Assembly (NCBI GenBank): GCA_044892525.1
Contig: JBJFYX010000158.1
Coordinates: 1-63,791, forward strand
Source: Schmidtea polychroa
Taxonomy: Eukaryota
Length of the DNA: 63,791 nucleotides
Reading direction: 5' to 3'
Part shown: piece by piece, positions 1-63,791 of the stretch
How positions within the stretch are numbered: the stretch's first letter is position 1
How the letters are laid out: every line of letters begins with the position of its first letter
The notes under the pieces: model-generated
Database searches by the model: none
The model's input: the letters and a program-made list of their open reading frames with translations, nothing else
Told to the model about the DNA's origin: nothing
Made by a program: the position numbers and the translations under genes

Positions 1-789
1 AAATGTGTACTTTTACATCTTTATTTGCACTCATTTACATAACTCCAACCCTCCAATCCATTACCCTGAATTTTAAATTATAAAATAAGAGGGCCAAAAT
101 GAGAAATACATTTAATGAATATTGCAAAAAAATAGAAAAAGTGGAATGACTCGAACCGTATTTCCTATTACCGGCTGATTTGTCAGTTTGTGGCATATAT
201 TAATATTTTCCCCATTAATTATGTTTAAAAATATTAGTTGGTCTGATTCATTATAATTTACTATAAAAGTTCACGTAAAGGTTCAAAGTTGATATTATGA
301 AACATGTAAAAATTATTGTGATGAAATGAATAGTTGGAACTTCCTATTACTGCTCTAAAAATTTGGCATAAATGATTCTTCAGATATTATTTATCTATAT
401 TTTAATATAATCTAGGAATCAAAATAAATAATAATTTAATCATTTCTTTTTAAAACTGTCAACTTAGATGCTAAAAAATCCAGGAAAATTTTATTTAAAT
501 TATAAAATTGCTGTGCAATATTTAAATTTAAAAATTAATTATTTATAGCAAATTATTCACAAATCAAGAGAAAGAAAAGAAATGATAATTAATGAAATTG
601 TTTGAGACAAATAAAATAAATAATTAAAACATACTATCAATTTTAAATCAACAAATATTGATGAAATAAAAACAAAATAATCAAATTAAATTATTAAATA
701 TCAATTTACATATCCATTTACAATGTGTAATGATCGACTTTAATTTTTTGATTTTAATGAATGTTTTGCAATGTTTATTAAAGTTAGAA

Positions 790-1571
790 AGTAGGGTATT
801 GTGTGGACCCGGGAACAAAGACATATGACGTCATCGATGACGCCACAAAGACATATTACGTCATACCCCACCCCCCCCACCACGGGGGGAGGGTTTTTTT
901 TTTTTTTTTTTAATTTTTTTTTTAATTTTTTTTTTAAAAAAATTTTTTTTTTTTTAAAAATTTATATTACGTTGCAGTATTTTTAAATTTATATTACGTT
1001 GCGGTATTTTTAAATTTATATTACGTTGCGGTATTTTAAAATATATATTACGTTGCGGTATTTTAAAATATATATTACGTTGCGGTATTTTAAAATATAT
1101 ATTACGTTGCGGTATTTTAAAATTTATTATATTTTAATTATTAAATATATTACGTTGCGGTATTTTAAAAACTTATTGATAAAAGTTTAATAAAATTATT
1201 ATTACACACACACAATATAGCCTATCCGACAAGATATTCTGTTCCCCTATGGTCATACACACACACAATGTATAAAAATATTATTTACACACACGCAACA
1301 AGTTAGTGTTCTCATTGATATATTATTAATCTATATACTCTGAGTTTATCCGACAAGATATTTTCTCCCTCTATGGGTACTGCTCACAAGGGTACTGCTC
1401 ACACTCAACAAGTCACATGGGTATAGCTAGCAAGGGTACTGGTCACACTCAACAAGTCACATGGGTACTGTTCACAAAGTTACTACTAAAAATAATCAAG
1501 ACAAAACTTTAACAAAGAAATTCTAAATATTATTCTTTAAATATACGCTCAACTCATATAATTAGTGGTGT
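790..1571 (+). repeat. Left terminal inverted repeat (~780 bp)
   Basis: Reverse complement of 7193-7909 block by block: palindrome, C/G tract, T-run, 27-28-bp repeats, gggtactg block and ...attagtggtgt. Confidence 0.9.
960..1166 (+). repeat. ~27-28-bp tandem repeat (tatattacgttgcggtattttaaaa) inside the left TIR
   Basis: About 6-7 visible copies; inverted counterparts at about 7595-7770. Confidence 0.85.
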
Positions 1572-2989
1572 AATTTCCTAACTTTAATGAAGATTCTTAC
1601 CACCTGAGAATAATATTGTTAATTTATCTCGGTGTTATTAAAATTATCTTTCGACTTTACGCTTCTTACCATTTTAGAATAAGATTTTTTATCAAAATTT
1701 GTGTTAATTTGACTGATTCAATTTGATGGAGTTATTGTTAATTCGTTTTATTATATATACTCTGAGTTTATCCGACAAGATATTTTCTCCCTCTATGGGT
1801 ACTGTTCACAATTGGTACTGCTCGTAAGGGTACTGGTCGTAAAGGTACTGTTGTGTTTTAATGATTTTATTTAGGCAAATATTTGGTTATTATTTGGCAT
1901 TAAATTCATTGGTAATTTTTTAGATTTAGCGGGATTTTACTAACATTTTTTGTGAATTTCATGTTAATTGAAAGAATATTTAAGGTTTAGTGTTAATTCT
2001 AAGATAAATTTAATTAATTTCTTGATAATTTGCTATATTTTATTGACTTGTTTTTAAATTTTAAATAAAAATTAATTTTGATGATGACTTTGTAATGATA
2101 ATTTGACTAAATAATTTTTCATATATTTTTCTAAGAATATTTACACATTGATGAACTTTAAAATATTGAAAATATAAAGTTGAAACCAGCTAATTTTTTC
2201 ATGATGATGATATATTTGAAATCTACTTGAAAATTATTGTAAAATATACTGAAATTTAGTTTGAAAGATATATCATGTTGTAATGGCTATAATTAGTTGA
2301 ATCGATGAAGAATTATGATCAATCAATGAGATATTATCATCTCTAGTTCGGTATTTGATGATACATGTGGTTAAATATTTATTTTGATCTTTTAGTGGAC
2401 TCTTTGAATTTAGCTACTAAATTATTTCAATGGAAGAATGTTTTTAACAATTAAATAAAATTCATATTTTGAAGGATTTCCCATGGATTTTAAGAGAATT
2501 GATATATTAAAGTCGGTTGGATTTAGTGAAGGTTCGGTTAAGATGGTAATATATGATTTTTAAGGGGGTTTTTAAAATGCTAGAAATATTTGGTGAGGGA
2601 TCGGTTAAGGTGGACATGTTTTGAAATCTCTATTTAAATTGACAATGTTCTTATTGGTAAAATATCAAATTTTCAAAGGAAATAGTCAGTATTTAGCTAT
2701 GAATTAATAATAATTCCAGTGAACTTATATCGTTTTAGAGGTTTATTAGGTCGTGATGAATGTTATTGCACAGTAATTTAGATTTATGTTTTAGAACAAG
2801 TTTTTATTAATTATCTATTAATTATCCACGGTTTTATTAAGTCGTTTAGGGTTAATGATCAATTAGGTGTTTATTTACTTGGTATTGACAATGAAATATC
2901 TGAAATCTTTAGAATTAATTGAGAATGATATCAAAGGTTATTGCTTTAAATTATTTACCTTTATTTAACATGTTATAGACGGATATTCA

Positions 2990-3540
2990 TTGTGGGGATA
3001 TCGGTGACAAAACTTGAGAAATATTGACTTAAAAGTTGGAAATCGACAACTAAAGAAAATTTAACTTTATTGAAGGAAATTTATGATTTTAATTAGAAAT
3101 TAAATAGGTCGAATATCAGTTAATCTATTGAAGGAATATTGTTATCGGGTGGATAAATGATATTTTGCTAAATTACATTTGCTAAATATTATTTTAAATG
3201 AGTAAAAATAACAAAATTAACCAATATTCATAAATTTATCGCACAAAATATCCATGTTTTGGTTACTCAAACATCTTAAATTTCTCGCAAAGATATATTA
3301 CGTCTAATGATCATCTAATTAAATTAGAAAATAATTGTTACTTTATAATATATATTTCTAACTAATAAGCCCCTTAATTGGATAAATGATAACCATATTT
3401 CTATTATGACTCCTTTAATTATTTTTGCCTCAAACAAATTTACTCCAAATGATAAAGAATTTAAAATTATCAATGAATAAAGACCATGTTTTTCTCATAT
3501 TATTAACTATTGTAACGAACATTAGATGAATAAATTAAAT
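2990..3540 (+). pseudogene. Possible decayed SF3/D5-like helicase fragment
   Basis: Broken-frame hand translation gives HCGDIGDKT (Walker-A-like) and later RYITSND..IFLTNKPLNW..PLIIFASNKF (motif-C-like). Many stops; weak similarity only. Confidence 0.25.
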
Positions 3541-5789
3541 TTTGCTTTAAATGACTACAAAGTTAACCAATAAATTAGTCGCTCGACATAAGTGTAAAGT
3601 TACATTTAAAATATTCACGAATTTCTGATCATCTCACTAAATTACCTAAGAATTTCTAAATGATTAATATAGCCTTGCGACATGTTGAATGTGAGTAGTA
3701 CACCTTTGACCATTACCCATAGGGGGACAGAATATTTTGTCGGATAAACTAGGAGTATATGGTCTTTATTGATATATCAAAATACTGTTATTTATAAATC
3801 AACTAAAAATACTCAAAAATACTATATTATTTTACTGAATGATACCTTAAATGTTTTTAATATACATATTTCTTAAATAAATCAACAGTTCAAACCAACA
3901 ACATGTATGCAAGACCACCCATTGTTAATTTATTTCCAGTGTCACGTCCCTCAAAAATACCGTGAGTGTTTTAACAAAACTGAGCTCAAAGAAACTTTCC
4001 AGATAACAACTCACCTGAATGTTTTGAACAAAAATGAGCGAAATTGAGAACAAACGATTAGATGGCGATTAAATTCTGGCCACAACCCTAACAACATGAA
4101 AATTAAGATTTTAATTATTGAATTCGTTGTTTTCTGCCTGGAAATACTAACAGAATATTTTTTTTTAATTCAAAGATTCTTCATTATAAATATTTGAATT
4201 TAAAAAATTAAATGAAGGATATATAAGTGTACATAAAATTATAATATTATATAAAATTATACTATATAATAATGTTAATGTTTAAATATGCTTAAATAAC
4301 TAAATTGTTTAAATATTTTGAAATAACTAAATTTAAATTATTTAAATTTAAATTATTTAAATATACTTTTGATATAACTTTATTTCTTTCGTTTTAGTAT
4401 CCATAAAGTAAGTAAATAAAGAATTTACTACAATATTTTAATTATTTTACTTAGTAATGAAGAAAATGAATTATATAATTATGAAGAAGATGAACCAGAT
4501 AAAATGGTGAAACACTAAATGACTTATGTTCTGGATTTAGAAATTTCTTATTAAAACATGAATTATAGAAGAAAATGAACCAGACAAAATGGTGAAACAT
4601 TGCTATGTTCTGGATTTCTTAGATGAATTAGCTGATTGTGGGTGTCCTTCAACATGAATTATCAGACTTAAATTATGTAAACTTTCAACGAATGTCAAGA
4701 AAAATGGGAAAAACCGATGTTTTAGCAATTAGATATTGTAAAGTACTACCTGAAGAATATTATTATTAATGTAAGACATGAATTAATTCTTTAAAATATA
4801 TATATATTATATTTAGGTATCTGTGTTTTATGGTGGGAAATGACATTGAAAAAGTATACCACAAATACCAGTTGCCTAATTTATCAAGCCTGTGACGATA
4901 AAATGCTAGATAATGTAAGTTAATTGCTTTTAAATCAATATAAATTTTAGCAATGATAGTTAACGCCGCATCAGAGACTAAGAAATACGTCCAATTTGCA
5001 AGATGTATTCCAAATGGCCCGATGGAGATGATAATTTTGAGATAGATTACCAGCAGAAGAGCGAGAAAAATTTGTAAATTAAATATAATAGGGTTGGGTG
5101 GGTCCTCTTTATCCCTTAATTAATATATATTTACAAGCTGATCGTCGTGGTGGGCGGTTGTAATCCAACTAGTGGGAGGCCTCTGTAAATATATATTTGT
5201 GTTAGTGAAAACATTAATTAATTTGGTTATGGTGCCAATGACGCATGTATTTTGAAATTATACGTTTCGAATGTACTGGTAGTTGACTACCCATGTTAGG
5301 CGTAATGTTCCGTACGGAAAACTATAATGCCCAGGTTCTTTTGACCCCACTTGGGGAAGGCACAGACGACCCTTGTGGACGCGAACAAATATCCACCGTG
5401 TCTTTCAGGCACAGATATTTGGTCACTGCTCATTAGGCCTGGCAATATTAAATGCATAAACTTTGCCTTGTCCTCTCTTGTCTTGATTTTTATAGTTTAA
5501 ATATTATTAAAAATAGTAGGTGTTATAAGTTTTATTTACTAACCCTAATTAATAAACCCTTGTGACATGTTGAGTGTGAGTAGTACCTTTGTGACCATTA
5601 CCCATATGAGCAATACCCATAGGGGGACAGAATATCTTGTCGGATAGGCTAGGAGTATATACACCCATGTTAAACAAGGTATGTGTATATAGAATGTATG
5701 TATAAAATTATCGCTCCATATTGACAACTTCCTGTAAAGGCAAACACAGAATACTGCAAACATATAATAATTCTCTACCCCATAACTTA

Positions 5790-6400
5790 GTGTGTAAAAA
5801 TATTTTAGGTTTTCACTAATATTGATAATAATAATATTGATAATAATAATAATAATGATAATAAGAGTAAAGTTTAATGGGTTGTATATGTGTGTAAAAA
5901 ATATTTGAGGTTTTCACTAATATTGATAATAATAATGGTTTATGAGTGTTTTTATGTTTTTGACTAATATTTGCAATAATAATAATGGTTAATGTGTTGT
6001 GTGTGTGTGTAGAAAATATTTTAGGTTTTCACTAATATTGATAATAATAATTGTTAATGGGTTGTGTGTGTGTAAAAAAAAAAAAATTTTAAGTTTTTGA
6101 CTAGTATTTGCAATAATAATAATATTGATAATAATTGTTAATTGGTTGTGTGTGTGTTTTTATCTTTTTGACTAATATTTGCAATAATAATAATAATAAT
6201 AATAAAAAGTTTAATGAGTTGTATGTGTGTGTAAAAATATTTTAGGTTTTTAATATTGATAATAATAATAATAATATGAACAGTACCCATGTGACTTGGT
6301 GAGTGTGTGTAAAAAGTATTTTAGGTTTTCACTAATAATGATAATAATAATGGTTAATGTGTTGTGTGTGTAAACCATATTTTAGATTTTTCATTAACAA
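5790..6400. repeat. Degenerate ~60-bp minisatellite (tgtgtgtaaaaatattttaggttttcactaatattgataataataatgg)
   Basis: About 8-10 variable copies. The adjacent N gaps are flanked by the same motif. Confidence 0.8.
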
Positions 6401-6418
6401 TAATAATAATAATAATAA

Positions 6419-6486
<68 letters not shown>
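6398..6486. repeat. (AAT)n microsatellite
   Basis: Nearly pure trinucleotide run; a second one lies at about 8160-8224. Confidence 0.95.
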
Positions 6487-6488
<2 letters not shown>

Positions 6489-6806
6489 TCCCGCGCGTGT
6501 TAATACTTTAAAAGAAAATATTGAAAATTTAAAAAATAATAATATTTATGCAAAGCATGTGCAATAATTATGTCTTTGTTAATTAAGTAAACTTTAGTGT
6601 CAAAATAAGTTTTTAAAATATTTTTAAATTTAAAATACCGCAACTTAATATATTTTTGTTCTACCCCTTCATTGATTTAAGTTGGTCAGAATTTAATAAT
6701 AATTATATTATACCCTTTGAGACATGTTGAATGTGAGTAGTACACCTTTGACCATTACCCATATGAGCAATACCCATAGAGGGATAGAATATTTTGTCGG
6801 ATAGAT

Positions 6807-7104
6807 NNNNNNNNNNNNNNNNNNNNNNNNNNNNNNNNNNNNNNNNNNNNNNNNNNNNNNNNNNNNNNNNNNNNNNNNNNNNNNNNNNNNNNNNNNNNNN
6901 NNNNNNNNNNNNNNNNNNNNNNNNNNNNNNNNNNNNNNNNNNGAGTGTAAAAATATTTTATGTTTTTGNNNNNNNNNNNNNNNNNNNNNNNNNNNNNNNN
7001 NNNNNNNNNNNNNNNNNNNNNNNNNNNNNNNNNNNNNNNNNNNNNNNNNNNNNNNNNNNNNNNNNNNNNNNNNNNNNNNNNNNNNNNNNNNNNNNNNNNN
7101 NNNN
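6807..7104. other. Two assembly gaps (N runs 6807-6942 and 6969-7104)
   Basis: N characters; the true element length is uncertain. Confidence 1.
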
Positions 7105-7192
7105 TGTGTGTATAAAAATATTTTATGTTTTTTTTTTTTTTTTTTTTCATTAATAATAATAATAATACTTTGAAATGTATGTTGTAGTGAGC

Positions 7193-7909
7193 ACACCACT
7201 AATTATATGAGTTGAGCGTATATTTAAAGAATAATATTTAGAATTTCTTTGTTAAAGTTTTGTCTTGATTATTTTTAGTAGTAACTTTGTGAACAGTACC
7301 CATGTGACTTGTTGAGTGTGACCAGTACCCTTGCTAGCTATACCCATGTGACTTGTTGAGTGTGAGCAGTACCCTTGTGAGCAGTACCCATAGAGGGAGA
7401 AAATATCTTGTCGGATAAACTCAGAGTATATAGATTAATAATATTTCAATGAGAACACTAACTTGTTGCGTGTGTGTAAATAATATTTTTATACATTGTG
7501 TGTGTGTATGACCATAGGGGAACAGAATATCTTGTCGGATAGGCTATATTGTGTGTGTGTAATAATAATTTTATTAAACTTTTATCAATAAGTTTTTAAA
7601 ATACCGCAACGTAATATATTTAATAATTAAAATATAATAAATTTTAAAATACCGCAACGTAATATATATTTTAAAATACCGCAACGTAATATATATTTTA
7701 AAATACCGCAACGTAATATAAATTTAAAAATACCGCAACGTAATATAAATTTAAAAATACCGCAACGTAATATAAATTTTAAAAAAAATTAAAAAAAAAA
7801 AACCCCCCTCCCCCCGGGGGTGGGGGGGTGGGGTATTACGTAATATGTCTTTGTGACGTCATCGATGACGTCATATGTCTTTGTTCCCGGTTCCACACAA
7901 TACCCTACT
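7193..7909 (-). repeat. Right terminal inverted repeat (~715 bp)
   Basis: Mirror of 790-1571; differs mainly in tandem-repeat copy number. Confidence 0.9.
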
Positions 7910-8158
7910 TTAGAAGTATAAACAGTCAACAGCTGGACTGAGTCGAATGACTGAAGTACCTATGAAAGTAAAGTGACAAGAAACTTTTAAACAACGGTGG
8001 CTGATATTCATTCTAAAAAATTGACAGTTAATGGCTTTTATGAAATTAATTTTCTTGGTTGATTTGAGTTTCTTTAAAATAAAACCTTGTCACTGGGGGT
8101 TTAATTTGCCATGTATCATTGATAATGATGGAATATTTATTATTATTATTATTATTAC

Positions 8159-8211
<53 letters not shown>

Positions 8212-8520
8212 TATAATAATAATAAAGAATTTTCCAAAATATGCTTTTTAATATAAATTTTTATTTTTATTTGCAAATGATTATCATATATATTTTGTAT
8301 TTATTTTCAAGCAATTAATTTAATGCATTTTAAATGATTTTTTTATAAATTGTAAATAACTACTTGAGGGTGTTTATTGTTTAGGTTTCTCTTTATAATT
8401 TCGATAAATTGCAATTTTCTTAAATATATAAAATAAATTCAAATAATTTATAATACACATTCATAAATAGTAAATTTTATTTTTAATATAATTTATTGAA
8501 AAAATAATAAAAATAGTTAC

Positions 8521-9238
8521 TTGAGATTTTTGCCAAGTTTTTTGGTTTCAAAATCACAAAAGGTTATTCTGGGAAAATTTCCTGATTCTGTCCAATATCG
8601 TTGACAGAGTAAATCAAATAAAGTCTTGGCACCAAAACACCAATTATCATTTCCAATGACCTTTTTCATTAAATATATTTGAAACAATACATTGACCAAA
8701 TTGAAAACTTTCATTATCAGATAGCTCAAGCAAAGAATTCTTTTTCCTCTTGATGGGAATTTCATTGATACGAATCTGAAACATTTTCGGCATTTAATAA
8801 ACAAACCGAAAAATTTAATTTTTCTATTTGTGTTAGTCAAATGGTACCAGTGATTTCGGTTTGTTGACAATTTCGTGTGAATGTTTTTCTTTAAAATAAG
8901 ATTATGTAACATTTTGCTCAATTGTGTCAGTGCTTTCTGATCGTTTTCCACACTGTTTATTCCATCATTTAGTAATTTCAAGGTTTTTTGTAAATCGACA
9001 CCTGATCTTGAGCTCAAGTATCGCCAGAGAAAACACGGAAAGGAAAATAGTAAGGATTGTATTCCTAGAATAATTGGAATCCATTGATAATATCTGACTT
9101 CATTTTGGGAGAATTTCTTTACAGTAGATTTAGAGTCAATCGAATAGAAATAAGTGTTTGACACCCAACAATAGTTTTCGGTATATTCTTCCCATCCTTG
9201 AGTAAATTCTTGAGGAATCCAACATTGAATTGGTTTTC
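8521..9238 (-). CDS. inx: Innexin, coding exon 3 (extracellular loop 1 to start of loop 2)
   Basis: Translates (G)KPIQCWIPQEFTQGWEEYTENYCWVSNTY...YYQWIPIILGIQSLLFSFPCFLWR...WTESGNFPRITFCDF, all typical innexin motifs. Acceptor cttag ends at 9239; donor gtaact starts at 8520. The remaining 3' exon(s) are not seen in the window. Confidence 0.93.
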
Positions 9239-9749
9239 CTAAGTGATTTTAATGGGTAAATTTTTAATAAATATGTTATAAATTCTATAATTACGTTTTT
9301 ATTTCATAAATAATATTAATAAAAGAATCAGAAGATGTTATTGGAATAAAATTTGGCACATATATTTAACAATGTAGCTACAGTGAGATGCTTCACTAAA
9401 AATTATTTAAAACCTTTTCAATAAAAGATCTATGTCTCTATATGGTATTTACTTACCTTAATCTGATGTAAGCAGAAAGTGTAAATGTAACGGCCAAAGT
9501 ACAAAATGTCATAATCAACACATTTACCGGTAAATGCATACATTATGTCTACGTCCTTGGAAAATATAGAAATAATTGACAAATGTGTATATTTACTGGA
9601 GCTAGTACACATCATCATAAACAAATATTAAACATTCAAGCCTAAATATTAAATTATATTAAATCCTAAAGTTAACATTTAAAAGTAACATTAAAAAGTT
9701 TATATAATAAGTTATAATTTAGCCATCATACATTTTTGAGTTAAGACAT

Positions 9750-10260
9750 TTTCTTCTTGGTTTTCAAATGTAGTTCTTCCAAATCCTCTTTATATAGAGC
9801 CAAGCAATTTTGAAATTCTCTTTTAAATTTTTCACTTAAGGGTCATTTTGGGTTAATTAGCATTCTAATTATTTAGCCAAATCTAGTACTTTTTTCAAAA
9901 TCATGACTGAAGTTTGAAACGAATTTGTTATTATTGTCTTCCTCAAAATATGCATTGGAAATAGACTCATCAAGTAATTCTGTCAATTCTTCCTCATTTA
10001 AATTCTGTTCCTTAAGTAGATCTTCTATATCTTCAATGTGTATTTTTGCAAATCCGTTGTTGCTAAAAGTAGAAACAATTTATATTATTTATGTTAGTGA
10101 ATCTGAAATATCGATTCCCTTTTGAACCATTTGAGGTAACAAAGTCCTCAAAAATGCATTAAATGTTGACTGTTTAATTTCTGTACGAGCTAATGAAACA
10201 ATTCGGGTGCAATCTAAAATAGAAAATTCTTTCCAAACTTCAAGAAGAGTTTTACCCTCT
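9750..10260 (-). pseudogene. Tigger/pogo transposase C-terminal remnant
   Basis: Hand translation: TLLEVWKEFSILDCTRIVSLARTEIKQSTFNAFLRTLLPQ...IEDIEDLL..EEELTELL...SEKFKREFQNCLALYKE, interrupted by stops. Confidence 0.6.
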
Positions 10261-10449
10261 CAATTTTCTAATCTGTTGAAAATGGTTTCAAAAGATTTTC
10301 GTTTGAAAGTTCGGATGATGATTCTGCCATCGAGTCACTGTTTCGATTTAATTCTTTAATTACTTTTTCGTGTTTTTTAATTCACCTTTTCATTTCGTTC
10401 ACTGATTTATATACATCAAATCTTTTTCCAAATCTTGGTCTCCCACTGC

Positions 10450-10757
10450 ATTGAATATGAGAAATTTTTGAAGTTCTTCTTCATTTAACTCATGTTTCAG
10501 AATTCGTTTTCATAATTTCTCAATTTTTTCGCAGAAATCATCAGCGGAATCATCTCCTTGTCTATAATCTAGTGCTTCAATTAAGTATTCCAGCAGATTC
10601 ATTGGTTTTTTGAAGGATTCTCTCAGTCTATCCATATAATTTTATTTCTCGTTGATTGAATCATATTTACCATCTCGAAATTTTCCGGTGCTTTGATAAA
10701 ATTGGCTATCGTGATCGCCACATTAGATGTTTGATTTCTTGAATTAATTACATCCAT
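10450..10757 (-). pseudogene. Decayed retrotransposon gag-like fragment
   Basis: LLEYLIEALDYRQGDDSADDFCEKIEKL resembles the capsid Q...F...L motif; frameshifted and contains stops. Confidence 0.4.
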
Positions 10758-11164
10758 ATTTTAAAAAACAAAACAGAACTATATTTTTAAAAACAACACA
10801 AAATCTTTCTTATTTAAACAATATCTGTTTTTAGCTTTGAGGATATTTTTGCAAGCATGAGTTAATAATTGAATAGGGAATATTCGTACACAAGCATTCA
10901 ATAAATATTTTATATTTTAATTTTCAATCATTCTTAAATATATTTAATTTATTATTTTAATTTATAATTTTATTATCTACCTTTATTATATTTTTTAAAT
11001 CTATTTAAATCTGGAAATTAAATACTAATTCTATTTAATTACTTTCACACTCTCTAAATGCCTACTATGAACAGACAAAAATTTTAATTCAAAACATCGA
11101 ATAAGTGTTGTCATAAATAAATCTTTTACGTCATTTGAGTTTTTTGAAAGCCCTTGTTCGAAAA

Positions 11165-11273
11165 ACGCGTTATAAGGAGATTGCGTCGCGTTATAGGAGA
11201 ACAGCCCCAATTTTCACTGCATGTTATATGGAAATCACGTTATAAAAATTTCGTGTTATAGGAGAGTTGACTG
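11165..11273 (-). mobile_element. Possible Tc1/pogo-type terminal repeat fragment
   Basis: Minus strand reads CAGTCAACTCTCCTATAACACG with repeated cgcgttataggag motifs. No partner TIR found. Confidence 0.3.
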
Positions 11274-12142
11274 TGCTATATATTTTCACTACAATGAAGC
11301 ATAATTCAAATTTCTCAAAAAATACGTAAATAAAATTACAAATTTTAAACAAAAGCATTTTCAATATTCAAAACGAAAAACATGAAACTAGAATCTTCAA
11401 AAATGTCATTTCTTGAAATTTCTATTGATAAATAAAAAATTTAATAAAAATTTTTAAAAATTTTTAATTTACAAATTTATTTAAAATTTTATCCCAAACA
11501 TTATAGTATAATCATTATACTATAATGTTTCGGGTAAAATTTTAAATAATGATTATACAGTGGAGAATTAAACATGCAAATTAATGAGATATTTTTAACA
11601 GAGATTATCTCATTTATAAAACATGACCTTGAAAGAACAGATATACAAATTTTCCTATTTGATATTTTTTTTTCGTTATTGCTTGAAATTATGTCAAATT
11701 CACATTGTTAATTGCAGCTAATAGTAATCATTTTTGATAGACATATATCTAAAGAAAAGATCAAAACAGAAATAATGCATGAAATTCGAGAAATACTAGT
11801 AAAACGCATCTTTTAGTTTGAGATAACGACGAACTTCTTTTAGACATTTACTGCCAAATTTTAAAAGCTTAGAAAATGTAATTTATTCTGATATTAATGC
11901 CATATTGCACTTGGTTTTTCAATATCCATCTTTCATTTCATGTACAAAATAAATTTATGTGGACAGAAGTTCAGTTTCAGAACCTTTTACCTTGCAAATA
12001 ATCAAAGAAAATATATGTACAAAGAAAATTTGATGTTAGCCGAAAATACATATATTTTACGATTGTTTTAATATTAATAAACAATTGAAAGAAAATATAT
12101 TTAAAAAGTATATATAGTGATAATTTCTTGTTAGCAGCATAA

Positions 12143-12341
12143 ATTAAATGTTCAACAATTAAATGATAATATAAACCTTTTGCTGCGAAATATATTCAAT
12201 TAACTGAAAAAATTTCGAATACAAAAATAATCCCTTTTTATATTTTTTTACTATTTTTGTAGTCGAAATTTTTTTTATTTTATTGAATATATACTTCGCA
12301 ACAAAAGGCTTATATTATCATTTTATTGTTTAACATTTAAT
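12143..12341. mobile_element. MITE-like fold-back (~88-bp imperfect arms, 20-bp loop)
   Basis: 12143-12230 is an imperfect reverse complement of 12251-12341. Confidence 0.7.
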
Positions 12342-13599
12342 AATAATATTAAACACTAAAATAAATATACTAATTATAATTCCTATATAATAATAAAAAT
12401 AAAAACCTCATTGCAGCTAAACAACGATGTAAGAAACAAAAATATATTATATATGACTTTACAACACTACAATTTTATTAATTTATGCCTTGAATTTCAG
12501 TTATACTTTTTTGCAATATAAAATGAAATCAAACAAATTATTTTAATTATTTATTTTTTTATATTTATCTTTATAGGCTCTCTTTTTATCAGTCACATAT
12601 AATAATTTTAAAGCTATGAAATTGAATAAATTTTTTACTATATTTATTTTATTTTCATTAATCCGATTGGCAACTTAATTTCTTTAATGTAAAAAAATAT
12701 TTCATTTATAAACTATTTTTCCGATCATGTACCTGATTTTGTTGTATTCTTCTTTAGGTATAGTTTATATTCTTTTTATTTTCAAGCCCTTATTATCATA
12801 TAATGCTTTACCAAATGTCCAAAGCTAGTTTCATCATAAAATACAGTAAAAGTCCTTTAAGACGAATTTTATATGTCATGAATTTCCTTAATTATGAACA
12901 TTTTGTAATTTAGACAATTTTTTTATCGAGACTATTTTTATTAATTTGTTGTAATATTTTTTATTATTTTATTCCTATTTGACAAATATTTTACAAATTT
13001 ATTTAAGTTTACCGAAATAAGCTAATACTATGTTACAATTTGATGAAAAATGTATTTATTTATTTGTTGCAATTCGCATCATTATATTATTACTTTGTTT
13101 CAATATTTTGAATAATCTTGTTGCAATTTAATTAAATATTTTTTACAAAACGTTTTCAAATAGCCATAGTGATGGTCACTATTTTGAGACCTATATCGTT
13201 TCAAATGAACAATATTAAAAAGTCAATAATATATATAATAATTTTTGATGGTCATTTAAAAAACAAGTACTCTGTTTAATATATTATTTTAATTAAACAA
13301 AAAGAATTATATTTTAAACAACTTTTTTTCAAATTTCACCACTGATTTCTTTTCCATCGACATATTATGTCAATTAAATGATAAGTCATTTGCTGAAAAT
13401 AATATATTTAATTTGTATGAAATTAAAAATTGCTTAAATCCCTCATTAATATTTATCATGTTTCTCGCCAGTATTCCTACTGAAAATACAGTTTTCTAGA
13501 GAGCATATTCGAAAAATCATTTATTACACCAGAAAGAGAGGACTGTCAACTGACAAAATTCATAAACAATCAACTGCATCCTCAGTGAAAGCACGAATT

Positions 13600-14030
13600 G
13601 CCTCAAAACATAGCCAAATTCAAGAGTGAAAACTTTGTCGCTGAAGATGAGCTACGCAGTGGACGGCCGCCATACGATCTGGAGGAGGAGATTTTCTTGC
13701 ATAGCCTTATTACCGCTGATGAAAGCTGAGTTTATTGACATAACAATGGCTTCCAACATCACAAGTCTTGGCAATGTGCTGTAGATCAACCTATGATGGA
13801 ATCAAAAAACATCCTTACCAACACGAAATTTATGCTAAGGCTTTCCTGGGACTCTAAAGGGATTATTTTGATGGACGTTCTGTCACCTGGTGAGAATATC
13901 ACTACCAAATATTACTGCAATCTATTGAAAAAACGGTATTCAGGTGTTTTTGAAAAATGGCGAAGGTGAATATCTGATAGCAACCTTTATCTCCAGCATG
14001 AAAATGCAAGGATTCATATGGCTACCATCT
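13600..14030 (+). pseudogene. mariner transposase remnant
   Basis: Motifs EDELRSGRP, IITADES*VY, KFMLRLSWDSKGIILMDVLSPGENITTKYYC and LYLQHENARIH match mariner D,D34D blocks; frameshifted. Confidence 0.8.
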
Positions 14031-14537
14031 CGTAAGGGAAGATTGCTTTCTAAAAGCTTTAGAAAATAACTTCTATTTTACAAAGGAGAATACTTATTTG
14101 TCTAACAAATGTTGCGGGTACACTACTCGGATGACCCCTTTCTAGTGCAACTTTAGTCTAGAGGATGAATGCCACCTCGATTTCGCCCATCATTTATTTG
14201 GTCATCGCCGAGCGGGACCCGTACATAACTTACACTCCAACATAGCACCCGTGAATTGCTTCGCGTTGGAACTGTGCTATGCCGGCGAGACGCCAGTAAG
14301 CAGGTGAGCCAGCTCCTTCGGACTACTCCTTACTGAGGCCTCGACTTCCCAACCCTGACTGCCGATAGAAGGACTTACGTCTACTCATTCCGTCGCCCCA
14401 TCGCAATATTTCTAGCTGAGTTTACCAACTGACTAATGCTCCTCATAATTTTATGACTCTCAATACCATTTACCAATTTCAACTCAACTGTCTTAAGATG
14501 AACACAAAGAAAAAAAAACGTATGCAGACAAATATGG

Positions 14538-14543
14538 TTTATT
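14538..14543 (-). terminator. Candidate LTR polyadenylation signal AATAAA (also 35038-35043 and 55538-55543)
   Basis: AATAAA on the minus strand downstream of the LTR ORF and about 430 bp from the LTR 3' end; function inferred. Confidence 0.35.
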
Positions 14544-14677
14544 ATTAAGATTATCACACAAATATATCTAACACCTATACAATAAAGTTCACGACAACGG
14601 GAAAAGAGACAAGGTAAAATGTTATCAGACAATGTTCAGGTCAATTCAGAGAACGAAGACTTTTTACGGGGAAGTTC

Positions 14678-15427
14678 TCATTTCTCCCACTCCGAGTCTG
14701 CCAATAGATCTTCCAAATCGAAAAACTCAGAGGCGTTTTCCTCCCAGGTAACACCAGCGGCGGAGATGATTCGCCCTGAGATCACTGATGCTAAATCAAT
14801 TGCTGCAGGAGGGTTGATGACTTTGATTGGATGATCCGACGATTGCTGGTTCTGTTTGGCGGTTACGCGTTCCCGCTGTTTCTTTTTGCGTTCGGCTCTC
14901 GATAATTGCCGACGCTTTGGCTTCGATGCCGTTGGGTTGATCGGGGGTGCTGCGGAGGTGGATGCTATCGCAGGTAGCACTTTACTGGTTCCGGTAAAGA
15001 TGATTTCTGGCCCTTTAGGTGAGAGCTCGGTCTCTACGCACCCATGGCAGGACTTTCCGACTGGAGAAGAAGATCCGCCAGAGATATCATGATGCGCGGG
15101 GAAAAGATTACTGGCTTCATTAATTGGGATCTTCGCGATCTTCCTTGTAGTCGCGGCCTGGACGTATAATTTGTGCAGCGCCTCCGACTGCTCTTTTATC
15201 AGGCTCCTCTGCGCCCGACTCTCGGAAATCAACGCGTCTCTACAGTGCTCGCTTCGGTGCAGCTTCTTCTGAACCTCCTTCATCTGGGTGGGACTAAACC
15301 ATGTCCCCTCTAACTCATCTATCCTTCTTTTGTGTTTTCCGATTTGGGCCTGGAGCTCTTTGATAATTGAATTCTTGTCGGAGCAAGAAAAACAAGGTCG
15401 AAGAACGGACTTGGAATTTGGCAACAT
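14678..15427 (-). CDS. LTR-embedded ORF, 249 aa (coiled coil, basic NLS-like stretch, acidic C-terminus)
   Basis: GC-richer intact ORF preceded by a strong acceptor ttttcattttcttttttcacag (ends 15437, in frame). No recognised homologue. Confidence 0.55.
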   Translation of the reverse strand: MLPNSKSVLRPCFSCSDKNSIIKELQAQIGKHKRRIDELEGTWFSPTQMKEVQKKLHRSEHCRDALISESRAQRSLIKEQSEALHKLYVQAATTRKIAKIPINEASNLFPAHHDISGGSSSPVGKSCHGCVETELSPKGPEIIFTGTSKVLPAIASTSAAPPINPTASKPKRRQLSRAERKKKQRERVTAKQNQQSSDHPIKVINPPAAIDLASVISGRIISAAGVTWEENASEFFDLEDLLADSEWEK

Positions 15428-18400
15428 TTTGAGCGACTGTGAAAAAAGAAAATGAAAATAATTAAATCAGCGGGAGTGTCACCATCTGACTACATTCATA
15501 CTGTACTGATCATAGACAAAAATATGGGTTTACCAGTCAAGACAAGTTCTACTACGCGATGGATTCTCGTACCCTTTCGGGGCTTTGATTATAAGAAGAT
15601 AAATCGATCAAACCAGATTTCACACAAGGAAAAGGAAGATATTACTATTTGTGAGAGAAATCTAGGTCGATGAAAAGGATTATTTATTTAATCCGCTTGG
15701 AGTCATTATTTCACGTTTACCGAGAATCGATTTAAATTGTCGACTTCTCCCCCCGTACGAGTGCTTTTAATGAGTGTATCATATACTGGGGTCGAGTGAC
15801 TATCTATGGAAAAGGGGTCCATAATGCCTGTTGATTAGTTCCTACAGGATAAACGGAAGGTTATTTAAATTTTTAATTGTTTATTCATTCTCTTTAATTA
15901 CTCACATATATGTTTTACCTGGTTTACATAATATTTATTTAACAATATTCGATATTTATATTAATGATAACTATGTCAAAAAATGAGATAATTTCGGTGC
16001 CATTCATGCTAAGATAATACAGAGAGAATAATCATAATTATGATCGAGTTTATCATTAAAAATTAGTGTCTTTATAACAACTGAGCACGGTATCCGTGTG
16101 AGCTAGTAGTCGACCATACCCGCTGGGTAGATAAGGTAATGTCAGCCCAGTGATTGACTCTTAATCCGGAGCGGTGAAATCTGATAGCTGTCGGTAGTTT
16201 AATTGGCATGTTCGATCTAATTTTACATGAGTAGATGCGTGTGTGACTTTGCCTACTGTACTTGGCTACTAGGTACGTCTGCAACTGGTGACGCATGCAA
16301 GGTGCGCTTTCACACACCTAATTATACTACAAATGCAGGCGTTGAAGGTTTGCATGATGGCATTCTCTCAGAATTTTATCCACCGCGTAATCACTCACAA
16401 TTCTACGGCATATGGTGATGATTTACTAATTCTCGCCGGATTATTGGAAAAATTCTAATTATCTGGATTGCAAATGTTGGATATAGCTTGCTCCAAGGGT
16501 GGATTTTTCGTCTTCAATTCCTCAAGCCTAGTTTATCAATCTACTCTCTAAGTGCTGGAGGATTTTTTCCTATCTCTGCTGGATTGCCAACCTCATGTAA
16601 TACTGGAATTTTGTATTTAACAAGATTATCGGCTAACTGGAAGAAATATATTTTCTTGGTTCGAATTGGTTGCATTTTCCATTGTTAAATTATTTGATGC
16701 CAATAGTTTAGGTAATTATGATAATTAATTGTATGTAAATATTTTTATACAAATAAAAAAAATTAATTGAAGTAAATTATTTTATGTAATTCAAAATTTT
16801 ATTTGGAACAAACTCGTTTTATGAAGTTCTAACAATTATCTGTAATAAATTATTTTACGTAGTTCTACAATTTATCCGTAAACAGTCATTTTGAATAATT
16901 CCAATAATTATCTGAAGTAATCTACTTTGAGCTTCCTTGCAACTATGTCTTTAAGAGAACTTTTAGATGAACGGAATAATAGTTCAAAGGGTTTTAGGGT
17001 AACAATTGGTCGGAACAGATTCTGAGTGAAAGGTATGAACATCAAAGATATGTCACAGATAGCCTCATTAAGGTTTGAACAATTTTTGACGCACAACCTA
17101 TATTGATGATAGAGAAATTTTTAGGCTTAGCAAAAACGATATTTGAAGACGATAGTGTGACACCCTCAATCACTGCGCGAATACATCAAAATTCTCCGAT
17201 TCCTTTATTACATATCTTTGTTTTCAATCACTACATGACTATCAATTTTCTGCCACCATTTACCTATAGATTTTAGTCGCACCTTCAGCAATTGGACCCG
17301 TGAAGAAGCCCTCACATTTCGGCCCAATCTAGCTGCGTGATTGAAATACCCTATGTCCACCGGTGGAGCTCCCGGAGGCACCTCACACCATGACATAGAG
17401 TATCTCAACGCCACGTTTCTCGCAAAATTGAATAGTCTCCAATAATAATTCATAAAAATTAATTCATAAAAGATCAATAATTCTTAACGAGCAAATCATT
17501 TATTATCGAGCAAATTATTTAAATAAAGCATTCTAAAATCAAACGAAAAGAAAAACCATTTTTTCTTTTTAAATTAAAAATATTATTAAACTATACGCAT
17601 TACTTAAAAATTCAAAATAAGCAATCAAAAAATCCTTACCGAATGATTGATACAAGTATGGGCTGAGTCGAAAAGGGTACTATGTCGAATCAGTTAATGC
17701 TCGAATATCGTCTAGTTCTGTAAAAATCTCTTGAATCTTGGAATTGTCCTCGTGAGTTATCGTGCGTTAGTTGCTGGAGTTCTGTTCTGTCGTAGAATAG
17801 ATTTACCTATTGAGGTGGTTGATTAACAGTGATTGTTATGTTTTTAATGCCTGCTTATATATTAATTTTTTGTTTGCGCGGACCAATTAGAATTGAGTAC
17901 CGCTTAATTTTATTAATTTAATTTATTTTCCTTGTTTTTGAGTTATTTCTTCTTACTTTCTTTATTAAAATTATGTTTTTATTTATTTTTCTTAATTTTC
18001 TTATTATTTACTATATTTTACGTTGTTTTCCGCCATTCTATTGTCCTATTTTAATTTTTTCTCATCTTTATATTTTTTGTTTTAATTCCTATTTTCTAAT
18101 TATTGTTTTTCTTATGTTTTATTCTATTTTGTTTGTCAATTTATTTGTTTTTATTTTTTATTTTATTTTAGTTAAGTTTGCCCTAATTTCCCAACTACCC
18201 TTCGATTCAGCCCAACAAATCACTCGGGGACCCATCAAAATTGCGTCCCGCAATTGCATAGTTATCTTACTTCATGCATTCATAAAAAGGATATATCGAA
18301 ACAATTATACTACAATAATAAAAACAATTTTATTCTAAGATATAGGTCAAATCAAGACCAAGCAAGTATCACTTAAGGTGATAGTTTGTATATACAATAA

Positions 18401-18577
18401 AAGTTTCTACATATGATAACACCAATGTTTGAGTTAGAGTTTATGAACTGTTAACCATTTGATGCTTCTGCCGGCGGTTGTTGGTTGGTTTGAATATTGA
18501 TGTTGAGATAGGTCTGACTGTAAGAATTCGGCTGGATTGGTTGGTTACTCGGGATTCGAGGTCGGAATGGGGTTGGG

Positions 18578-19060
18578 TTAAGATTTGTCAGTGGCACTTC
18601 TTGAGAATTTTTCGTAAATCTTCATGAGTATTGGTAGACATAGGAGGAGGGTTTCTGCGATCACCACATATATGAGATAATGGGTGTCATTGATTTCGGG
18701 AGGTGGTTTTGGCTTTTCTACAAGATTTTCAAAATTCTCTTGTTGCATTTGTTGTTCTAACTGGTCGAATTGTTGGATTTGTTCGAGGATTTGTTTGTTT
18801 ATCATTTTACAAATGGGATTCTTTTTACACATTGTTTGGATGTTGTTGATGTGTGAACGGGTTGATTGAAGGGTTTGGATGATATGGATTTTTACTGTCA
18901 TAGGGTATGTGCATTGGCCGGATTCTCGTTTAGGTTCTTGATTTTGATTTCGGTAATCTCGCACGATTTTCGGTTGGGCGTTTACTTGTTTGTTCTCCGT
19001 CAGAATCATCAATACCGTCATTGTTATCATCATCTCGCCTCGCATGATACTATTATACAT
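18578..19060 (-). CDS. Cargo ORF, 160 aa, putative type-I membrane protein
   Basis: N-terminal hydrophobic MMITMTVLMILTE..VNA, three Cys, and TM-like YLIYVVIAETLLLCLPILM. Confidence 0.6.
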   Translation of the reverse strand: MYNSIMRGEMMITMTVLMILTENKQVNAQPKIVRDYRNQNQEPKRESGQCTYPMTVKIHIIQTLQSTRSHINNIQTMCKKNPICKMINKQILEQIQQFDQLEQQMQQENFENLVEKPKPPPEINDTHYLIYVVIAETLLLCLPILMKIYEKFSRSATDKS

Positions 19061-19101
19061 TCATTATGGTTTATTTACAATTGGTTTTAGTGACCCTTAA
19101 T

Positions 19102-19863
19102 TTAATGATTCTGGTTTGGGTTATTTTCGGCGATTCTCATCAGGGTGGATTCCGCTTTAATGACTCTGTGTCTTAACTCGGGCAGCATTTCCAACTGTCT
19201 GTTCTTTTCACGGGCCTCCCTTTTCATGTGCCTTATCTCCTTTTTCAGTCTCTTGATTTCTTCCCGTTTTTTGTCGAGATTCCTTCTTAGTTCGATTTGT
19301 AGGAAATCCTGTTCGTTTTCCTGCGAAAGGTTTCGTTGTTGTTGTTGTTGTTGTTTTCTCTCGATCTCTTGGTACTTGCGAATCCATTTCTTCATTTCCT
19401 CACTTTCTCGTTGTTTTTCCTCCAATTGTCGATTTAATTTATTTATAGTTATTTGGTGTTCTTTCGCCTCTGTTTTCCAATAATCTTGGATTACTTCTTC
19501 TGCCTTGAAGCTTGCCCTCTCTTGCCATAGTTCCTCTGCAATCTTTTCCCAGTTTCTTCCTCGTGTTCGTTGTTCTTGCAACCATTCATTCTTCTCTTCA
19601 GCTTCTCTCTTTATTTCTCCTAACGCTTCGCACTCCTTCTTTAGTATTTTAATCATTTTTCGGTCTTCTATATATTTGTTTATTAGTCTCTCGTTTTCGT
19701 CCCTCTCTTCCCGTAACTTGGCCTTTAACGTTTGTGTTTCTGTTGTTTCTGCCTCAATCTCTCCCTCTTCCACGTCGCTCGTAATTTCTATTATTTCCTC
19801 GATTTTCATATCTGTAATATGTACAGTTAATGGTGCGCTATAGTGCGACTTATACTTATGCAT
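19102..19863 (-). CDS. Cargo ORF, 253 aa, coiled-coil protein
   Basis: Intact E/K/R-rich heptad ORF with the same A-rich codon bias as the element. Confidence 0.7.
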   Translation of the reverse strand: MHKYKSHYSAPLTVHITDMKIEEIIEITSDVEEGEIEAETTETQTLKAKLREERDENERLINKYIEDRKMIKILKKECEALGEIKREAEEKNEWLQEQRTRGRNWEKIAEELWQERASFKAEEVIQDYWKTEAKEHQITINKLNRQLEEKQRESEEMKKWIRKYQEIERKQQQQQQRNLSQENEQDFLQIELRRNLDKKREEIKRLKKEIRHMKREAREKNRQLEMLPELRHRVIKAESTLMRIAENNPNQNH

Positions 19864-19920
19864 TTATATAAAATTTTAATAGTTCGGGTTACAGTCCCTT
19901 GAATACTTTTACAATACTTT

Positions 19921-19922
<2 letters not shown>

Positions 19923-19958
<36 letters not shown>
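19923..19958 (-). repeat. Internal poly(A)36 tract (copy 2: 40423-40458)
   Basis: 36 T on the plus strand; AATAAA (minus strand, 19995-20000) lies about 37 nt upstream. Confidence 0.9.
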
Positions 19959-19960
<2 letters not shown>

Positions 19961-20005
19961 TTGGGATATACGTCCCGATTTTTGTTTTTATCTTTTTATT
20001 CACCC

Positions 20006-21061
20006 TTATACGAAGGTTTCCTCCTGTCCCACATAACCTTCGTCACTATCGACCGCTGGATGCAGCTGTATCGCAATAGGGTCATAGGGTAGGTAATATT
20101 GGGGGATTTGAGCTCTCAATTCACTAACTTCGTCTCTTAGAGCTCGAGTGATATTCAGCTCTTCGTCGAGCAGATAAGTGAGATACCTTGTCTCTTCGTC
20201 TTTCGCCTCTACTTGTCTATCTAAGGCCTTGATTTTCTCGTCGCCCTTCCATTTTTCAATTTCTATTTCCAAGTTTTTGATGTTTTCGGTATACATTTTC
20301 CTCTCGTTTTCCAATTTTCTGTTTTTTCCCGCCAGGACCATGTTTCTTTGTTCTAACGATCCTTGTAATCCATTAAGGTCTCTTTTCATCTCTTCGACCT
20401 GATTTACCAATTCCACCACCCGTCCTGCTTGCTGGGTTATCATCTCTTCCATTGCGGCATTCTCGTGCTCTCTTATGTCGCATTTTATTGCCAAATGTCG
20501 TTCAAACTCCATAGCCTTCATCTGCCATGTTTGGCTTCGGGCGGCGACCTTTTTCAACCGTTTCAGTTCTTCCTTTATTATTAAATTTTCCTCCCATTTA
20601 CCCTGTTCGCTCTCATATCCGAGTCTCATGGGCAATTCTTTCATCTCTTTTTTCATTTCATTGCTTTGTCTTTTCCATTTTCTCGCTTCTGCCACTAAGT
20701 GCATCATTTTCCTTCCTTCTATTTGCTTTTCCGCTTCGCGCTTGGTGTTTTCATCGGTAAGTCTCTTTCTCGCTTCCTGCACTAGCTGCTTTAAGTAGTG
20801 GCTGTGCGCTTCTTGGCGGGTATTTTCTAGTGACGCCCATTTTGATGCTCTTTTGCATGCTTCTGCTTCCGCTCTTAAGTTGTGTATTAACCATTGGTAT
20901 TGACTATTCTCATCCTCTCTAGTTTCTTCGATGTGATTTCGGGTGAGATTAGTTAGTTGGAACATTACTTTGTTCCATTTTTTGTTATGTTCTCGGGGAA
21001 TTTGTGTCTTGTTGACATTGGTTGGGGCTATCGCAGTTTCGGTTAGTTTCTCTTGTGTCAT
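20006..21061 (-). CDS. Cargo ORF, 351 aa, coiled-coil protein
   Basis: Long intact ORF with heptad character; no recognised family. Confidence 0.75.
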   Translation of the reverse strand: MTQEKLTETAIAPTNVNKTQIPREHNKKWNKVMFQLTNLTRNHIEETREDENSQYQWLIHNLRAEAEACKRASKWASLENTRQEAHSHYLKQLVQEARKRLTDENTKREAEKQIEGRKMMHLVAEARKWKRQSNEMKKEMKELPMRLGYESEQGKWEENLIIKEELKRLKKVAARSQTWQMKAMEFERHLAIKCDIREHENAAMEEMITQQAGRVVELVNQVEEMKRDLNGLQGSLEQRNMVLAGKNRKLENERKMYTENIKNLEIEIEKWKGDEKIKALDRQVEAKDEETRYLTYLLDEELNITRALRDEVSELRAQIPQYYLPYDPIAIQLHPAVDSDEGYVGQEETFV

Positions 21062-21254
21062 CTCTAAATCATAGACATCGATTAATCTTTTTATTATGAA
21101 AAAGGAATTTATTCATTATTTACTGTTTCTTGGGAAATTTTCGCATCATTTTTGGGTTTTCGTATTTAGGGTTTTCATACTATTATTATATAATATTTTA
21201 TTGGTTATATACACCGATATATACAGATTATTATATACAACATTATTCGATTGG

Positions 21255-22643
21255 TTACTCCGTTCTACCCTTCTCCTCTTTCCTCACGGTCATCTTGATA
21301 TACACCGTGTCATTTCTTGCCATATCTTCTACTTTTTGTTGTAGGATGAACGTAGGTGCTCCTGTTGCTGATCCTTCTTCTGCCGTAGGTCTCTGGTAAC
21401 ACATTTGGTTTCCAGTTGTCTTGAAGCTTTGTTCGTGGATGCTTCGGTCATTCATTAGTGCAATATCGATTTTTGCCTGGAACGGCCACTCTATTATTTC
21501 GTCGTATTCCCCTTTACATAACAGAAAGAAAATCGAAAAGTGCGTATCTAATCCGGTTCCGTCCCCGTTGGGATATATCTTCATTTTCATTTTGTACCCA
21601 TTTTTCCAAGAATGGAATGCAGGACTTGTTATTCTTGTCTCTTCTCCGGTTTTTGCTTTTCGTATTCTTTCTTTTACTCCCGTTATTTTCCATATGTAGG
21701 GTGCTGTTGGGGTTATCTCATTTAGATTTATTTCCCGTATTTTCTGATGTAGCTCCTTGGCCTGATTATTACTGATTTCTATTCGGTTTATTTGCATCTT
21801 TATGTTTGCTCGGGCTTCTTCTAACGCTTCCCTTTCTTCTAGTAGTTCTTTGACTAACACTTTCAACGATGTTATCTCTATCTCCATTTGTTTTACTTTC
21901 TCTTCGCTTTCTTGTAACGCAGTCGACCACATTTCTGCGTGGGTTGAAGCATTTTCTACTAAATGATGTGGTAACTCACCTCGGTGTAGTAGTTTCTGAC
22001 AACCCCATCTACCTAGTACACATGTCATTCTTTTCTTTTCGCATTCCCTTAGATGCTGTGCCACCTTCATTATTTCCCCTTGGTTACATCCGTTTGGGCA
22101 TTCCGCACTGAACTCTGCACATACTCTCTCCTCTTGGACATTGTGATGTTTGAGGGTGAGATTTTTCCACGTATCTATTTCTCCACAGTGTTCACATCTT
22201 TCCAATCTCTCTTCACACTGCCTTTGATGCTCTTTTTCTTCGCTTGCTCGAATGGTTTTATGGCACCTTTCACACTGGCCAATTCTGTACATACATTCTC
22301 CCATATGTTGTACTACCTTCCATATTACTCCTTTCCATTCGCATGGGGCATTTTTGCATCCCAGGTTGGTGTTTAACATGTCTTTCACTGCGGCTTTATC
22401 CTCGTTAGTGTCTTCTAACCTCGATATTAGTGTCTCTTTACACACCGGGCACCTCTGTGGTCTATTCTTTATTGCTTCACTGATACATTCTTTACATACT
22501 CTGCATCCACATTGCGTTTGGTGAGGTTCCTTTAACAACTTTTCACATATTCCGCACATAACATGTTTGTGTATTCTGATCGTTGTAGATTTTCGGACTT
22601 GCTCGACAATCTCTCTGAACTCTTCTCTTTGTCGTTTATCCAT
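21255..22643 (-). CDS. TRAF: TNF receptor-associated factor (TRAF)-like protein, intronless, element-borne
   Basis: RING CGICEKLLKEPHQTQCGCRVCKEC..RCPVC; TRAF zinc fingers; coiled coil; MATH domain (YIWKI..SPAF..GYKMKMKIYPNGDG..THFSIFFLLCKGEYDEIIEWPF). Confidence 0.95.
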   Translation of the reverse strand: MDKRQREEFREIVEQVRKSTTIRIHKHVMCGICEKLLKEPHQTQCGCRVCKECISEAIKNRPQRCPVCKETLISRLEDTNEDKAAVKDMLNTNLGCKNAPCEWKGVIWKVVQHMGECMYRIGQCERCHKTIRASEEKEHQRQCEERLERCEHCGEIDTWKNLTLKHHNVQEERVCAEFSAECPNGCNQGEIMKVAQHLRECEKKRMTCVLGRWGCQKLLHRGELPHHLVENASTHAEMWSTALQESEEKVKQMEIEITSLKVLVKELLEEREALEEARANIKMQINRIEISNNQAKELHQKIREINLNEITPTAPYIWKITGVKERIRKAKTGEETRITSPAFHSWKNGYKMKMKIYPNGDGTGLDTHFSIFFLLCKGEYDEIIEWPFQAKIDIALMNDRSIHEQSFKTTGNQMCYQRPTAEEGSATGAPTFILQQKVEDMARNDTVYIKMTVRKEEKGRTE

Positions 22644-22728
22644 TCTATAATTATATGTACAAATAGTTCTTATCGATACAGGTTCGATATTTTATTTACA
22701 ATTATTTACATTTTAAGCTAGGTTTGGT

Positions 22729-23088
22729 TTAGGGTTCGGAAGAGTCGGCTTCGTGTCCGCTCTCCTCTCTATTCATTAGCCATTCCGACCAGTCTTCTAT
22801 TTCTGTCTGTTCTGCTTCCTCCATCATTCTGTCTAGCTCGATTTCCTGTCTACGGCTATATTGGGTTATCCTCTCTATCTCTCTTTGCATTTGTTCGATT
22901 TTCAATCTCTGGTCTTCAATTATTTTCAAATAACTAAATCCTCTATTCATACTCTCGATTAGGTTTCTGTGCATCGTCAATCCTTGTTCTTGCAAATTGG
23001 ACACTAATTGTGCTAATACGGCACATTGTTGCTTCCATAATTCTTCAGTTACTGTATTGTGGTTCATTTCGTTATTTCCTTGATCCAT
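22729..23088 (-). CDS. Cargo ORF, ~119 aa from first ATG (short coiled coil)
   Basis: The ORF track start at 23112 is TTG; the first ATG is at 23088 (MDQGNNE...). Confidence 0.55.
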   Translation of the reverse strand: MDQGNNEMNHNTVTEELWKQQCAVLAQLVSNLQEQGLTMHRNLIESMNRGFSYLKIIEDQRLKIEQMQREIERITQYSRRQEIELDRMMEEAEQTEIEDWSEWLMNREESGHEADSSEP

Positions 23089-23248
23089 TCTTAATTTATA
23101 TACACTTTTCAACTCTTATTTAACTTTAATTTTATTTTATGATTCCCGTTATTGTATAATATTGATACCGCGCTTATATAAAGATATAGTACTGTTATAT
23201 ACATAAGATATACTTACTTTTTACAATTATATACAGTCATATTCCTTT

Positions 23249-26200
23249 CTATATACGTGAGTTTGGAGGGCGCTGAGCGTTCCAGGCCTCCACCCACTGT
23301 TCTTGTTTGATATCACTTGGTCGTTTCACTCGATGTTGGAAATTTCTGATTCGGGTCATCTCTAGTTCTCCGCGATGTCGTTTATCTTTAATTATTTTTA
23401 TTGTTCCCCCTGTTATGATTAGGAAGGCCCCTGTTATTATTATCCCACTGATCCACATCATCTGCTTCACGCTTATATTCTCTGGTTTCTCCTTGTTTGT
23501 TAATGTTGATATCGCTTCTGTACCTTGCTCGTTTCCTCTTTTGCCATTTCCTTTCATCATTTCCCGTATTCTTGCTATTTCCTCGTTCATACCCTCCTTT
23601 GCCATCTTTTGTATTTTTTCCATCTCTTCCTCCGAAACATAGTTGTCCTGAGCTTCCTCACCGGTTTTCTTGTGCTTTCCTCCTTCGTTCTTTTCGTCGT
23701 GGTTTTTTCTTTTCTTTCCTCTTTTCCCCGGGTATCGTCGGCATTCTCTTTTTGATTCGTTCCTCCAGATACAAACCGTGTATTCTTTCGGCGGCTGCTG
23801 CTGCGTCACATATTGATGGCATCTCTCACCTGGTCCTAATCTTGAAATACAGACTTTGTGCTCTTTTCTAGGTTGGAGCTGCGTTATTACTACTTCACCA
23901 CCTTTTCCTAGGTGTACCTCTTTTCCTTTAACGTTCGTTATTCTCTTCCCGTCTCGATTTCGGTATGCTTCTTGTATTCTTACTTCTGTTATTGGTTCTG
24001 TGTCCTCATTTATCAGTACTAGTTTCTGATACGCTCTAGACATGCATCTTCCTAGTATGCACCTTTCCTTTAAGTCCCATTCTTCCTTTAAATCCCACTG
24101 CTGCTCTTGTGCTTGCTTTTTCTTTTCTTGTTTTAGTTCATCCTCTTTGCTATCTTGATTCTCCGCTTCTTTGGTTTCTTTTATCGTTCTCGTCCCTCCA
24201 TGAGCTGTTACTAACTCTATCATGGTAAGCATAATTATCATTAATATCATATTTGTCTCTATTTCTTTGTTAGTGAAAGGTAGGCATACCCTCTGTTTTC
24301 CATTATTCGGTTTTTCCTCCTCTTTGGTCTTGGTTCCCGGCCTGTTTCCCTCTCTTTTCGTATCCAAATCCTTGTTTTCCGGTTTATCCTCTTCCGGTTC
24401 TCTTTTCCCTTTATCCTCTTTCCGGCCTTTTCCATCATTGTCATCGTGTTTATCTCCCCCGCTGTCATTTAAAATGTCGTCCTCGACATTTATATCGTTC
24501 AATAATCTGCGATATGCTGTTAGCACTCTGTTTCTTGCTAATTTTGCTTCGAATTCAAACTCTTTTCTACCCGTTGCAGCATGTCTCTTTCTATTCCATT
24601 CTTTAACTAACTCTCTCAATTGCATACGACGATGTTTCCCAATTCGTTGTTGCTCGTTCTGATTTTGCGTGAATTTTAGGTCTTCTCTATTTAATACTAT
24701 TAAAATAATTTTAGGCGTCCCCCCCTTAGTTAGGGTATTCTTTACCATCGCATTTTCTCCGTTTTCGTAGAATTCGTTTACATTTATCGCATATTTATTA
24801 TTTTGTGGTACTCTCCAGGTTAATAATAATTTCATTGCTTCTAGATTTTTCCGTACCGTATTCCATTGAAACTGAGATGTGTTTTTGCACATATTTTCAA
24901 CTTCTTCTTTTGTCGCATTTTTGCAAATAAATCTGATCATTTCTAAGTTTGGCTGTATGGTTGCCCAGTCCAAGGTGGAATTTCCTTCATTGGACCTTTC
25001 GTCTAGTTTCGATCCTGCTTGATGTAGGATGTGGAGTGTTTTTGGGTGTATTTTCGTTATAGCTGCATACATCATGGCGGTTTCACCTTGTTCATTTTTC
25101 GTGTTGGTTTCCTCGCCCATCTCCCCAAGGATTCTCATGATCGTTATTGCTCTATTCTCTTTTGCAGCTAGTATTGCTTGTTGTAGAGGTGTTCTGGAAT
25201 CCTTTGTTACCATCGTAAATGCTCGAGGCAAGAAGGTTTTGATTTTCCCGATATCTAAACCCGTGGTTTGATCTCTTGCGTATGTGTGTACGGCTTTTAT
25301 TATTTTGGACAATATTATTTCGTCTGGCAGCTCTAGCATTTCCTCAAAGAACACTTCTTTTGCTTTGCGTATTATTGCCTCTTGATCTATACTCATTGAT
25401 TTGGTTTCGATGACGTTGTTTGTGACCGTTTGGTTCGTTGTTGACTTTGATTCCCTGGATTTCTCATACCTTATTTTCGTTTTCTTTCCGTTTGGATTAT
25501 TGATTCGTTCCTCTGCTGTAAGTATTTGGATAATATCCAGGTAATTCTCGCGGATGTTATTCATTGTGTCCATCATATATAACACACTTACCGTTTCCCA
25601 ATATTTATTTCGTACTTGGTTAGTAAATTGGAATAGTGATTTTTCGAATGTGTCGATTCGCTTTTTTGTTAACTGTTCATCTTTGTGATTTGTGAATTTT
25701 ATCCCTCGTTCTAGTAATTGATTCGGGATTTCGAATAAATGATGTCCTTTCATAGCTTCTCTCATCAGCGTGTTCTCTCCTCTCGTGAACGCTTCGTTTA
25801 CGTTGATCATATAATCGTTTTGAATTGGATTTCTCCATGTAATTAATATTCCGGTAATTGTCGTCAGTTTTTCTTTGATCGCTGTTAACAATCCATCATA
25901 CATGTTTCCGACTTCCCGATTGTCCTCATATGATAGTAGTTCCATCAATGACGTGAACGCCTCGGTACTTCTCCCTTCGATAGCATGATGTAGAGCGTTT
26001 TTCCGCTCGTGGTCTTGTGTAGTTATTTTCGATCCGGTATCGAGTAATGCGGTTATAATGTCTTTTGTTTTGCCTCTGTTTGCGGCTATCATTAATGGTG
26101 TGTAACCTTGGTTGTTTGTTTGTTCTGTTGATCGCTTGCAGTCGTGAAATGCTTCTATTGTTTCTAGTATTTGCTCGTTGTTACCTACTTTCATGAGTTT

Positions 26201-29200
26201 GTGTAATGGTGTGTCTCCGTAATGATCTGTTATTGTAAATAATATTGGCCATTGGCTTTTGACTACTCGCAATAATGGGTGTGTCCTTTCTCTATTTGCA
26301 TAGTTCTCGATCATCGTCAATAATCCTCCTAATATTTCGAAATCTAATCGATCTTTCGCCCATCCAGGTATTTTAATTTTTACCTCTTTTACAATCTTTT
26401 CCGCTTCTGATGGTTGGATACCCAATCGTCCGGTGATCGGTTCTGCGAGTTGTTGCATCATGTTCATTCGGTAGGTTTGCGAACGTGTGGTTAATGTACG
26501 GCCTTCTGGTTGACTTGTGGCTGTTTTTGGAATTGATTTGCATCGTGCCACGTTTACGTATATTGGCCTGGTAAATGGGTTATTTACCAATTTCACTCTT
26601 ACATTGGTTTCGCCTACGAATAAGATCTCATATGGTCCTTTTCCGTTGCGTTGTAACTTTTTTGTGGTTCCTGGAATTAATTCCGGGGTTTCTATCATTA
26701 CCCAATCACCTGTTTGAAACGTATGTTGCTTCACGTTTTTCTTTCGATCGTGTAAATCTTTATAACTTTCCTGGTAGAACTTGATATTTAATCCCGCAGT
26801 TTCCCAAATCTCTTGCATTCTTTCCTTGAATTTCGTAACATAATCATCGATCTCCATATACTGCGATATCGGTGGTTGGTATTCCAGGTCCATTGGCATA
26901 TTACACTCTCTTCCGTACATTAATTTGAATGGGCTCATTTTCGTTGATGCGTGAATCGACATTCTGTATGCCATAAGACATAGGTTTATATATTCGTCCC
27001 AATCTCGTTGGTGACGGTCGACGTAGTTTGATAACATTTGTATAAGTGTTCCATTAAATCTTTCCGTCATCCCATTGGTTTGAGGGTGGTATGGAGATGT
27101 TCTTAGTTTTGCTATTTTGAAGTAATTTGTTACTTCGCTCATTATCTCACTCATAAAATTAGTTCCCTGATCGGTTAATATCTGTTTTGGTGTTCCATAT
27201 CGGCAACATATCTCTTCTACCAAAATTTTTGCGATTGTTTTAGCTTTTTGGTCTGGCATCGCGAATGCTTCTGGGAATTTCGTAAGAAAGTCTGTGATCA
27301 CTAGAATGTAAACGTTTCCTTTATCTGACTCTGGTAGTGGACCAACTACGTCCATGGATATCATTGTCATTGGTTCTATTGGTACTGGCATTGGCGTTAA
27401 AGGTGCTTTCCATTTCGATCCAGTATTCTTCCTGGTTGCACAAGTTAAACAATTTTTTACCCATTCGGTTACATCTTCAGTTAACGTAGGCCAAAAATAT
27501 TTCTGTTTCATTCTTGCTAACGTCTTTTTCGATGACATATGTCCTCCCAATCTCCCATCGTGGTATTGCGTTAGTAACTCTTTTCGTCGGTTTTCCGGTA
27601 TACACATTAATCGTTTTTCCCCATCCATTATCAGCAACCAATCTTTCTCTATAATATATCGGTGTCGGTGTTTATCCATATGTTCCTTTAATTTTTGGTC
27701 TTTCGCATATCCATCTGTCTTTCCGGTTTTTACATAATCGATAATTTGTTTTAATTCCGCGTCCTCTTGTTGGTCCTTTCGCAGTTGACAGAAATCCAAA
27801 TCTTCCGCTACTATTAAGCATATGCGTTGCATTTCTGAATCCACCAAATCTGGGAAAATAAATCTTGACATACAATCGGCGTTGGCATTTGCTCTTCCCG
27901 CTTTGAATTTTATAAATGGGGAGTATTCTTGTAATTGCATGGCCCATCTCATCAGTCTATTGGACGCTTCTTTATGTTGCCCTAACCACACTAATGGTTG
28001 ATGATCTGTGGTTATACATATCTCATGTCCCCATAGTAAGTATCGGAAGTGTTTGATAGCTTGTATTATAGCCAATGCTTCCCGTTCTGTTACCGAATAG
28101 TTCTTTTCGTGCTTTTTGAATGTTCGACTGTAATACCCGATTACTCTCTCTTTTCCTTCATCGTCTAATTGTCCCAGAATCGCGCCTGCCGCGTACCCGC
28201 TTGCATCCGTTGCTAATAGAAATGGCTTCTTAAAATCTGGGTGTACGAGGATAGGTGCTTCGATTAGTTTATCTCTCAGCGTTTCAAACGCCTCTTGTTG
28301 TTCCCTTCCCCAAATGAACGAAATGTCCTTCTTTACCAATTCCTGGATTGGTTTTGCAATTCCTGCATAATTTTTGATAAATTTGCGATAGTATCCGCAT
28401 AATCCCAGAAATTCCTGAACTTGGGTGACAGTTTTCGGTGCTGGACATGTTTTTATTTTCTCAATGTTTCTTGGATCTGGCTCCTTTCCTTTAGCTGACA
28501 CTATGTGTCCTAAAAACGTGACTTTTTCCTTTGCCCAATCGCATTTTGATGGTTTGAGTTTGAGTTTCCACTGTCTTAATCTAATAAATACGTTTCGGAT
28601 ATCTTCCAGATGTTGTTCAAATGTCGCTGAATAGATTAGTAAATCATCAATATATACCATACATTGTTTGATTCCATGGGTGACAAAGTTCATACACCGT
28701 TGAAATGATGCTGGTGCGTTGGTTAGTCCGAATGGCATTTTCCTGAATTGATATAGATCTCGTCCCAACGTGAAAGCTGTTTTCTCTTTGTCCTCATCTT
28801 TGACTTTAATCTGCCAGTATCCACTTTTTAGATCTAAAGAAGTAAAATATGCTGCCCCTTGCAACATCAATAACATCTCATTGATGTCCGGCAATGGATA
28901 GGTATCTCTCTTGGTTACTGCGTTTAACTTCCGATAATCGATACAGAATCGTTGGGTGCCATCTTTCTTTTTTACCATGACCACTGGGAATTGCCAGGGT
29001 GAGCAACTTGGTTCGATTACTTTTGCGTCTAGCATCTTTTGTACTTCTGTTTCGGCTATTTCTTTCTGCATTTCTGCTAGCTTGTATGGTCTCAATGCAA
29101 TTGGGGTTTCGTCTATGAGTGGTATTGCATGTAAGGTAACATCACATGTACCCAAGTCTAAATCTGAGATGGCGAATATATCTTTATATTCTACCAACAA

Positions 29201-29227
29201 TCGGTGCAATTTTTTTCTTTTCATCAT
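23249..29227 (-). CDS. pol: Pol polyprotein: RT-RNaseH-integrase + two ankyrin blocks + signal/ectodomain/TM module
   Basis: RT (FCIDYRKLN, LDLKSGYWQ, YIDD); RH (TDASG, EREALA, TDHQPL); IN (HHCC, DVVGP, TDQG, TERFN, GPY); ANK (GDTPLH, GYTPLMIAA, KNALHHA, RTPLQQA, GETAMMYA); two hydrophobic segments. Confidence 0.95.
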   Translation of the reverse strand: MMKRKKLHRLLVEYKDIFAISDLDLGTCDVTLHAIPLIDETPIALRPYKLAEMQKEIAETEVQKMLDAKVIEPSCSPWQFPVVMVKKKDGTQRFCIDYRKLNAVTKRDTYPLPDINEMLLMLQGAAYFTSLDLKSGYWQIKVKDEDKEKTAFTLGRDLYQFRKMPFGLTNAPASFQRCMNFVTHGIKQCMVYIDDLLIYSATFEQHLEDIRNVFIRLRQWKLKLKPSKCDWAKEKVTFLGHIVSAKGKEPDPRNIEKIKTCPAPKTVTQVQEFLGLCGYYRKFIKNYAGIAKPIQELVKKDISFIWGREQQEAFETLRDKLIEAPILVHPDFKKPFLLATDASGYAAGAILGQLDDEGKERVIGYYSRTFKKHEKNYSVTEREALAIIQAIKHFRYLLWGHEICITTDHQPLVWLGQHKEASNRLMRWAMQLQEYSPFIKFKAGRANANADCMSRFIFPDLVDSEMQRICLIVAEDLDFCQLRKDQQEDAELKQIIDYVKTGKTDGYAKDQKLKEHMDKHRHRYIIEKDWLLIMDGEKRLMCIPENRRKELLTQYHDGRLGGHMSSKKTLARMKQKYFWPTLTEDVTEWVKNCLTCATRKNTGSKWKAPLTPMPVPIEPMTMISMDVVGPLPESDKGNVYILVITDFLTKFPEAFAMPDQKAKTIAKILVEEICCRYGTPKQILTDQGTNFMSEIMSEVTNYFKIAKLRTSPYHPQTNGMTERFNGTLIQMLSNYVDRHQRDWDEYINLCLMAYRMSIHASTKMSPFKLMYGRECNMPMDLEYQPPISQYMEIDDYVTKFKERMQEIWETAGLNIKFYQESYKDLHDRKKNVKQHTFQTGDWVMIETPELIPGTTKKLQRNGKGPYEILFVGETNVRVKLVNNPFTRPIYVNVARCKSIPKTATSQPEGRTLTTRSQTYRMNMMQQLAEPITGRLGIQPSEAEKIVKEVKIKIPGWAKDRLDFEILGGLLTMIENYANRERTHPLLRVVKSQWPILFTITDHYGDTPLHKLMKVGNNEQILETIEAFHDCKRSTEQTNNQGYTPLMIAANRGKTKDIITALLDTGSKITTQDHERKNALHHAIEGRSTEAFTSLMELLSYEDNREVGNMYDGLLTAIKEKLTTITGILITWRNPIQNDYMINVNEAFTRGENTLMREAMKGHHLFEIPNQLLERGIKFTNHKDEQLTKKRIDTFEKSLFQFTNQVRNKYWETVSVLYMMDTMNNIRENYLDIIQILTAEERINNPNGKKTKIRYEKSRESKSTTNQTVTNNVIETKSMSIDQEAIIRKAKEVFFEEMLELPDEIILSKIIKAVHTYARDQTTGLDIGKIKTFLPRAFTMVTKDSRTPLQQAILAAKENRAITIMRILGEMGEETNTKNEQGETAMMYAAITKIHPKTLHILHQAGSKLDERSNEGNSTLDWATIQPNLEMIRFICKNATKEEVENMCKNTSQFQWNTVRKNLEAMKLLLTWRVPQNNKYAINVNEFYENGENAMVKNTLTKGGTPKIILIVLNREDLKFTQNQNEQQRIGKHRRMQLRELVKEWNRKRHAATGRKEFEFEAKLARNRVLTAYRRLLNDINVEDDILNDSGGDKHDDNDGKGRKEDKGKREPEEDKPENKDLDTKREGNRPGTKTKEEEKPNNGKQRVCLPFTNKEIETNMILMIIMLTMIELVTAHGGTRTIKETKEAENQDSKEDELKQEKKKQAQEQQWDLKEEWDLKERCILGRCMSRAYQKLVLINEDTEPITEVRIQEAYRNRDGKRITNVKGKEVHLGKGGEVVITQLQPRKEHKVCISRLGPGERCHQYVTQQQPPKEYTVCIWRNESKRECRRYPGKRGKKRKNHDEKNEGGKHKKTGEEAQDNYVSEEEMEKIQKMAKEGMNEEIARIREMMKGNGKRGNEQGTEAISTLTNKEKPENISVKQMMWISGIIITGAFLIITGGTIKIIKDKRHRGELEMTRIRNFQHRVKRPSDIKQEQWVEAWNAQRPPNSRI

Positions 29228-29537
29228 TCGTCAACAACATACTATCTATTGTCCATAATTCATCATCTTTGATCATCTCGTTGGTCACTTTCGGTAATTC
29301 TATGTCCATCATTGGGGTCAATCTTCCCAATTTTTCGTTCTCATAAATGATTTTGTCTTCCTCTTCGAAATTCGTGATGTTGAGCGGTATCACTCCTTCT
29401 TGGTTTATTGTGATTATTTCTCTTGCGAGTGGTAATTCTCGTCGCTTTTCAAATGACTTGCTTGGTTCAAAGATAACTTCTCCTTCCATACCCGTATCCA
29501 ATCGAAAAGTTCGTCGGTGACTGTATTTTTTATCCAC
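29184..29537 (-). CDS. Gag-Pol linker segment in the -1 frame (pre-RT domain)
   Basis: EGEVIFEP..LAREII..IPLNITN..ENEKLGRL resembles the segment between protease and RT in gypsy Pol and leads naturally into LLTNDEKKK/LHRLLVEYKDIF. Confidence 0.65.
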   Translation of the reverse strand: MDKKYSHRRTFRLDTGMEGEVIFEPSKSFEKRRELPLAREIITINQEGVIPLNITNFEEEDKIIYENEKLGRLTPMMDIELPKVTNEMIKDDELWTIDSMLLTNDEKKKIAPIVGRI

Positions 29538-31576
29538 ATTCTTTCAAGTCCTCTACTCGTTCCGATTTTTATTACATACCGCGTGGTATCTGCCTGCTTC
29601 ATTTTTTCCATATACTTTTTTATAATTGATTTTTCCTCGTTTGGTATTAAATCTTTCTCGTTTCTTTCCAATTTCATCACTTTTTGCACGAATCGCCTGA
29701 ATGATATTACGTCGATGAACTCTTGGTTTCTCACTACCGCCGGGAGTATTTCGGCTACCTGTTTTATCGCTTCCTCCCTTGCTTTTCTCAACTTTATTTC
29801 GATATCCTCGTCTTCACTTCCACTTGTTATCTCGCTTTCGCTTTCTTCCTCTTTGATTTCCCCTTTTGGAGGTTCGCTTATTTCGTTTAGCTGTAGTATT
29901 TCTCCACCCAAACTACTTACATAATCTTCTTCTTCGTCTGACGATGCTACATCTTTTGTCCTTTTCATCATATTGATTTGCAAATTTCTCATCCTTGGTA
30001 CTCTCTTTAGTTTCTTTCTTTCGAATATCGTTGTTTCTTCTGATTCTAATTCTTGTAGCATTTGGTGGTTTAGTTGACTGGTTTGTTCCTTGCTCTTGTT
30101 ATTTTCATCTTCTGTCTCGGCTTTCGCTTTATTATGTTCTTTTTCGATTTTATCTTTTATCTTTTTCCAGAATATTTTCTGAATTCTCTGGTTTCCTTTT
30201 AAAATCGTGGTTGAATTCTCTGTTTTCATTTCCGTTGTTGTTTCTGTTACCTTTTCTGGTTCAGTCATGGGTACTACCCTTGGGTTTTTCCCGTAATTGT
30301 AGCAATACTGGCTTTTCATGTCTTTTACTAACTTCATCATATTAATTCGCAATGGTTGTTCTTGTCGTTGTTGGTTGCGTTCTTGTTTTATCCTCTCTTC
30401 CTCGGCCTGTAGTCTTTGCCATTCTTGTACATGTTGATGCACTTCATAATTGTTGAGATTTTCGGTACTCCTCATCATACGTATATTCTGGGTTTGTTGT
30501 GGTGCTGATTCCGGTCTCGGTCTCATCATTTGTTGCATCATCTGTTTCATCTGCGAGATTTCCTGCATAACGTTCATTTGTTTTCCTTCGCTAGGGTTAC
30601 TTTGTCGTTGCGGATTCGCCATATAATTATTATTTCGCTGTGGTGGTCGTTGTTGTTGGCCCCTTTCTCGGCAATCTCTGGAGATGTGACCTGGCTGACC
30701 ACAGTTAAAACAACCTCTCAATTGGCATACATTTTCGGTATGTCCACGCCGTCCGCAACGATTACAATTTGAATTTCTATAGCAATCTCTGTCCCAGTGT
30801 CCTGGTTTACCGCATGTTCGACACTGCTTGTTATCGTTCATATTTCGTCGATTATTAAAATTGTTCTCATTATTCGGGTTGTTACGATTACCATTATTCC
30901 CATTTGATCGTCCTTGTGGTGGTTTGAAAATTTGGTGCGCTCCTGGTATAAATTGATTCATTTTCGGTTCTTGATTGTTGTTATCTCCGTTATCCGCTTT
31001 CGCTATTGCTGTCATTATCCTTCCCTCCTCTTGCATAATATTCATTTGAGCTGGAAGGTGGAGCTCACATCTTGTAGCCCAATCTATGGCTTCCTCTAAT
31101 GTTTTGCACATTTGACAACCTACTGAGGCTCTTACTTCTTCTCGGCGTAATCCCTCTATGAAATAACCGATCAGATTTTCTTCGGGTAATTTTCCATTCA
31201 TTGCTTTCTTCGCTAATCTCCGCAATTCACTGGCATATAATGTTATCGATTCGTTTGCTCTTTGTTTCCTATTTGCTAGTTCGCCCAACGCCTGGTTGAT
31301 TGGCTTACTGGCTCCGAAGGTTTTCTTCAGGAATGTTTTGATATCTTCCCACTTTTCCAATTTCGTATCTCTCTCTTTAGCTTCTAAATATACTTCTAAT
31401 GCGCTATCGCACAAAAACAACGGCATCCTTTTACTAATTGCTTCGGGTGTCCATCCACACACAGTGATATAAACTTCAAAATTAGTTATGAACGGTGCTA
31501 GCTTGTTTGCATTTCCGTTGAACGGTTCTCCTCTGAACTTCTCTTTATACTCGTCGGTTTTTACGACATTCGTCAT
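29414..31576 (-). CDS. gag: Gag (capsid + three CCHC zinc knuckles + long Q/E-rich extension)
   Basis: Capsid motif RKQRANESITLYASELRRLAKKA; knuckles CRTCGKPGHWDRDC, CNRCGRRGHTENVC, CFNCGQPGHISRDC. Confidence 0.93.
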   Translation of the reverse strand: MTNVVKTDEYKEKFRGEPFNGNANKLAPFITNFEVYITVCGWTPEAISKRMPLFLCDSALEVYLEAKERDTKLEKWEDIKTFLKKTFGASKPINQALGELANRKQRANESITLYASELRRLAKKAMNGKLPEENLIGYFIEGLRREEVRASVGCQMCKTLEEAIDWATRCELHLPAQMNIMQEEGRIMTAIAKADNGDNNNQEPKMNQFIPGAHQIFKPPQGRSNGNNGNRNNPNNENNFNNRRNMNDNKQCRTCGKPGHWDRDCYRNSNCNRCGRRGHTENVCQLRGCFNCGQPGHISRDCRERGQQQRPPQRNNNYMANPQRQSNPSEGKQMNVMQEISQMKQMMQQMMRPRPESAPQQTQNIRMMRSTENLNNYEVHQHVQEWQRLQAEEERIKQERNQQRQEQPLRINMMKLVKDMKSQYCYNYGKNPRVVPMTEPEKVTETTTEMKTENSTTILKGNQRIQKIFWKKIKDKIEKEHNKAKAETEDENNKSKEQTSQLNHQMLQELESEETTIFERKKLKRVPRMRNLQINMMKRTKDVASSDEEEDYVSSLGGEILQLNEISEPPKGEIKEEESESEITSGSEDEDIEIKLRKAREEAIKQVAEILPAVVRNQEFIDVISFRRFVQKVMKLERNEKDLIPNEEKSIIKKYMEKMKQADTTRYVIKIGTSRGLERMWIKNTVTDELFDWIRVWKEKLSLNQASHLKSDENYHSQEK

Positions 31577-32940
31577 GATTGGTGTTCTAGATTCGTCTGT
31601 TTCTTTTAAATTGTCTAACGATGTGACTAAACTTTGGGCTGATAATTCCTCGGTTGACGTTGCTAAACTATTAGTGATGTCGGACAGACTTTCTCTGCTT
31701 CGAGATCGACTAGGGGTGTATCCGAGATTTTCTTGGTCAAATATAGGTACTTGATTGGTTCTTCTTGATCCTTGCGATATTCCTCTTTGCTGTTTAATAG
31801 ATCGTCCTCTTTTGAGTTGTTGTAATTCGTCTCCTGAAAATAATACGTCTCCTGGCTTACTTGAAGATCTAAGATTGGGTTTATCCGTGATTCCTTTCTT
31901 ACGCTTCTTGGTAATTAGCGGCTATTGAATTGGACGAGTTCGGTTCTGATTGTGTTTCCTTCGATAAATATTCTGTATGGATCTGCTACTGTGATTCTGA
32001 GGAGATTCACTAGTCCTTGACAGATGGCTGCTAATATTATGAGGTTGAATATATCGATGATTCGTTCGAAGTTGGAGATATCGCTATCTGTATCTTCTTC
32101 CGTTCTGGAGTCTTCCGGTTGCTGTGTCTCTCGGTGCGGGTTCTGAATGAATTTATTCTTGGTCGATTGTCGATTTCTTCGAATTCCTTTTGTGCAGGTT
32201 CTGGATTGTCTTGGTTGACTGGATTGGTTTGATATCTAAAATGAAAAAATGATCTCGTGTTGCATTTGCTTACACGACTTCATCATTCTTTCAACAACGT
32301 TCGAACACAGACACCTTTTAGGTTCTGTTTATGCTTCCCCTATTTTTTATGCAATTACTTCCGCGGGTTATAATCTCCCATCAGCCCGAATTTTTCGTCG
32401 ATTTTAAATTATCTATATGGGGTAGTAACAATTATCTATCAAGTCGTAATAATTATCTATTCGTTATCAATTATAGTAAAAATAGGTCGTTGTCGGTCTC
32501 TGCTTATTACCCCCCTTCGTTTTCCTATTCCTTTTGCGCTGTTGTCGCTATTTTACTTTTCATATTTACTATTATTACGCTCGGTTCTACTCTGGAACCA
32601 ATAAAATGCATTTTCCCGGTTTAACCAAAAAAAATATTCCGTAGAGTTTCTCTACCTTACTGGGATCCCTTTAATTAGTTGGTTACTTTCCTCTTTACTC
32701 ATTATCATCGTTTCGCCTATTCTTTATTTTCCATTATCTCTTTAATTCGTTTCCTTCTTCCCTTTCCTTTTTCATTATAATCTTATTATCTTTTCCACGA
32801 GCTCGTTTATTTCCTCTCTAAACTCAAATTTTCGTAATTACATTCAATTTGTTTCTAGCTAGCTTTAATATTCCCTTTCTCTATTAATTCAGATATTAGC
32901 TCATTGTAGCTTAACTGCTATCTCTCGCTTTTCTAGGCCT

Positions 32941-33223
32941 TTACGACTGGCTGGCACTATTCAACAGCTCAATCTTCTTCCTTCTGATCGGTTGGACTAT
33001 TCGACAACTCGATCTTACGACTGGCTGGCACTATTCAACAGCTCAATCTTCCTCCTTCTGATCGGTTGGACTATTCGACAACTCGATCTTACGACTGGCT
33101 GGCACTATTCAACAGCTCAATCTTCCTCCTTCTGATCGGTTGGACTATTCGACAACTCGATCTTACGACTGGCTGGCACTATTCAACAGCTCAATCTTCC
33201 TCCTTCTGATCGGTTGGACTATT
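32941..33223. repeat. 74-bp tandem repeat x3.8 in the 5' leader (copy 2: 53441-53723)
   Basis: Units start at 32941, 33015, 33089 and 33163. Confidence 0.95.
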
Positions 33224-33797
33224 TTACCGTTCAGCTTTAACATTCTTTACTCTGCATGCTTCTACTTCTCTCTTTCTTCTTTTACTCAAGATTACCATTT
33301 TCTCTGTCTATTTTTAATTTGTCGACTTAATTTTTACCGCTCGGGAGTGTGTCCCCTTTCCCCCCTTGCTCAAAACGCACGACGATCGCGATGATCCATT
33401 TCTACATTGGCATGGTGATCAGTCATGCCGCAGAAACTTCTCATCATTTGCGATGGTACCCCGCCCTACGCTCCTCACTTAGGTTGATCGGTTATCCCCT
33501 CCCAATTGGTTTTATCGTATGATAGAACGTACCGCCCTAAGGTGGCTCGGTTTGTACCCTTACAGCCTATATTGGGACTAATTCCACGTTATTTCGGTTT
33601 TCTTTTCGTTTGATTCCAAAACAAAGTTATAAAATAAAATTAAAAGCCATAAATTACTCAGTTCACAACAAAAATTTATTCGTCATAGAAATAAAATTTA
33701 AAACTTTATTAAAATTTCACACAACAGTTACATTCATTCTCATTTAATTGTCAGTATCAATTTGATGTTCATAGATGTCATGGTAGCTGTAACAGTT

Positions 33798-34334
33798 TTA
33801 TTCACCATAATAAACCATATGAGTTTCTTTTATTTCATGCCTACATATCGTACATCGTTTTAAATCGTTCACACATTCTTCGCAGTGACTGAGGTGTCCA
33901 CGCGGCAAAAACAGTACGCGAATAGGACGAAGTTTACAAGCACGACAAGTTCGTAGTAGAGTCAGTTTTTCTTGTATTTTCCGCTCGATTGTATCTGATA
34001 TGGTATTTAGTGGATCTTTTATACGTTGATAATCAAGATTTAATGCTGGGTGGTTCAATCTCTCTTGATACCATTGATACACGGTTTCCGGGTTTACCTT
34101 CCCCTCTGGGTGACTTAGTCCTGTGGCTAATAACATGTGGTTGGGGACGGCTGGTGTTTGCCCGATTGCTTGAAGTAGTATGATGTTAATTCTTTCTCTT
34201 TTTTGTGTCAGCGTTTTAAGGGAGTCATTCTCGATGTTTATGAAGTTGATTAGTTGTTGTATCTGGTCCACGAATTCCGTCATGTCTATTAAAAAAAATG
34301 TTTCAGTAATATATGACTTCGTTTCGTCAAACAT
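33798..34334 (-). CDS. 178-aa ORF with C-terminal IAP/MDM2-type RING (one Cys replaced by Arg)
   Basis: CRACKLRPIRVLFLPRGHLSHCEECVNDLKRCTICRHEI at the extreme C-terminus, as in IAPs. No BIR domain seen. Confidence 0.75.
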   Translation of the reverse strand: MFDETKSYITETFFLIDMTEFVDQIQQLINFINIENDSLKTLTQKRERINIILLQAIGQTPAVPNHMLLATGLSHPEGKVNPETVYQWYQERLNHPALNLDYQRIKDPLNTISDTIERKIQEKLTLLRTCRACKLRPIRVLFLPRGHLSHCEECVNDLKRCTICRHEIKETHMVYYGE

Positions 34335-34584
34335 TCTCTTTTCTAACTCGTTATCGTTATTTTACTTTTATCTTATTTCTCCATCATTAAATTTGCTTTA
34401 TTTATATTCTTAATTTTATTATTTTCTATTCGTGATTTATAATAAGATTCAATAAGCATTAGTCAATTTGCACTCGCTAACCCATTGAAATCACTGATCC
34501 CCGGTGAGTTCACTCTATTCGACAGAAATTCACTCAATAACATCCTTATCCAGTTTACACTAGTCAATGGAAATTTCAATCTAA

Positions 34585-34602
34585 ATCCCGGCTGAGCCCC
34601 CA
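34585..34602 (-). promoter_or_regulatory. Primer-binding site, tRNA-Pro type
   Basis: Minus strand TGGGGGCTCAGCCGGGAT matches the classic tRNA-Pro PBS TGGGGGCTCGTCCGGGAT at 16/18; located 7 nt from the LTR. Confidence 0.85.
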
Positions 34603-34609
34603 AAAATTA

Positions 34610-37600
34610 TGTTGCGGGTACACTACTCGGATGACCCCTTTCTAGTGCAACTTTAGTCTAGAGGATGAATGCCACCTCGATTTCGCCCATCATTTATTTG
34701 GTCATCGCCGAGCGGGACCCGTACATAACTTACACTCCAACATAGCACCCGTGAATTGCTTCGCGTTGGAACTGTGCTATGCCGGCGAGACGCCAGTAAG
34801 CAGGTGAGCCAGCTCCTTCGGACTACTCCTTACTGAGGCCTCGACTTCCCAACCCTGACTGCCGATAGAAGGACTTACGTCTACTCATTCCGTCGCCCCA
34901 TCGCAATATTTCTAGCTGAGTTTACCAACTGACTAATGCTCCTCATAATTTTATGACTCTCAATACCATTTACCAATTTCAACTCAACTGTCTTAAGATG
35001 AACACAAAGAAAAAAAAACGTATGCAGACAAATATGGTTTATTATTAAGATTATCACACAAATATATCTAACACCTATACAATAAAGTTCACGACAACGG
35101 GAAAAGAGACAAGGTAAAATGTTATCAGACAATGTTCAGGTCAATTCAGAGAACGAAGACTTTTTACGGGGAAGTTCTCATTTCTCCCACTCCGAGTCTG
35201 CCAATAGATCTTCCAAATCGAAAAACTCAGAGGCGTTTTCCTCCCAGGTAACACCAGCGGCGGAGATGATTCGCCCTGAGATCACTGATGCTAAATCAAT
35301 TGCTGCAGGAGGGTTGATGACTTTGATTGGATGATCCGACGATTGCTGGTTCTGTTTGGCGGTTACGCGTTCCCGCTGTTTCTTTTTGCGTTCGGCTCTC
35401 GATAATTGCCGACGCTTTGGCTTCGATGCCGTTGGGTTGATCGGGGGTGCTGCGGAGGTGGATGCTATCGCAGGTAGCACTTTACTGGTTCCGGTAAAGA
35501 TGATTTCTGGCCCTTTAGGTGAGAGCTCGGTCTCTACGCACCCATGGCAGGACTTTCCGACTGGAGAAGAAGATCCGCCAGAGATATCATGATGCGCGGG
35601 GAAAAGATTACTGGCTTCATTAATTGGGATCTTCGCGATCTTCCTTGTAGTCGCGGCCTGGACGTATAATTTGTGCAGCGCCTCCGACTGCTCTTTTATC
35701 AGGCTCCTCTGCGCCCGACTCTCGGAAATCAACGCGTCTCTACAGTGCTCGCTTCGGTGCAGCTTCTTCTGAACCTCCTTCATCTGGGTGGGACTAAACC
35801 ATGTCCCCTCTAACTCATCTATCCTTCTTTTGTGTTTTCCGATTTGGGCCTGGAGCTCTTTGATAATTGAATTCTTGTCGGAGCAAGAAAAACAAGGTCG
35901 AAGAACGGACTTGGAATTTGGCAACATTTTGAGCGACTGTGAAAAAAGAAAATGAAAATAATTAAATCAGCGGGAGTGTCACCATCTGACTACATTCATA
36001 CTGTACTGATCATAGACAAAAATATGGGTTTACCAGTCAAGACAAGTTCTACTACGCGATGGATTCTCGTACCCTTTCGGGGCTTTGATTATAAGAAGAT
36101 AAATCGATCAAACCAGATTTCACACAAGGAAAAGGAAGATATTACTATTTGTGAGAGAAATCTAGGTCGATGAAAAGGATTATTTATTTAATCCGCTTGG
36201 AGTCATTATTTCACGTTTACCGAGAATCGATTTAAATTGTCGACTTCTCCCCCCGTACGAGTGCTTTTAATGAGTGTATCATATACTGGGGTCGAGTGAC
36301 TATCTATGGAAAAGGGGTCCATAATGCCTGTTGATTAGTTCCTACAGGATAAACGGAAGGTTATTTAAATTTTTAATTGTTTATTCATTCTCTTTAATTA
36401 CTCACATATATGTTTTACCTGGTTTACATAATATTTATTTAACAATATTCGATATTTATATTAATGATAACTATGTCAAAAAATGAGATAATTTCGGTGC
36501 CATTCATGCTAAGATAATACAGAGAGAATAATCATAATTATGATCGAGTTTATCATTAAAAATTAGTGTCTTTATAACAACTGAGCACGGTATCCGTGTG
36601 AGCTAGTAGTCGACCATACCCGCTGGGTAGATAAGGTAATGTCAGCCCAGTGATTGACTCTTAATCCGGAGCGGTGAAATCTGATAGCTGTCGGTAGTTT
36701 AATTGGCATGTTCGATCTAATTTTACATGAGTAGATGCGTGTGTGACTTTGCCTACTGTACTTGGCTACTAGGTACGTCTGCAACTGGTGACGCATGCAA
36801 GGTGCGCTTTCACACACCTAATTATACTACAAATGCAGGCGTTGAAGGTTTGCATGATGGCATTCTCTCAGAATTTTATCCACCGCGTAATCACTCACAA
36901 TTCTACGGCATATGGTGATGATTTACTAATTCTCGCCGGATTATTGGAAAAATTCTAATTATCTGGATTGCAAATGTTGGATATAGCTTGCTCCAAGGGT
37001 GGATTTTTCGTCTTCAATTCCTCAAGCCTAGTTTATCAATCTACTCTCTAAGTGCTGGAGGATTTTTTCCTATCTCTGCTGGATTGCCAACCTCATGTAA
37101 TACTGGAATTTTGTATTTAACAAGATTATCGGCTAACTGGAAGAAATATATTTTCTTGGTTCGAATTGGTTGCATTTTCCATTGTTAAATTATTTGATGC
37201 CAATAGTTTAGGTAATTATGATAATTAATTGTATGTAAATATTTTTATACAAATAAAAAAAATTAATTGAAGTAAATTATTTTATGTAATTCAAAATTTT
37301 ATTTGGAACAAACTCGTTTTATGAAGTTCTAACAATTATCTGTAATAAATTATTTTACGTAGTTCTACAATTTATCCGTAAACAGTCATTTTGAATAATT
37401 CCAATAATTATCTGAAGTAATCTACTTTGAGCTTCCTTGCAACTATGTCTTTAAGAGAACTTTTAGATGAACGGAATAATAGTTCAAAGGGTTTTAGGGT
37501 AACAATTGGTCGGAACAGATTCTGAGTGAAAGGTATGAACATCAAAGATATGTCACAGATAGCCTCATTAAGGTTTGAACAATTTTTGACGCACAACCTA

Positions 37601-38717
37601 TATTGATGATAGAGAAATTTTTAGGCTTAGCAAAAACGATATTTGAAGACGATAGTGTGACACCCTCAATCACTGCGCGAATACATCAAAATTCTCCGAT
37701 TCCTTTATTACATATCTTTGTTTTCAATCACTACATGACTATCAATTTTCTGCCACCATTTACCTATAGATTTTAGTCGCACCTTCAGCAATTGGACCCG
37801 TGAAGAAGCCCTCACATTTCGGCCCAATCTAGCTGCGTGATTGAAATACCCTATGTCCACCGGTGGAGCTCCCGGAGGCACCTCACACCATGACATAGAG
37901 TATCTCAACGCCACGTTTCTCGCAAAATTGAATAGTCTCCAATAATAATTCATAAAAATTAATTCATAAAAGATCAATAATTCTTAACGAGCAAATCATT
38001 TATTATCGAGCAAATTATTTAAATAAAGCATTCTAAAATCAAACGAAAAGAAAAACCATTTTTTCTTTTTAAATTAAAAATATTATTAAACTATACGCAT
38101 TACTTAAAAATTCAAAATAAGCAATCAAAAAATCCTTACCGAATGATTGATACAAGTATGGGCTGAGTCGAAAAGGGTACTATGTCGAATCAGTTAATGC
38201 TCGAATATCGTCTAGTTCTGTAAAAATCTCTTGAATCTTGGAATTGTCCTCGTGAGTTATCGTGCGTTAGTTGCTGGAGTTCTGTTCTGTCGTAGAATAG
38301 ATTTACCTATTGAGGTGGTTGATTAACAGTGATTGTTATGTTTTTAATGCCTGCTTATATATTAATTTTTTGTTTGCGCGGACCAATTAGAATTGAGTAC
38401 CGCTTAATTTTATTAATTTAATTTATTTTCCTTGTTTTTGAGTTATTTCTTCTTACTTTCTTTATTAAAATTATGTTTTTATTTATTTTTCTTAATTTTC
38501 TTATTATTTACTATATTTTACGTTGTTTTCCGCCATTCTATTGTCCTATTTTAATTTTTTCTCATCTTTATATTTTTTGTTTTAATTCCTATTTTCTAAT
38601 TATTGTTTTTCTTATGTTTTATTCTATTTTGTTTGTCAATTTATTTGTTTTTATTTTTTATTTTATTTTAGTTAAGTTTGCCCTAATTTCCCAACTACCC
38701 TTCGATTCAGCCCAACA
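34610..38717 (-). repeat. LTR 2 (shared central LTR)
   Basis: Flanked by internal-region sequence on both sides. Confidence 0.97.
35178..35927 (-). CDS. LTR-embedded 249-aa ORF, copy 2
   Basis: Identical translation to 14678-15427. Confidence 0.55.
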   Translation of the reverse strand: MLPNSKSVLRPCFSCSDKNSIIKELQAQIGKHKRRIDELEGTWFSPTQMKEVQKKLHRSEHCRDALISESRAQRSLIKEQSEALHKLYVQAATTRKIAKIPINEASNLFPAHHDISGGSSSPVGKSCHGCVETELSPKGPEIIFTGTSKVLPAIASTSAAPPINPTASKPKRRQLSRAERKKKQRERVTAKQNQQSSDHPIKVINPPAAIDLASVISGRIISAAGVTWEENASEFFDLEDLLADSEWEK

Positions 38718-39077
38718 AATCACTCGGGGACCCATCAAAATTGCGTCCCGCAATTGCATAGTTATCTTACTTCATGCATTCATAAAAAGGATATATCGAA
38801 ACAATTATACTACAATAATAAAAACAATTTTATTCTAAGATATAGGTCAAATCAAGACCAAGCAAGTATCACTTAAGGTGATAGTTTGTATATACAATAA
38901 AAGTTTCTACATATGATAACACCAATGTTTGAGTTAGAGTTTATGAACTGTTAACCATTTGATGCTTCTGCCGGCGGTTGTTGGTTGGTTTGAATATTGA
39001 TGTTGAGATAGGTCTGACTGTAAGAATTCGGCTGGATTGGTTGGTTACTCGGGATTCGAGGTCGGAATGGGGTTGGG

Positions 39078-39560
39078 TTAAGATTTGTCAGTGGCACTTC
39101 TTGAGAATTTTTCGTAAATCTTCATGAGTATTGGTAGACATAGGAGGAGGGTTTCTGCGATCACCACATATATGAGATAATGGGTGTCATTGATTTCGGG
39201 AGGTGGTTTTGGCTTTTCTACAAGATTTTCAAAATTCTCTTGTTGCATTTGTTGTTCTAACTGGTCGAATTGTTGGATTTGTTCGAGGATTTGTTTGTTT
39301 ATCATTTTACAAATGGGATTCTTTTTACACATTGTTTGGATGTTGTTGATGTGTGAACGGGTTGATTGAAGGGTTTGGATGATATGGATTTTTACTGTCA
39401 TAGGGTATGTGCATTGGCCGGATTCTCGTTTAGGTTCTTGATTTTGATTTCGGTAATCTCGCACGATTTTCGGTTGGGCGTTTACTTGTTTGTTCTCCGT
39501 CAGAATCATCAATACCGTCATTGTTATCATCATCTCGCCTCGCATGATACTATTATACAT
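39078..39560 (-). CDS. 160-aa membrane cargo ORF, copy 2
   Basis: Identical translation, offset +20500. Confidence 0.6.
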   Translation of the reverse strand: MYNSIMRGEMMITMTVLMILTENKQVNAQPKIVRDYRNQNQEPKRESGQCTYPMTVKIHIIQTLQSTRSHINNIQTMCKKNPICKMINKQILEQIQQFDQLEQQMQQENFENLVEKPKPPPEINDTHYLIYVVIAETLLLCLPILMKIYEKFSRSATDKS

Positions 39561-39601
39561 TCATTATGGTTTATTTACAATTGGTTTTAGTGACCCTTAA
39601 T

Positions 39602-40363
39602 TTAATGATTCTGGTTTGGGTTATTTTCGGCGATTCTCATCAGGGTGGATTCCGCTTTAATGACTCTGTGTCTTAACTCGGGCAGCATTTCCAACTGTCT
39701 GTTCTTTTCACGGGCCTCCCTTTTCATGTGCCTTATCTCCTTTTTCAGTCTCTTGATTTCTTCCCGTTTTTTGTCGAGATTCCTTCTTAGTTCGATTTGT
39801 AGGAAATCCTGTTCGTTTTCCTGCGAAAGGTTTCGTTGTTGTTGTTGTTGTTGTTTTCTCTCGATCTCTTGGTACTTGCGAATCCATTTCTTCATTTCCT
39901 CACTTTCTCGTTGTTTTTCCTCCAATTGTCGATTTAATTTATTTATAGTTATTTGGTGTTCTTTCGCCTCTGTTTTCCAATAATCTTGGATTACTTCTTC
40001 TGCCTTGAAGCTTGCCCTCTCTTGCCATAGTTCCTCTGCAATCTTTTCCCAGTTTCTTCCTCGTGTTCGTTGTTCTTGCAACCATTCATTCTTCTCTTCA
40101 GCTTCTCTCTTTATTTCTCCTAACGCTTCGCACTCCTTCTTTAGTATTTTAATCATTTTTCGGTCTTCTATATATTTGTTTATTAGTCTCTCGTTTTCGT
40201 CCCTCTCTTCCCGTAACTTGGCCTTTAACGTTTGTGTTTCTGTTGTTTCTGCCTCAATCTCTCCCTCTTCCACGTCGCTCGTAATTTCTATTATTTCCTC
40301 GATTTTCATATCTGTAATATGTACAGTTAATGGTGCGCTATAGTGCGACTTATACTTATGCAT
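39602..40363 (-). CDS. 253-aa coiled-coil cargo ORF, copy 2
   Basis: Identical translation, offset +20500. Confidence 0.7.
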   Translation of the reverse strand: MHKYKSHYSAPLTVHITDMKIEEIIEITSDVEEGEIEAETTETQTLKAKLREERDENERLINKYIEDRKMIKILKKECEALGEIKREAEEKNEWLQEQRTRGRNWEKIAEELWQERASFKAEEVIQDYWKTEAKEHQITINKLNRQLEEKQRESEEMKKWIRKYQEIERKQQQQQQRNLSQENEQDFLQIELRRNLDKKREEIKRLKKEIRHMKREAREKNRQLEMLPELRHRVIKAESTLMRIAENNPNQNH

Positions 40364-40420
40364 TTATATAAAATTTTAATAGTTCGGGTTACAGTCCCTT
40401 GAATACTTTTACAATACTTT

Positions 40421-40460
<40 letters not shown>

Positions 40461-40505
40461 TTGGGATATACGTCCCGATTTTTGTTTTTATCTTTTTATT
40501 CACCC

Positions 40506-41561
40506 TTATACGAAGGTTTCCTCCTGTCCCACATAACCTTCGTCACTATCGACCGCTGGATGCAGCTGTATCGCAATAGGGTCATAGGGTAGGTAATATT
40601 GGGGGATTTGAGCTCTCAATTCACTAACTTCGTCTCTTAGAGCTCGAGTGATATTCAGCTCTTCGTCGAGCAGATAAGTGAGATACCTTGTCTCTTCGTC
40701 TTTCGCCTCTACTTGTCTATCTAAGGCCTTGATTTTCTCGTCGCCCTTCCATTTTTCAATTTCTATTTCCAAGTTTTTGATGTTTTCGGTATACATTTTC
40801 CTCTCGTTTTCCAATTTTCTGTTTTTTCCCGCCAGGACCATGTTTCTTTGTTCTAACGATCCTTGTAATCCATTAAGGTCTCTTTTCATCTCTTCGACCT
40901 GATTTACCAATTCCACCACCCGTCCTGCTTGCTGGGTTATCATCTCTTCCATTGCGGCATTCTCGTGCTCTCTTATGTCGCATTTTATTGCCAAATGTCG
41001 TTCAAACTCCATAGCCTTCATCTGCCATGTTTGGCTTCGGGCGGCGACCTTTTTCAACCGTTTCAGTTCTTCCTTTATTATTAAATTTTCCTCCCATTTA
41101 CCCTGTTCGCTCTCATATCCGAGTCTCATGGGCAATTCTTTCATCTCTTTTTTCATTTCATTGCTTTGTCTTTTCCATTTTCTCGCTTCTGCCACTAAGT
41201 GCATCATTTTCCTTCCTTCTATTTGCTTTTCCGCTTCGCGCTTGGTGTTTTCATCGGTAAGTCTCTTTCTCGCTTCCTGCACTAGCTGCTTTAAGTAGTG
41301 GCTGTGCGCTTCTTGGCGGGTATTTTCTAGTGACGCCCATTTTGATGCTCTTTTGCATGCTTCTGCTTCCGCTCTTAAGTTGTGTATTAACCATTGGTAT
41401 TGACTATTCTCATCCTCTCTAGTTTCTTCGATGTGATTTCGGGTGAGATTAGTTAGTTGGAACATTACTTTGTTCCATTTTTTGTTATGTTCTCGGGGAA
41501 TTTGTGTCTTGTTGACATTGGTTGGGGCTATCGCAGTTTCGGTTAGTTTCTCTTGTGTCAT
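40506..41561 (-). CDS. 351-aa coiled-coil cargo ORF, copy 2
   Basis: Identical translation, offset +20500. Confidence 0.75.
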   Translation of the reverse strand: MTQEKLTETAIAPTNVNKTQIPREHNKKWNKVMFQLTNLTRNHIEETREDENSQYQWLIHNLRAEAEACKRASKWASLENTRQEAHSHYLKQLVQEARKRLTDENTKREAEKQIEGRKMMHLVAEARKWKRQSNEMKKEMKELPMRLGYESEQGKWEENLIIKEELKRLKKVAARSQTWQMKAMEFERHLAIKCDIREHENAAMEEMITQQAGRVVELVNQVEEMKRDLNGLQGSLEQRNMVLAGKNRKLENERKMYTENIKNLEIEIEKWKGDEKIKALDRQVEAKDEETRYLTYLLDEELNITRALRDEVSELRAQIPQYYLPYDPIAIQLHPAVDSDEGYVGQEETFV

Positions 41562-41754
41562 CTCTAAATCATAGACATCGATTAATCTTTTTATTATGAA
41601 AAAGGAATTTATTCATTATTTACTGTTTCTTGGGAAATTTTCGCATCATTTTTGGGTTTTCGTATTTAGGGTTTTCATACTATTATTATATAATATTTTA
41701 TTGGTTATATACACCGATATATACAGATTATTATATACAACATTATTCGATTGG

Positions 41755-43143
41755 TTACTCCGTTCTACCCTTCTCCTCTTTCCTCACGGTCATCTTGATA
41801 TACACCGTGTCATTTCTTGCCATATCTTCTACTTTTTGTTGTAGGATGAACGTAGGTGCTCCTGTTGCTGATCCTTCTTCTGCCGTAGGTCTCTGGTAAC
41901 ACATTTGGTTTCCAGTTGTCTTGAAGCTTTGTTCGTGGATGCTTCGGTCATTCATTAGTGCAATATCGATTTTTGCCTGGAACGGCCACTCTATTATTTC
42001 GTCGTATTCCCCTTTACATAACAGAAAGAAAATCGAAAAGTGCGTATCTAATCCGGTTCCGTCCCCGTTGGGATATATCTTCATTTTCATTTTGTACCCA
42101 TTTTTCCAAGAATGGAATGCAGGACTTGTTATTCTTGTCTCTTCTCCGGTTTTTGCTTTTCGTATTCTTTCTTTTACTCCCGTTATTTTCCATATGTAGG
42201 GTGCTGTTGGGGTTATCTCATTTAGATTTATTTCCCGTATTTTCTGATGTAGCTCCTTGGCCTGATTATTACTGATTTCTATTCGGTTTATTTGCATCTT
42301 TATGTTTGCTCGGGCTTCTTCTAACGCTTCCCTTTCTTCTAGTAGTTCTTTGACTAACACTTTCAACGATGTTATCTCTATCTCCATTTGTTTTACTTTC
42401 TCTTCGCTTTCTTGTAACGCAGTCGACCACATTTCTGCGTGGGTTGAAGCATTTTCTACTAAATGATGTGGTAACTCACCTCGGTGTAGTAGTTTCTGAC
42501 AACCCCATCTACCTAGTACACATGTCATTCTTTTCTTTTCGCATTCCCTTAGATGCTGTGCCACCTTCATTATTTCCCCTTGGTTACATCCGTTTGGGCA
42601 TTCCGCACTGAACTCTGCACATACTCTCTCCTCTTGGACATTGTGATGTTTGAGGGTGAGATTTTTCCACGTATCTATTTCTCCACAGTGTTCACATCTT
42701 TCCAATCTCTCTTCACACTGCCTTTGATGCTCTTTTTCTTCGCTTGCTCGAATGGTTTTATGGCACCTTTCACACTGGCCAATTCTGTACATACATTCTC
42801 CCATATGTTGTACTACCTTCCATATTACTCCTTTCCATTCGCATGGGGCATTTTTGCATCCCAGGTTGGTGTTTAACATGTCTTTCACTGCGGCTTTATC
42901 CTCGTTAGTGTCTTCTAACCTCGATATTAGTGTCTCTTTACACACCGGGCACCTCTGTGGTCTATTCTTTATTGCTTCACTGATACATTCTTTACATACT
43001 CTGCATCCACATTGCGTTTGGTGAGGTTCCTTTAACAACTTTTCACATATTCCGCACATAACATGTTTGTGTATTCTGATCGTTGTAGATTTTCGGACTT
43101 GCTCGACAATCTCTCTGAACTCTTCTCTTTGTCGTTTATCCAT
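41755..43143 (-). CDS. TRAF: TRAF-like protein, copy 2
   Basis: Identical translation to 21255-22643. Confidence 0.95.
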   Translation of the reverse strand: MDKRQREEFREIVEQVRKSTTIRIHKHVMCGICEKLLKEPHQTQCGCRVCKECISEAIKNRPQRCPVCKETLISRLEDTNEDKAAVKDMLNTNLGCKNAPCEWKGVIWKVVQHMGECMYRIGQCERCHKTIRASEEKEHQRQCEERLERCEHCGEIDTWKNLTLKHHNVQEERVCAEFSAECPNGCNQGEIMKVAQHLRECEKKRMTCVLGRWGCQKLLHRGELPHHLVENASTHAEMWSTALQESEEKVKQMEIEITSLKVLVKELLEEREALEEARANIKMQINRIEISNNQAKELHQKIREINLNEITPTAPYIWKITGVKERIRKAKTGEETRITSPAFHSWKNGYKMKMKIYPNGDGTGLDTHFSIFFLLCKGEYDEIIEWPFQAKIDIALMNDRSIHEQSFKTTGNQMCYQRPTAEEGSATGAPTFILQQKVEDMARNDTVYIKMTVRKEEKGRTE

Positions 43144-43228
43144 TCTATAATTATATGTACAAATAGTTCTTATCGATACAGGTTCGATATTTTATTTACA
43201 ATTATTTACATTTTAAGCTAGGTTTGGT

Positions 43229-43588
43229 TTAGGGTTCGGAAGAGTCGGCTTCGTGTCCGCTCTCCTCTCTATTCATTAGCCATTCCGACCAGTCTTCTAT
43301 TTCTGTCTGTTCTGCTTCCTCCATCATTCTGTCTAGCTCGATTTCCTGTCTACGGCTATATTGGGTTATCCTCTCTATCTCTCTTTGCATTTGTTCGATT
43401 TTCAATCTCTGGTCTTCAATTATTTTCAAATAACTAAATCCTCTATTCATACTCTCGATTAGGTTTCTGTGCATCGTCAATCCTTGTTCTTGCAAATTGG
43501 ACACTAATTGTGCTAATACGGCACATTGTTGCTTCCATAATTCTTCAGTTACTGTATTGTGGTTCATTTCGTTATTTCCTTGATCCAT
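43229..43588 (-). CDS. ~119-aa cargo ORF, copy 2
   Basis: Identical translation, offset +20500. Confidence 0.55.
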   Translation of the reverse strand: MDQGNNEMNHNTVTEELWKQQCAVLAQLVSNLQEQGLTMHRNLIESMNRGFSYLKIIEDQRLKIEQMQREIERITQYSRRQEIELDRMMEEAEQTEIEDWSEWLMNREESGHEADSSEP

Positions 43589-43748
43589 TCTTAATTTATA
43601 TACACTTTTCAACTCTTATTTAACTTTAATTTTATTTTATGATTCCCGTTATTGTATAATATTGATACCGCGCTTATATAAAGATATAGTACTGTTATAT
43701 ACATAAGATATACTTACTTTTTACAATTATATACAGTCATATTCCTTT

Positions 43749-46700
43749 CTATATACGTGAGTTTGGAGGGCGCTGAGCGTTCCAGGCCTCCACCCACTGT
43801 TCTTGTTTGATATCACTTGGTCGTTTCACTCGATGTTGGAAATTTCTGATTCGGGTCATCTCTAGTTCTCCGCGATGTCGTTTATCTTTAATTATTTTTA
43901 TTGTTCCCCCTGTTATGATTAGGAAGGCCCCTGTTATTATTATCCCACTGATCCACATCATCTGCTTCACGCTTATATTCTCTGGTTTCTCCTTGTTTGT
44001 TAATGTTGATATCGCTTCTGTACCTTGCTCGTTTCCTCTTTTGCCATTTCCTTTCATCATTTCCCGTATTCTTGCTATTTCCTCGTTCATACCCTCCTTT
44101 GCCATCTTTTGTATTTTTTCCATCTCTTCCTCCGAAACATAGTTGTCCTGAGCTTCCTCACCGGTTTTCTTGTGCTTTCCTCCTTCGTTCTTTTCGTCGT
44201 GGTTTTTTCTTTTCTTTCCTCTTTTCCCCGGGTATCGTCGGCATTCTCTTTTTGATTCGTTCCTCCAGATACAAACCGTGTATTCTTTCGGCGGCTGCTG
44301 CTGCGTCACATATTGATGGCATCTCTCACCTGGTCCTAATCTTGAAATACAGACTTTGTGCTCTTTTCTAGGTTGGAGCTGCGTTATTACTACTTCACCA
44401 CCTTTTCCTAGGTGTACCTCTTTTCCTTTAACGTTCGTTATTCTCTTCCCGTCTCGATTTCGGTATGCTTCTTGTATTCTTACTTCTGTTATTGGTTCTG
44501 TGTCCTCATTTATCAGTACTAGTTTCTGATACGCTCTAGACATGCATCTTCCTAGTATGCACCTTTCCTTTAAGTCCCATTCTTCCTTTAAATCCCACTG
44601 CTGCTCTTGTGCTTGCTTTTTCTTTTCTTGTTTTAGTTCATCCTCTTTGCTATCTTGATTCTCCGCTTCTTTGGTTTCTTTTATCGTTCTCGTCCCTCCA
44701 TGAGCTGTTACTAACTCTATCATGGTAAGCATAATTATCATTAATATCATATTTGTCTCTATTTCTTTGTTAGTGAAAGGTAGGCATACCCTCTGTTTTC
44801 CATTATTCGGTTTTTCCTCCTCTTTGGTCTTGGTTCCCGGCCTGTTTCCCTCTCTTTTCGTATCCAAATCCTTGTTTTCCGGTTTATCCTCTTCCGGTTC
44901 TCTTTTCCCTTTATCCTCTTTCCGGCCTTTTCCATCATTGTCATCGTGTTTATCTCCCCCGCTGTCATTTAAAATGTCGTCCTCGACATTTATATCGTTC
45001 AATAATCTGCGATATGCTGTTAGCACTCTGTTTCTTGCTAATTTTGCTTCGAATTCAAACTCTTTTCTACCCGTTGCAGCATGTCTCTTTCTATTCCATT
45101 CTTTAACTAACTCTCTCAATTGCATACGACGATGTTTCCCAATTCGTTGTTGCTCGTTCTGATTTTGCGTGAATTTTAGGTCTTCTCTATTTAATACTAT
45201 TAAAATAATTTTAGGCGTCCCCCCCTTAGTTAGGGTATTCTTTACCATCGCATTTTCTCCGTTTTCGTAGAATTCGTTTACATTTATCGCATATTTATTA
45301 TTTTGTGGTACTCTCCAGGTTAATAATAATTTCATTGCTTCTAGATTTTTCCGTACCGTATTCCATTGAAACTGAGATGTGTTTTTGCACATATTTTCAA
45401 CTTCTTCTTTTGTCGCATTTTTGCAAATAAATCTGATCATTTCTAAGTTTGGCTGTATGGTTGCCCAGTCCAAGGTGGAATTTCCTTCATTGGACCTTTC
45501 GTCTAGTTTCGATCCTGCTTGATGTAGGATGTGGAGTGTTTTTGGGTGTATTTTCGTTATAGCTGCATACATCATGGCGGTTTCACCTTGTTCATTTTTC
45601 GTGTTGGTTTCCTCGCCCATCTCCCCAAGGATTCTCATGATCGTTATTGCTCTATTCTCTTTTGCAGCTAGTATTGCTTGTTGTAGAGGTGTTCTGGAAT
45701 CCTTTGTTACCATCGTAAATGCTCGAGGCAAGAAGGTTTTGATTTTCCCGATATCTAAACCCGTGGTTTGATCTCTTGCGTATGTGTGTACGGCTTTTAT
45801 TATTTTGGACAATATTATTTCGTCTGGCAGCTCTAGCATTTCCTCAAAGAACACTTCTTTTGCTTTGCGTATTATTGCCTCTTGATCTATACTCATTGAT
45901 TTGGTTTCGATGACGTTGTTTGTGACCGTTTGGTTCGTTGTTGACTTTGATTCCCTGGATTTCTCATACCTTATTTTCGTTTTCTTTCCGTTTGGATTAT
46001 TGATTCGTTCCTCTGCTGTAAGTATTTGGATAATATCCAGGTAATTCTCGCGGATGTTATTCATTGTGTCCATCATATATAACACACTTACCGTTTCCCA
46101 ATATTTATTTCGTACTTGGTTAGTAAATTGGAATAGTGATTTTTCGAATGTGTCGATTCGCTTTTTTGTTAACTGTTCATCTTTGTGATTTGTGAATTTT
46201 ATCCCTCGTTCTAGTAATTGATTCGGGATTTCGAATAAATGATGTCCTTTCATAGCTTCTCTCATCAGCGTGTTCTCTCCTCTCGTGAACGCTTCGTTTA
46301 CGTTGATCATATAATCGTTTTGAATTGGATTTCTCCATGTAATTAATATTCCGGTAATTGTCGTCAGTTTTTCTTTGATCGCTGTTAACAATCCATCATA
46401 CATGTTTCCGACTTCCCGATTGTCCTCATATGATAGTAGTTCCATCAATGACGTGAACGCCTCGGTACTTCTCCCTTCGATAGCATGATGTAGAGCGTTT
46501 TTCCGCTCGTGGTCTTGTGTAGTTATTTTCGATCCGGTATCGAGTAATGCGGTTATAATGTCTTTTGTTTTGCCTCTGTTTGCGGCTATCATTAATGGTG
46601 TGTAACCTTGGTTGTTTGTTTGTTCTGTTGATCGCTTGCAGTCGTGAAATGCTTCTATTGTTTCTAGTATTTGCTCGTTGTTACCTACTTTCATGAGTTT

Positions 46701-49700
46701 GTGTAATGGTGTGTCTCCGTAATGATCTGTTATTGTAAATAATATTGGCCATTGGCTTTTGACTACTCGCAATAATGGGTGTGTCCTTTCTCTATTTGCA
46801 TAGTTCTCGATCATCGTCAATAATCCTCCTAATATTTCGAAATCTAATCGATCTTTCGCCCATCCAGGTATTTTAATTTTTACCTCTTTTACAATCTTTT
46901 CCGCTTCTGATGGTTGGATACCCAATCGTCCGGTGATCGGTTCTGCGAGTTGTTGCATCATGTTCATTCGGTAGGTTTGCGAACGTGTGGTTAATGTACG
47001 GCCTTCTGGTTGACTTGTGGCTGTTTTTGGAATTGATTTGCATCGTGCCACGTTTACGTATATTGGCCTGGTAAATGGGTTATTTACCAATTTCACTCTT
47101 ACATTGGTTTCGCCTACGAATAAGATCTCATATGGTCCTTTTCCGTTGCGTTGTAACTTTTTTGTGGTTCCTGGAATTAATTCCGGGGTTTCTATCATTA
47201 CCCAATCACCTGTTTGAAACGTATGTTGCTTCACGTTTTTCTTTCGATCGTGTAAATCTTTATAACTTTCCTGGTAGAACTTGATATTTAATCCCGCAGT
47301 TTCCCAAATCTCTTGCATTCTTTCCTTGAATTTCGTAACATAATCATCGATCTCCATATACTGCGATATCGGTGGTTGGTATTCCAGGTCCATTGGCATA
47401 TTACACTCTCTTCCGTACATTAATTTGAATGGGCTCATTTTCGTTGATGCGTGAATCGACATTCTGTATGCCATAAGACATAGGTTTATATATTCGTCCC
47501 AATCTCGTTGGTGACGGTCGACGTAGTTTGATAACATTTGTATAAGTGTTCCATTAAATCTTTCCGTCATCCCATTGGTTTGAGGGTGGTATGGAGATGT
47601 TCTTAGTTTTGCTATTTTGAAGTAATTTGTTACTTCGCTCATTATCTCACTCATAAAATTAGTTCCCTGATCGGTTAATATCTGTTTTGGTGTTCCATAT
47701 CGGCAACATATCTCTTCTACCAAAATTTTTGCGATTGTTTTAGCTTTTTGGTCTGGCATCGCGAATGCTTCTGGGAATTTCGTAAGAAAGTCTGTGATCA
47801 CTAGAATGTAAACGTTTCCTTTATCTGACTCTGGTAGTGGACCAACTACGTCCATGGATATCATTGTCATTGGTTCTATTGGTACTGGCATTGGCGTTAA
47901 AGGTGCTTTCCATTTCGATCCAGTATTCTTCCTGGTTGCACAAGTTAAACAATTTTTTACCCATTCGGTTACATCTTCAGTTAACGTAGGCCAAAAATAT
48001 TTCTGTTTCATTCTTGCTAACGTCTTTTTCGATGACATATGTCCTCCCAATCTCCCATCGTGGTATTGCGTTAGTAACTCTTTTCGTCGGTTTTCCGGTA
48101 TACACATTAATCGTTTTTCCCCATCCATTATCAGCAACCAATCTTTCTCTATAATATATCGGTGTCGGTGTTTATCCATATGTTCCTTTAATTTTTGGTC
48201 TTTCGCATATCCATCTGTCTTTCCGGTTTTTACATAATCGATAATTTGTTTTAATTCCGCGTCCTCTTGTTGGTCCTTTCGCAGTTGACAGAAATCCAAA
48301 TCTTCCGCTACTATTAAGCATATGCGTTGCATTTCTGAATCCACCAAATCTGGGAAAATAAATCTTGACATACAATCGGCGTTGGCATTTGCTCTTCCCG
48401 CTTTGAATTTTATAAATGGGGAGTATTCTTGTAATTGCATGGCCCATCTCATCAGTCTATTGGACGCTTCTTTATGTTGCCCTAACCACACTAATGGTTG
48501 ATGATCTGTGGTTATACATATCTCATGTCCCCATAGTAAGTATCGGAAGTGTTTGATAGCTTGTATTATAGCCAATGCTTCCCGTTCTGTTACCGAATAG
48601 TTCTTTTCGTGCTTTTTGAATGTTCGACTGTAATACCCGATTACTCTCTCTTTTCCTTCATCGTCTAATTGTCCCAGAATCGCGCCTGCCGCGTACCCGC
48701 TTGCATCCGTTGCTAATAGAAATGGCTTCTTAAAATCTGGGTGTACGAGGATAGGTGCTTCGATTAGTTTATCTCTCAGCGTTTCAAACGCCTCTTGTTG
48801 TTCCCTTCCCCAAATGAACGAAATGTCCTTCTTTACCAATTCCTGGATTGGTTTTGCAATTCCTGCATAATTTTTGATAAATTTGCGATAGTATCCGCAT
48901 AATCCCAGAAATTCCTGAACTTGGGTGACAGTTTTCGGTGCTGGACATGTTTTTATTTTCTCAATGTTTCTTGGATCTGGCTCCTTTCCTTTAGCTGACA
49001 CTATGTGTCCTAAAAACGTGACTTTTTCCTTTGCCCAATCGCATTTTGATGGTTTGAGTTTGAGTTTCCACTGTCTTAATCTAATAAATACGTTTCGGAT
49101 ATCTTCCAGATGTTGTTCAAATGTCGCTGAATAGATTAGTAAATCATCAATATATACCATACATTGTTTGATTCCATGGGTGACAAAGTTCATACACCGT
49201 TGAAATGATGCTGGTGCGTTGGTTAGTCCGAATGGCATTTTCCTGAATTGATATAGATCTCGTCCCAACGTGAAAGCTGTTTTCTCTTTGTCCTCATCTT
49301 TGACTTTAATCTGCCAGTATCCACTTTTTAGATCTAAAGAAGTAAAATATGCTGCCCCTTGCAACATCAATAACATCTCATTGATGTCCGGCAATGGATA
49401 GGTATCTCTCTTGGTTACTGCGTTTAACTTCCGATAATCGATACAGAATCGTTGGGTGCCATCTTTCTTTTTTACCATGACCACTGGGAATTGCCAGGGT
49501 GAGCAACTTGGTTCGATTACTTTTGCGTCTAGCATCTTTTGTACTTCTGTTTCGGCTATTTCTTTCTGCATTTCTGCTAGCTTGTATGGTCTCAATGCAA
49601 TTGGGGTTTCGTCTATGAGTGGTATTGCATGTAAGGTAACATCACATGTACCCAAGTCTAAATCTGAGATGGCGAATATATCTTTATATTCTACCAACAA

Positions 49701-49727
49701 TCGGTGCAATTTTTTTCTTTTCATCAT
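43749..49727 (-). CDS. pol: Pol-ANK-membrane polyprotein, copy 2
   Basis: Identical translation to 23249-29227. Confidence 0.95.
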   Translation of the reverse strand: MMKRKKLHRLLVEYKDIFAISDLDLGTCDVTLHAIPLIDETPIALRPYKLAEMQKEIAETEVQKMLDAKVIEPSCSPWQFPVVMVKKKDGTQRFCIDYRKLNAVTKRDTYPLPDINEMLLMLQGAAYFTSLDLKSGYWQIKVKDEDKEKTAFTLGRDLYQFRKMPFGLTNAPASFQRCMNFVTHGIKQCMVYIDDLLIYSATFEQHLEDIRNVFIRLRQWKLKLKPSKCDWAKEKVTFLGHIVSAKGKEPDPRNIEKIKTCPAPKTVTQVQEFLGLCGYYRKFIKNYAGIAKPIQELVKKDISFIWGREQQEAFETLRDKLIEAPILVHPDFKKPFLLATDASGYAAGAILGQLDDEGKERVIGYYSRTFKKHEKNYSVTEREALAIIQAIKHFRYLLWGHEICITTDHQPLVWLGQHKEASNRLMRWAMQLQEYSPFIKFKAGRANANADCMSRFIFPDLVDSEMQRICLIVAEDLDFCQLRKDQQEDAELKQIIDYVKTGKTDGYAKDQKLKEHMDKHRHRYIIEKDWLLIMDGEKRLMCIPENRRKELLTQYHDGRLGGHMSSKKTLARMKQKYFWPTLTEDVTEWVKNCLTCATRKNTGSKWKAPLTPMPVPIEPMTMISMDVVGPLPESDKGNVYILVITDFLTKFPEAFAMPDQKAKTIAKILVEEICCRYGTPKQILTDQGTNFMSEIMSEVTNYFKIAKLRTSPYHPQTNGMTERFNGTLIQMLSNYVDRHQRDWDEYINLCLMAYRMSIHASTKMSPFKLMYGRECNMPMDLEYQPPISQYMEIDDYVTKFKERMQEIWETAGLNIKFYQESYKDLHDRKKNVKQHTFQTGDWVMIETPELIPGTTKKLQRNGKGPYEILFVGETNVRVKLVNNPFTRPIYVNVARCKSIPKTATSQPEGRTLTTRSQTYRMNMMQQLAEPITGRLGIQPSEAEKIVKEVKIKIPGWAKDRLDFEILGGLLTMIENYANRERTHPLLRVVKSQWPILFTITDHYGDTPLHKLMKVGNNEQILETIEAFHDCKRSTEQTNNQGYTPLMIAANRGKTKDIITALLDTGSKITTQDHERKNALHHAIEGRSTEAFTSLMELLSYEDNREVGNMYDGLLTAIKEKLTTITGILITWRNPIQNDYMINVNEAFTRGENTLMREAMKGHHLFEIPNQLLERGIKFTNHKDEQLTKKRIDTFEKSLFQFTNQVRNKYWETVSVLYMMDTMNNIRENYLDIIQILTAEERINNPNGKKTKIRYEKSRESKSTTNQTVTNNVIETKSMSIDQEAIIRKAKEVFFEEMLELPDEIILSKIIKAVHTYARDQTTGLDIGKIKTFLPRAFTMVTKDSRTPLQQAILAAKENRAITIMRILGEMGEETNTKNEQGETAMMYAAITKIHPKTLHILHQAGSKLDERSNEGNSTLDWATIQPNLEMIRFICKNATKEEVENMCKNTSQFQWNTVRKNLEAMKLLLTWRVPQNNKYAINVNEFYENGENAMVKNTLTKGGTPKIILIVLNREDLKFTQNQNEQQRIGKHRRMQLRELVKEWNRKRHAATGRKEFEFEAKLARNRVLTAYRRLLNDINVEDDILNDSGGDKHDDNDGKGRKEDKGKREPEEDKPENKDLDTKREGNRPGTKTKEEEKPNNGKQRVCLPFTNKEIETNMILMIIMLTMIELVTAHGGTRTIKETKEAENQDSKEDELKQEKKKQAQEQQWDLKEEWDLKERCILGRCMSRAYQKLVLINEDTEPITEVRIQEAYRNRDGKRITNVKGKEVHLGKGGEVVITQLQPRKEHKVCISRLGPGERCHQYVTQQQPPKEYTVCIWRNESKRECRRYPGKRGKKRKNHDEKNEGGKHKKTGEEAQDNYVSEEEMEKIQKMAKEGMNEEIARIREMMKGNGKRGNEQGTEAISTLTNKEKPENISVKQMMWISGIIITGAFLIITGGTIKIIKDKRHRGELEMTRIRNFQHRVKRPSDIKQEQWVEAWNAQRPPNSRI

Positions 49728-50037
49728 TCGTCAACAACATACTATCTATTGTCCATAATTCATCATCTTTGATCATCTCGTTGGTCACTTTCGGTAATTC
49801 TATGTCCATCATTGGGGTCAATCTTCCCAATTTTTCGTTCTCATAAATGATTTTGTCTTCCTCTTCGAAATTCGTGATGTTGAGCGGTATCACTCCTTCT
49901 TGGTTTATTGTGATTATTTCTCTTGCGAGTGGTAATTCTCGTCGCTTTTCAAATGACTTGCTTGGTTCAAAGATAACTTCTCCTTCCATACCCGTATCCA
50001 ATCGAAAAGTTCGTCGGTGACTGTATTTTTTATCCAC
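49684..50037 (-). CDS. Gag-Pol linker segment in the -1 frame, copy 2
   Basis: Identical to 29184-29537. Confidence 0.65.
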   Translation of the reverse strand: MDKKYSHRRTFRLDTGMEGEVIFEPSKSFEKRRELPLAREIITINQEGVIPLNITNFEEEDKIIYENEKLGRLTPMMDIELPKVTNEMIKDDELWTIDSMLLTNDEKKKIAPIVGRI

Positions 50038-52076
50038 ATTCTTTCAAGTCCTCTACTCGTTCCGATTTTTATTACATACCGCGTGGTATCTGCCTGCTTC
50101 ATTTTTTCCATATACTTTTTTATAATTGATTTTTCCTCGTTTGGTATTAAATCTTTCTCGTTTCTTTCCAATTTCATCACTTTTTGCACGAATCGCCTGA
50201 ATGATATTACGTCGATGAACTCTTGGTTTCTCACTACCGCCGGGAGTATTTCGGCTACCTGTTTTATCGCTTCCTCCCTTGCTTTTCTCAACTTTATTTC
50301 GATATCCTCGTCTTCACTTCCACTTGTTATCTCGCTTTCGCTTTCTTCCTCTTTGATTTCCCCTTTTGGAGGTTCGCTTATTTCGTTTAGCTGTAGTATT
50401 TCTCCACCCAAACTACTTACATAATCTTCTTCTTCGTCTGACGATGCTACATCTTTTGTCCTTTTCATCATATTGATTTGCAAATTTCTCATCCTTGGTA
50501 CTCTCTTTAGTTTCTTTCTTTCGAATATCGTTGTTTCTTCTGATTCTAATTCTTGTAGCATTTGGTGGTTTAGTTGACTGGTTTGTTCCTTGCTCTTGTT
50601 ATTTTCATCTTCTGTCTCGGCTTTCGCTTTATTATGTTCTTTTTCGATTTTATCTTTTATCTTTTTCCAGAATATTTTCTGAATTCTCTGGTTTCCTTTT
50701 AAAATCGTGGTTGAATTCTCTGTTTTCATTTCCGTTGTTGTTTCTGTTACCTTTTCTGGTTCAGTCATGGGTACTACCCTTGGGTTTTTCCCGTAATTGT
50801 AGCAATACTGGCTTTTCATGTCTTTTACTAACTTCATCATATTAATTCGCAATGGTTGTTCTTGTCGTTGTTGGTTGCGTTCTTGTTTTATCCTCTCTTC
50901 CTCGGCCTGTAGTCTTTGCCATTCTTGTACATGTTGATGCACTTCATAATTGTTGAGATTTTCGGTACTCCTCATCATACGTATATTCTGGGTTTGTTGT
51001 GGTGCTGATTCCGGTCTCGGTCTCATCATTTGTTGCATCATCTGTTTCATCTGCGAGATTTCCTGCATAACGTTCATTTGTTTTCCTTCGCTAGGGTTAC
51101 TTTGTCGTTGCGGATTCGCCATATAATTATTATTTCGCTGTGGTGGTCGTTGTTGTTGGCCCCTTTCTCGGCAATCTCTGGAGATGTGACCTGGCTGACC
51201 ACAGTTAAAACAACCTCTCAATTGGCATACATTTTCGGTATGTCCACGCCGTCCGCAACGATTACAATTTGAATTTCTATAGCAATCTCTGTCCCAGTGT
51301 CCTGGTTTACCGCATGTTCGACACTGCTTGTTATCGTTCATATTTCGTCGATTATTAAAATTGTTCTCATTATTCGGGTTGTTACGATTACCATTATTCC
51401 CATTTGATCGTCCTTGTGGTGGTTTGAAAATTTGGTGCGCTCCTGGTATAAATTGATTCATTTTCGGTTCTTGATTGTTGTTATCTCCGTTATCCGCTTT
51501 CGCTATTGCTGTCATTATCCTTCCCTCCTCTTGCATAATATTCATTTGAGCTGGAAGGTGGAGCTCACATCTTGTAGCCCAATCTATGGCTTCCTCTAAT
51601 GTTTTGCACATTTGACAACCTACTGAGGCTCTTACTTCTTCTCGGCGTAATCCCTCTATGAAATAACCGATCAGATTTTCTTCGGGTAATTTTCCATTCA
51701 TTGCTTTCTTCGCTAATCTCCGCAATTCACTGGCATATAATGTTATCGATTCGTTTGCTCTTTGTTTCCTATTTGCTAGTTCGCCCAACGCCTGGTTGAT
51801 TGGCTTACTGGCTCCGAAGGTTTTCTTCAGGAATGTTTTGATATCTTCCCACTTTTCCAATTTCGTATCTCTCTCTTTAGCTTCTAAATATACTTCTAAT
51901 GCGCTATCGCACAAAAACAACGGCATCCTTTTACTAATTGCTTCGGGTGTCCATCCACACACAGTGATATAAACTTCAAAATTAGTTATGAACGGTGCTA
52001 GCTTGTTTGCATTTCCGTTGAACGGTTCTCCTCTGAACTTCTCTTTATACTCGTCGGTTTTTACGACATTCGTCAT
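49914..52076 (-). CDS. gag: Gag, copy 2
   Basis: Identical translation to 29414-31576. Confidence 0.93.
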   Translation of the reverse strand: MTNVVKTDEYKEKFRGEPFNGNANKLAPFITNFEVYITVCGWTPEAISKRMPLFLCDSALEVYLEAKERDTKLEKWEDIKTFLKKTFGASKPINQALGELANRKQRANESITLYASELRRLAKKAMNGKLPEENLIGYFIEGLRREEVRASVGCQMCKTLEEAIDWATRCELHLPAQMNIMQEEGRIMTAIAKADNGDNNNQEPKMNQFIPGAHQIFKPPQGRSNGNNGNRNNPNNENNFNNRRNMNDNKQCRTCGKPGHWDRDCYRNSNCNRCGRRGHTENVCQLRGCFNCGQPGHISRDCRERGQQQRPPQRNNNYMANPQRQSNPSEGKQMNVMQEISQMKQMMQQMMRPRPESAPQQTQNIRMMRSTENLNNYEVHQHVQEWQRLQAEEERIKQERNQQRQEQPLRINMMKLVKDMKSQYCYNYGKNPRVVPMTEPEKVTETTTEMKTENSTTILKGNQRIQKIFWKKIKDKIEKEHNKAKAETEDENNKSKEQTSQLNHQMLQELESEETTIFERKKLKRVPRMRNLQINMMKRTKDVASSDEEEDYVSSLGGEILQLNEISEPPKGEIKEEESESEITSGSEDEDIEIKLRKAREEAIKQVAEILPAVVRNQEFIDVISFRRFVQKVMKLERNEKDLIPNEEKSIIKKYMEKMKQADTTRYVIKIGTSRGLERMWIKNTVTDELFDWIRVWKEKLSLNQASHLKSDENYHSQEK

Positions 52077-54297
52077 GATTGGTGTTCTAGATTCGTCTGT
52101 TTCTTTTAAATTGTCTAACGATGTGACTAAACTTTGGGCTGATAATTCCTCGGTTGACGTTGCTAAACTATTAGTGATGTCGGACAGACTTTCTCTGCTT
52201 CGAGATCGACTAGGGGTGTATCCGAGATTTTCTTGGTCAAATATAGGTACTTGATTGGTTCTTCTTGATCCTTGCGATATTCCTCTTTGCTGTTTAATAG
52301 ATCGTCCTCTTTTGAGTTGTTGTAATTCGTCTCCTGAAAATAATACGTCTCCTGGCTTACTTGAAGATCTAAGATTGGGTTTATCCGTGATTCCTTTCTT
52401 ACGCTTCTTGGTAATTAGCGGCTATTGAATTGGACGAGTTCGGTTCTGATTGTGTTTCCTTCGATAAATATTCTGTATGGATCTGCTACTGTGATTCTGA
52501 GGAGATTCACTAGTCCTTGACAGATGGCTGCTAATATTATGAGGTTGAATATATCGATGATTCGTTCGAAGTTGGAGATATCGCTATCTGTATCTTCTTC
52601 CGTTCTGGAGTCTTCCGGTTGCTGTGTCTCTCGGTGCGGGTTCTGAATGAATTTATTCTTGGTCGATTGTCGATTTCTTCGAATTCCTTTTGTGCAGGTT
52701 CTGGATTGTCTTGGTTGACTGGATTGGTTTGATATCTAAAATGAAAAAATGATCTCGTGTTGCATTTGCTTACACGACTTCATCATTCTTTCAACAACGT
52801 TCGAACACAGACACCTTTTAGGTTCTGTTTATGCTTCCCCTATTTTTTATGCAATTACTTCCGCGGGTTATAATCTCCCATCAGCCCGAATTTTTCGTCG
52901 ATTTTAAATTATCTATATGGGGTAGTAACAATTATCTATCAAGTCGTAATAATTATCTATTCGTTATCAATTATAGTAAAAATAGGTCGTTGTCGGTCTC
53001 TGCTTATTACCCCCCTTCGTTTTCCTATTCCTTTTGCGCTGTTGTCGCTATTTTACTTTTCATATTTACTATTATTACGCTCGGTTCTACTCTGGAACCA
53101 ATAAAATGCATTTTCCCGGTTTAACCAAAAAAAATATTCCGTAGAGTTTCTCTACCTTACTGGGATCCCTTTAATTAGTTGGTTACTTTCCTCTTTACTC
53201 ATTATCATCGTTTCGCCTATTCTTTATTTTCCATTATCTCTTTAATTCGTTTCCTTCTTCCCTTTCCTTTTTCATTATAATCTTATTATCTTTTCCACGA
53301 GCTCGTTTATTTCCTCTCTAAACTCAAATTTTCGTAATTACATTCAATTTGTTTCTAGCTAGCTTTAATATTCCCTTTCTCTATTAATTCAGATATTAGC
53401 TCATTGTAGCTTAACTGCTATCTCTCGCTTTTCTAGGCCTTTACGACTGGCTGGCACTATTCAACAGCTCAATCTTCTTCCTTCTGATCGGTTGGACTAT
53501 TCGACAACTCGATCTTACGACTGGCTGGCACTATTCAACAGCTCAATCTTCCTCCTTCTGATCGGTTGGACTATTCGACAACTCGATCTTACGACTGGCT
53601 GGCACTATTCAACAGCTCAATCTTCCTCCTTCTGATCGGTTGGACTATTCGACAACTCGATCTTACGACTGGCTGGCACTATTCAACAGCTCAATCTTCC
53701 TCCTTCTGATCGGTTGGACTATTTTACCGTTCAGCTTTAACATTCTTTACTCTGCATGCTTCTACTTCTCTCTTTCTTCTTTTACTCAAGATTACCATTT
53801 TCTCTGTCTATTTTTAATTTGTCGACTTAATTTTTACCGCTCGGGAGTGTGTCCCCTTTCCCCCCTTGCTCAAAACGCACGACGATCGCGATGATCCATT
53901 TCTACATTGGCATGGTGATCAGTCATGCCGCAGAAACTTCTCATCATTTGCGATGGTACCCCGCCCTACGCTCCTCACTTAGGTTGATCGGTTATCCCCT
54001 CCCAATTGGTTTTATCGTATGATAGAACGTACCGCCCTAAGGTGGCTCGGTTTGTACCCTTACAGCCTATATTGGGACTAATTCCACGTTATTTCGGTTT
54101 TCTTTTCGTTTGATTCCAAAACAAAGTTATAAAATAAAATTAAAAGCCATAAATTACTCAGTTCACAACAAAAATTTATTCGTCATAGAAATAAAATTTA
54201 AAACTTTATTAAAATTTCACACAACAGTTACATTCATTCTCATTTAATTGTCAGTATCAATTTGATGTTCATAGATGTCATGGTAGCTGTAACAGTT

Positions 54298-54834
54298 TTA
54301 TTCACCATAATAAACCATATGAGTTTCTTTTATTTCATGCCTACATATCGTACATCGTTTTAAATCGTTCACACATTCTTCGCAGTGACTGAGGTGTCCA
54401 CGCGGCAAAAACAGTACGCGAATAGGACGAAGTTTACAAGCACGACAAGTTCGTAGTAGAGTCAGTTTTTCTTGTATTTTCCGCTCGATTGTATCTGATA
54501 TGGTATTTAGTGGATCTTTTATACGTTGATAATCAAGATTTAATGCTGGGTGGTTCAATCTCTCTTGATACCATTGATACACGGTTTCCGGGTTTACCTT
54601 CCCCTCTGGGTGACTTAGTCCTGTGGCTAATAACATGTGGTTGGGGACGGCTGGTGTTTGCCCGATTGCTTGAAGTAGTATGATGTTAATTCTTTCTCTT
54701 TTTTGTGTCAGCGTTTTAAGGGAGTCATTCTCGATGTTTATGAAGTTGATTAGTTGTTGTATCTGGTCCACGAATTCCGTCATGTCTATTAAAAAAAATG
54801 TTTCAGTAATATATGACTTCGTTTCGTCAAACAT
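54298..54834 (-). CDS. IAP-type RING ORF, copy 2
   Basis: Identical translation to 33798-34334. Confidence 0.75.
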   Translation of the reverse strand: MFDETKSYITETFFLIDMTEFVDQIQQLINFINIENDSLKTLTQKRERINIILLQAIGQTPAVPNHMLLATGLSHPEGKVNPETVYQWYQERLNHPALNLDYQRIKDPLNTISDTIERKIQEKLTLLRTCRACKLRPIRVLFLPRGHLSHCEECVNDLKRCTICRHEIKETHMVYYGE

Positions 54835-55084
54835 TCTCTTTTCTAACTCGTTATCGTTATTTTACTTTTATCTTATTTCTCCATCATTAAATTTGCTTTA
54901 TTTATATTCTTAATTTTATTATTTTCTATTCGTGATTTATAATAAGATTCAATAAGCATTAGTCAATTTGCACTCGCTAACCCATTGAAATCACTGATCC
55001 CCGGTGAGTTCATTCTATTCGACAGAAATTCACTCAATAACATCCTTATCCAGTTTACACTAGTCAATGGAAATTTCAATCTAA

Positions 55085-55102
55085 ATCCCGGCTGAGCCCC
55101 CA
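55085..55102 (-). promoter_or_regulatory. Primer-binding site, tRNA-Pro type, copy 2
   Basis: Same sequence as 34585-34602. Confidence 0.85.
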
Positions 55103-55109
55103 AAAATTA

Positions 55110-58100
55110 TGTTGCGGGTACACTACTCGGATGACCCCTTTCTAGTGCAACTTTAGTCTAGAGGATGAATGCCACCTCGATTTCGCCCATCATTTATTTG
55201 GTCATCGCCGAGCGGGACCCGTACATAACTTACACTCCAACATAGCACCCGTGAATTGCTTCGCGTTGGAACTGTGCTATGCCGGCGAGACGCCAGTAAG
55301 CAGGTGAGCCAGCTCCTTCGGACTACTCCTTACTGAGGCCTCGACTTCCCAACCCTGACTGCCGATAGAAGGACTTACGTCTACTCATTCCGTCGCCCCA
55401 TCGCAATATTTCTAGCTGAGTTTACCAACTGACTAATGCTCCTCATAATTTTATGACTCTCAATACCATTTACCAATTTCAACTCAACTGTCTTAAGATG
55501 AACACAAAGAAAAAAAAACGTATGCAGACAAATATGGTTTATTATTAAGATTATCACACAAATATATCTAACACCTATACAATAAAGTTCACGACAACGG
55601 GAAAAGAGACAAGGTAAAATGTTATCAGACAATGTTCAGGTCAATTCAGAGAACGAAGACTTTTTACGGGGAAGTTCTCATTTCTCCCACTCCGAGTCTG
55701 CCAATAGATCTTCCAAATCGAAAAACTCAGAGGCGTTTTCCTCCCAGGTAACACCAGCGGCGGAGATGATTCGCCCTGAGATCACTGATGCTAAATCAAT
55801 TGCTGCAGGAGGGTTGATGACTTTGATTGGATGATCCGACGATTGCTGGTTCTGTTTGGCGGTTACGCGTTCCCGCTGTTTCTTTTTGCGTTCGGCTCTC
55901 GATAATTGCCGACGCTTTGGCTTCGATGCCGTTGGGTTGATCGGGGGTGCTGCGGAGGTGGATGCTATCGCAGGTAGCACTTTACTGGTTCCGGTAAAGA
56001 TGATTTCTGGCCCTTTAGGTGAGAGCTCGGTCTCTACGCACCCATGGCAGGACTTTCCGACTGGAGAAGAAGATCCGCCAGAGATATCATGATGCGCGGG
56101 GAAAAGATTACTGGCTTCATTAATTGGGATCTTCGCGATCTTCCTTGTAGTCGCGGCCTGGACGTATAATTTGTGCAGCGCCTCCGACTGCTCTTTTATC
56201 AGGCTCCTCTGCGCCCGACTCTCGGAAATCAACGCGTCTCTACAGTGCTCGCTTCGGTGCAGCTTCTTCTGAACCTCCTTCATCTGGGTGGGACTAAACC
56301 ATGTCCCCTCTAACTCATCTATCCTTCTTTTGTGTTTTCCGATTTGGGCCTGGAGCTCTTTGATAATTGAATTCTTGTCGGAGCAAGAAAAACAAGGTCG
56401 AAGAACGGACTTGGAATTTGGCAACATTTTGAGCGACTGTGAAAAAAGAAAATGAAAATAATTAAATCAGCGGGAGTGTCACCATCTGACTACATTCATA
56501 CTGTACTGATCATAGACAAAAATATGGGTTTACCAGTCAAGACAAGTTCTACTACGCGATGGATTCTCGTACCCTTTCGGGGCTTTGATTATAAGAAGAT
56601 AAATCGATCAAACCAGATTTCACACAAGGAAAAGGAAGATATTACTATTTGTGAGAGAAATCTAGGTCGATGAAAAGGATTATTTATTTAATCCGCTTGG
56701 AGTCATTATTTCACGTTTACCGAGAATCGATTTAAATTGTCGACTTCTCCCCCCGTACGAGTGCTTTTAATGAGTGTATCATATACTGGGGTCGAGTGAC
56801 TATCTATGGAAAAGGGGTCCATAATGCCTGTTGATTAGTTCCTACAGGATAAACGGAAGGTTATTTAAATTTTTAATTGTTTATTCATTCTCTTTAATTA
56901 CTCACATATATGTTTTACCTGGTTTACATAATATTTATTTAACAATATTCGATATTTATATTAATGATAACTATGTCAAAAAATGAGATAATTTCGGTGC
57001 CATTCATGCTAAGATAATACAGAGAGAATAATCATAATTATGATCGAGTTTATCATTAAAAATTAGTGTCTTTATAACAACTGAGCACGGTATCCGTGTG
57101 AGCTAGTAGTCGACCATACCCGCTGGGTAGATAAGGTAATGTCAGCCCAGTGATTGACTCTTAATCCGGAGCGGTGAAATCTGATAGCTGTCGGTAGTTT
57201 AATTGGCATGTTCGATCTAATTTTACATGAGTAGATGCGTGTGTGACTTTGCCTACTGTACTTGGCTACTAGGTACGTCTGCAACTGGTGACGCATGCAA
57301 GGTGCGCTTTCACACACCTAATTATACTACAAATGCAGGCGTTGAAGGTTTGCATGATGGCATTCTCTCAGAATTTTATCCACCTCGTAATCACTCACAA
57401 TTCTACGGCATATGGTGATGATTTACTAATTCTCGCCGGATTATTGGAAAAATTCTAATTATCTGGATTGCAAATGTTGGATATAGCTTGCTCCAAGGGT
57501 GGATTTTTCGTCTTCAATTCCTCAAGCCTAGTTTATCAATCTACTCTCTAAGTGCTGGAGGATTTTTTCCTATCTCTGCTGGATTGCCAACCTCATGTAA
57601 TACTGGAATTTTGTATTTAACAAGATTATCGGCTAACTGGAAGAAATATATTTTCTTGGTTCGAATTGGTTGCATTTTCCATTGTTAAATTATTTGATGC
57701 CAATAGTTTAGGTAATTATGATAATTAATTGTATGTAAATATTTTTATACAAATAAAAAAAATTAATTGAAGTAAATTATTTTATGTAATTCAAAATTTT
57801 ATTTGGAACAAACTCGTTTTATGAAGTTCTAACAATTATCTGTAATAAATTATTTTACGTAGTTCTACAATTTATCCGTAAACAGTCATTTTGAATAATT
57901 CCAATAATTATCTGAAGTAATCTACTTTGAGCTTCCTTGCAACTATGTCTTTAAGAGAACTTTTAGATGAACGGAATAATAGTTCAAAGGGTTTTAGGGT
58001 AACAATTGGTCGGAACAGATTCTGAGTGAAAGGTATGAACATCAAAGATATGTCACAGATAGCCTCATTAAGGTTTGAACAATTTTTGACGCACAACCTA

Positions 58101-59217
58101 TATTGATGATAGAGAAATTTTTAGGCTTAGCAAAAACGATATTTGAAGACGATAGTGTGACACCCTCAATCACTGCGCGAATACATCAAAATTCTCCGAT
58201 TCCTTTATTACATATCTTTGTTTTCAATCACTACATGACTATCAATTTTCTGCCACCATTTACCTATAGATTTTAGTCGCACCTTCAGCAATTGGACCCG
58301 TGAAGAAGCCCTCACATTTCGGCCCAATCTAGCTGCGTGATTGAAATACCCTATGTCCACCGGTGGAGCTCCCGGAGGCACCTCACACCATGACATAGAG
58401 TATCTCAACGCCACGTTTCTCGCAAAATTGAATAGTCTCCAATAATAATTCATAAAAATTAATTCATAAAAGATCAATAATTCTTAACGAGCAAATCATT
58501 TATTATCGAGCAAATTATTTAAATAAAGCATTCTAAAATCAAACGAAAAGAAAAACCATTTTTTCTTTTTAAATTAAAAATATTATTAAACTATACGCAT
58601 TACTTAAAAATTCAAAATAAGCAATCAAAAAATCCTTACCGAATGATTGATACAAGTATGGGCTGAGTCGAAAAGGGTACTATGTCGAATCAGTTAATGC
58701 TCGAATATCGTCTAGTTCTGTAAAAATCTCTTGAATCTTGGAATTGTCCTCGTGAGTTATCGTGCGTTAGTTGCTGGAGTTCTGTTCTGTCGTAGAATAG
58801 ATTTACCTATTGAGGTGGTTGATTAACAGTGATTGTTATGTTTTTAATGCCTGCTTATATATTAATTTTTTGTTTGCGCGGACCAATTAGAATTGAGTAC
58901 CGCTTAATTTTATTAATTTAATTTATTTTCCTTGTTTTTGAGTTATTTCTTCTTACTTTCTTTATTAAAATTATGTTTTTATTTATTTTTCTTAATTTTC
59001 TTATTATTTACTATATTTTACGTTGTTTTCCGCCATTCTATTGTCCTATTTTAATTTTTTCTCATCTTTATATTTTTTGTTTTAATTCCTATTTTCTAAT
59101 TATTGTTTTTCTTATGTTTTATTCTATTTTGTTTGTCAATTTATTTGTTTTTATTTTTTATTTTATTTTAGTTAAGTTTGCCCTAATTTCCCAACTACCC
59201 TTCGATTCAGCCCAACA
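55110..59217 (-). repeat. LTR 3 (5' LTR)
   Basis: Ends cccaaca at 59217, followed by TSD caaa and unique sequence. Differs from LTR1/LTR2 at 57385 (t vs g). Confidence 0.97.
55678..56427 (-). CDS. LTR-embedded 249-aa ORF, copy 3
   Basis: Identical translation to 14678-15427. Confidence 0.55.
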   Translation of the reverse strand: MLPNSKSVLRPCFSCSDKNSIIKELQAQIGKHKRRIDELEGTWFSPTQMKEVQKKLHRSEHCRDALISESRAQRSLIKEQSEALHKLYVQAATTRKIAKIPINEASNLFPAHHDISGGSSSPVGKSCHGCVETELSPKGPEIIFTGTSKVLPAIASTSAAPPINPTASKPKRRQLSRAERKKKQRERVTAKQNQQSSDHPIKVINPPAAIDLASVISGRIISAAGVTWEENASEFFDLEDLLADSEWEK

Positions 59218-59916
59218 CAAATATATAACAAATATAAAAGAGTTTCAAATTTAAATGTTTCCTTTTGTGTACCGGTCACAATATCATAATTATCATACAA
59301 AATTTATAATTATTTATAAGATATTTAAATATTAAAAATTAACTATTATATTAAGTAAATAAAATATATTTGTTTATCTATTATAGTGTATAATACACGT
59401 GTATACATACATAGTGTATACATACATAATACATAGTGTATAATAGTGTATATTATACGTGTATAATACACGTTAATTTACTTTCTGAAATCAAAAATTC
59501 CAATCAAACATGTTTAACAAAATCACTGAAGTTTCTAAAGAAGTCGAATCATCAGAAGTAGTTGCAGAAGAAACCGAACAAATCGATCAAGGCAAATCGA
59601 TCAACATATGTCATAAATAAATGTTGCATCTTATTACACTTGGAAACACTTGTTTTGAAACCGCACATTTTAGTCTTTTTTTATCTCCTTTTTCCCTGGT
59701 GGTAAACATTAATTATGGTGTTATACATGATATTAATAATGTTATAAACAAGACTCGTCAATATATTATTTTAAACCATATATTGTAATATGAAAATCCA
59801 AGTATATGAAAAGAATATTTAATCATCCTAAACTTTATTCTAAAAATACTTCATTGTTATTTAAAAAAAAAATACAATAAAAAATCGTAGATTACGCAAA
59901 AATCAAACAAACTTAC

Positions 59917-60147
59917 CGACATTTTGACGGATTGTCAACAAACCAATCGACATCAACAACAGCAAAGAGGAATATTTATAATTCATTCTGTCGACGGCGT
60001 CGTCATCGAATCGGATCTTATCTTCGCTGACTTGGCTCAATCTGCCGAGTTGAAAAAAGAACGTATTATCGACATCGGGAAATATTCCAAAACCCGAAAA
60101 GCTGCTTCGACGTCTATCTCCTGTCAAAACCAGATCACGAAATTGTC
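59917..60147 (-). CDS. inx: Innexin, coding exon 2 (N-terminus and TM1)
   Basis: DDDAVDRMNYKYSSLLLLMSIGLLTIRQNVG matches the innexin N-terminal D-DRLNY-T motif. Acceptor tttctag ends at 60148. Phase-1 donor G|gtaagt at 59916 joins in frame to GA-AAA-CCA at 9238. Confidence 0.88.
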
Positions 60148-60196
60148 CTAGAAAAATAATTCAATTCTGAGTTTAAAATCAACGGTTTTTACTTAC

Positions 60197-60206
60197 CTCT
60201 ACTCAT
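60197..60206 (-). CDS. inx: Innexin, putative coding exon 1 (ATG AGT AGA G)
   Basis: Followed by a 49-bp gtaagt...ctag intron (60196-60148); phase matches exon 2 (MSRGQFRDLVL...). Confidence 0.65.
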
Positions 60207-62099
60207 TAATATAAATATTCGATAGCTGAGAAAATGGATTTTAGATGCTTTTTATCTTATAATTGATTGTGAGTCCATGAAATTTACAATGCTGCCTAAA
60301 TAGTCTATGATTGCACATGTTGTTTTTTCTAGAGGAATAATAATAATAATAATAATATCTGACTGGGAATGTATGTATGTGTGTATATGTGTGTGTTTGA
60401 AACAATATAAGAAATCCTGCTGGATTTTGATGTTGTAATTTTATGTACAAGATTTCATTTACATTTTCATTATCCAACCGTTTACATCTTGTAATTTGTT
60501 GAATTTTAACTTGTTGGATTTTTTATTTTGAGAATTTTTGAGAAAATTCTAATTTTAATAATTAAAAATAATAATAATAATAAAATAATTAATATTGGAT
60601 TTTTTTCCTAAAAAATTAAATTGGAAATAATATATTTTTGTTATCGTTGAATACGTTGATGATATTAATGATATAAATGTCCAACAATATCTTGTTTTTA
60701 TCTATTAGTGTGATCTTAACATTTTTTAGTGTTTTATTTTAATTTGAGACTCTTTATATCAAAAAACTTAAACCGTCTATCAACATTCAACTTAATTAAT
60801 ACTTAAATTAATATTTAATTTGATTTAAAATTTAAAATAAAAAAAAATTTATAAAATATAAAACCTTTTTTATAAAATAAAATATTAAAAAATTAAAAAT
60901 TAAATTAAATTATAGAATTTAAAATTTAAAAATAGGAAATATTATTTTGGTAATTAAAATAAAATATAAATTAAATTAAATTAAACCAATAAGTTCATTA
61001 TAAAATACGAAATAAATTTATTTTTCCCTAACAATAATTATTAAATGTAATAATGATCAAAGTCACTTATAAAAGGCAGTGCCAAAAATTTGTTAGTATC
61101 AACAAACAACGATATATTACTGATTTATAGTCATCAAACTCTCTTTTTAATGAATTCAATGGAAAAAATAATCAGTGGTGAAATTGAAAGAAATAAAAGT
61201 TCTTATAATAATATTGATTATGTTAGTTTATATTTTAAGTTTTACCAAATGATTGTTATAAATTTTAATTATAGCTTGGTTTTATGTCAATTTTTTCTTA
61301 TATTATTACCATTATTTCATTATGTCTTTTTTGTTGTTTATCATCACATTTATGAATTTTTTAATAATATCAGAGACGCGAAATAAATATTGCACTTTTT
61401 GCATGTCCGTTCGTAAGCAAATGATGATGATACAAAAGATCAACTGACTTATGAAGAATGCCTCTTCTGGGCCCATTAATAATGCTAATTCAAATAAATT
61501 ATTTTTATAAATCAGAATGAATAATTTTTATTCTCTTAGCGATTTCATCTTGTTTAGGACGTTATATCGACAGGAATTGTATTTTATTTTGGAATATATT
61601 GTTGAACTGATATTGTTTTGAATGGATTGTGATTAGATATTAGTCTCGGGAATTCTCGAGCGAAATTGTTTTCCCCATTCCCTGGAAATCTGTTTGGGAA
61701 TCAGAGGAAAATCTAATTTTTTAAGACCCGACTAGAATAAACTTTTTTATTTTCTATGAGTTTTATTCTCGACATCTCTTAGCAAAACTCTTGAAACTAT
61801 GTTTAGTTAAGATATGTTCCTAATTAAAATCACAGAACATTTTCTTTGATATTTATACCTTTGATTTTTCAGATTGGGATATTGTTTTTCTTAGATATAA
61901 CAAATGGCAATATGATATTTTTTATGGATTTGAAACGTGAAGTTAATTCAGTTTTACATTATTTAATAACTTGTTCTTTTGTTTAGATATAATACTTTGT
62001 TTATAATTCGATAAAGGTTAATCAAGTGATCAACTTTATTACTTTATGTTCTTACAAATATTATGTTTTATATAGGTTGATAAAATGAGTACGAAAAAT

Positions 62100-63400
62100 T
62101 ATGAGGATTAGTGGCAGTATTTTAAAAAACGATAATGATACAGTACGATAACTTAATATCTCAGTGAGCCGCATTAAATATATGAAATATTTCTTCCGCT
62201 TCTTTTTTGCTCTTGGTCGTGATAAAGATATCATCTACATATATTGCATAGAAACCGATGGATTGTATGGTCCTCAGTGTTTATCGTTTGAAGTTATCCA
62301 TAAAGATGATTGCTAACAATCCTGAGATGCTAGAACCCATAAGCAAACCTTTAACTTGTTTGCTTTTTCTTTTGTTCAAAAGTAAAATATGTGCCCTCGA
62401 GGATAACAATAAGAAGTTTGATAATATTCTCGGTATTCATTTTCTTTTATTAACAAGTATCTTTCTCTTAATTTCTTTTCTAAACATTTAATAGCTTCTT
62501 TTGGGTCGATAGATATGTATAGTGATATGGCATCAAGGCTGAAAGGGTATTTGAATGATATATGGGTAGTTCTGTTTATATTTAATTTTACCATGAGGAA
62601 GTGATGATTTGAAGATAGTGTGAACAGTGTCCAATAATGGTTCTAAGATCTTTGAAAGGAGCCAACTTGTTTTAGTTGTTAGTTCATTTGTGTTGGATAC
62701 AATAGGTCTAAATTTAATAGCAGGACTCTCTTTGTCAGGTTTTATTAGGAGGTAGAGGTTGGGAAGATCGGAAATTTTTGTAACGAAACCTTTAGCAAAT
62801 CTGTTCTTGAGGCCCATTTCTACAGCAATACCTTTCCATACTTTGTTGATCTTCATTTCAATGGTATTTGATAACATGTGGCTAATTTTCTGAATGTATC
62901 AATGTCACCGAGGTGTTCGTAGGCAACATCACAGTAACGGTTCTTTTTTGCTATAATAATTCTCCTCCCTTGTCACTTGGTAAGTAAAGATATGATTTCT
63001 TTTAATGGATTTTAATTTTGTTTGTTCATCTTTCAATAGGTTTGAGAGATATGGTTTTCTTTCTTCTTTCTCAACTATATCCATGATTTTGAGACAAACC
63101 TTTGAGAGTATCGAATCTTATTCCGCACCAGGATTTTGATGTTATAGTTTTTCTTATTTGGATATACTGGAGCTTTCCCTCTTCATTTGCATGAAGTATC
63201 GTATTGTTCCATTTGATTTGGTATGCAATGCAGCACCTAACTGTTTTGAAATTGAGGATGGCTGTGTCATCTATGGTTCTACTTATACTGAACTTTGGTC
63301 CCAGTAATAGTAATACTTTTTCACAATAGGATATACAATTTGTGGGTTCAATTCCTTAAGGCTTAAATTATTATGTAACTGTTTAACATTTAATTAAATC
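62100..63400 (-). pseudogene. Penelope-like retroelement RT remnant
   Basis: LYLLIKPDK..FRPIVS..TSWLLSKILEPLL; FSLDAISLYISID.KEAI; KGLLMGSSISGLLAIIFMD; IYVDDIF..IFNAAH. Frameshifted with stops. Confidence 0.8.
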
Positions 63401-63424
63401 TGCTAACAAGAAATCAACACTTTA

Positions 63425-63625
63425 NNNNNNNNNNNNNNNNNNNNNNNNNNNNNNNNNNNNNNNNNNNNNNNNNNNNNNNNNNNNNNNNNNNNNNNNNNNN
63501 NNNNNNNNNNNNNNNNNNNNNNNNNNNNNNNNNNNNNNNNNNNNNNNNNNNNNNNNNNNNNNNNNNNNNNNNNNNNNNNNNNNNNNNNNNNNNNNNNNNN
63601 NNNNNNNNNNNNNNNNNNNNNNNNN
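63425..63625. other. Assembly gap (N run)
   Basis: N characters. Confidence 1.
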
Positions 63626-63791
63626 TAATAATTGTTAGTTGTATACTTTTATTATTTCTAACATGCATAATTAAGTACTAATATTTATTAAATATAAAAA
63701 AATGGAATTTGTGTGCAATATTTAAACAAATATTCACGAAGATTTTTATTCAACTTCTAGTATTGTAAGTATACCACATTAATCAAAAACA

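Follow-up and report, generated by a model that had tools for sequence, protein, structure and literature searches.

An internally deleted and, as assembled, tandemly doubled Burro-type retroelement in Schmidtea polychroa, and the conserved TRAF and RING cargo of its family

Organization of the locus

The window (the whole stretch of 63,791 nucleotides of Schmidtea polychroa contig JBJFYX010000158.1 that was analysed) carries a giant LTR element in reverse orientation, whose features are summarized in Table 1. The region that the initial annotation had delimited as the element coincides exactly with the internal region between two LTRs, which are identical to each other. This unit, 24.6 kb in its present, post-deletion form, appears doubled in tandem in the assembly: the middle LTR serves both units, and the second internal region and the outer LTR each differ by one mismatch from their counterparts. 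Two independent insertions are ruled out: over 24.6 kb there are 2 differences between the units, and a single target-site duplication (CAAA, 4 bp) flanks the whole array. On chromosome C3 the same locus shows no doubling, the second internal region being missing there. A candidate primer-binding site, which we take to be tRNA-Pro-like, is present, and no clear polypurine tract was found in the window element. Each LTR also contains an ORF that is conserved across families, showing 39–40% identity to its homologue in family A' and 32% to that in family B (the family of the window element being family A).

Table 1. Features of the doubled element in the window
Feature	Position	Strand	Remarks
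Target-site duplication	14106-14109; 59218-59221		CAAA
3' LTR	14110-18217	-	4,108 bp, ends TG...CA
ORF within LTR	14678-15466	-	~260 aa
ORF within LTR, other copies	35178-35966; 55678-56466		~260 aa
Internal region of first unit	18218-34609	-	16,392 bp
tm160	18578-19060	-	predicted 160-aa membrane protein; transmembrane helix aa 128-146, short tail
cc253	19102-19863	-	coiled-coil-like, 253 aa; homologue in families A' and B
cc368	20006-21112	-	coiled-coil-like, 368 aa; conserved acidic C-terminal motif
TRAF	21255-22691	-	complete, intronless; first ATG 22646
orf128	22729-23115	-	128 aa; immediately before TRAF in all three families
Pol frame	23249-29230	-	RT, RNase H, integrase and ankyrin blocks (Pfam), then membrane module; severed from gag
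Transmembrane helix, first membrane module	23390-23446	-	Pol C-terminal part
Signal-like stretch	24194-24250	-	Pol C-terminal part; beta-rich ectodomain follows
Ankyrin block 2	~24905-25198	-	inside Pol frame
Ankyrin block 1	~25940-26179	-	inside Pol frame
Remnant of protease-RT intervening region	29184-29543	-	119 aa; out of frame with both neighbours
gag	29414-31921	-	CCHC knuckles (Pfam); early end
Deletion junction	29493-29500	n/a	8-nt microhomology
Tandem repeat	32941-33223	n/a	74 bp, 3.8 copies; in 5' leader
Leader RING ORF	33798-34361	-	C-terminal IAP-type RING, no BIR (Pfam zf-C3HC4_3, E 6.8e-10)
Candidate primer-binding site	34585-34602	-	7 nt past LTR
Middle LTR	34610-38717	-	4,108 bp; 5' LTR of first unit and 3' LTR of second
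Second internal region	38718-55109	-	
Outer 5' LTR	55110-59217	-	1 mismatch to the other two LTRs

Gag, Pol and the internal deletion

The 16.4-kb internal region is an internally deleted form, a fact overlooked by the initial annotation. All of the other insertions compared (8/8) contain 5,527 extra bases between gag and RT, and the junction sequence is unique to the window insertion (3 matches, all there). In Pfam searches the extra segment contains a Monjiviricetes fusion protein (PF24664, E 1.8e-70) and a protease (E 9.2e-10), preceded, in the published Burro order, by ubiquitin-like (E 0.09) and Bcl-2-like (E 0.15; 0.037 in family A') matches that both lie below the Pfam cut-offs. The window copy retains RT-RH-IN of the Ty3/gypsy order PR-RT-RH-IN, the protease lying ahead of RT in full-length copies. 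Because of the deletion its gag ends early, and two frame breaks near 29.2–29.5 kb leave no continuous gag-PR-pol frame. Lacking protease and env, it is defective, and any movement would depend on proteins supplied in trans. Of the 150 scored RT matches, 59 lie within an open frame of 4,732 aa (hand count), and tandem spacings give a full family unit of 26.2 kb plus a 4.1-kb LTR, ~30 kb in total. A homologue search with Pol returned generic gypsy proteins only, with at most 52% identity over RT-RH in the 41 compared.

Two ankyrin blocks and two membrane modules had been proposed as cargo. The ankyrin repeats are real (Ank_2, two stretches, E 5.8e-17), and relative to family A' they show pN of 0.08–0.10 at pS of 0.71–0.79; they are C-terminal parts of Pol, not separate cargo ORFs. 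The first membrane module likewise is a C-terminal part of Pol, and the second is a separate ORF, tm160, in which a transmembrane helix alone exceeds the hydropathy cut-off, its family A' homologue passing for both signal and helix. The modelled Pol ectodomain (pLDDT 56) resembles generic beta-sandwiches only (best Z 7.8), and a fibronectin-III identity was not confirmed.

The TRAF and leader RING genes

The complete TRAF gene that had been noticed in the sequence is upheld by Pfam matches to RING and MATH (MATH E 3.7e-26) and by the presence, in order, of RING, zinc fingers, coiled coil and MATH; the receptor-groove region of MATH aligns to TRAF3/TRAF1 without gross loss. In a full-length tree (FastTree, with uneven composition) the element TRAFs form one clade (support 99) within planarian-type TRAFs (96), with which they share a His-to-Cys RING change; in a MATH-only tree the Burro clade has support of just 85/85 and is not placed inside the planarian TRAFs. 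A word-indexed homologue search with the TRAF found nothing at E 1e-20. The known host TRAFs of planarians (Dendrocoelum TRAF-2/-4/-5 and Smed-TRAF-1/2 and -2A/B), as presented in the available text of PMC7586133 and PMC6109357, resemble the element TRAFs in their short architecture and the same RING change, at 27–33% identity, whereas the element TRAFs form a separate, long-branched clade and have spread as mobile copies. The clade of element TRAFs among planarian TRAFs points to a single old capture, and from the intronless structure and the planarian RING signature we infer that the source was a host TRAF mRNA. Among the 91 TRAF loci scored in the S. polychroa genome, the 30 with the best scores were retrieved, and 26 of these sit in Burro cassettes. 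The main text of the planarian TRAF study PMC7586133 nowhere contains "transpos".

An IAP-type RING ORF had also been proposed, and its RING is real and cIAP-like, the nearest PDB entries to a sister copy's RING being the cIAP2/cIAP1 RINGs (E 1.7e-11). However, it sits in the 5' leader ahead of gag and consists of the RING alone, unlike the cIAP architecture of BIR plus C-terminal RING. No BIR was found in 56 family A/A' loci and the window (best E 0.25), in a search that recovered its positive controls. It is through BIR that cIAPs dock on TRAF2. In the window copy one zinc-ligand position of the RING is substituted, a position that is intact in 18/18 other open copies. Family B also has the leader RING gene (26% identity), separate from a BIR-RING IAP gene that lies directly after its TRAF.

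Conservation of the cargo across families

The cargo order is conserved across three families (A, A' and B), and family B keeps it at ~29% TRAF identity and 88% RT identity; MATH within ORF1 is present in family B and absent in family A. TRAF is open in 27/28 sampled copies, orf128 and cc368 in 26/28 each, the leader RING in 18/21 and tm160 in 17/21, and cc253 has an in-frame stop in 7/21, as judged at the protein level; since the copies were chosen from the best RT matches (24/28 with the full polyprotein frame), these retention figures are biased upward. Between subfamilies, dN/dS is ~0.1–0.3 for TRAF, RING and the three coiled-coil ORFs, and pair tests of these five ORFs gave pN/pS of 0.04–0.32 (Fisher p 1e-3 to 1e-27), which rules out chance ORFs. 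For tm160, neither of two pair tests showed significant selection (p 0.16 and 0.41). Other copies thus keep the cassette with dN/dS below 1, as the initial annotation had proposed to check, and because the cargo is family-wide, ordered alike in three families and under purifying selection, the suspicions that it occurs at this locus only or evolves neutrally both fail. The earlier reading of the element as complex, retrovirus-like and equipped with accessory genes is supported as well.

Relationship to Burro and other known elements

Judged by the published Burro layout (PMC6431247), which the family matches, the window element belongs to the giant Ty3/gypsy elements of Burro type. The Burro link made in the initial annotation was right. 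Burro (GYPSM1) of Schmidtea mediterranea and the Burro-like element of Dugesia tigrina are, like the window family, ~30 kb long with LTRs; their giant ORFs are of 4,873 and 5,140 aa, against 4,732 aa here, and their order gag - ubiquitin-like - Bcl-2-like - env - protease - RT - RH - IN (PMC6431247) recurs here with env in frame between gag and pol, the ubiquitin-like and Bcl-2-like parts being candidates below the Pfam cut-offs. Ankyrin, RING, MATH/TRAF and Smc-like coiled-coil cargo is likewise shared, and the Burro section of PMC6431247 already lists MATH_TRAF_C, RING, BIR, ankyrin, BCL2 and env; hence, the cargo types are not novel, and cargo of this kind has largely been described before. 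Unlike Burro, the window family has no BIR, its ORF1 is without MATH (as in the D. tigrina element), and the window copy is short of 5.5 kb. The features of Burro1 (GYPSM1) proper, viz. MATH inside ORF1 and a BIR-RING IAP, are both absent from family A. Its TRAF stands downstream of pol as a complete gene of its own, whereas in the review the MATH domain only is named, in ORF1 or an upstream ORF (PMC6431247); no text on a whole TRAF gene or on the 3' ORF order in Burro was found, and the figures or supplements of Grohme 2018 and Lee 2026 may show both.

The B-IAP of Burro1 is, according to the available text of PMC13465017, anti-apoptotic and protects stem cells (Lee et al. 2026 Dev Cell). Its element is Burro-type with an IAP-type RING (PMC13465017, available text), like the window family, and family B has a comparable BIR-RING gene, but the window family has the BIR-less leader RING only. 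Of the Burro cargo only BIR has a reported function, and BIR is what the window family lacks; as its leader RING is a separate BIR-less gene, the tested anti-caspase function of B-IAP is not transferable to it. A further likeness is to Smed_errantivirus_5 and the GAG-ENV-POL HSV/gB-type errantiviruses, which, according to PMC13524379, have the same gag-env-pol order and a class III fusogen. By comparison with the sequences available there, the family env matches errantivirus_5 at 78/131 positions and errantivirus_6 at 65/131 (hand count), and family B resembles errantivirus_6 by eye. The terms "TRAF", "Burro" and "accessory" are absent from the main text of PMC13524379, and downstream cargo is not described in it.

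Discussion

Our analyses favour a reading in which the locus holds a deleted Burro-type copy and the selected TRAF, BIR-less RING, ankyrin, coiled-coil and membrane cargo of its family probably acts as a set of ubiquitin-signalling accessories for host-cell survival or stress damping during replication. In full-length copies the protease would cut the 4,732-aa polyprotein into Gag, ubiquitin-like and Bcl-2-like parts, the fusion protein, RT/RH/IN, and ankyrin and membrane parts, and the small flanking ORFs would need transcripts of their own. The element TRAF may engage host TRAF partners as a decoy or a rewired adaptor, and the RING may be an E3 ligase, the cargo keeping the host cell alive or damping its stress response while the element replicates. 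In S. mediterranea, RNAi of a host TRAF led to more cell death (PMC7586133, available text). A more far-reaching form of this proposal, possible but doubtful at present, is that the small ORF, whole TRAF, optional IAP, two coiled-coil proteins, membrane protein, leader RING ligase and LTR protein make up an ancient, ordered accessory operon, whose products act together as a single module of ubiquitin signalling on the host's TRAF/TBK1 pathways of stress and survival, that element TRAFs outnumber host TRAFs, and that the BIR-less family protects cells by a route other than B-IAP.

The cargo might instead serve the element's own cycle (particle assembly, budding, ubiquitin-dependent trafficking, protein protection) and not host cell fate. 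The replication polyprotein itself includes the ankyrins, the putative ubiquitin-like parts and a membrane module, the fusion protein makes a membrane stage probable, and selection shows that the cargo is used, not which use it has; however, TRAF, IAP RING and Bcl-2-like proteins belong to death and stress signalling families, and the IAP type of the sister family has a reported anti-apoptotic role in Burro1 (PMC13465017, available text). We consider this explanation unlikely.

The integrated TNF-receptor/NF-kB kit put forward initially, in which the membrane proteins act as constitutive receptors that recruit the element TRAF and RING while the ankyrins mimic IkB, draws on the co-travel of all four components in three families, on the position of the family B IAP right after TRAF and on the major TRAF motif, matched once in one family-B tail. 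The ankyrins of family A, however, are generic, short and fused to Pol, and the best 60 of 176 PDB matches include no IkB; no BIR matched in its RING or in the 56 family A/A' loci; its two membrane tails contain no classical TRAF-binding motif; and the ectodomain model is a generic beta-sandwich of low confidence. Clear NF-kB homologues have, moreover, not been identified in S. mediterranea, as stated in the available text of PMC13563047; our own searches of the genome for Pfam RHD and TNF domains recovered no match, which does not imply absence since they were run exon by exon without a positive control. We therefore consider such a kit quite improbable. Neutral drift of captured host DNA, or a feature of this locus only, is very hard to uphold: it would suit the dN/dS near 1 of RING and tm160 in very recent copy pairs and the damaged RING of the window copy, but the constraint between subfamilies and the retention of open, ordered ORFs across families with saturated synonymous sites rule it out for TRAF, RING, orf128, cc368 and cc253, if not for tm160 within family A.

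The window copy itself is defective and ordinary, and the interest lies in its family. Burro1 is, in the available text of PMC13465017, a reported case of a transposon that protects host stem cells with a captured gene, and the window family, because it keeps a selected TRAF and RING but lacks BIR, represents a natural contrast for learning which cargo does what. As so many of the best TRAF loci lie in Burro cassettes, planarian TRAF counts and TRAF RNAi may include retroelement copies. If the accessory-operon form of the proposal were true, with element-borne TRAF copies outnumbering host TRAF genes, retroelements would encode part of the TRAF biology of planarian stem cells and wounds.

Architecture of the element

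The giant Ty3/gypsy LTR retroelement of the window is read on the minus strand in the order LTR, internal region, LTR, internal region, LTR, repeating every 20,500 bp, and the initially annotated interval coincides exactly with the first internal region between its LTRs. A 4-bp target duplication flanks the LTR array, and the two tandem units differ at 2 positions across 24.6 kb. In the chromosomal version of window positions 14110-59217 (G000:C3:89.90-89.945 Mb), the flanks are identical and a single element is present, versus two sharing an LTR on contig C158, all of which the window covers; hence, the tandem is either an allele produced by unequal recombination between LTRs or a duplicate introduced during assembly. 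Tandem pairs spaced ~26.2 kb are also present elsewhere in the family (loci L147/L150). The sense strand of the internal region is 41% A, and no clear polypurine tract precedes the 3' LTR (window 18218-18247). A conserved ORF of ~260 aa is located in every LTR (pN 0.014 and pS 0.123 vs. copy L013).

Features of the window and of the related family B loci
Feature	Position	Strand	Remarks
Three LTRs	14110-18217, 34610-38717, 55110-59217		4,108 bp each; TG...CA ends
LTR ORF (first)	14678-15466	-
tm160	18578-19060	-	last ORF
cc253	19102-19863	-
cc368	20006-21112	-
TRAF	21255-22691	-
orf128	22729-23115	-
Deletion site	29493-29500		8 nt microhomology remain
Leader RING	33798-34361	-
AT-rich element, ~7 kb	778-7921		bounded by long inverted repeats of 592 nt (99%) with outer arms of 141 nt; 27-bp tandem arrays
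Innexin coding stretch	8517-9248	-	Pfam E 2e-46; ~5 kb from 3' LTR
Family B loci	L065 3714-4166; L066 5634-8432		two MATH domains (ORF1 and 3' TRAF), BIR-RING IAP, leader RING gene

Pfam searches verified the leader RING ORF, gag with CCHC knuckles and a TRAF with RING and MATH domains, which aligns with solved TRAF RING-zinc-finger and MATH domains. The Pol frame (1,993 aa in the window) contains RT-RH-IN and two ankyrin stretches; by hydropathy, its end has a signal-like stretch plus a helix, and the last ORF has one helix. The RING ORF, TRAF, ankyrins and membrane modules initially reported as cargo are therefore all present, although the ankyrins, like one of the membrane modules, are parts of Pol. 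The small ORFs are parted by AT-rich spacers of 41-193 nt. Outside the element, the AT-rich sequence at the start of the window is likely a non-autonomous DNA transposon.

The window copy is defective. In a search of the 781-Mb genome of the species itself, which has four large contigs, a search that scored 150 RT matches at 98-100%, a 4,732-aa open frame holds 59 of the 150 (hand count), versus only 1,993 aa in the window. At the deletion site, 5,527 extra bases are found in 8 of 9 other places fetched, the ninth being the chromosomal version of the window's own insertion; the deletion junction is present only there (once) and in the window (twice). The segment missing from the window copy encodes, in other copies, a Monjiviricetes-type fusion protein (E 1.8e-70) and a protease (E 9.2e-10). 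Its matches to ubiquitin (E 0.09) and Bcl-2 (E 0.15) are weak. A second frame break lies near 29.2 kb, and a zinc ligand of the leader RING is substituted, a change absent from all 18 other open copies.

Retention and selection of the cargo

Among copies drawn from the best RT matches, a sample biased toward intact elements in which two proved to belong to the close relative family A', open frames were retained for TRAF (27/28), orf128 (26/28), cc368 (26/28), leader RING (18/21), tm160 (17/21) and cc253 (11/21). In the more distant pair classes, dN/dS falls to 0.08-0.17 for TRAF, RING, orf128, cc368 and cc253 (except for 0.24 for cc253 in one 3-pair class) and is ~0.33 for tm160. Values near 1 in the most recent RING and tm160 pairs are expected of new mutations. 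Fisher tests on two single pairs per gene gave p of 1e-3 to 1e-27 for five ORFs; selection on tm160 was not significant in its two tests (p 0.16, 0.41). Between the window's family (A) and A', where synonymous sites are saturated, pN rises from 0.013 (RT) through 0.08-0.10 (ankyrin blocks) and 0.16 (TRAF) to 0.38 (RING ORF). These sequence comparisons indicate that the cargo is family-wide and selected.

The ORFs and their order are shared by families A and A' (TRAF 68% and RT 98% identical). In one A' copy, L117 (G000:C1:210.03 Mb), the TRAF is part of an open frame of 1,789 aa in which it appears to be joined to the C-terminus of Pol, and orf128 is absent. A BIR search (at least 150 matches in the genome) led to a diverged sister family, B, whose RT is 88% identical to that of family A. 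Family B retains the leader RING, the polyprotein with ankyrins and C-terminal membrane module, an orf128 homologue, a whole TRAF (29% identity), two coiled-coil ORFs and the final membrane ORF, and additionally has a MATH domain within ORF1 as well as a BIR-RING IAP directly after TRAF. BIR was not detected in 56 family A/A' loci or in the window. The RT tree groups the three families in a single clade (100) separate from 41 library gypsy proteins, none of them more than 52% identical. Despite ~30% overall identity, cc368 of all three families has in its C-terminal part a short acidic DEG[YF] motif (window 20006-20060, -), which may resemble the beta-TrCP degrons used by viral adaptors.

The full-length tree places the element TRAFs and library protein P0005 in one clade (99), within a group (96) that includes Dendrocoelum and host TRAFs and shares a His-to-Cys RING change rare in other animals' rows; in the MATH-only tree, the clade is weakly supported (85/85) and its placement unsettled. 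Burro neighbours accompany 26 of the best 30 among 91 scored TRAF loci and are missing at the other 4. Loci L113-L115 (G000:C4:28.37-28.40 Mb) form an intronless host-type TRAF cluster without Burro neighbours, kin of Dendrocoelum TRAF-2/-5.

Relationship to known Burro elements

Burro/GYPSM1 exceeds 30 kb, with an ORF1 of 4,873 aa, env between gag and pol, and Ubi2/SUMO-like, BCL2-like, MATH_TRAF_C, BIR, RING, Smc and ankyrin motifs; a role in disturbing apoptosis and ubiquitination has already been proposed for it (PMC6431247). The window's family has the features of Burro-type elements, bearing out the relationship suggested initially, although its ubiquitin-like and BCL2-like matches, in the expected order, fall below Pfam cut-offs. 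It lacks two features of Burro1, MATH in ORF1 and BIR, both of which family B has. Among the errantiviruses of PMC13524379 that were compared, Smed_errantivirus_5 is nearest to family A env by hand count. The 3' cassette, a conserved set of genes under selection that has a complete TRAF and a RING lineage without BIR, may be new, and the whole TRAF ORF may already be drawn in figures of the two primary Burro papers.

Possible roles of the cargo

The initial annotation proposed an accessory kit modulating host cell-death or immune signalling, possibly by way of TNF/NF-kB, and drew a parallel to the ankyrin-type IkB mimics of viruses. Retained, ordered and selected cargo agrees with the broader proposal, but the narrower one is not upheld: family A lacks BIR, no TRAF motif was found in its membrane-protein tails, the ankyrin blocks are generic (no IkB among the best 60 of 176 PDB matches), the Pol C-terminal ectodomain is predicted, at low confidence, as a generic beta-sandwich, and the S. 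mediterranea RHD genes described in the available portion of PMC13563047 are divergent ones only. That the element encodes a single signalling module that works on the TRAF pathways of the host is, in our judgement, rather unlikely.

We suggest that a host TRAF was captured once, long ago, that the polyprotein would be cut by the element's own protease, and that the small ORFs would be expressed separately. In the partial texts of the sources, host TRAF RNAi in S. mediterranea leads to cell death (PMC7586133; PMC8807557), planarian TRAFs are induced in a TBK1-dependent manner (PMC13563047) and Burro1's IAP reportedly protects stem cells (second-hand, PMC13465017). By analogy with these observations, and given the protein families involved, the cargo probably represents ubiquitin-signalling accessory proteins that would help the cell to survive while it supports replication of the element.

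Follow-up and report, generated by a model that had tools for sequence, protein, structure and literature searches.

The spacers between the cargo genes of a retroelement in Schmidtea polychroa are crowded, on the sense strand, with the Pumilio-type motif TGTA[ACT]ATA, which raises the question of whether these sites form a genuine signal and, if so, which process would read them. We analysed the window, i.e. the whole stretch of 63,791 nt of contig JBJFYX010000158.1, together with related elements (families A, B and C and compact families), all taken from this genome.

The motif cluster lies in a Burro-type retroelement

The host of the cluster is a giant Ty3/Gypsy retroelement of the Burro type, an already known kind, to which it was assigned by the features described for this group. 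Burro/GYPSM1 elements of planarians go back to Jurka 2007 and Grohme 2018, as described in PMC6431247, the accessible text of which does not discuss accessory-ORF expression or spacer motifs; the supplements of Grohme 2018 may describe accessory ORFs. Like Burro/GYPSM1, the element has multi-kb LTRs, undeleted copies with one polyprotein of ~4,700-4,800 aa, a fusion glycoprotein between gag and protease, ankyrin repeats and accessory ORFs, the cargo including TRAF/MATH, RING and, in family C, BIR domains. Sister copies encode a single Gag-Env-PR-RT-RH-IN polyprotein (4,732-aa frames, RT identity 100%). The window copy differs in being internally deleted near 29500, where ~5.5 kb with the fusion-glycoprotein and protease domains of the sister copies are absent, and in that its TRAF is a separate downstream ORF. 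Ankyrin, TRAF and RING domains were found in the window copy by Pfam, BIR in family C only. The LTR measures 4.1 kb and the unit 24.6 kb, which with the missing ~5.5 kb gives a total near 30 kb; the LTR ends were located, and the 4-bp target duplication is CAAA. A protein search with the TRAF cargo gave no matches at E<=1e-20 among 3,629 candidates. One further compact family, devoid of a cargo string, emerged from a Bcl-2 family search, and two compact env-bearing families have no twin module behind the polyprotein stop, one of them having ~5 kb before the LTR.

The cluster recurs at an offset of +20,500 because almost the same unit stands twice in the window, with 2 differences over 24.6 kb by self-BLAST. 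A chromosome-scale contig holds one unit only, between the same flanks, and the repeat is therefore not independent evidence; the second copy probably arose by duplication in the assembly or by tandem expansion on one allele. Features are listed in Table 1.

Table 1. Spacers, reading frames and signals of the element in the window; distances after a stop refer to the upstream ORF.
Feature	Position	Strand	Description
Spacer 1	23089..23248	-	160 nt; TGTATATA 23228-23235, 13 nt after pol stop
Spacer 1, further sites	23222-23225; 23196-23203 and 23097-23104; 23090-23091		TGTA; TGTATATA (both); AG
Spacer 2	22644..22728	-	85 nt; twin TGTAAATA 22703-22710 (18 nt after stop) and 22693-22700
Spacer 2, further sites	22677-22680; 22654-22661; 22645-22646		TGTA; TGTACATA; AG
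Spacer 3	21062..21254	-	193 nt; three TGTATATA: 21232-21239 (15 nt after stop), 21218-21225, 21206-21213
Spacer 3, acceptors	21064-21065 and 21062-21063		Tandem AG
Spacer 4 (exception)	19810..20005	-	196 nt; no stop-proximal site; TGTACATA 19818-19825; AG 19812-19813
Spacer 4, other features	19923-19958		A36 tract; also small GC-clamped hairpins
Spacer 5	19046..19101	-	56 nt; TGTAAATA 19072-19079, 22 nt after stop
Spacer 5, further sites	19052-19059; 19050-19051		TGTATAAT; AG
Second copy of motif cluster	38889..43735	-	Offset +20,500
3' LTR	14110..18217	-	~4.1 kb; self-BLAST; carries 249-aa ORF
LTR, same sequence as 3' LTR	34610-38717 and 55110-59217		Self-BLAST
AATAAA, then T-rich tract	18329..18334	-	56% T; behind last cargo ORF, before LTR
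Cargo ORF c5	18578..19060	-	160 aa, or 155 from ATG at 19045; no Pfam match
Cargo ORF c4	19102..19809	-	235 aa from ATG at 19809; no Pfam match; 25% identical to family-C ORF
Cargo ORF c3	20006..21061	-	351 aa; no Pfam match; 27% identical to family-C ORF
TRAF-like cargo ORF	21255..22643	-	462 aa; RING and MATH (Pfam)
Cargo ORF c1	22729..23088	-	119 aa; no Pfam match; 32% identical to family-C ORF
RT-RNase H-integrase-ankyrin frame	23249..29227	-	1,992 aa; end of the sisters' 4,732-aa polyprotein
Gag frame	29414..31576	-	720 aa; Pfam
Leader RING ORF	33798..34334	-	178 aa; AATAAA and T-rich tracts behind it, stop-proximal site absent
Predicted LTR promoter and leader	38134..38361	-	CCAAT-like box; TATATA at 38361
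Donor-like LTR sites	38306; 38139	-	TAG/GTAAAT; TCG/GTAAGG (slash, splice point); no ATG before distal donor

The motif is enriched on the sense strand of the spacers

Each of the 11 minus-strand sites named in the original prediction was recovered at its position, and a twelfth, at 19818-19825, had been missed. The 13-mer said to recur in two spacers was found at 22691-22703 and 19070-19082. In the six spacer regions tested (1,034 nt) we counted 12 sense sites versus 1 antisense site, compared with a mean of 0.53 and a maximum of 4 in 5,000 dinucleotide shuffles. As controls, the coding sequence of the element has 0 sense and 2 antisense sites in 12,676 nt, the LTR 0 and 1 in 4,109 nt, and the leader none on either strand in 3,032 nt, and the host flanks (7 minus, 5 plus in 18.7 kb) show no strand bias. 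One of the predicted sites, at 18389-18396, is present but probably lies outside the pattern, because it overlaps a plus-strand match (18387-18394), the last ORF ends 181 nt before it, and all three sister copies compared have TGTATGTA in its place.

The 11 spacers of families A and C contain 18 exact sense sites, where 1.2 are expected, and no antisense site; spacers are 73-79% AT (49% A, 27% T, 9% C). The motif is conserved in related elements, being kept between families A and C, the cargo proteins of which are only 25-32% identical (pol core, 81%). These results confirm the cluster as genuine. The spacers are organised by two features that had been missed, anchoring to the upstream stop and an AG before each ATG. 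Spacer 1 also carries a conserved TATATAAG.

The sites are anchored to the upstream stop codon

The first TGTA follows the stop by 13-22 nt in 10 of the 11 spacers of families A and C, a count that, like those below, overstates independence because the families are related and five A/C spacer pairs are positional homologues (3/5 still align above shuffles). Its position in those 10 spacers has an SD of 2.3 nt measured from the stop versus 47 nt when the next ATG is the reference. In none of the 11 spacers does a TGTA fall within 12 nt of the stop (P=0.006 under uniform placement). An exact site is present at 13-23 nt, an interval chosen after the data were seen, behind 9/11 internal ORFs versus 0/9 terminal ORFs, the latter being last cargo, RING and LTR ORFs; the 233-aa frame of locus L031 (a gag fragment) and L040 (a duplicate of L039) were dropped from this count. 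Even in the five longest anchored spacers (140-193 nt) the first site lies at 13-16 nt. The spacers are short and leave little room, so that compaction could account for part of the anchoring.

There are exceptions: spacer 4 of families A and B has no stop-proximal site, spacer 4 of family C begins with an imperfect one, and at locus L018 one TGTAAATA overlaps the stop codon. In the window spacer 4 is the sole spacer concerned and has the A36 tract instead. No stop-proximal site is found behind c5, which has 222 aa in sister copies. A second TGTA class lies 10-20 nt before the ATG in 8/11 spacers (3.6 expected, P=0.005), with the exact site in only 3 of the 8; termination does not explain this class.

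For comparison we used 40 host genes (20 GPCR, 16 tubulin and 4 TRAF loci, none dropped), the stops of which were read from the open frame. The first TGTA is in the stop-proximal position in one of them, and TGTA behind their stops is found 48 times in sense versus 46 times in antisense orientation. A generic host 3'-UTR feature was rejected, the 8-mer occurring within the first 60 nt in 0/40 genes and within 200 nt in 2/40. We also rejected an RNA structure common to the stops (z above -1.4 in 10/11 first-60-nt segments; only spacer 4 folds).

That the offset of 13-22 nt is fixed across five or six different stops suggests a process linked with the termination of translation. What is new here is this spacer anatomy, i.e. 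stop-anchored TGTA in two families; a literature search, outside which most subscription papers lay, yielded no report of Burro spacer motifs or of Pumilio sites in a retroelement.

The sites carry a Pumilio signature

Column variability was scored over 5-10 copies per spacer. Variable columns amount to 11/158 for TGTA (positions 1-4), 10/112 for positions 6-8, 9/38 for position 5 and 258/988 elsewhere; in the first sites alone positions 6-8 vary in 0/30 columns. Conserved positions 1-4 and 6-8 with a free position 5 are the Pumilio pattern. The base-reading motifs of host Pumilio are the same as in human PUM1/2 and fly Pumilio in 8/8 repeats, and the genome also contains UPF1 and CFIm25 genes and a nanos-like match. 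U at -1, the Nanos contact (PMC4995099), precedes 4/11 first and 9/29 later sites.

The original prediction had placed the cargo mRNAs under PUF control and/or individual 3' processing. Its PUF half gains support because the 8-mer is conserved with position 5 free, is kept in a divergent family, is rare behind host stops and is matched by a canonical host Pumilio, whereas individual 3' processing is not supported because the spacers hold about as many AATAAA as expected by chance. We lean slightly towards the sites being functional cytoplasmic PUF-type elements, acting in either direction. They resemble the Pumilio/Nanos response element of Drosophila hunchback (accessible part of PMC4995099) in the UGUAHAUA consensus, the tandem arrangement, the location behind a stop codon and a cognate host protein with identical base-reading residues, but the candidate sites recur at a constant distance from the stop of one ORF after another in a multi-gene retroelement, and the Nanos-type upstream bases are inconsistent.

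Acceptors, LTR signals and RNA data

An AG stands 0-4 nt before the next ATG in 11/11 spacers of families A and C, an AG also closes 5/5 spacers of family B, and YAG/AAG is found within 5 nt of the ATG in 11/11 spacers (3.7 expected). Spacer length is 55-219 nt in 16/16 spacers of families A, B and C. Host tubulin intron acceptors, read by eye, are similarly AU-rich. The LTR layout of Table 1 is similar in 3/3 A/B LTRs, TATA and a donor-like site are present in 2/2 family-C LTRs, and family-C leaders have an ATG upstream of the donor-like site.

Spacer AATAAA is unremarkable in number (13 observed versus 12.4 expected; 9/11 spacers versus 7.0, P=0.16), and the T fraction after it is 0.12-0.41 at 13/13 spacer sites as compared with 0.48-0.56 at the four other signals of the element. 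The AATAAA behind the last cargo ORF, with a similar signal in the sisters, could serve all predicted subgenomic RNAs as their poly(A) signal.

Among the sequence runs listed as containing the element, none is recorded as RNA. Four runs were compared with 14109-32900 and one with 21000-23300, all as contigs only, their RNA origin being guessed. In 21000-23300 none of the 5 contig joints has CT..AC ends, and neither a spliced-leader end (PMC10899757 supplement) nor poly(A) occurs in the 6 loose ends listed, of 54; for 14109-32900 the listing covers 15 of the 79 joints and 24 of the 1,445 loose ends. An X1 contig spans spacer 5 unspliced, which every model would expect of DNA or genomic RNA. Another contig starts at ~21064, where a predicted acceptor has its G, and two more start near 22657-22659; we gave these starts no weight because contigs cannot show starts.

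Discussion

We tentatively propose, with less than even confidence, that the UGUA-N-AUA elements 13-22 nt behind internal stops would seat host Pumilio beside the terminating ribosome, where it would likely shield the RNA from NMD. Observed are the stop-anchored TGTA cluster, the AG 0-4 nt before the ATG and the TATA and donor-like sites of the LTR. A short LTR leader may be spliced to each AG, giving nested mRNAs with a common 3' end, so that internal ORFs would have tails of 0.8-4.9 kb (4.6-8.7 kb with the LTR signal), as compared with a median 3' UTR of ~176 nt in S. mediterranea (PMC5068929). Pumilio would then occupy the clusters, the first bases outside the terminating ribosome, and, in the weakest step, would stabilise the RNA or stop post-termination scanning, similar to the Rous sarcoma virus stability element (RSE) with PTBP1. 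We know of no report of Pumilio blocking NMD. That a repeated cassette, in which the stop is followed after 13-22 nt by a twin Pumilio element and then by acceptor and ATG, expresses the cargo from nested RNAs with Pumilio as a termination-coupled NMD shield is rather doubtful. For NMD escape with PTBP1, stop-proximal binding is what counts (accessible text of PMC4764554). The likeness to the RSE described there comprises a retroelement RNA with a multi-kb tail (here from the presumed RNA structure) and clustered protein-binding sites (here predicted) right behind the stop, for which position dependence would be expected. In contrast to the RSE, the sites are AU-rich UGUA rather than CU-rich PTBP1 sites, they are repeated five or six times, and the predicted reader is Pumilio; the cassette may act like an RSE, but it is not one.

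A close rival is that the same elements deadenylate or silence the cargo mRNAs, e.g. in stem or germ cells, the sites lying at 13-22 nt because ribosomes would sweep closer ones and the spacers are compact. All evidence for the PUF signature applies here too, as does the nanos-like match; Pumilio is described mainly as a repressor and recruiter of deadenylation (PMC5855632, PMC4995099, in their accessible parts), and differentiated cells show BURRO1 RNA once smedwi-2 has been knocked down by RNAi (accessible text of PMC8532177). Repression is nevertheless unlikely in our view: the longest anchored spacers still start at 13-16 nt, the Nanos-contact U is present in a minority of first sites (4/11), and the downstream spacers of nested RNAs would already supply many sites, so that a cluster at every stop would be unneeded. 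The clusters might instead serve individual 3' ends, with twin UGUA recruiting CFIm to weak spacer poly(A) sites, possibly combined with operon-like SL trans-splicing at the AG. The 9-14 nt spacing of the twin UGUA, the CFIm25 gene, AATAAA in 9/11 spacers, the occurrence of trans-splicing in planarians (PMC10899757) and spacer lengths within the limit of 300 nt given for flatworm operons (accessible part of PMC12582326) speak for it. Internal signals would need to be weak for genomic RNA to form. We regard this explanation as quite unlikely, as AATAAA is unenriched and a U-rich downstream element is missing, neither a 4-base CFIm site nor an overlapping AATAAA would account for constraint on positions 6-8 when position 5 is free, and a nuclear signal has no cause to shun the first 12 nt past the stop. 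Moreover, planarian 3P-seq, in the accessible part of PMC5068929, found UGUA neither enriched at poly(A) sites nor upstream of poly(A) signals, and no confident CFIm59/68 is given there. The CFIm enhancer (accessible text of PMC10476966) shares the twin UGUA, but the spacers lack AAUAAA enrichment and the U-rich element and conserve the full 8-mer. Flatworm SL operons share short same-strand spacers with an acceptor at the end, but no SL was seen here in limited RNA data (6 of 54 loose ends listed).

Nuclear splicing could be the target if the TGTA clusters were intronic enhancers or regulators of alternative acceptors, like the UGUA through which CFIm acts as a splicing enhancer in human MAT2A. 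TGTA 10-20 nt before the ATG in 8/11 spacers, compared with none within 20 nt of the AG at 16 tubulin intron acceptors (by eye), agrees with this, but the main cluster tracks the stop and not the acceptor (SD 2.3 versus 47 nt); the idea is improbable overall and may apply to the ATG-proximal class alone. Polycistronic translation, for which Caulimovirus re-initiation is a precedent, would have the two site classes flank the footprints of terminating and initiating ribosomes, each class being about one footprint edge from stop or ATG; we give re-initiation across the spacers little likelihood, the AG conserved at a variable 0-4 nt in 11/11 spacers and the donor-like LTR sites favouring splicing. 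It is hardly likely that internal promoters use TGTATATA and TGTAAATA as TATA- or Forkhead-like boxes: measured against the TATA-box consensus they are one mismatch away, and spacer 1 has its conserved TATATAAG, but it is the upstream stop that fixes their position, a TATA box is spoilt by their invariant G at position 2, and the predicted LTR promoter of the element looks different (CCAAT plus TATATA). Absence of function, the motifs reflecting composition or relics of one duplicated ancestral spacer, would suit the 73-79% AT content and the common ancestry of the families; with sites that are strand-specific, far above shuffles and ~4x less variable than neighbouring columns it is largely refuted, and we assign it almost no probability.

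The spacers offer a precise, testable grammar, which may bear on accessory-gene expression in 30-kb Burro elements. If Pumilio acts protectively, a PUF protein would join the known NMD shields, and the shield, if true, would extend PUF proteins to a new role and give invertebrates a counterpart to the stability element of RSV. If it acts repressively, the retroelement would put its own cell-death and TRAF cargo under a stem-cell regulator.

Motif enrichment in the cargo spacers

All eleven TGTA[ACT]ATA sites of the original prediction were confirmed on the minus (sense) strand, and we found a further, twelfth site (table). The predicted excess also held, the six spacer regions containing 12 sense matches in 1,034 nt versus 0.53 in dinucleotide shuffles, whose highest count was 4 (n=5,000), and chance as an explanation is barely credible. 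On the antisense strand of the same regions there was a single match; sense matches were absent from the coding DNA of the element (0 in 12,676 nt) and from its LTR and leader, and the host flanks lacked the strand bias. The motif predicted at 18389 is present, but it overlaps a plus-strand match and was conserved in none of the three sister copies compared.

The element and its relatives

The spacers lie in a minus-strand Ty3/Gypsy element with 4.1-kb LTRs, present twice in the window with a period of 20,500 nt and ordered LTR ORF, RING ORF, gag, RT-RNase H-integrase-ankyrin, five cargo ORFs (one TRAF-like), LTR. The second unit is not independent, because on a chromosome contig the same flanks enclose just one, and it probably reflects either a duplication made by the assembly or an allelic tandem expansion. 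Window element and sister copies match the layout of planarian Burro/GYPSM1 elements, as described in an excerpt of PMC6431247, which makes a planarian the likely host; the element itself is of an already known kind. The genome holds no fewer than 150 RT copies that are nearly identical, many within 4,732-aa frames. In one sister copy with such a frame, ~5.5 kb absent from the window copy encode a fusion glycoprotein and a protease; given this deletion, the window copy is likely non-autonomous.

We compared six further copies of the window's own family (A), four copies of subfamily B (about 74% DNA identity to A), one intermediate copy (L018) and eleven copies of a related family (C), using one representative copy per lineage for spacer statistics. 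The polyprotein of family C, 4,791 aa long and linked to the family by position, includes a MATH domain, and there are six cargo ORFs, among them a BIR-RING protein. Families A and C are 81% identical in the pol core and 25-32% in the cargo, the last cargo ORF (c5) being without match. Sequencing runs X3 and X4, which bear a second organism label, contained 0.55 of cargo words versus 0.55-0.61 in first-label runs.

Features of the window (minus-strand element), of related copies (L numbers) and of the genome assembly (G000)
Feature	Position	Remark
Host innexin exon	8517-8912	left of insertion
LTR-internal-LTR-internal-LTR	14109-59217	units differ at 2 positions
Single unit	G000:C3:89906910-89931518	flanks identical to the window's
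Region just before 3' LTR	18218-18262	no obvious polypurine tract, also in L001, L003, L021, L039 (by eye)
Inverted repeat and GGG..CCC block		before 3' LTR; conserved across A, B, C (by eye)
Canonical-looking poly(A) signal	18329-18334	upstream of 3' LTR; could end subgenomic RNAs without R region, but would truncate genomic RNA too
Twelfth site	19818-19825	
Small GC-clamped hairpins	19810-20005	GGGA-N6-TCCC, GGG-N7-CCC, CGC-N6-GCG; arms conserved in B, two loops differ; first 60 nt fold z=-3.6
Variable A-tract	19923-19958	homologous spacer in C (spacer 5; L021, L038-L042); length about 7-36 (A/B) or at most about 29 (C); could be PABP binding or slippage product
(A/G)TAGT runs		adjoin TGTA clusters, C spacers 1 and 4 (L021 minus strand, L039); presumably resemble Musashi sites
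~5.5-kb deletion	about 29500	fusion-glycoprotein and protease domains of sister copies gone
74-bp tandem repeat	32941-33223	leader before gag; different copy number in L012
Primer-binding site	34586-34602	7-nt gap before it; probably resembles tRNA-Pro
Short direct duplication, LTR leader	L001 about 6190-6240; L003 about 6385-6435	creates GT..AG stretch of ~50 nt resembling typical short host intron
Extra copies of one Pumilio exon	G000:C4:88412964; C4:88553481	13 Mb from full gene
Bcl-2-like matches	e.g. G000:C1:34775875-34776186	dozens, near-identical, each with one internal TAG; repeated element, intron or read-through

TGTA is anchored to the stop codon

Families A and C together hold 18 exact sites across 11 spacers (1.2 expected; antisense 0). 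The first TGTA lies 13-22 nt after the stop in 10 of the 11, the distance range (13-22 or 13-23 nt) having been defined after the data were seen; it is an exact UGUAHAUA in nine of the 11, and the first 12 nt are TGTA-free in all 11 (P=0.006). Among the 10 anchored spacers its spread is 2.3 nt measured from the stop versus 47 nt from the next ATG, and in most cases another TGTA stands 9-14 nt further on. The same arrangement recurs in 4/5 subfamily B spacers; spacer 4 of A and B has no stop-proximal site, and in L018 one site overlaps the stop codon. Five A/C spacer pairs are positional homologues, three of which still align better than shuffles.

In 40 host genes the first 60 nt after the stop never contained the 8-mer, and the first TGTA fell at 13-23 nt once. 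At that distance none of nine terminal ORFs of the element (last cargo, RING, LTR ORF) had an exact site; AATAAA and T-rich tracts lie downstream of the window's three. Two compact env-bearing families are without the twin module, which therefore belongs to multi-cargo lineages.

Pumilio as candidate reader

Across copies, 11/158 TGTA columns, 9/38 at position 5, 10/112 at positions 6-8 (0/30 in first sites) and 258/988 elsewhere in the spacers were variable, any P values being optimistic because the copies are related. The PUF consensus leaves position 5 free between constrained halves (parts of PMC4995099 and PMC5855632); judged from these columns, a PUF site would fit and a four-base site of CFIm, a UGUA-binding 3'-processing factor, would not. 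The Pumilio/PUF-type identity originally proposed is thus supported by column variation and by a host Pumilio whose eight base-reading motifs all match human PUM1/2 and fly Pumilio. The host genome also has CFIm25, UPF1 and a nanos-like match.

Possible functions of the sites

TATA and donor-like sites occur in 5/5 LTRs; the window leader is ATG-free ahead of the distal donor-like site, and family-C leaders have an ATG there. YAG or AAG stands 0-4 nt upstream of the ATG in 11/11 spacers (3.7 expected). The LTR leader would be spliced to each spacer AG, giving RNAs with a common 3' end. Assuming this splicing, the computed tail behind each internal ORF would be 0.8-4.9 kb long, rising to 4.6-8.7 kb where the LTR signal is used; the S. 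mediterranea 3' UTR median is about 176 nt (part of PMC5068929). Such long-tailed RNAs would be targets of nonsense-mediated decay (NMD). A terminating ribosome covers roughly 15 nt past the stop, and clusters just beyond its edge at every internal stop, with none at terminal ORFs, fit a termination-coupled function. In Rous sarcoma virus, PTBP1 sites beside the stop avert NMD in a position-dependent manner (excerpt of PMC4764554).

The sites may thus form a Pumilio-bound decay shield, our preferred reading, held tentatively because Pumilio is a known repressor and we know of no precedent for such a role. Ordinary Pumilio repression, with the same sites and reader, is rather unlikely. Counting against the decay shield are the distance range defined with the data in view, the A/C spacer homology, the exceptions in spacer 4 and L018, and a second TGTA class, 10-20 nt upstream of the ATG in 8/11 spacers (P=0.005), which it leaves unexplained; splicing regulation by the sites is improbable, re-initiation of translation quite improbable and promoters within spacers highly improbable. 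CFIm-dependent poly(A) sites, also part of the original prediction, were not borne out, and individual 3' ends in the spacers are unlikely, since AATAAA is at chance level and 13/13 lack a following T-rich tract; for planarian poly(A) signals, the excerpted text of PMC5068929 reports no UGUA upstream.

Literature searches, which reached few subscription papers, turned up no PUF cassette anchored to stop codons. Overall, the regulatory grammar of these spacers is genuine and conserved, within an element of known kind.

Follow-up and report, generated by a model that had tools for sequence, protein, structure and literature searches.

A full-length TRAF gene carried by a giant Burro-type LTR element of Schmidtea polychroa

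The TRAF gene and its carrier element

The stretch of DNA analysed here, hereafter the window, comprises 63,791 bp of the Schmidtea polychroa contig JBJFYX010000158.1. Its minus strand contains a TRAF reading frame that is intact from ATG to stop (Table 1). Pfam detected a C3HC4-type RING at aa 29-68 (PF00097, E=1.3e-4) and a MATH domain at aa 316-453 (PF22486, E=1e-25), and the solved TRAF6, TRAF5 and TRAF2 structures aligned to the RING and the first zinc fingers with a best E-value of 3e-15. An AlphaFold2 model based on an alignment of 84 sequences had a mean pLDDT of 93.5 and predicted a long helix at residues 232-309 together with the strand pattern of a MATH domain, its best Foldseek matches being domains of TRAF3, TRAF1 and TRAF2. 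A single-sequence model was set aside (pLDDT 48). The ORF call, Pfam, the alignments and the model bear out the original prediction of an intact gene for 462 aa that combines, in one frame, the N-terminal RING, TRAF-type zinc fingers, coiled coil and C-terminal MATH domain by which the TRAF family is recognised. Eight cysteines with the spacing of a RING (C30, C33, C45, C47, C50, C53, C65 and C68) are the putative zinc ligands. As had been pointed out, the RING reads CGCRVC where the solved TRAF5 and TRAF6 chains read CGHRFC, the alignment placing the exchanged cysteine at position 47. Compared with the solved vertebrate TRAF2, TRAF3, TRAF5 and TRAF6, the domain order and the MATH fold are alike, but the element protein has an all-cysteine RING, fewer zinc fingers and only about 30% identity. 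The A-rich codon use that had been likened to that of the neighbouring frames was found at four-fold sites as well: the TRAF gene (A 0.53, T 0.11) matches gag (0.53 and 0.12) and pol (0.54 and 0.11) and differs from eight host single-frame TRAFs (A 0.32-0.44, T 0.26-0.41).

Table 1. Features of the TRAF gene and its carrier element, with positions in the window.
Feature	Position	Strand	Basis
Full-length TRAF ORF, 462 aa	21255..22643	-	ORF call, Pfam, structure alignments, AlphaFold2 model
RING, all-cysteine, aa 30-68; Cys47 versus His in solved TRAF5/6	22440..22556	-	Pfam, alignment
TRAF-type zinc fingers, aa 96-235, including long-loop finger aa 150-186 common to triclad host TRAFs	21939..22358	-	Alignments
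Coiled-coil helix (predicted), aa 232-309	21717..21950	-	AlphaFold2 model
MATH / TRAF-C domain, aa 316-453	21285..21698	-	Pfam, alignment, Foldseek
Second TRAF copy, identical, in tandem unit	41755..43143	-	Sequence comparison
Non-coding cassette before TRAF start: doubled TGTAAATAA-type motif, AT-rich tract, TAG one base before ATG	22644..22720	-	Family comparison
3' LTR, 4108 bp, TG...CA	14110..18217	-	Repeat comparison
Shared middle LTR, identical to 14110-18217	34610..38717	-	Repeat comparison
5' LTR of tandem, 1 mismatch versus other two	55110..59217	-	Repeat comparison
4-bp target-site duplication CAAA	14106..14109, partner 59218-59221	.	Sequence
Primer-binding-site-like 18-mer, 7 nt after LTR	34585..34602	-	Sequence
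178-aa ORF, IAP-type RING, no BIR, upstream of gag	33798..34334	-	Pfam
Gag (Retrotrans_gag, CCHC knuckles), truncated through internal deletion	29414..31576	-	Pfam
5.5-kb internal deletion junction	29483..29504	-	Comparison with longer copy
RT–RNase H–integrase–ankyrin ORF, 1992 aa	23249..29227	-	Pfam
119-aa accessory ORF, before TRAF in families A, B and C	22729..23088	-	Family comparison
351-aa charged accessory ORF; homologues after TRAF in all three families	20006..21061	-	Family comparison
253-aa charged accessory ORF	19102..19863	-	ORF call
160-aa accessory ORF, no Pfam match	18578..19060	-	ORF call, Pfam

The TRAF gene sits between 4108-bp LTRs with TG...CA ends, and the window has the layout LTR–internal–LTR–internal–LTR with a period of 20,500 bp and two mismatches in all. 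Each internal region encodes, in minus-strand order, the IAP-type RING ORF, gag, the RT–RNase H–integrase–ankyrin ORF, the 119-aa ORF, TRAF, and the 351-, 253- and 160-aa ORFs. The 18-mer next to the middle LTR may resemble a tRNA-Pro site; ARAGORN detected no tRNA within the window, and no clear purine-rich tract was seen just before the 3' LTR (17973-18300, coding strand). Protease and Env-like domains were absent from the window insertion according to Pfam. At the deletion point, a longer copy of the same family, here termed family A, has an extra 5.5 kb that continues the Gag frame with a fusion domain of the Monjiviricetes type and then a retroviral protease; this copy (L142) has a frame of 2779 aa that runs to the end of L142 and contains PF24664 (E=2e-70) and then PF00077. 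The window insertion measures 24.6 kb, having been shortened through the 5.5-kb deletion. Family A tandems have a period of 26.2 kb, which gives 30.3 kb together with a 4.1-kb LTR, and other tandems with this period are present in the genome.

The deletion junction had three matches, located only in the window and at one chromosomal place (G000:C3, about 89.9 Mb), the flanks of which are 100% identical over 6483 and 4207 bases. This locus holds a single unit between its identical flanks, and the view that the tandem of the window is a proven real structure was therefore rejected; the tandem may have arisen as a duplicate in the assembly or may represent an allelic variant. The insertion site at the chromosomal locus lies between an innexin exon and a Tmem26-like gene (window 8517-9250; L144:1015-2544).

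Several further features of the window were recorded. One RING cysteine of the IAP-type 178-aa ORF reads Arg in the window and Cys in copy L141. The end of the pol ORF (23249-24300) has two hydrophobic stretches, one signal-like and one membrane-like by eye, which are conserved in families B and C, are distinct from the Env domain and have no Pfam match. Each LTR contains a 249-aa ORF (14678-15427), also without Pfam match, that has homologues in a related solo LTR (L063, 75%) and in the LTRs of family B. A long A-tract on the minus strand (19924-19960), located between the 351- and 253-aa ORFs, is present in the window insertion and absent from copies L071, L141, L143 and L150. Lastly, two 592-bp inverted arms (980-1571 and 7193-7784), which are 99% complementary, 5.6 kb apart and built with 27-bp sub-repeats, are likely to represent a fold-back element or a DNA transposon.

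Element families, copy number and selection

The Burro elements of Schmidtea mediterranea (Burro1/GYPSM1 and Burro-2 to -4) have been described as giant gypsy-like elements of about 30 kb with long LTRs, with a polyprotein that unites Gag, Env, protease, RT, RNase H, integrase and ankyrin repeats in one frame, and with MATH_TRAF_C, BIR and ankyrin cargo (PMC6431247). By likeness to this published description, family A can be classed as a Burro-type sister family: it exceeds 30 kb with long LTRs, its longer copy has Env in frame between Gag and protease, RT, RNase H and integrase are followed by ankyrin repeats, and MATH_TRAF_C cargo is present. It does not appear to be Burro1 itself, because BIR-type IAP cargo is lacking and only the IAP-type RING ORF is found. 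Family C, in contrast, matches the description of Burro1 closely, with a 4791-aa frame that contains an internal MATH domain (210 exact-word matches) and a BIR–RING IAP ORF directly after TRAF; its RT region is 81% identical to that of the window. Family A further differs from the S. mediterranea Burro elements in having no MATH domain in the polyprotein stretch scanned and in carrying TRAF as a separate full-length RING–zinc finger–coiled coil–MATH ORF downstream of pol, whereas the account of the cargo in PMC6431247 mentions the MATH_TRAF_C domain only. The Burro-like element of Dugesia (Girardia) tigrina is similar to family A in this respect, since MATH_TRAF_C is absent from its polyprotein and resides in a separate accessory ORF, but that ORF is described as lying upstream rather than downstream of pol (PMC6431247). 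BCL2-like, SUMO-like and dUTPase-like motifs were not detected by Pfam in L142:4064-9700 or in the Burro1-like L076:1502-7801; HHpred was the tool used in the corresponding part of PMC6431247.

A protein search of the genome with the TRAF sequence, in which 92 of 1966 candidates were scored after being picked by score, returned 92 copies that are all 95-100% identical, 91 of them stop-free. Counting exact words, we found at least 109 TRAF cassettes in family A (exact 21-mer), 124 in family B and 212 in family C, partial copies included, and all four control patterns gave 0 matches. The three families share the same TRAF slot (pol, 119-aa ORF, TRAF, 351-aa ORF), the TRAF identities for A, B and C being 100, 69 and 29%. 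More than 400 cassettes thus occupy one fixed slot, on all four large contigs, and the element TRAF copies outnumber the host TRAF loci seen. In one family B copy (L115:1-2814), pol and TRAF form a single 1789-aa frame, apparently through loss of the intervening ORF.

Among the first 30 family A loci picked by position, 24 were intact and full length, 2 were partial, 3 had a stop and 1 had a frameshifting deletion. The mean pairwise dN/dS of their 28 distinct sequences was 0.16, as calculated by the simple Nei-Gojobori method on non-independent pairs from a sample that required an exact 21-mer in the coiled coil. By domain, the values were 0.10 for the RING, 0.14 for the zinc fingers, 0.21 for the coiled coil and 0.17 for MATH, and the two neighbouring ORFs gave 0.12 and 0.16. 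The comparison of families A and B gave a dN/dS of 0.075 with dS near saturation, while one pair each within B and C gave 0.13 and 0.12. A first estimate of 0.14 was biased, being based on 30 copies chosen by protein score plus L071, and the analysis was redone on the position-picked copies. The Cys and His residues of the RING and fingers were invariant in all covering copies among the 30. Because the signal is large and consistent, we accept purifying selection despite the simplicity of the method. The substitution pattern (dN/dS 0.075-0.16, putative zinc ligands invariant) indicates that the element TRAF is under purifying selection, as the original prediction had supposed.

Host TRAFs and the origin of the element gene

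For the host, 150 of 1551 candidates of a genome-wide MATH search were scored and the best 30 classified. Six of these run from RING to MATH in a single frame, 22 belong to tandem clusters of a single chromosome and have MATH in a frame of its own, and the other two are a TRAF4-like exon and a single frame without RING. Three further single-frame genes emerged from the element-family searches, giving nine host loci in which a single frame spans RING to MATH; six of the eight that were checked have an in-frame Met ahead of the RING. The clusters (G000:C2, about 1-5 Mb and 105-124 Mb; L037-L060) consist of short TRAFs with a RING, one zinc finger, a coiled coil and the separately framed MATH, and eight of their genes form a clade of their own in a MATH-only tree (100/99). 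The host therefore has a genuine tandem TRAF expansion. The view that the entire expansion is element-borne was rejected, since 22 of the best 30 MATH matches lie in host clusters and the eight on the tree group apart from the elements. The expectation that a multicopy element inflates the apparent TRAF family size was correct in so far as the element is multicopy and its copies exceed the host loci seen, but it left out this expansion of the host's own genes.

All nine host single-frame TRAFs read CGC[RK] in the RING. The same replacement of His by Cys is seen in three echinoderm proteins of the TRAF3-like type and in three Dendrocoelum proteins named as TRAFs; of 78 matches to the RING motif among 152 database proteins, 63 have His and 15 have Cys. 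The cysteine had been pointed out as a departure from canonical TRAFs, and its interpretation as an element innovation was rejected in view of these proteins. Since it also occurs in echinoderms, the CGCR RING is, on alignment evidence, a weak marker of origin. The lack of introns had been taken as a sign of capture from mRNA, an argument that fails with nine host loci of the same single-frame build. As the host single-frame TRAFs have both the intronless state and the RING cysteine, neither feature needs an element-specific explanation. None of the element's internal accessory ORFs was found in the 10-kb surroundings of seven host TRAFs; one related solo LTR and pieces of unrelated retroelements are located within a few kb of these genes.

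Against each of the host TRAFs compared, the window TRAF has an identity of 27-35%. A first tree of 34 rows had been made by a quick method and contained long branches; 13 rows (long branches, near duplicates) were dropped and two host TRAF4-like exons added. The resulting 23-row tree, which provides the comparison of host and element genes called for in the original prediction, unites the TRAFs of the three element families in one clade (99/99). This clade lies inside the triclad TRAF group with a support of 92/92, which is below the support mark of the tool, and no specific host sister was resolved. Grouping of the element TRAFs with canonical TRAF2/3 was not rejected by an AU test (p=0.069), and the element branches are long and compositionally odd, which counts against a triclad donor. 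The long-loop zinc finger is present in 6 of 7 element rows and in 6 of 9 rows of host single-frame genes, but among 152 database proteins it occurs in only 6, and the three of these that have names are from Dendrocoelum. The best named full-length database matches of the TRAF were from Dendrocoelum and Dugesia. In the MATH-only tree, the MATH domain of the family C polyprotein joins the element TRAFs (93/91). Word-index searches with the TRAF and with an alignment of five element TRAFs scored nothing, although a full HMMER scan gave 6141 matches, so that this result is no proof of absence; the same applies to a metagenome scan that found no relative.

The closest counterparts in build are the triclad single-exon TRAFs (Dendrocoelum lacteum TRAF-2, -4 and -5, Dugesia japonica TRAF-2A, and the host loci L031-L034, L036, L111 and L112), which resemble the element TRAF in their length of about 450-480 aa, CGC[RK] RING, long-loop zinc finger, short array of fingers, and single coding frame. 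They are, however, only 29-33% identical to it, have host codon use and lack any element context. The long-loop finger, the CGCR RING and the tree suggest that the donor was probably a member of this host single-exon subfamily. In the simplest reading, there was likely one old capture from the host, with a later duplication of MATH alone into the polyprotein of family C. An old retro-capture of a host mRNA had been envisaged originally; capture and age fit our results, but the mRNA route is unproven. The likely donor group encodes RING to MATH in one coding frame, and a parent with coding introns, as expected for a retrocopy, was not found. Intron loss as proof of the mRNA route was accordingly rejected. 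The 193 nt that follow the stop codon of TRAF contain no A-tract, although an old capture could have lost such a poly(A) remnant. LTR elements usually capture genes by template switching onto co-packaged host RNA. A template-switch capture is likely also here, while the data are equally compatible with capture at the DNA level. Intronless host TRAFs, combined with near-identity of this copy to an adjacent cellular locus, or relaxed selection, had been named as outcomes that would speak against a captured and maintained gene; host genes of this type are indeed intronless, but the low identity to all of them and the undiminished constraint speak for it.

Expression and proposed function

Far downstream of the first ORF, TRAF needs a message of its own. 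Families A, B and C have all kept the doubled TGTAAATAA-type motif, the AT-rich tract and, one or two bases ahead of the ATG, a TAG, and the final 12 bases of the cassette before the ATG are identical in 29 of 30 copies. Three further accessory ORFs, two of family C and one of family A, likewise start 0-3 bases after a TAG. This conservation suggests that the cassette is likely a splice acceptor, following a poly(A) signal, or a promoter, and TRAF would then have an mRNA of its own, either spliced or separately initiated. The TRAF region is covered piecewise by contigs of two studies, and four runs guessed to be RNA contained no splice joint or leader-like loose end at the TRAF start, which is uninformative on expression.

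TRAFs trimerise, bind the tails of receptors or adaptors, and build or recruit ubiquitin chains through their RING. We consider it fairly probable that the full-length TRAF is an accessory gene of a Burro-type element that was likely captured once, has been kept by selection, and likely serves, in cells with an active element, as a ubiquitin-signalling adaptor that promotes survival. According to this scheme, a single captured host single-exon TRAF would have become an accessory gene of a giant Ty3/gypsy element; its product would trimerise via the coiled coil and MATH domain, MATH would bind receptor or adaptor tails, and the retained RING would, as an E2-dependent ligase, build or recruit ubiquitin chains. 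Jointly with the element's IAP-type gene, this could prolong the survival of the host cell until the element has been copied. Host planarian TRAFs are required for cell survival (PMC7586133), and the IAP of Burro1 has been reported to protect stem cells (Lee et al. 2026 as cited in PMC13465017). The adjacency of TRAF and IAP in family C is in favour of a pro-survival role; in family A, Pfam detected no BIR, so that there is no wholly element-encoded TRAF–IAP pair. Burro1 RNAi failed to rescue the loss of smedwi-2 (PMC8532177), a finding that has no direct bearing on TRAF but does not point to a large effect under those conditions.

The captured TRAF could instead join host TRAF trimers or receptors as a decoy and dampen innate immune or stress signalling, like viral antagonists of the TRAF pathway. 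Its identity of about 30% to every host TRAF would suit such a role, and the viral-type fusion protein of full-length family members makes immune pressure plausible. The 'RxY' and 'SGCP' motifs of MATH act in receptor binding, and in the alignment to TRAF1/3 they read KxY and TGAP in the element protein. A pure dominant-negative protein, however, usually loses its RING, whereas here the RING is the most constrained domain and retains all putative zinc ligands. We therefore regard the decoy role as unlikely, if worth keeping in mind; its outcome can overlap with the pro-survival one, as both favour survival of the carrier cell. A still less probable view is that TRAF serves the element's own cycle, for example in ubiquitin-dependent handling of Gag or Env or in the removal of restriction factors, without any effect on survival signalling. 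Selection as strong as that on the structural ORFs, and the presence of several charged accessory ORFs of no known family, would be consistent with this, but all of the signalling architecture, with the MATH that binds receptors, has been kept in three families, and the remaining cargo of host origin is related to apoptosis, both by Pfam here and in the cargo described in PMC6431247. It is hardly credible that TRAF is carried along passively, or that an element was inserted into a host gene, even though the host has intronless and clustered TRAFs of this build. The single slot shared by the many cassettes, their element codon use and the lack of the element's accessory ORFs in the 10-kb flanks of host TRAFs speak against it, and the low dN/dS already refutes it.

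Returning to the pro-survival reading, a bolder version would have full-length TRAF and IAP, each translated from its own spliced mRNA, form a Burro survival module that supplies a real share of planarian TRAF/MATH transcripts and signalling; we put this forward tentatively and consider it rather doubtful. If true, a TRAF adaptor would join the IAP in the reported mutualism, and some of the TRAF expansion published for planarians would consist of transposon cargo. The Burro1 B-IAP mutualism between host and transposon (Lee et al. 2026 as cited in PMC13465017) concerns a captured apoptosis regulator in the same kind of element, but the work, as cited there, tested an IAP, and no function of the TRAF cassette is mentioned there.

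The expansion of planarian TRAFs has been reported as 121 to 282 MATH-domain transcripts and called inconclusive (PMC6109357, PMC7586133). The passages of these papers that treat it do not link it to elements, and the word 'transposon' is absent from the text of PMC7586133. Burro is mentioned in PMC8532177, PMC11410931 and PMC13238120, with no occurrence of TRAF in the parts of these texts concerned. The original prediction overlooked that TRAF-domain cargo is published for such elements (PMC6431247). The kind of element and its MATH_TRAF domain cargo are already known; the new details are the complete architecture, the selection, the single origin and the counts. Our literature search did not reveal any account of a full-length TRAF in an element, or of its selection or origin, although Jurka 2007, Grohme 2018, Lee 2026 or the Burro supplements may already show the ORF. 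What the element carries is an entire adaptor that is under selection, not just a stray MATH domain, and it provides a second testable cargo beside the IAP. As regards the size of the planarian TRAF family, it is useful that the element clade and codon use separate element-borne copies from host single-exon and tandem-cluster genes, and element copies should be masked in the design of TRAF RNAi or in counts of TRAF genes in planarians.

Lastly, a search with the RT–integrase region retrieved only generic gypsy polyproteins at ≤50% identity, none of them named Burro. Among these are unnamed long polyproteins (P0172-P0193) with an RT–integrase identity of 47-50%, several of which have the PF24664 fusion domain or ankyrin repeats; they may represent Burro-like elements in other animals.

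Follow-up and report, generated by a model that had tools for sequence, protein, structure and literature searches.

A giant gypsy element in tandem

The window, by which we mean the whole stretch of 63,791 nucleotides that was analysed, contains a giant retrovirus-like retroelement, a Burro-type gypsy that has been active recently; the named Burro-1 to Burro-4 were compared by description only. TG...CA LTR ends, a target duplication, and the order of gag and RT-RNase H-integrase identify it as a Ty3/gypsy LTR retrotransposon. The entire unit recurs at +20,500, and the whole tandem is flanked by a 4-bp target duplication, CAAA. After the middle LTR comes the primer-binding-site-like TGGGGGCTCAGCCGGGA, which we take to be a tRNA-Pro-like primer-binding site. 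The main features of the element are as follows.

14110..18217 (-): 3' LTR, ~4.1 kb, TG...CA ends
18578..19060 (-): small accessory ORF that begins signal-like and has a hydrophobic segment at its C-terminal end
21255..22691 (-): accessory TRAF-like ORF (RING, zinc fingers, coiled coil, MATH)
26531..29230 (-): RT, RNase H, integrase, here not in frame with what lies upstream
29414..31921 (-): gag (Retrotrans_gag, CCHC knuckles), shortened by deletion
33798..34361 (-): accessory ORF located upstream of gag, IAP-type RING without a BIR match
34610..38717 (-): middle LTR, common to both tandem units
43749..46970 (-): post-integrase extension, second identical copy in the tandem unit
55110..59217 (-): 5' LTR, 1 mismatch in 4,109 bases against the 3' LTR

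In contig C3 the same flanks hold a single unit, so the tandem is possibly an artefact or an allele. The unit measures 24.6 kb in the window, to which about 5.5 kb of deleted sequence (junction 29493-29500) must be added, matching the ~30 kb and multi-kb LTRs of Burro/GYPSM1. The parts lost can be seen in other copies: a ubiquitin-like part, a BCL2-like part, env and protease. Before env, the ubiquitin match (E 0.035) falls below the cut-off, and the BCL2-like motif was recognized by eye, a Bcl-2 profile search of that region giving no match. A frameshift near 29210 also puts RT-RNase H-integrase off the upstream frame. Owing to this deletion and frameshift, the 1993-aa ORF of the window copy represents the terminal part of a 4,732-aa polyprotein, severed from the rest. 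The ankyrin, MATH/TRAF and IAP-type cargo expected of Burro/GYPSM1 is present, with BIR in family E only. The window copy belongs to family A; RT-IN identity is 51% for families B, C, and D and 82% for the sister family E.

The reading frame behind the integrase

The ORF at 23249-29230 (-), 1993 aa from stop to stop, contains RT, RNase H, and integrase. A preliminary description had Pol continue past the integrase into ankyrin blocks and a membrane module, and the frame does so: the GPY motif at aa 865 (26638) is followed by ~1,070 residues without a stop. In order, they comprise two ankyrin units homologous to each other, a segment resembling a signal, a beta ectodomain with Cys residues, a transmembrane (TM) helix, and finally the tail.

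26456..26470 (-): RMNMM between integrase and ankyrins, likely cleaved by the element's protease; pattern picked by eye
25655..26401 (-): ankyrin unit 1, some three repeats flanked by helices, pN/pS 0.07
24470..25366 (-): ankyrin unit 2 plus a C-terminal segment common to the single unit of family E, pN/pS 0.08
24266..24469 (-): charged linker of low complexity, the least constrained part, pN/pS 0.40
24203..24265 (-): internal signal peptide MILMIIMLTMIELVTA, predicted from hydropathy and (-3,-1) sites
23729..24076 (-): ectodomain core with six Cys, a predicted beta-sandwich and a repeated Cys hairpin, pN/pS 0.05
23471..23728 (-): charged stalk with one of two N-glycosylation sequons, Thr/Ser-rich in relatives
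23390..23464 (-): predicted TM helix, basic residues on the tail side
23249..23389 (-): cytoplasmic tail of ~46 aa and TAG stop

More than 100 independent copies carry the extension. The 4,732-aa frame is intact in 59 of 144 scored copies, the family E polyprotein is 4,791 aa long, and the C-terminal 343 aa have 118 matches, of which 117 are stop-free. A stop after the integrase in sister copies, named beforehand as one observation that would count against the extension, is not shared among the 40 copies compared. Shared-variant pN/pS in those 40 copies reveals purifying selection on the extension (values above; RT, 0.01), and the TM segment has 0 shared amino-acid changes vs 10 silent.

The ankyrin fold proposed from the letters alone is confirmed by Pfam (Ank_2, E 5.8e-17, above the cut-off) and by a profile of four ankyrin units that matches 353 PDB sequences, the best 60 of 353 being ankyrin-repeat proteins. 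The proposed internal duplication also holds, the blocks being homologous over 226 aa (25% identity, E 7e-15) and family E having one unit, but the extents first given were too short; the duplicated unit spans about 26401-25655 and 25366-24640. The motifs quoted in the preliminary description lie at 25849, 24829, 24250, 23884, 23806, and 23464. A Rel-homology search, with NF-kB as a candidate target of the ankyrins, gave no match, and its controls were equally silent. Ankyrin cargo has already been described for Burro/GYPSM1 (PMC6431247), and the ankyrin part alone is ordinary for Burro.

Exactly two hydrophobic segments occur in the 1993 aa, at aa 1656-1680 and 1919-1948. They coincide with the signal-like and TM segments noticed at the outset, and hydropathy and charge rules predict a type I topology. 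The ectodomain between them, ~247 aa and largely charged, holds no further hydrophobic segment and no furin-type site. Two FN3-like strands had been proposed in it. Beta structure is indeed predicted, as one beta-sandwich and a repeated VCI-x-C hairpin, but FN3 found no significant profile or fold match in the window copy. The model of the core (pLDDT 58.5) reaches its best Z, 7.8, with unrelated beta-sandwiches; fold searches with it returned generic beta-sandwiches, with no FN3 among the best 50 listed and nothing at E<=0.001 in PDB and BFVD. Pfam fn3 matched neither the window-copy module nor the family modules, single members of relatives included, and PDB sequence searches with the family A core and with the B/C/D alignment gave no match. 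Against the relatives' profile, 89 of 500 shuffles of the core reach the real score. A profile match of 79.8% was discarded as circular, one row standing in both alignments; without that row the match is gone. The core is weakly homologous to family E module 3. Window aa 1451-1993 found no relative among 1.84 billion representatives, the family A module no usable Atlas match, and the family E module no relative among 4,490 candidates, blanks that are not proof of novelty.

Relatives, the fusion envelope, and candidate cleavage sites

A signal-ectodomain-TM-tail ending follows the integrase in 5/5 families (A-E) and in 5/5 long database relatives, ankyrins being present in just two of all these. 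The relatives were found through an env-protease profile, so co-occurrence with env is built in; the survey covers env-bearing lines. In families B, C, and D the second signal comes directly after the integrase. By heuristic rules for charge, hydropathy, and the (-3,-1) residues, each of the ten modules shows (-3,-1) signal sites; each also has 2-11 N-glycosylation sequons, and in 10/10 the K/R count after the TM segment is at least that before it.

The ectodomains have diverged almost beyond recognition across families, with one to three folded beta domains each. Modelling and profiles support FN3 domains in families B, C, and D and the database relatives: the family C model (pLDDT 52.8) resembles a tandem FN3 fold (Z 8.5, rmsd 5.4, 164 aligned), its single domain an FN3 fold (Z 7.8, rmsd 2.1, 77 aligned), and the module profile of B/C/D and relatives matches neogenin FN3 (E 7e-5). 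As FN3 is not confirmed in family A, it is not established that the A/E ectodomains are homologous to those of B/C/D, and the two may have been captured separately. The tails of relatives finish with -ETWV, -ETFV, -TSWV, or -ATFV, which we take to resemble PDZ-binding ends; family A has a charged, not mucin-like, stalk and a tail without the -ETxV ending.

In long copies a class III fusion protein of the Monjiviricetes/gB type (PF24664, E 1.6e-42) lies between gag and protease, and the natural long copy L001 has PF24664 followed by RVP, the env position of Burro/GYPSM1. The window copy has lost this env by deletion.

An RMNMM-type motif stands at the integrase/ankyrin border in 40/40 copies, and the same pattern is found again in Gag and between RNase H and integrase. 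It was chosen from these same sequences, which makes its enrichment in Gag circular in part; neither window Pol alone (2 matches; 42/300 shuffles) nor family B is enriched for it. Together with the (-3,-1) sites, the motif makes the proposed release of ankyrin and surface proteins from the polyprotein plausible.

A possible second surface protein and its known counterparts

Our preferred reading, with a probability of about one half, is that the C-terminal third of a Burro-type polyprotein yields two kinds of product. The two duplicated ankyrin units would likely be cut free by the element's own protease, and host signal peptidase would likely set free the predicted type I membrane protein, a putative second glycoprotein of the surface, probably aiding attachment or cell contact beside the class III fusogen. 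Whole copies have four hydrophobic segments, namely signal 1, the env TM, signal 2, and the last TM, which would cross the membrane in alternating directions, placing Gag, protease, RT, integrase, and ankyrins on the cytosolic side and env and the second ectodomain on the lumenal side. Flavivirus and alphavirus polyproteins have alternating membrane segments of comparable kind. The window copy itself would be incapable of this route because it is without env and protease. Against the need for a partner, rhabdovirus G and baculovirus GP64 are class III fusogens that bind and fuse alone. The host-modulating cargos (TRAF, IAP-RING, BCL2-like) fit a host-directed role equally well.

A wider form of this reading is tentative, and we would lean against it at present. 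The gB-type GAG-ENV-POL gypsy elements might all be two-glycoprotein retroviruses, in which a clade-wide FN3/beta-sandwich receptor-binding protein behind the integrase, cut from the same polyprotein, supplies attachment and sets tropism; giant Burro elements would have put one or two ankyrin units before it.

A somewhat unlikely alternative is that the membrane protein never enters particles and modulates the host-cell surface, as a receptor decoy, in adhesion, or in superinfection exclusion, forming a signalling toolkit with TRAF, IAP, BCL2-like, and ankyrin proteins. FN3 folds resemble cell receptors, and the relatives' tails look PDZ-binding. TRAF, RING/BIR, and BCL2-like cargos are described in the same elements (PMC6431247), and a Burro1 IAP is reported to protect planarian stem cells (work cited in PMC13465017). 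However, the same polyprotein yields module and env, and the module is kept in compact relatives without ankyrins, so it travels with the core gag-env-pol set and not with the variable cargo.

It is improbable that the segment is mainly a membrane tether or assembly signal holding Pol at the budding membrane, its ectodomain having no binding role. The position of signal 2 right behind the integrase in three families and the TM segment as the most constrained part would suit a tether, but the strong constraint on the ectodomain core, its conserved Cys, and the upkeep of its beta domains across lineages would not. We give still less credence to a separate RNA for the membrane protein, spliced or internally initiated, that begins at the signal-segment Met and would take the place of polyprotein cleavage. 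The family A segment does begin with Met, and the downstream accessory ORFs presumably must use some such expression route; yet in families B, C, D, and E the segment is in frame with Pol and mostly has no Met at its start, and every long-frame relative examined retains the in-frame fusion. No splice joint at the signal segment was seen in contigs of three possibly-RNA runs, which touch the module and from which expression cannot be inferred; a loose end at 23826 in three runs, considered as a splice, reads as a variant hairpin.

The module was also initially proposed as a possible non-canonical envelope or a receptor mimic. It may be a mimic. For an envelope, signal, ectodomain, and TM segment are there, and gypsy env usually lies after pol, but this idea is close to refuted: a full class III fusion protein already sits between gag and protease in long copies, so the module is not the envelope. 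In addition, it has no similarity to PF24664, no match to Pfam env families, and no likeness to F, gB/class III, or gypsy env, and its short ectodomain, without extra hydrophobic segment or furin-type site, is not fusion-protein-sized. Finally, the extension might be neutral, a read-through into DNA that was captured, or might stem from faulty assembly, for which the single unit of contig C3 could be cited; this is refuted by the many independent stop-free copies, the strong excess of silent changes, and the layout conserved in distant relatives.

Planarians carry the giant gypsy-like elements Burro/GYPSM1 (Jurka 2007, Grohme 2018; summarized in PMC6431247), and Burro1 is expressed in planarian tissue and has been studied by RNAi (PMC8532177). 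The present element shares with them the ~30 kb size, 4-kb LTRs, CCHC Gag, env in frame between gag and protease, PR-RT-RH-IN, ankyrin repeats, putative ubiquitin-like and BCL2-like parts, and TRAF/MATH and IAP-type accessory genes (PMC6431247). The single polyprotein is also common to both, which we counted as agreement at 4,700-4,800 aa (4,732; family E, 4,791) against ~4,900-5,100 aa. It differs in its two ankyrin units, in a RING ORF without BIR match, and, in the window copy, in the loss of env and protease; MATH is confined to an ORF of its own, which is also the arrangement reported in the Dugesia tigrina element (PMC6431247). The Burro section of that paper makes no mention of a signal-ectodomain-TM module after the ankyrins, and we found no description of a post-integrase membrane module in a literature search that excluded Grohme 2018, Jurka 2007, and Lee et al. 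2026 (Dev Cell), which may have it. This module, recurring behind the integrase across families, is what appears to be new.

The HSV/gB-type GAG-ENV-POL errantiviruses of Platyhelminthes, Nematoda, and Bryozoa likewise have a Ty3/gypsy Pol, a class III glycoprotein before pol, and many young intact copies (PMC13524379). After the integrase, only chromodomains are discussed there, and 'fibronectin' and 'ankyrin' do not occur in its main text. The same source calls the entry of these elements unexplained, because herpes gB needs gD, gH, and gL (PMC13524379). A conserved second surface protein behind the integrase would be a concrete candidate for the missing gB-type entry partner.

Polydnavirus vankyrins and poxvirus ANK proteins are viral ankyrin proteins. 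Likened by description only, they too are short stacks on a virus-like element beside apoptosis and ubiquitin modulators; unlike them, the ankyrins here are fused in frame to integrase. Herpesvirus gB with gD/gH/gL and paramyxovirus F with its attachment protein are fusogens with a separate partner. We found no sequence or fold similarity to these proteins, and those viruses, which are no retroelements, encode them in separate genes and not in a single polyprotein; the pairing of a fusogen with a separate type I surface protein serves as a working analogy. If it is right, a retroelement polyprotein with four membrane segments would be processed in the manner of RNA viruses.

The reading frame beyond integrase

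The frame at 23249-29230 on the reverse strand encodes 1,993 aa, comprising RT, RNase H and integrase and then about 1,070 aa more. The preliminary description, whose quoted motifs and coordinates proved correct, had proposed that Pol runs on past integrase, and it does so in the same frame. The ankyrin blocks placed in this extension are recovered as an Ank_2 family match (E 5.8e-17), and their proposed homology is borne out by an alignment of the two over 226 aa at 25% identity (E 7e-15). The segments described as signal-like and transmembrane (TM) are the only two hydrophobic segments in the frame.

A search of the same genome with the first ankyrin unit (ANK1) scored 144 copies among 1,000 candidates; the frame is 4,732 aa long in 59 of the 144 and reaches at least 4,700 aa in 63. 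We compared 40 copies: in 27 the frame is at least 4,700 aa, in 12 it is shorter, and the remaining one is the window's twin. Sister copies with a stop after integrase had been named as evidence against the extension, and none of the 40 has one between integrase and aa 1240. A stop or frameshift within the extension occurs in 11 of the 12 shorter-frame copies, at positions nearly all different, and in none of the other 28. A search with the last 343 aa gave 118 scored matches, of which one has an internal stop. The in-frame extension after integrase is real and under selection.

Shared variants in the 40 copies (amino-acid/silent; pN/pS from variants common to at least two copies). Copies were ranked by ANK1 similarity, which biases the ANK1 figures but not those of the ectodomain.
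RT-RH: 6/169; 0.01
Integrase: 7/185; 0.01
ANK1: 26/96; 0.07
ANK2: 37/120; 0.08
Linker: 21/12; 0.40
Signal: 5/7; 0.17
Ectodomain core: 8/44; 0.05
Stalk: 14/28; 0.11
TM: 0/10; 0
Tail: 8/7; 0.31

At window position 23826, contigs from three sequencing runs (X1, X6, X7) diverge from the reference at the same point into a variant Cys hairpin, which suggests a diverged subfamily.

Element architecture and a proposed role of the membrane protein

The element is a 20,500-base repeat, of which the window holds two units; the three LTRs measure about 4.1 kb each (TG...CA ends, at most one base difference), and there is a CAAA target duplication. On another contig of the genome (C3, 89.90-89.94 Mb, L074-L076), flanks identical to those of the tandem enclose one unit of the deleted element rather than two; because of this, the tandem is either an assembly product or an allele that arose by recombination between LTRs. 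The accessory ORFs specify a TRAF-like protein and, separately, a RING of the IAP type. Window features are as follows.

14110-59217: tandem of two units, 99.99% alike, where C3 has one
29493-29500: about 5.5 kb deleted, with env and protease gone
near 29210: frameshift
33798-34361: RING ORF without a BIR match, with R at an expected zinc-ligand position (LPRGHL); family E, a relative, has a complete BIR-RING ORF
32867-33297: tandem repeat with a 74-base unit, separating the RING ORF from gag; L004 has additional copies
18578-19060: small ORF that opens with a signal-like stretch and has a hydrophobic segment at its C-terminal end, as at L022:4475-5497; possibly a third membrane protein
980-1571 and 7193-7785: pair of inverted repeats of 593 bases, 99% complementary to each other, on either side of 5.6 kb; probably a DNA transposon in its own right

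The window copy, lacking env and protease, is non-autonomous. A natural long copy (L001) has the order Gag, ubiquitin-like and BCL2-like parts (weak matches or seen by eye), signal segment, env, env TM, protease, and Pol as in the window. Its env is a Monjiviricetes-type class III fusion glycoprotein (PF24664, E 1.6e-42).

The membrane module after integrase is judged not to be the fusogen, since this env lies upstream of the protease and the module is unlike it. The preliminary description was wrong to that extent in proposing a non-canonical envelope, but its envelope idea leads to a second surface protein that is conserved. We prefer, at a probability of about 0.5, the reading that it is another envelope glycoprotein, serving attachment or contact between cells, because all long-frame relatives examined have the module together with env, even the compact ones that lack ankyrins, although these relatives were retrieved via env and the co-occurrence is not independent of that retrieval. 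A modulator of the host cell is a less probable role, a tether is unlikely, and a separately translated product is slightly less likely still.

Relatives and the ectodomain fold

Searches of the genome with env and BIR families found four further families, B to E. Family E (RT-IN 82% identical to the window family) has after integrase one ankyrin unit, an acidic linker, a signal segment, three Cys-hairpin beta modules, TM and tail. Because family E has a single unit, the two of the window family represent a duplication, as had been suggested. In families B, C and D (RT-IN 51% identical), integrase leads directly, without ankyrins, to a signal and a beta ectodomain of 310-335 aa, followed by TM and tail. 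An env-protease profile retrieved five public polyproteins of 2,855-4,029 aa (RT-IN identity 49% for the one compared). All five, two of them closely related to each other, have the same ending, and none has the Ank family on record. Signals satisfy the (-3,-1) rule in 10 of 10 modules, the best hydrophobic windows being selected by script by construction, and all ten carry N-glycosylation sequons. Since the ending is the same in all ten families or relatives and ankyrins occur in two, the module is more ancient than the ankyrins and varies less.

Tails end in -ETRL (L006), -ETWV (L018), -ETFV (L017), -TSWV (P0002) and -ATFV (P0004), which resemble PDZ-binding motifs, and in -NSRI in the window family. 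Families C and D also have an accessory ORF of 486-496 aa downstream of the polyprotein (L009:6768-8225, reverse strand; L017:1991-3478). Pfam gave nothing over cut-off for it; its FMDAEY motif is exonuclease-like.

Two strands of the ectodomain had been called FN3-like; an FN3 fold is supported for the relatives. The family C model is all beta (pLDDT 52.8), with tandem FN3 chains as best fold match (Z 8.5, rmsd 5.4, 164 aligned) and FN3 proteins making up most of the best 50. A profile from 12 hand-cut modules reached neogenin FN3 at E 7e-5, with more FN3 chains ranked lower. The window core, however, is modeled as a sandwich of six strands, one end of which is poorly placed (pLDDT 58.5), matches unrelated sandwiches best (Z 7.8) and gave no score with the relatives' module profile. 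Module 3 of family E resembles the window core weakly (E 0.003, z 4.3-4.7), as module 2 of that family does the first modules of B and C (z 3.1-4.2). FN3 ancestry is no more than plausible for the window copy's ectodomain.

Proposed processing and known elements

The four membrane segments of the whole polyprotein would alternate in and out of the membrane, leaving Gag, protease, RT, integrase and ankyrins on the cytosolic side and env and the second ectodomain on the lumenal side. An RMNMM-type motif stands at the integrase/ankyrin border in 40 of 40 copies. The pattern is found again in Gag and where RNase H meets integrase, and the stretch separating the two ankyrin units has none. The border motif is a likely protease cut site. 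Cleavage there, followed by signal peptidase, would free the membrane protein. The most probable role of the ankyrin units is as protein-binding cargo in the cytosol, alongside the TRAF, IAP and BCL2-like cargo.

In the literature searched, which excluded the primary Burro papers, we found no description of a conserved second surface protein after integrase, and the consulted parts of PMC6431247 and PMC13524379 do not mention the module. The window element is Burro-type, and its type, ankyrins and env position are already published; the resemblance to Burro suggests that the host is a planarian. Planarian Burro/GYPSM1 elements exceed 30 kb, encode a 4,873-aa polyprotein in which env is fused in frame after gag and before pol, and carry ankyrin, MATH/TRAF, BIR, BCL2-like and SUMO-like parts (PMC6431247); flatworms also have GAG-ENV-POL gB-type errantiviruses, whose entry mechanism is stated there to be unknown (PMC13524379). 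Four of the public polyproteins (P0001, P0002, P0003, P0005) differ from the Burro families in having a second aspartic-protease-like domain (DTG/DSG motif) between integrase and signal segment, in the place that the ankyrin units occupy in the latter.
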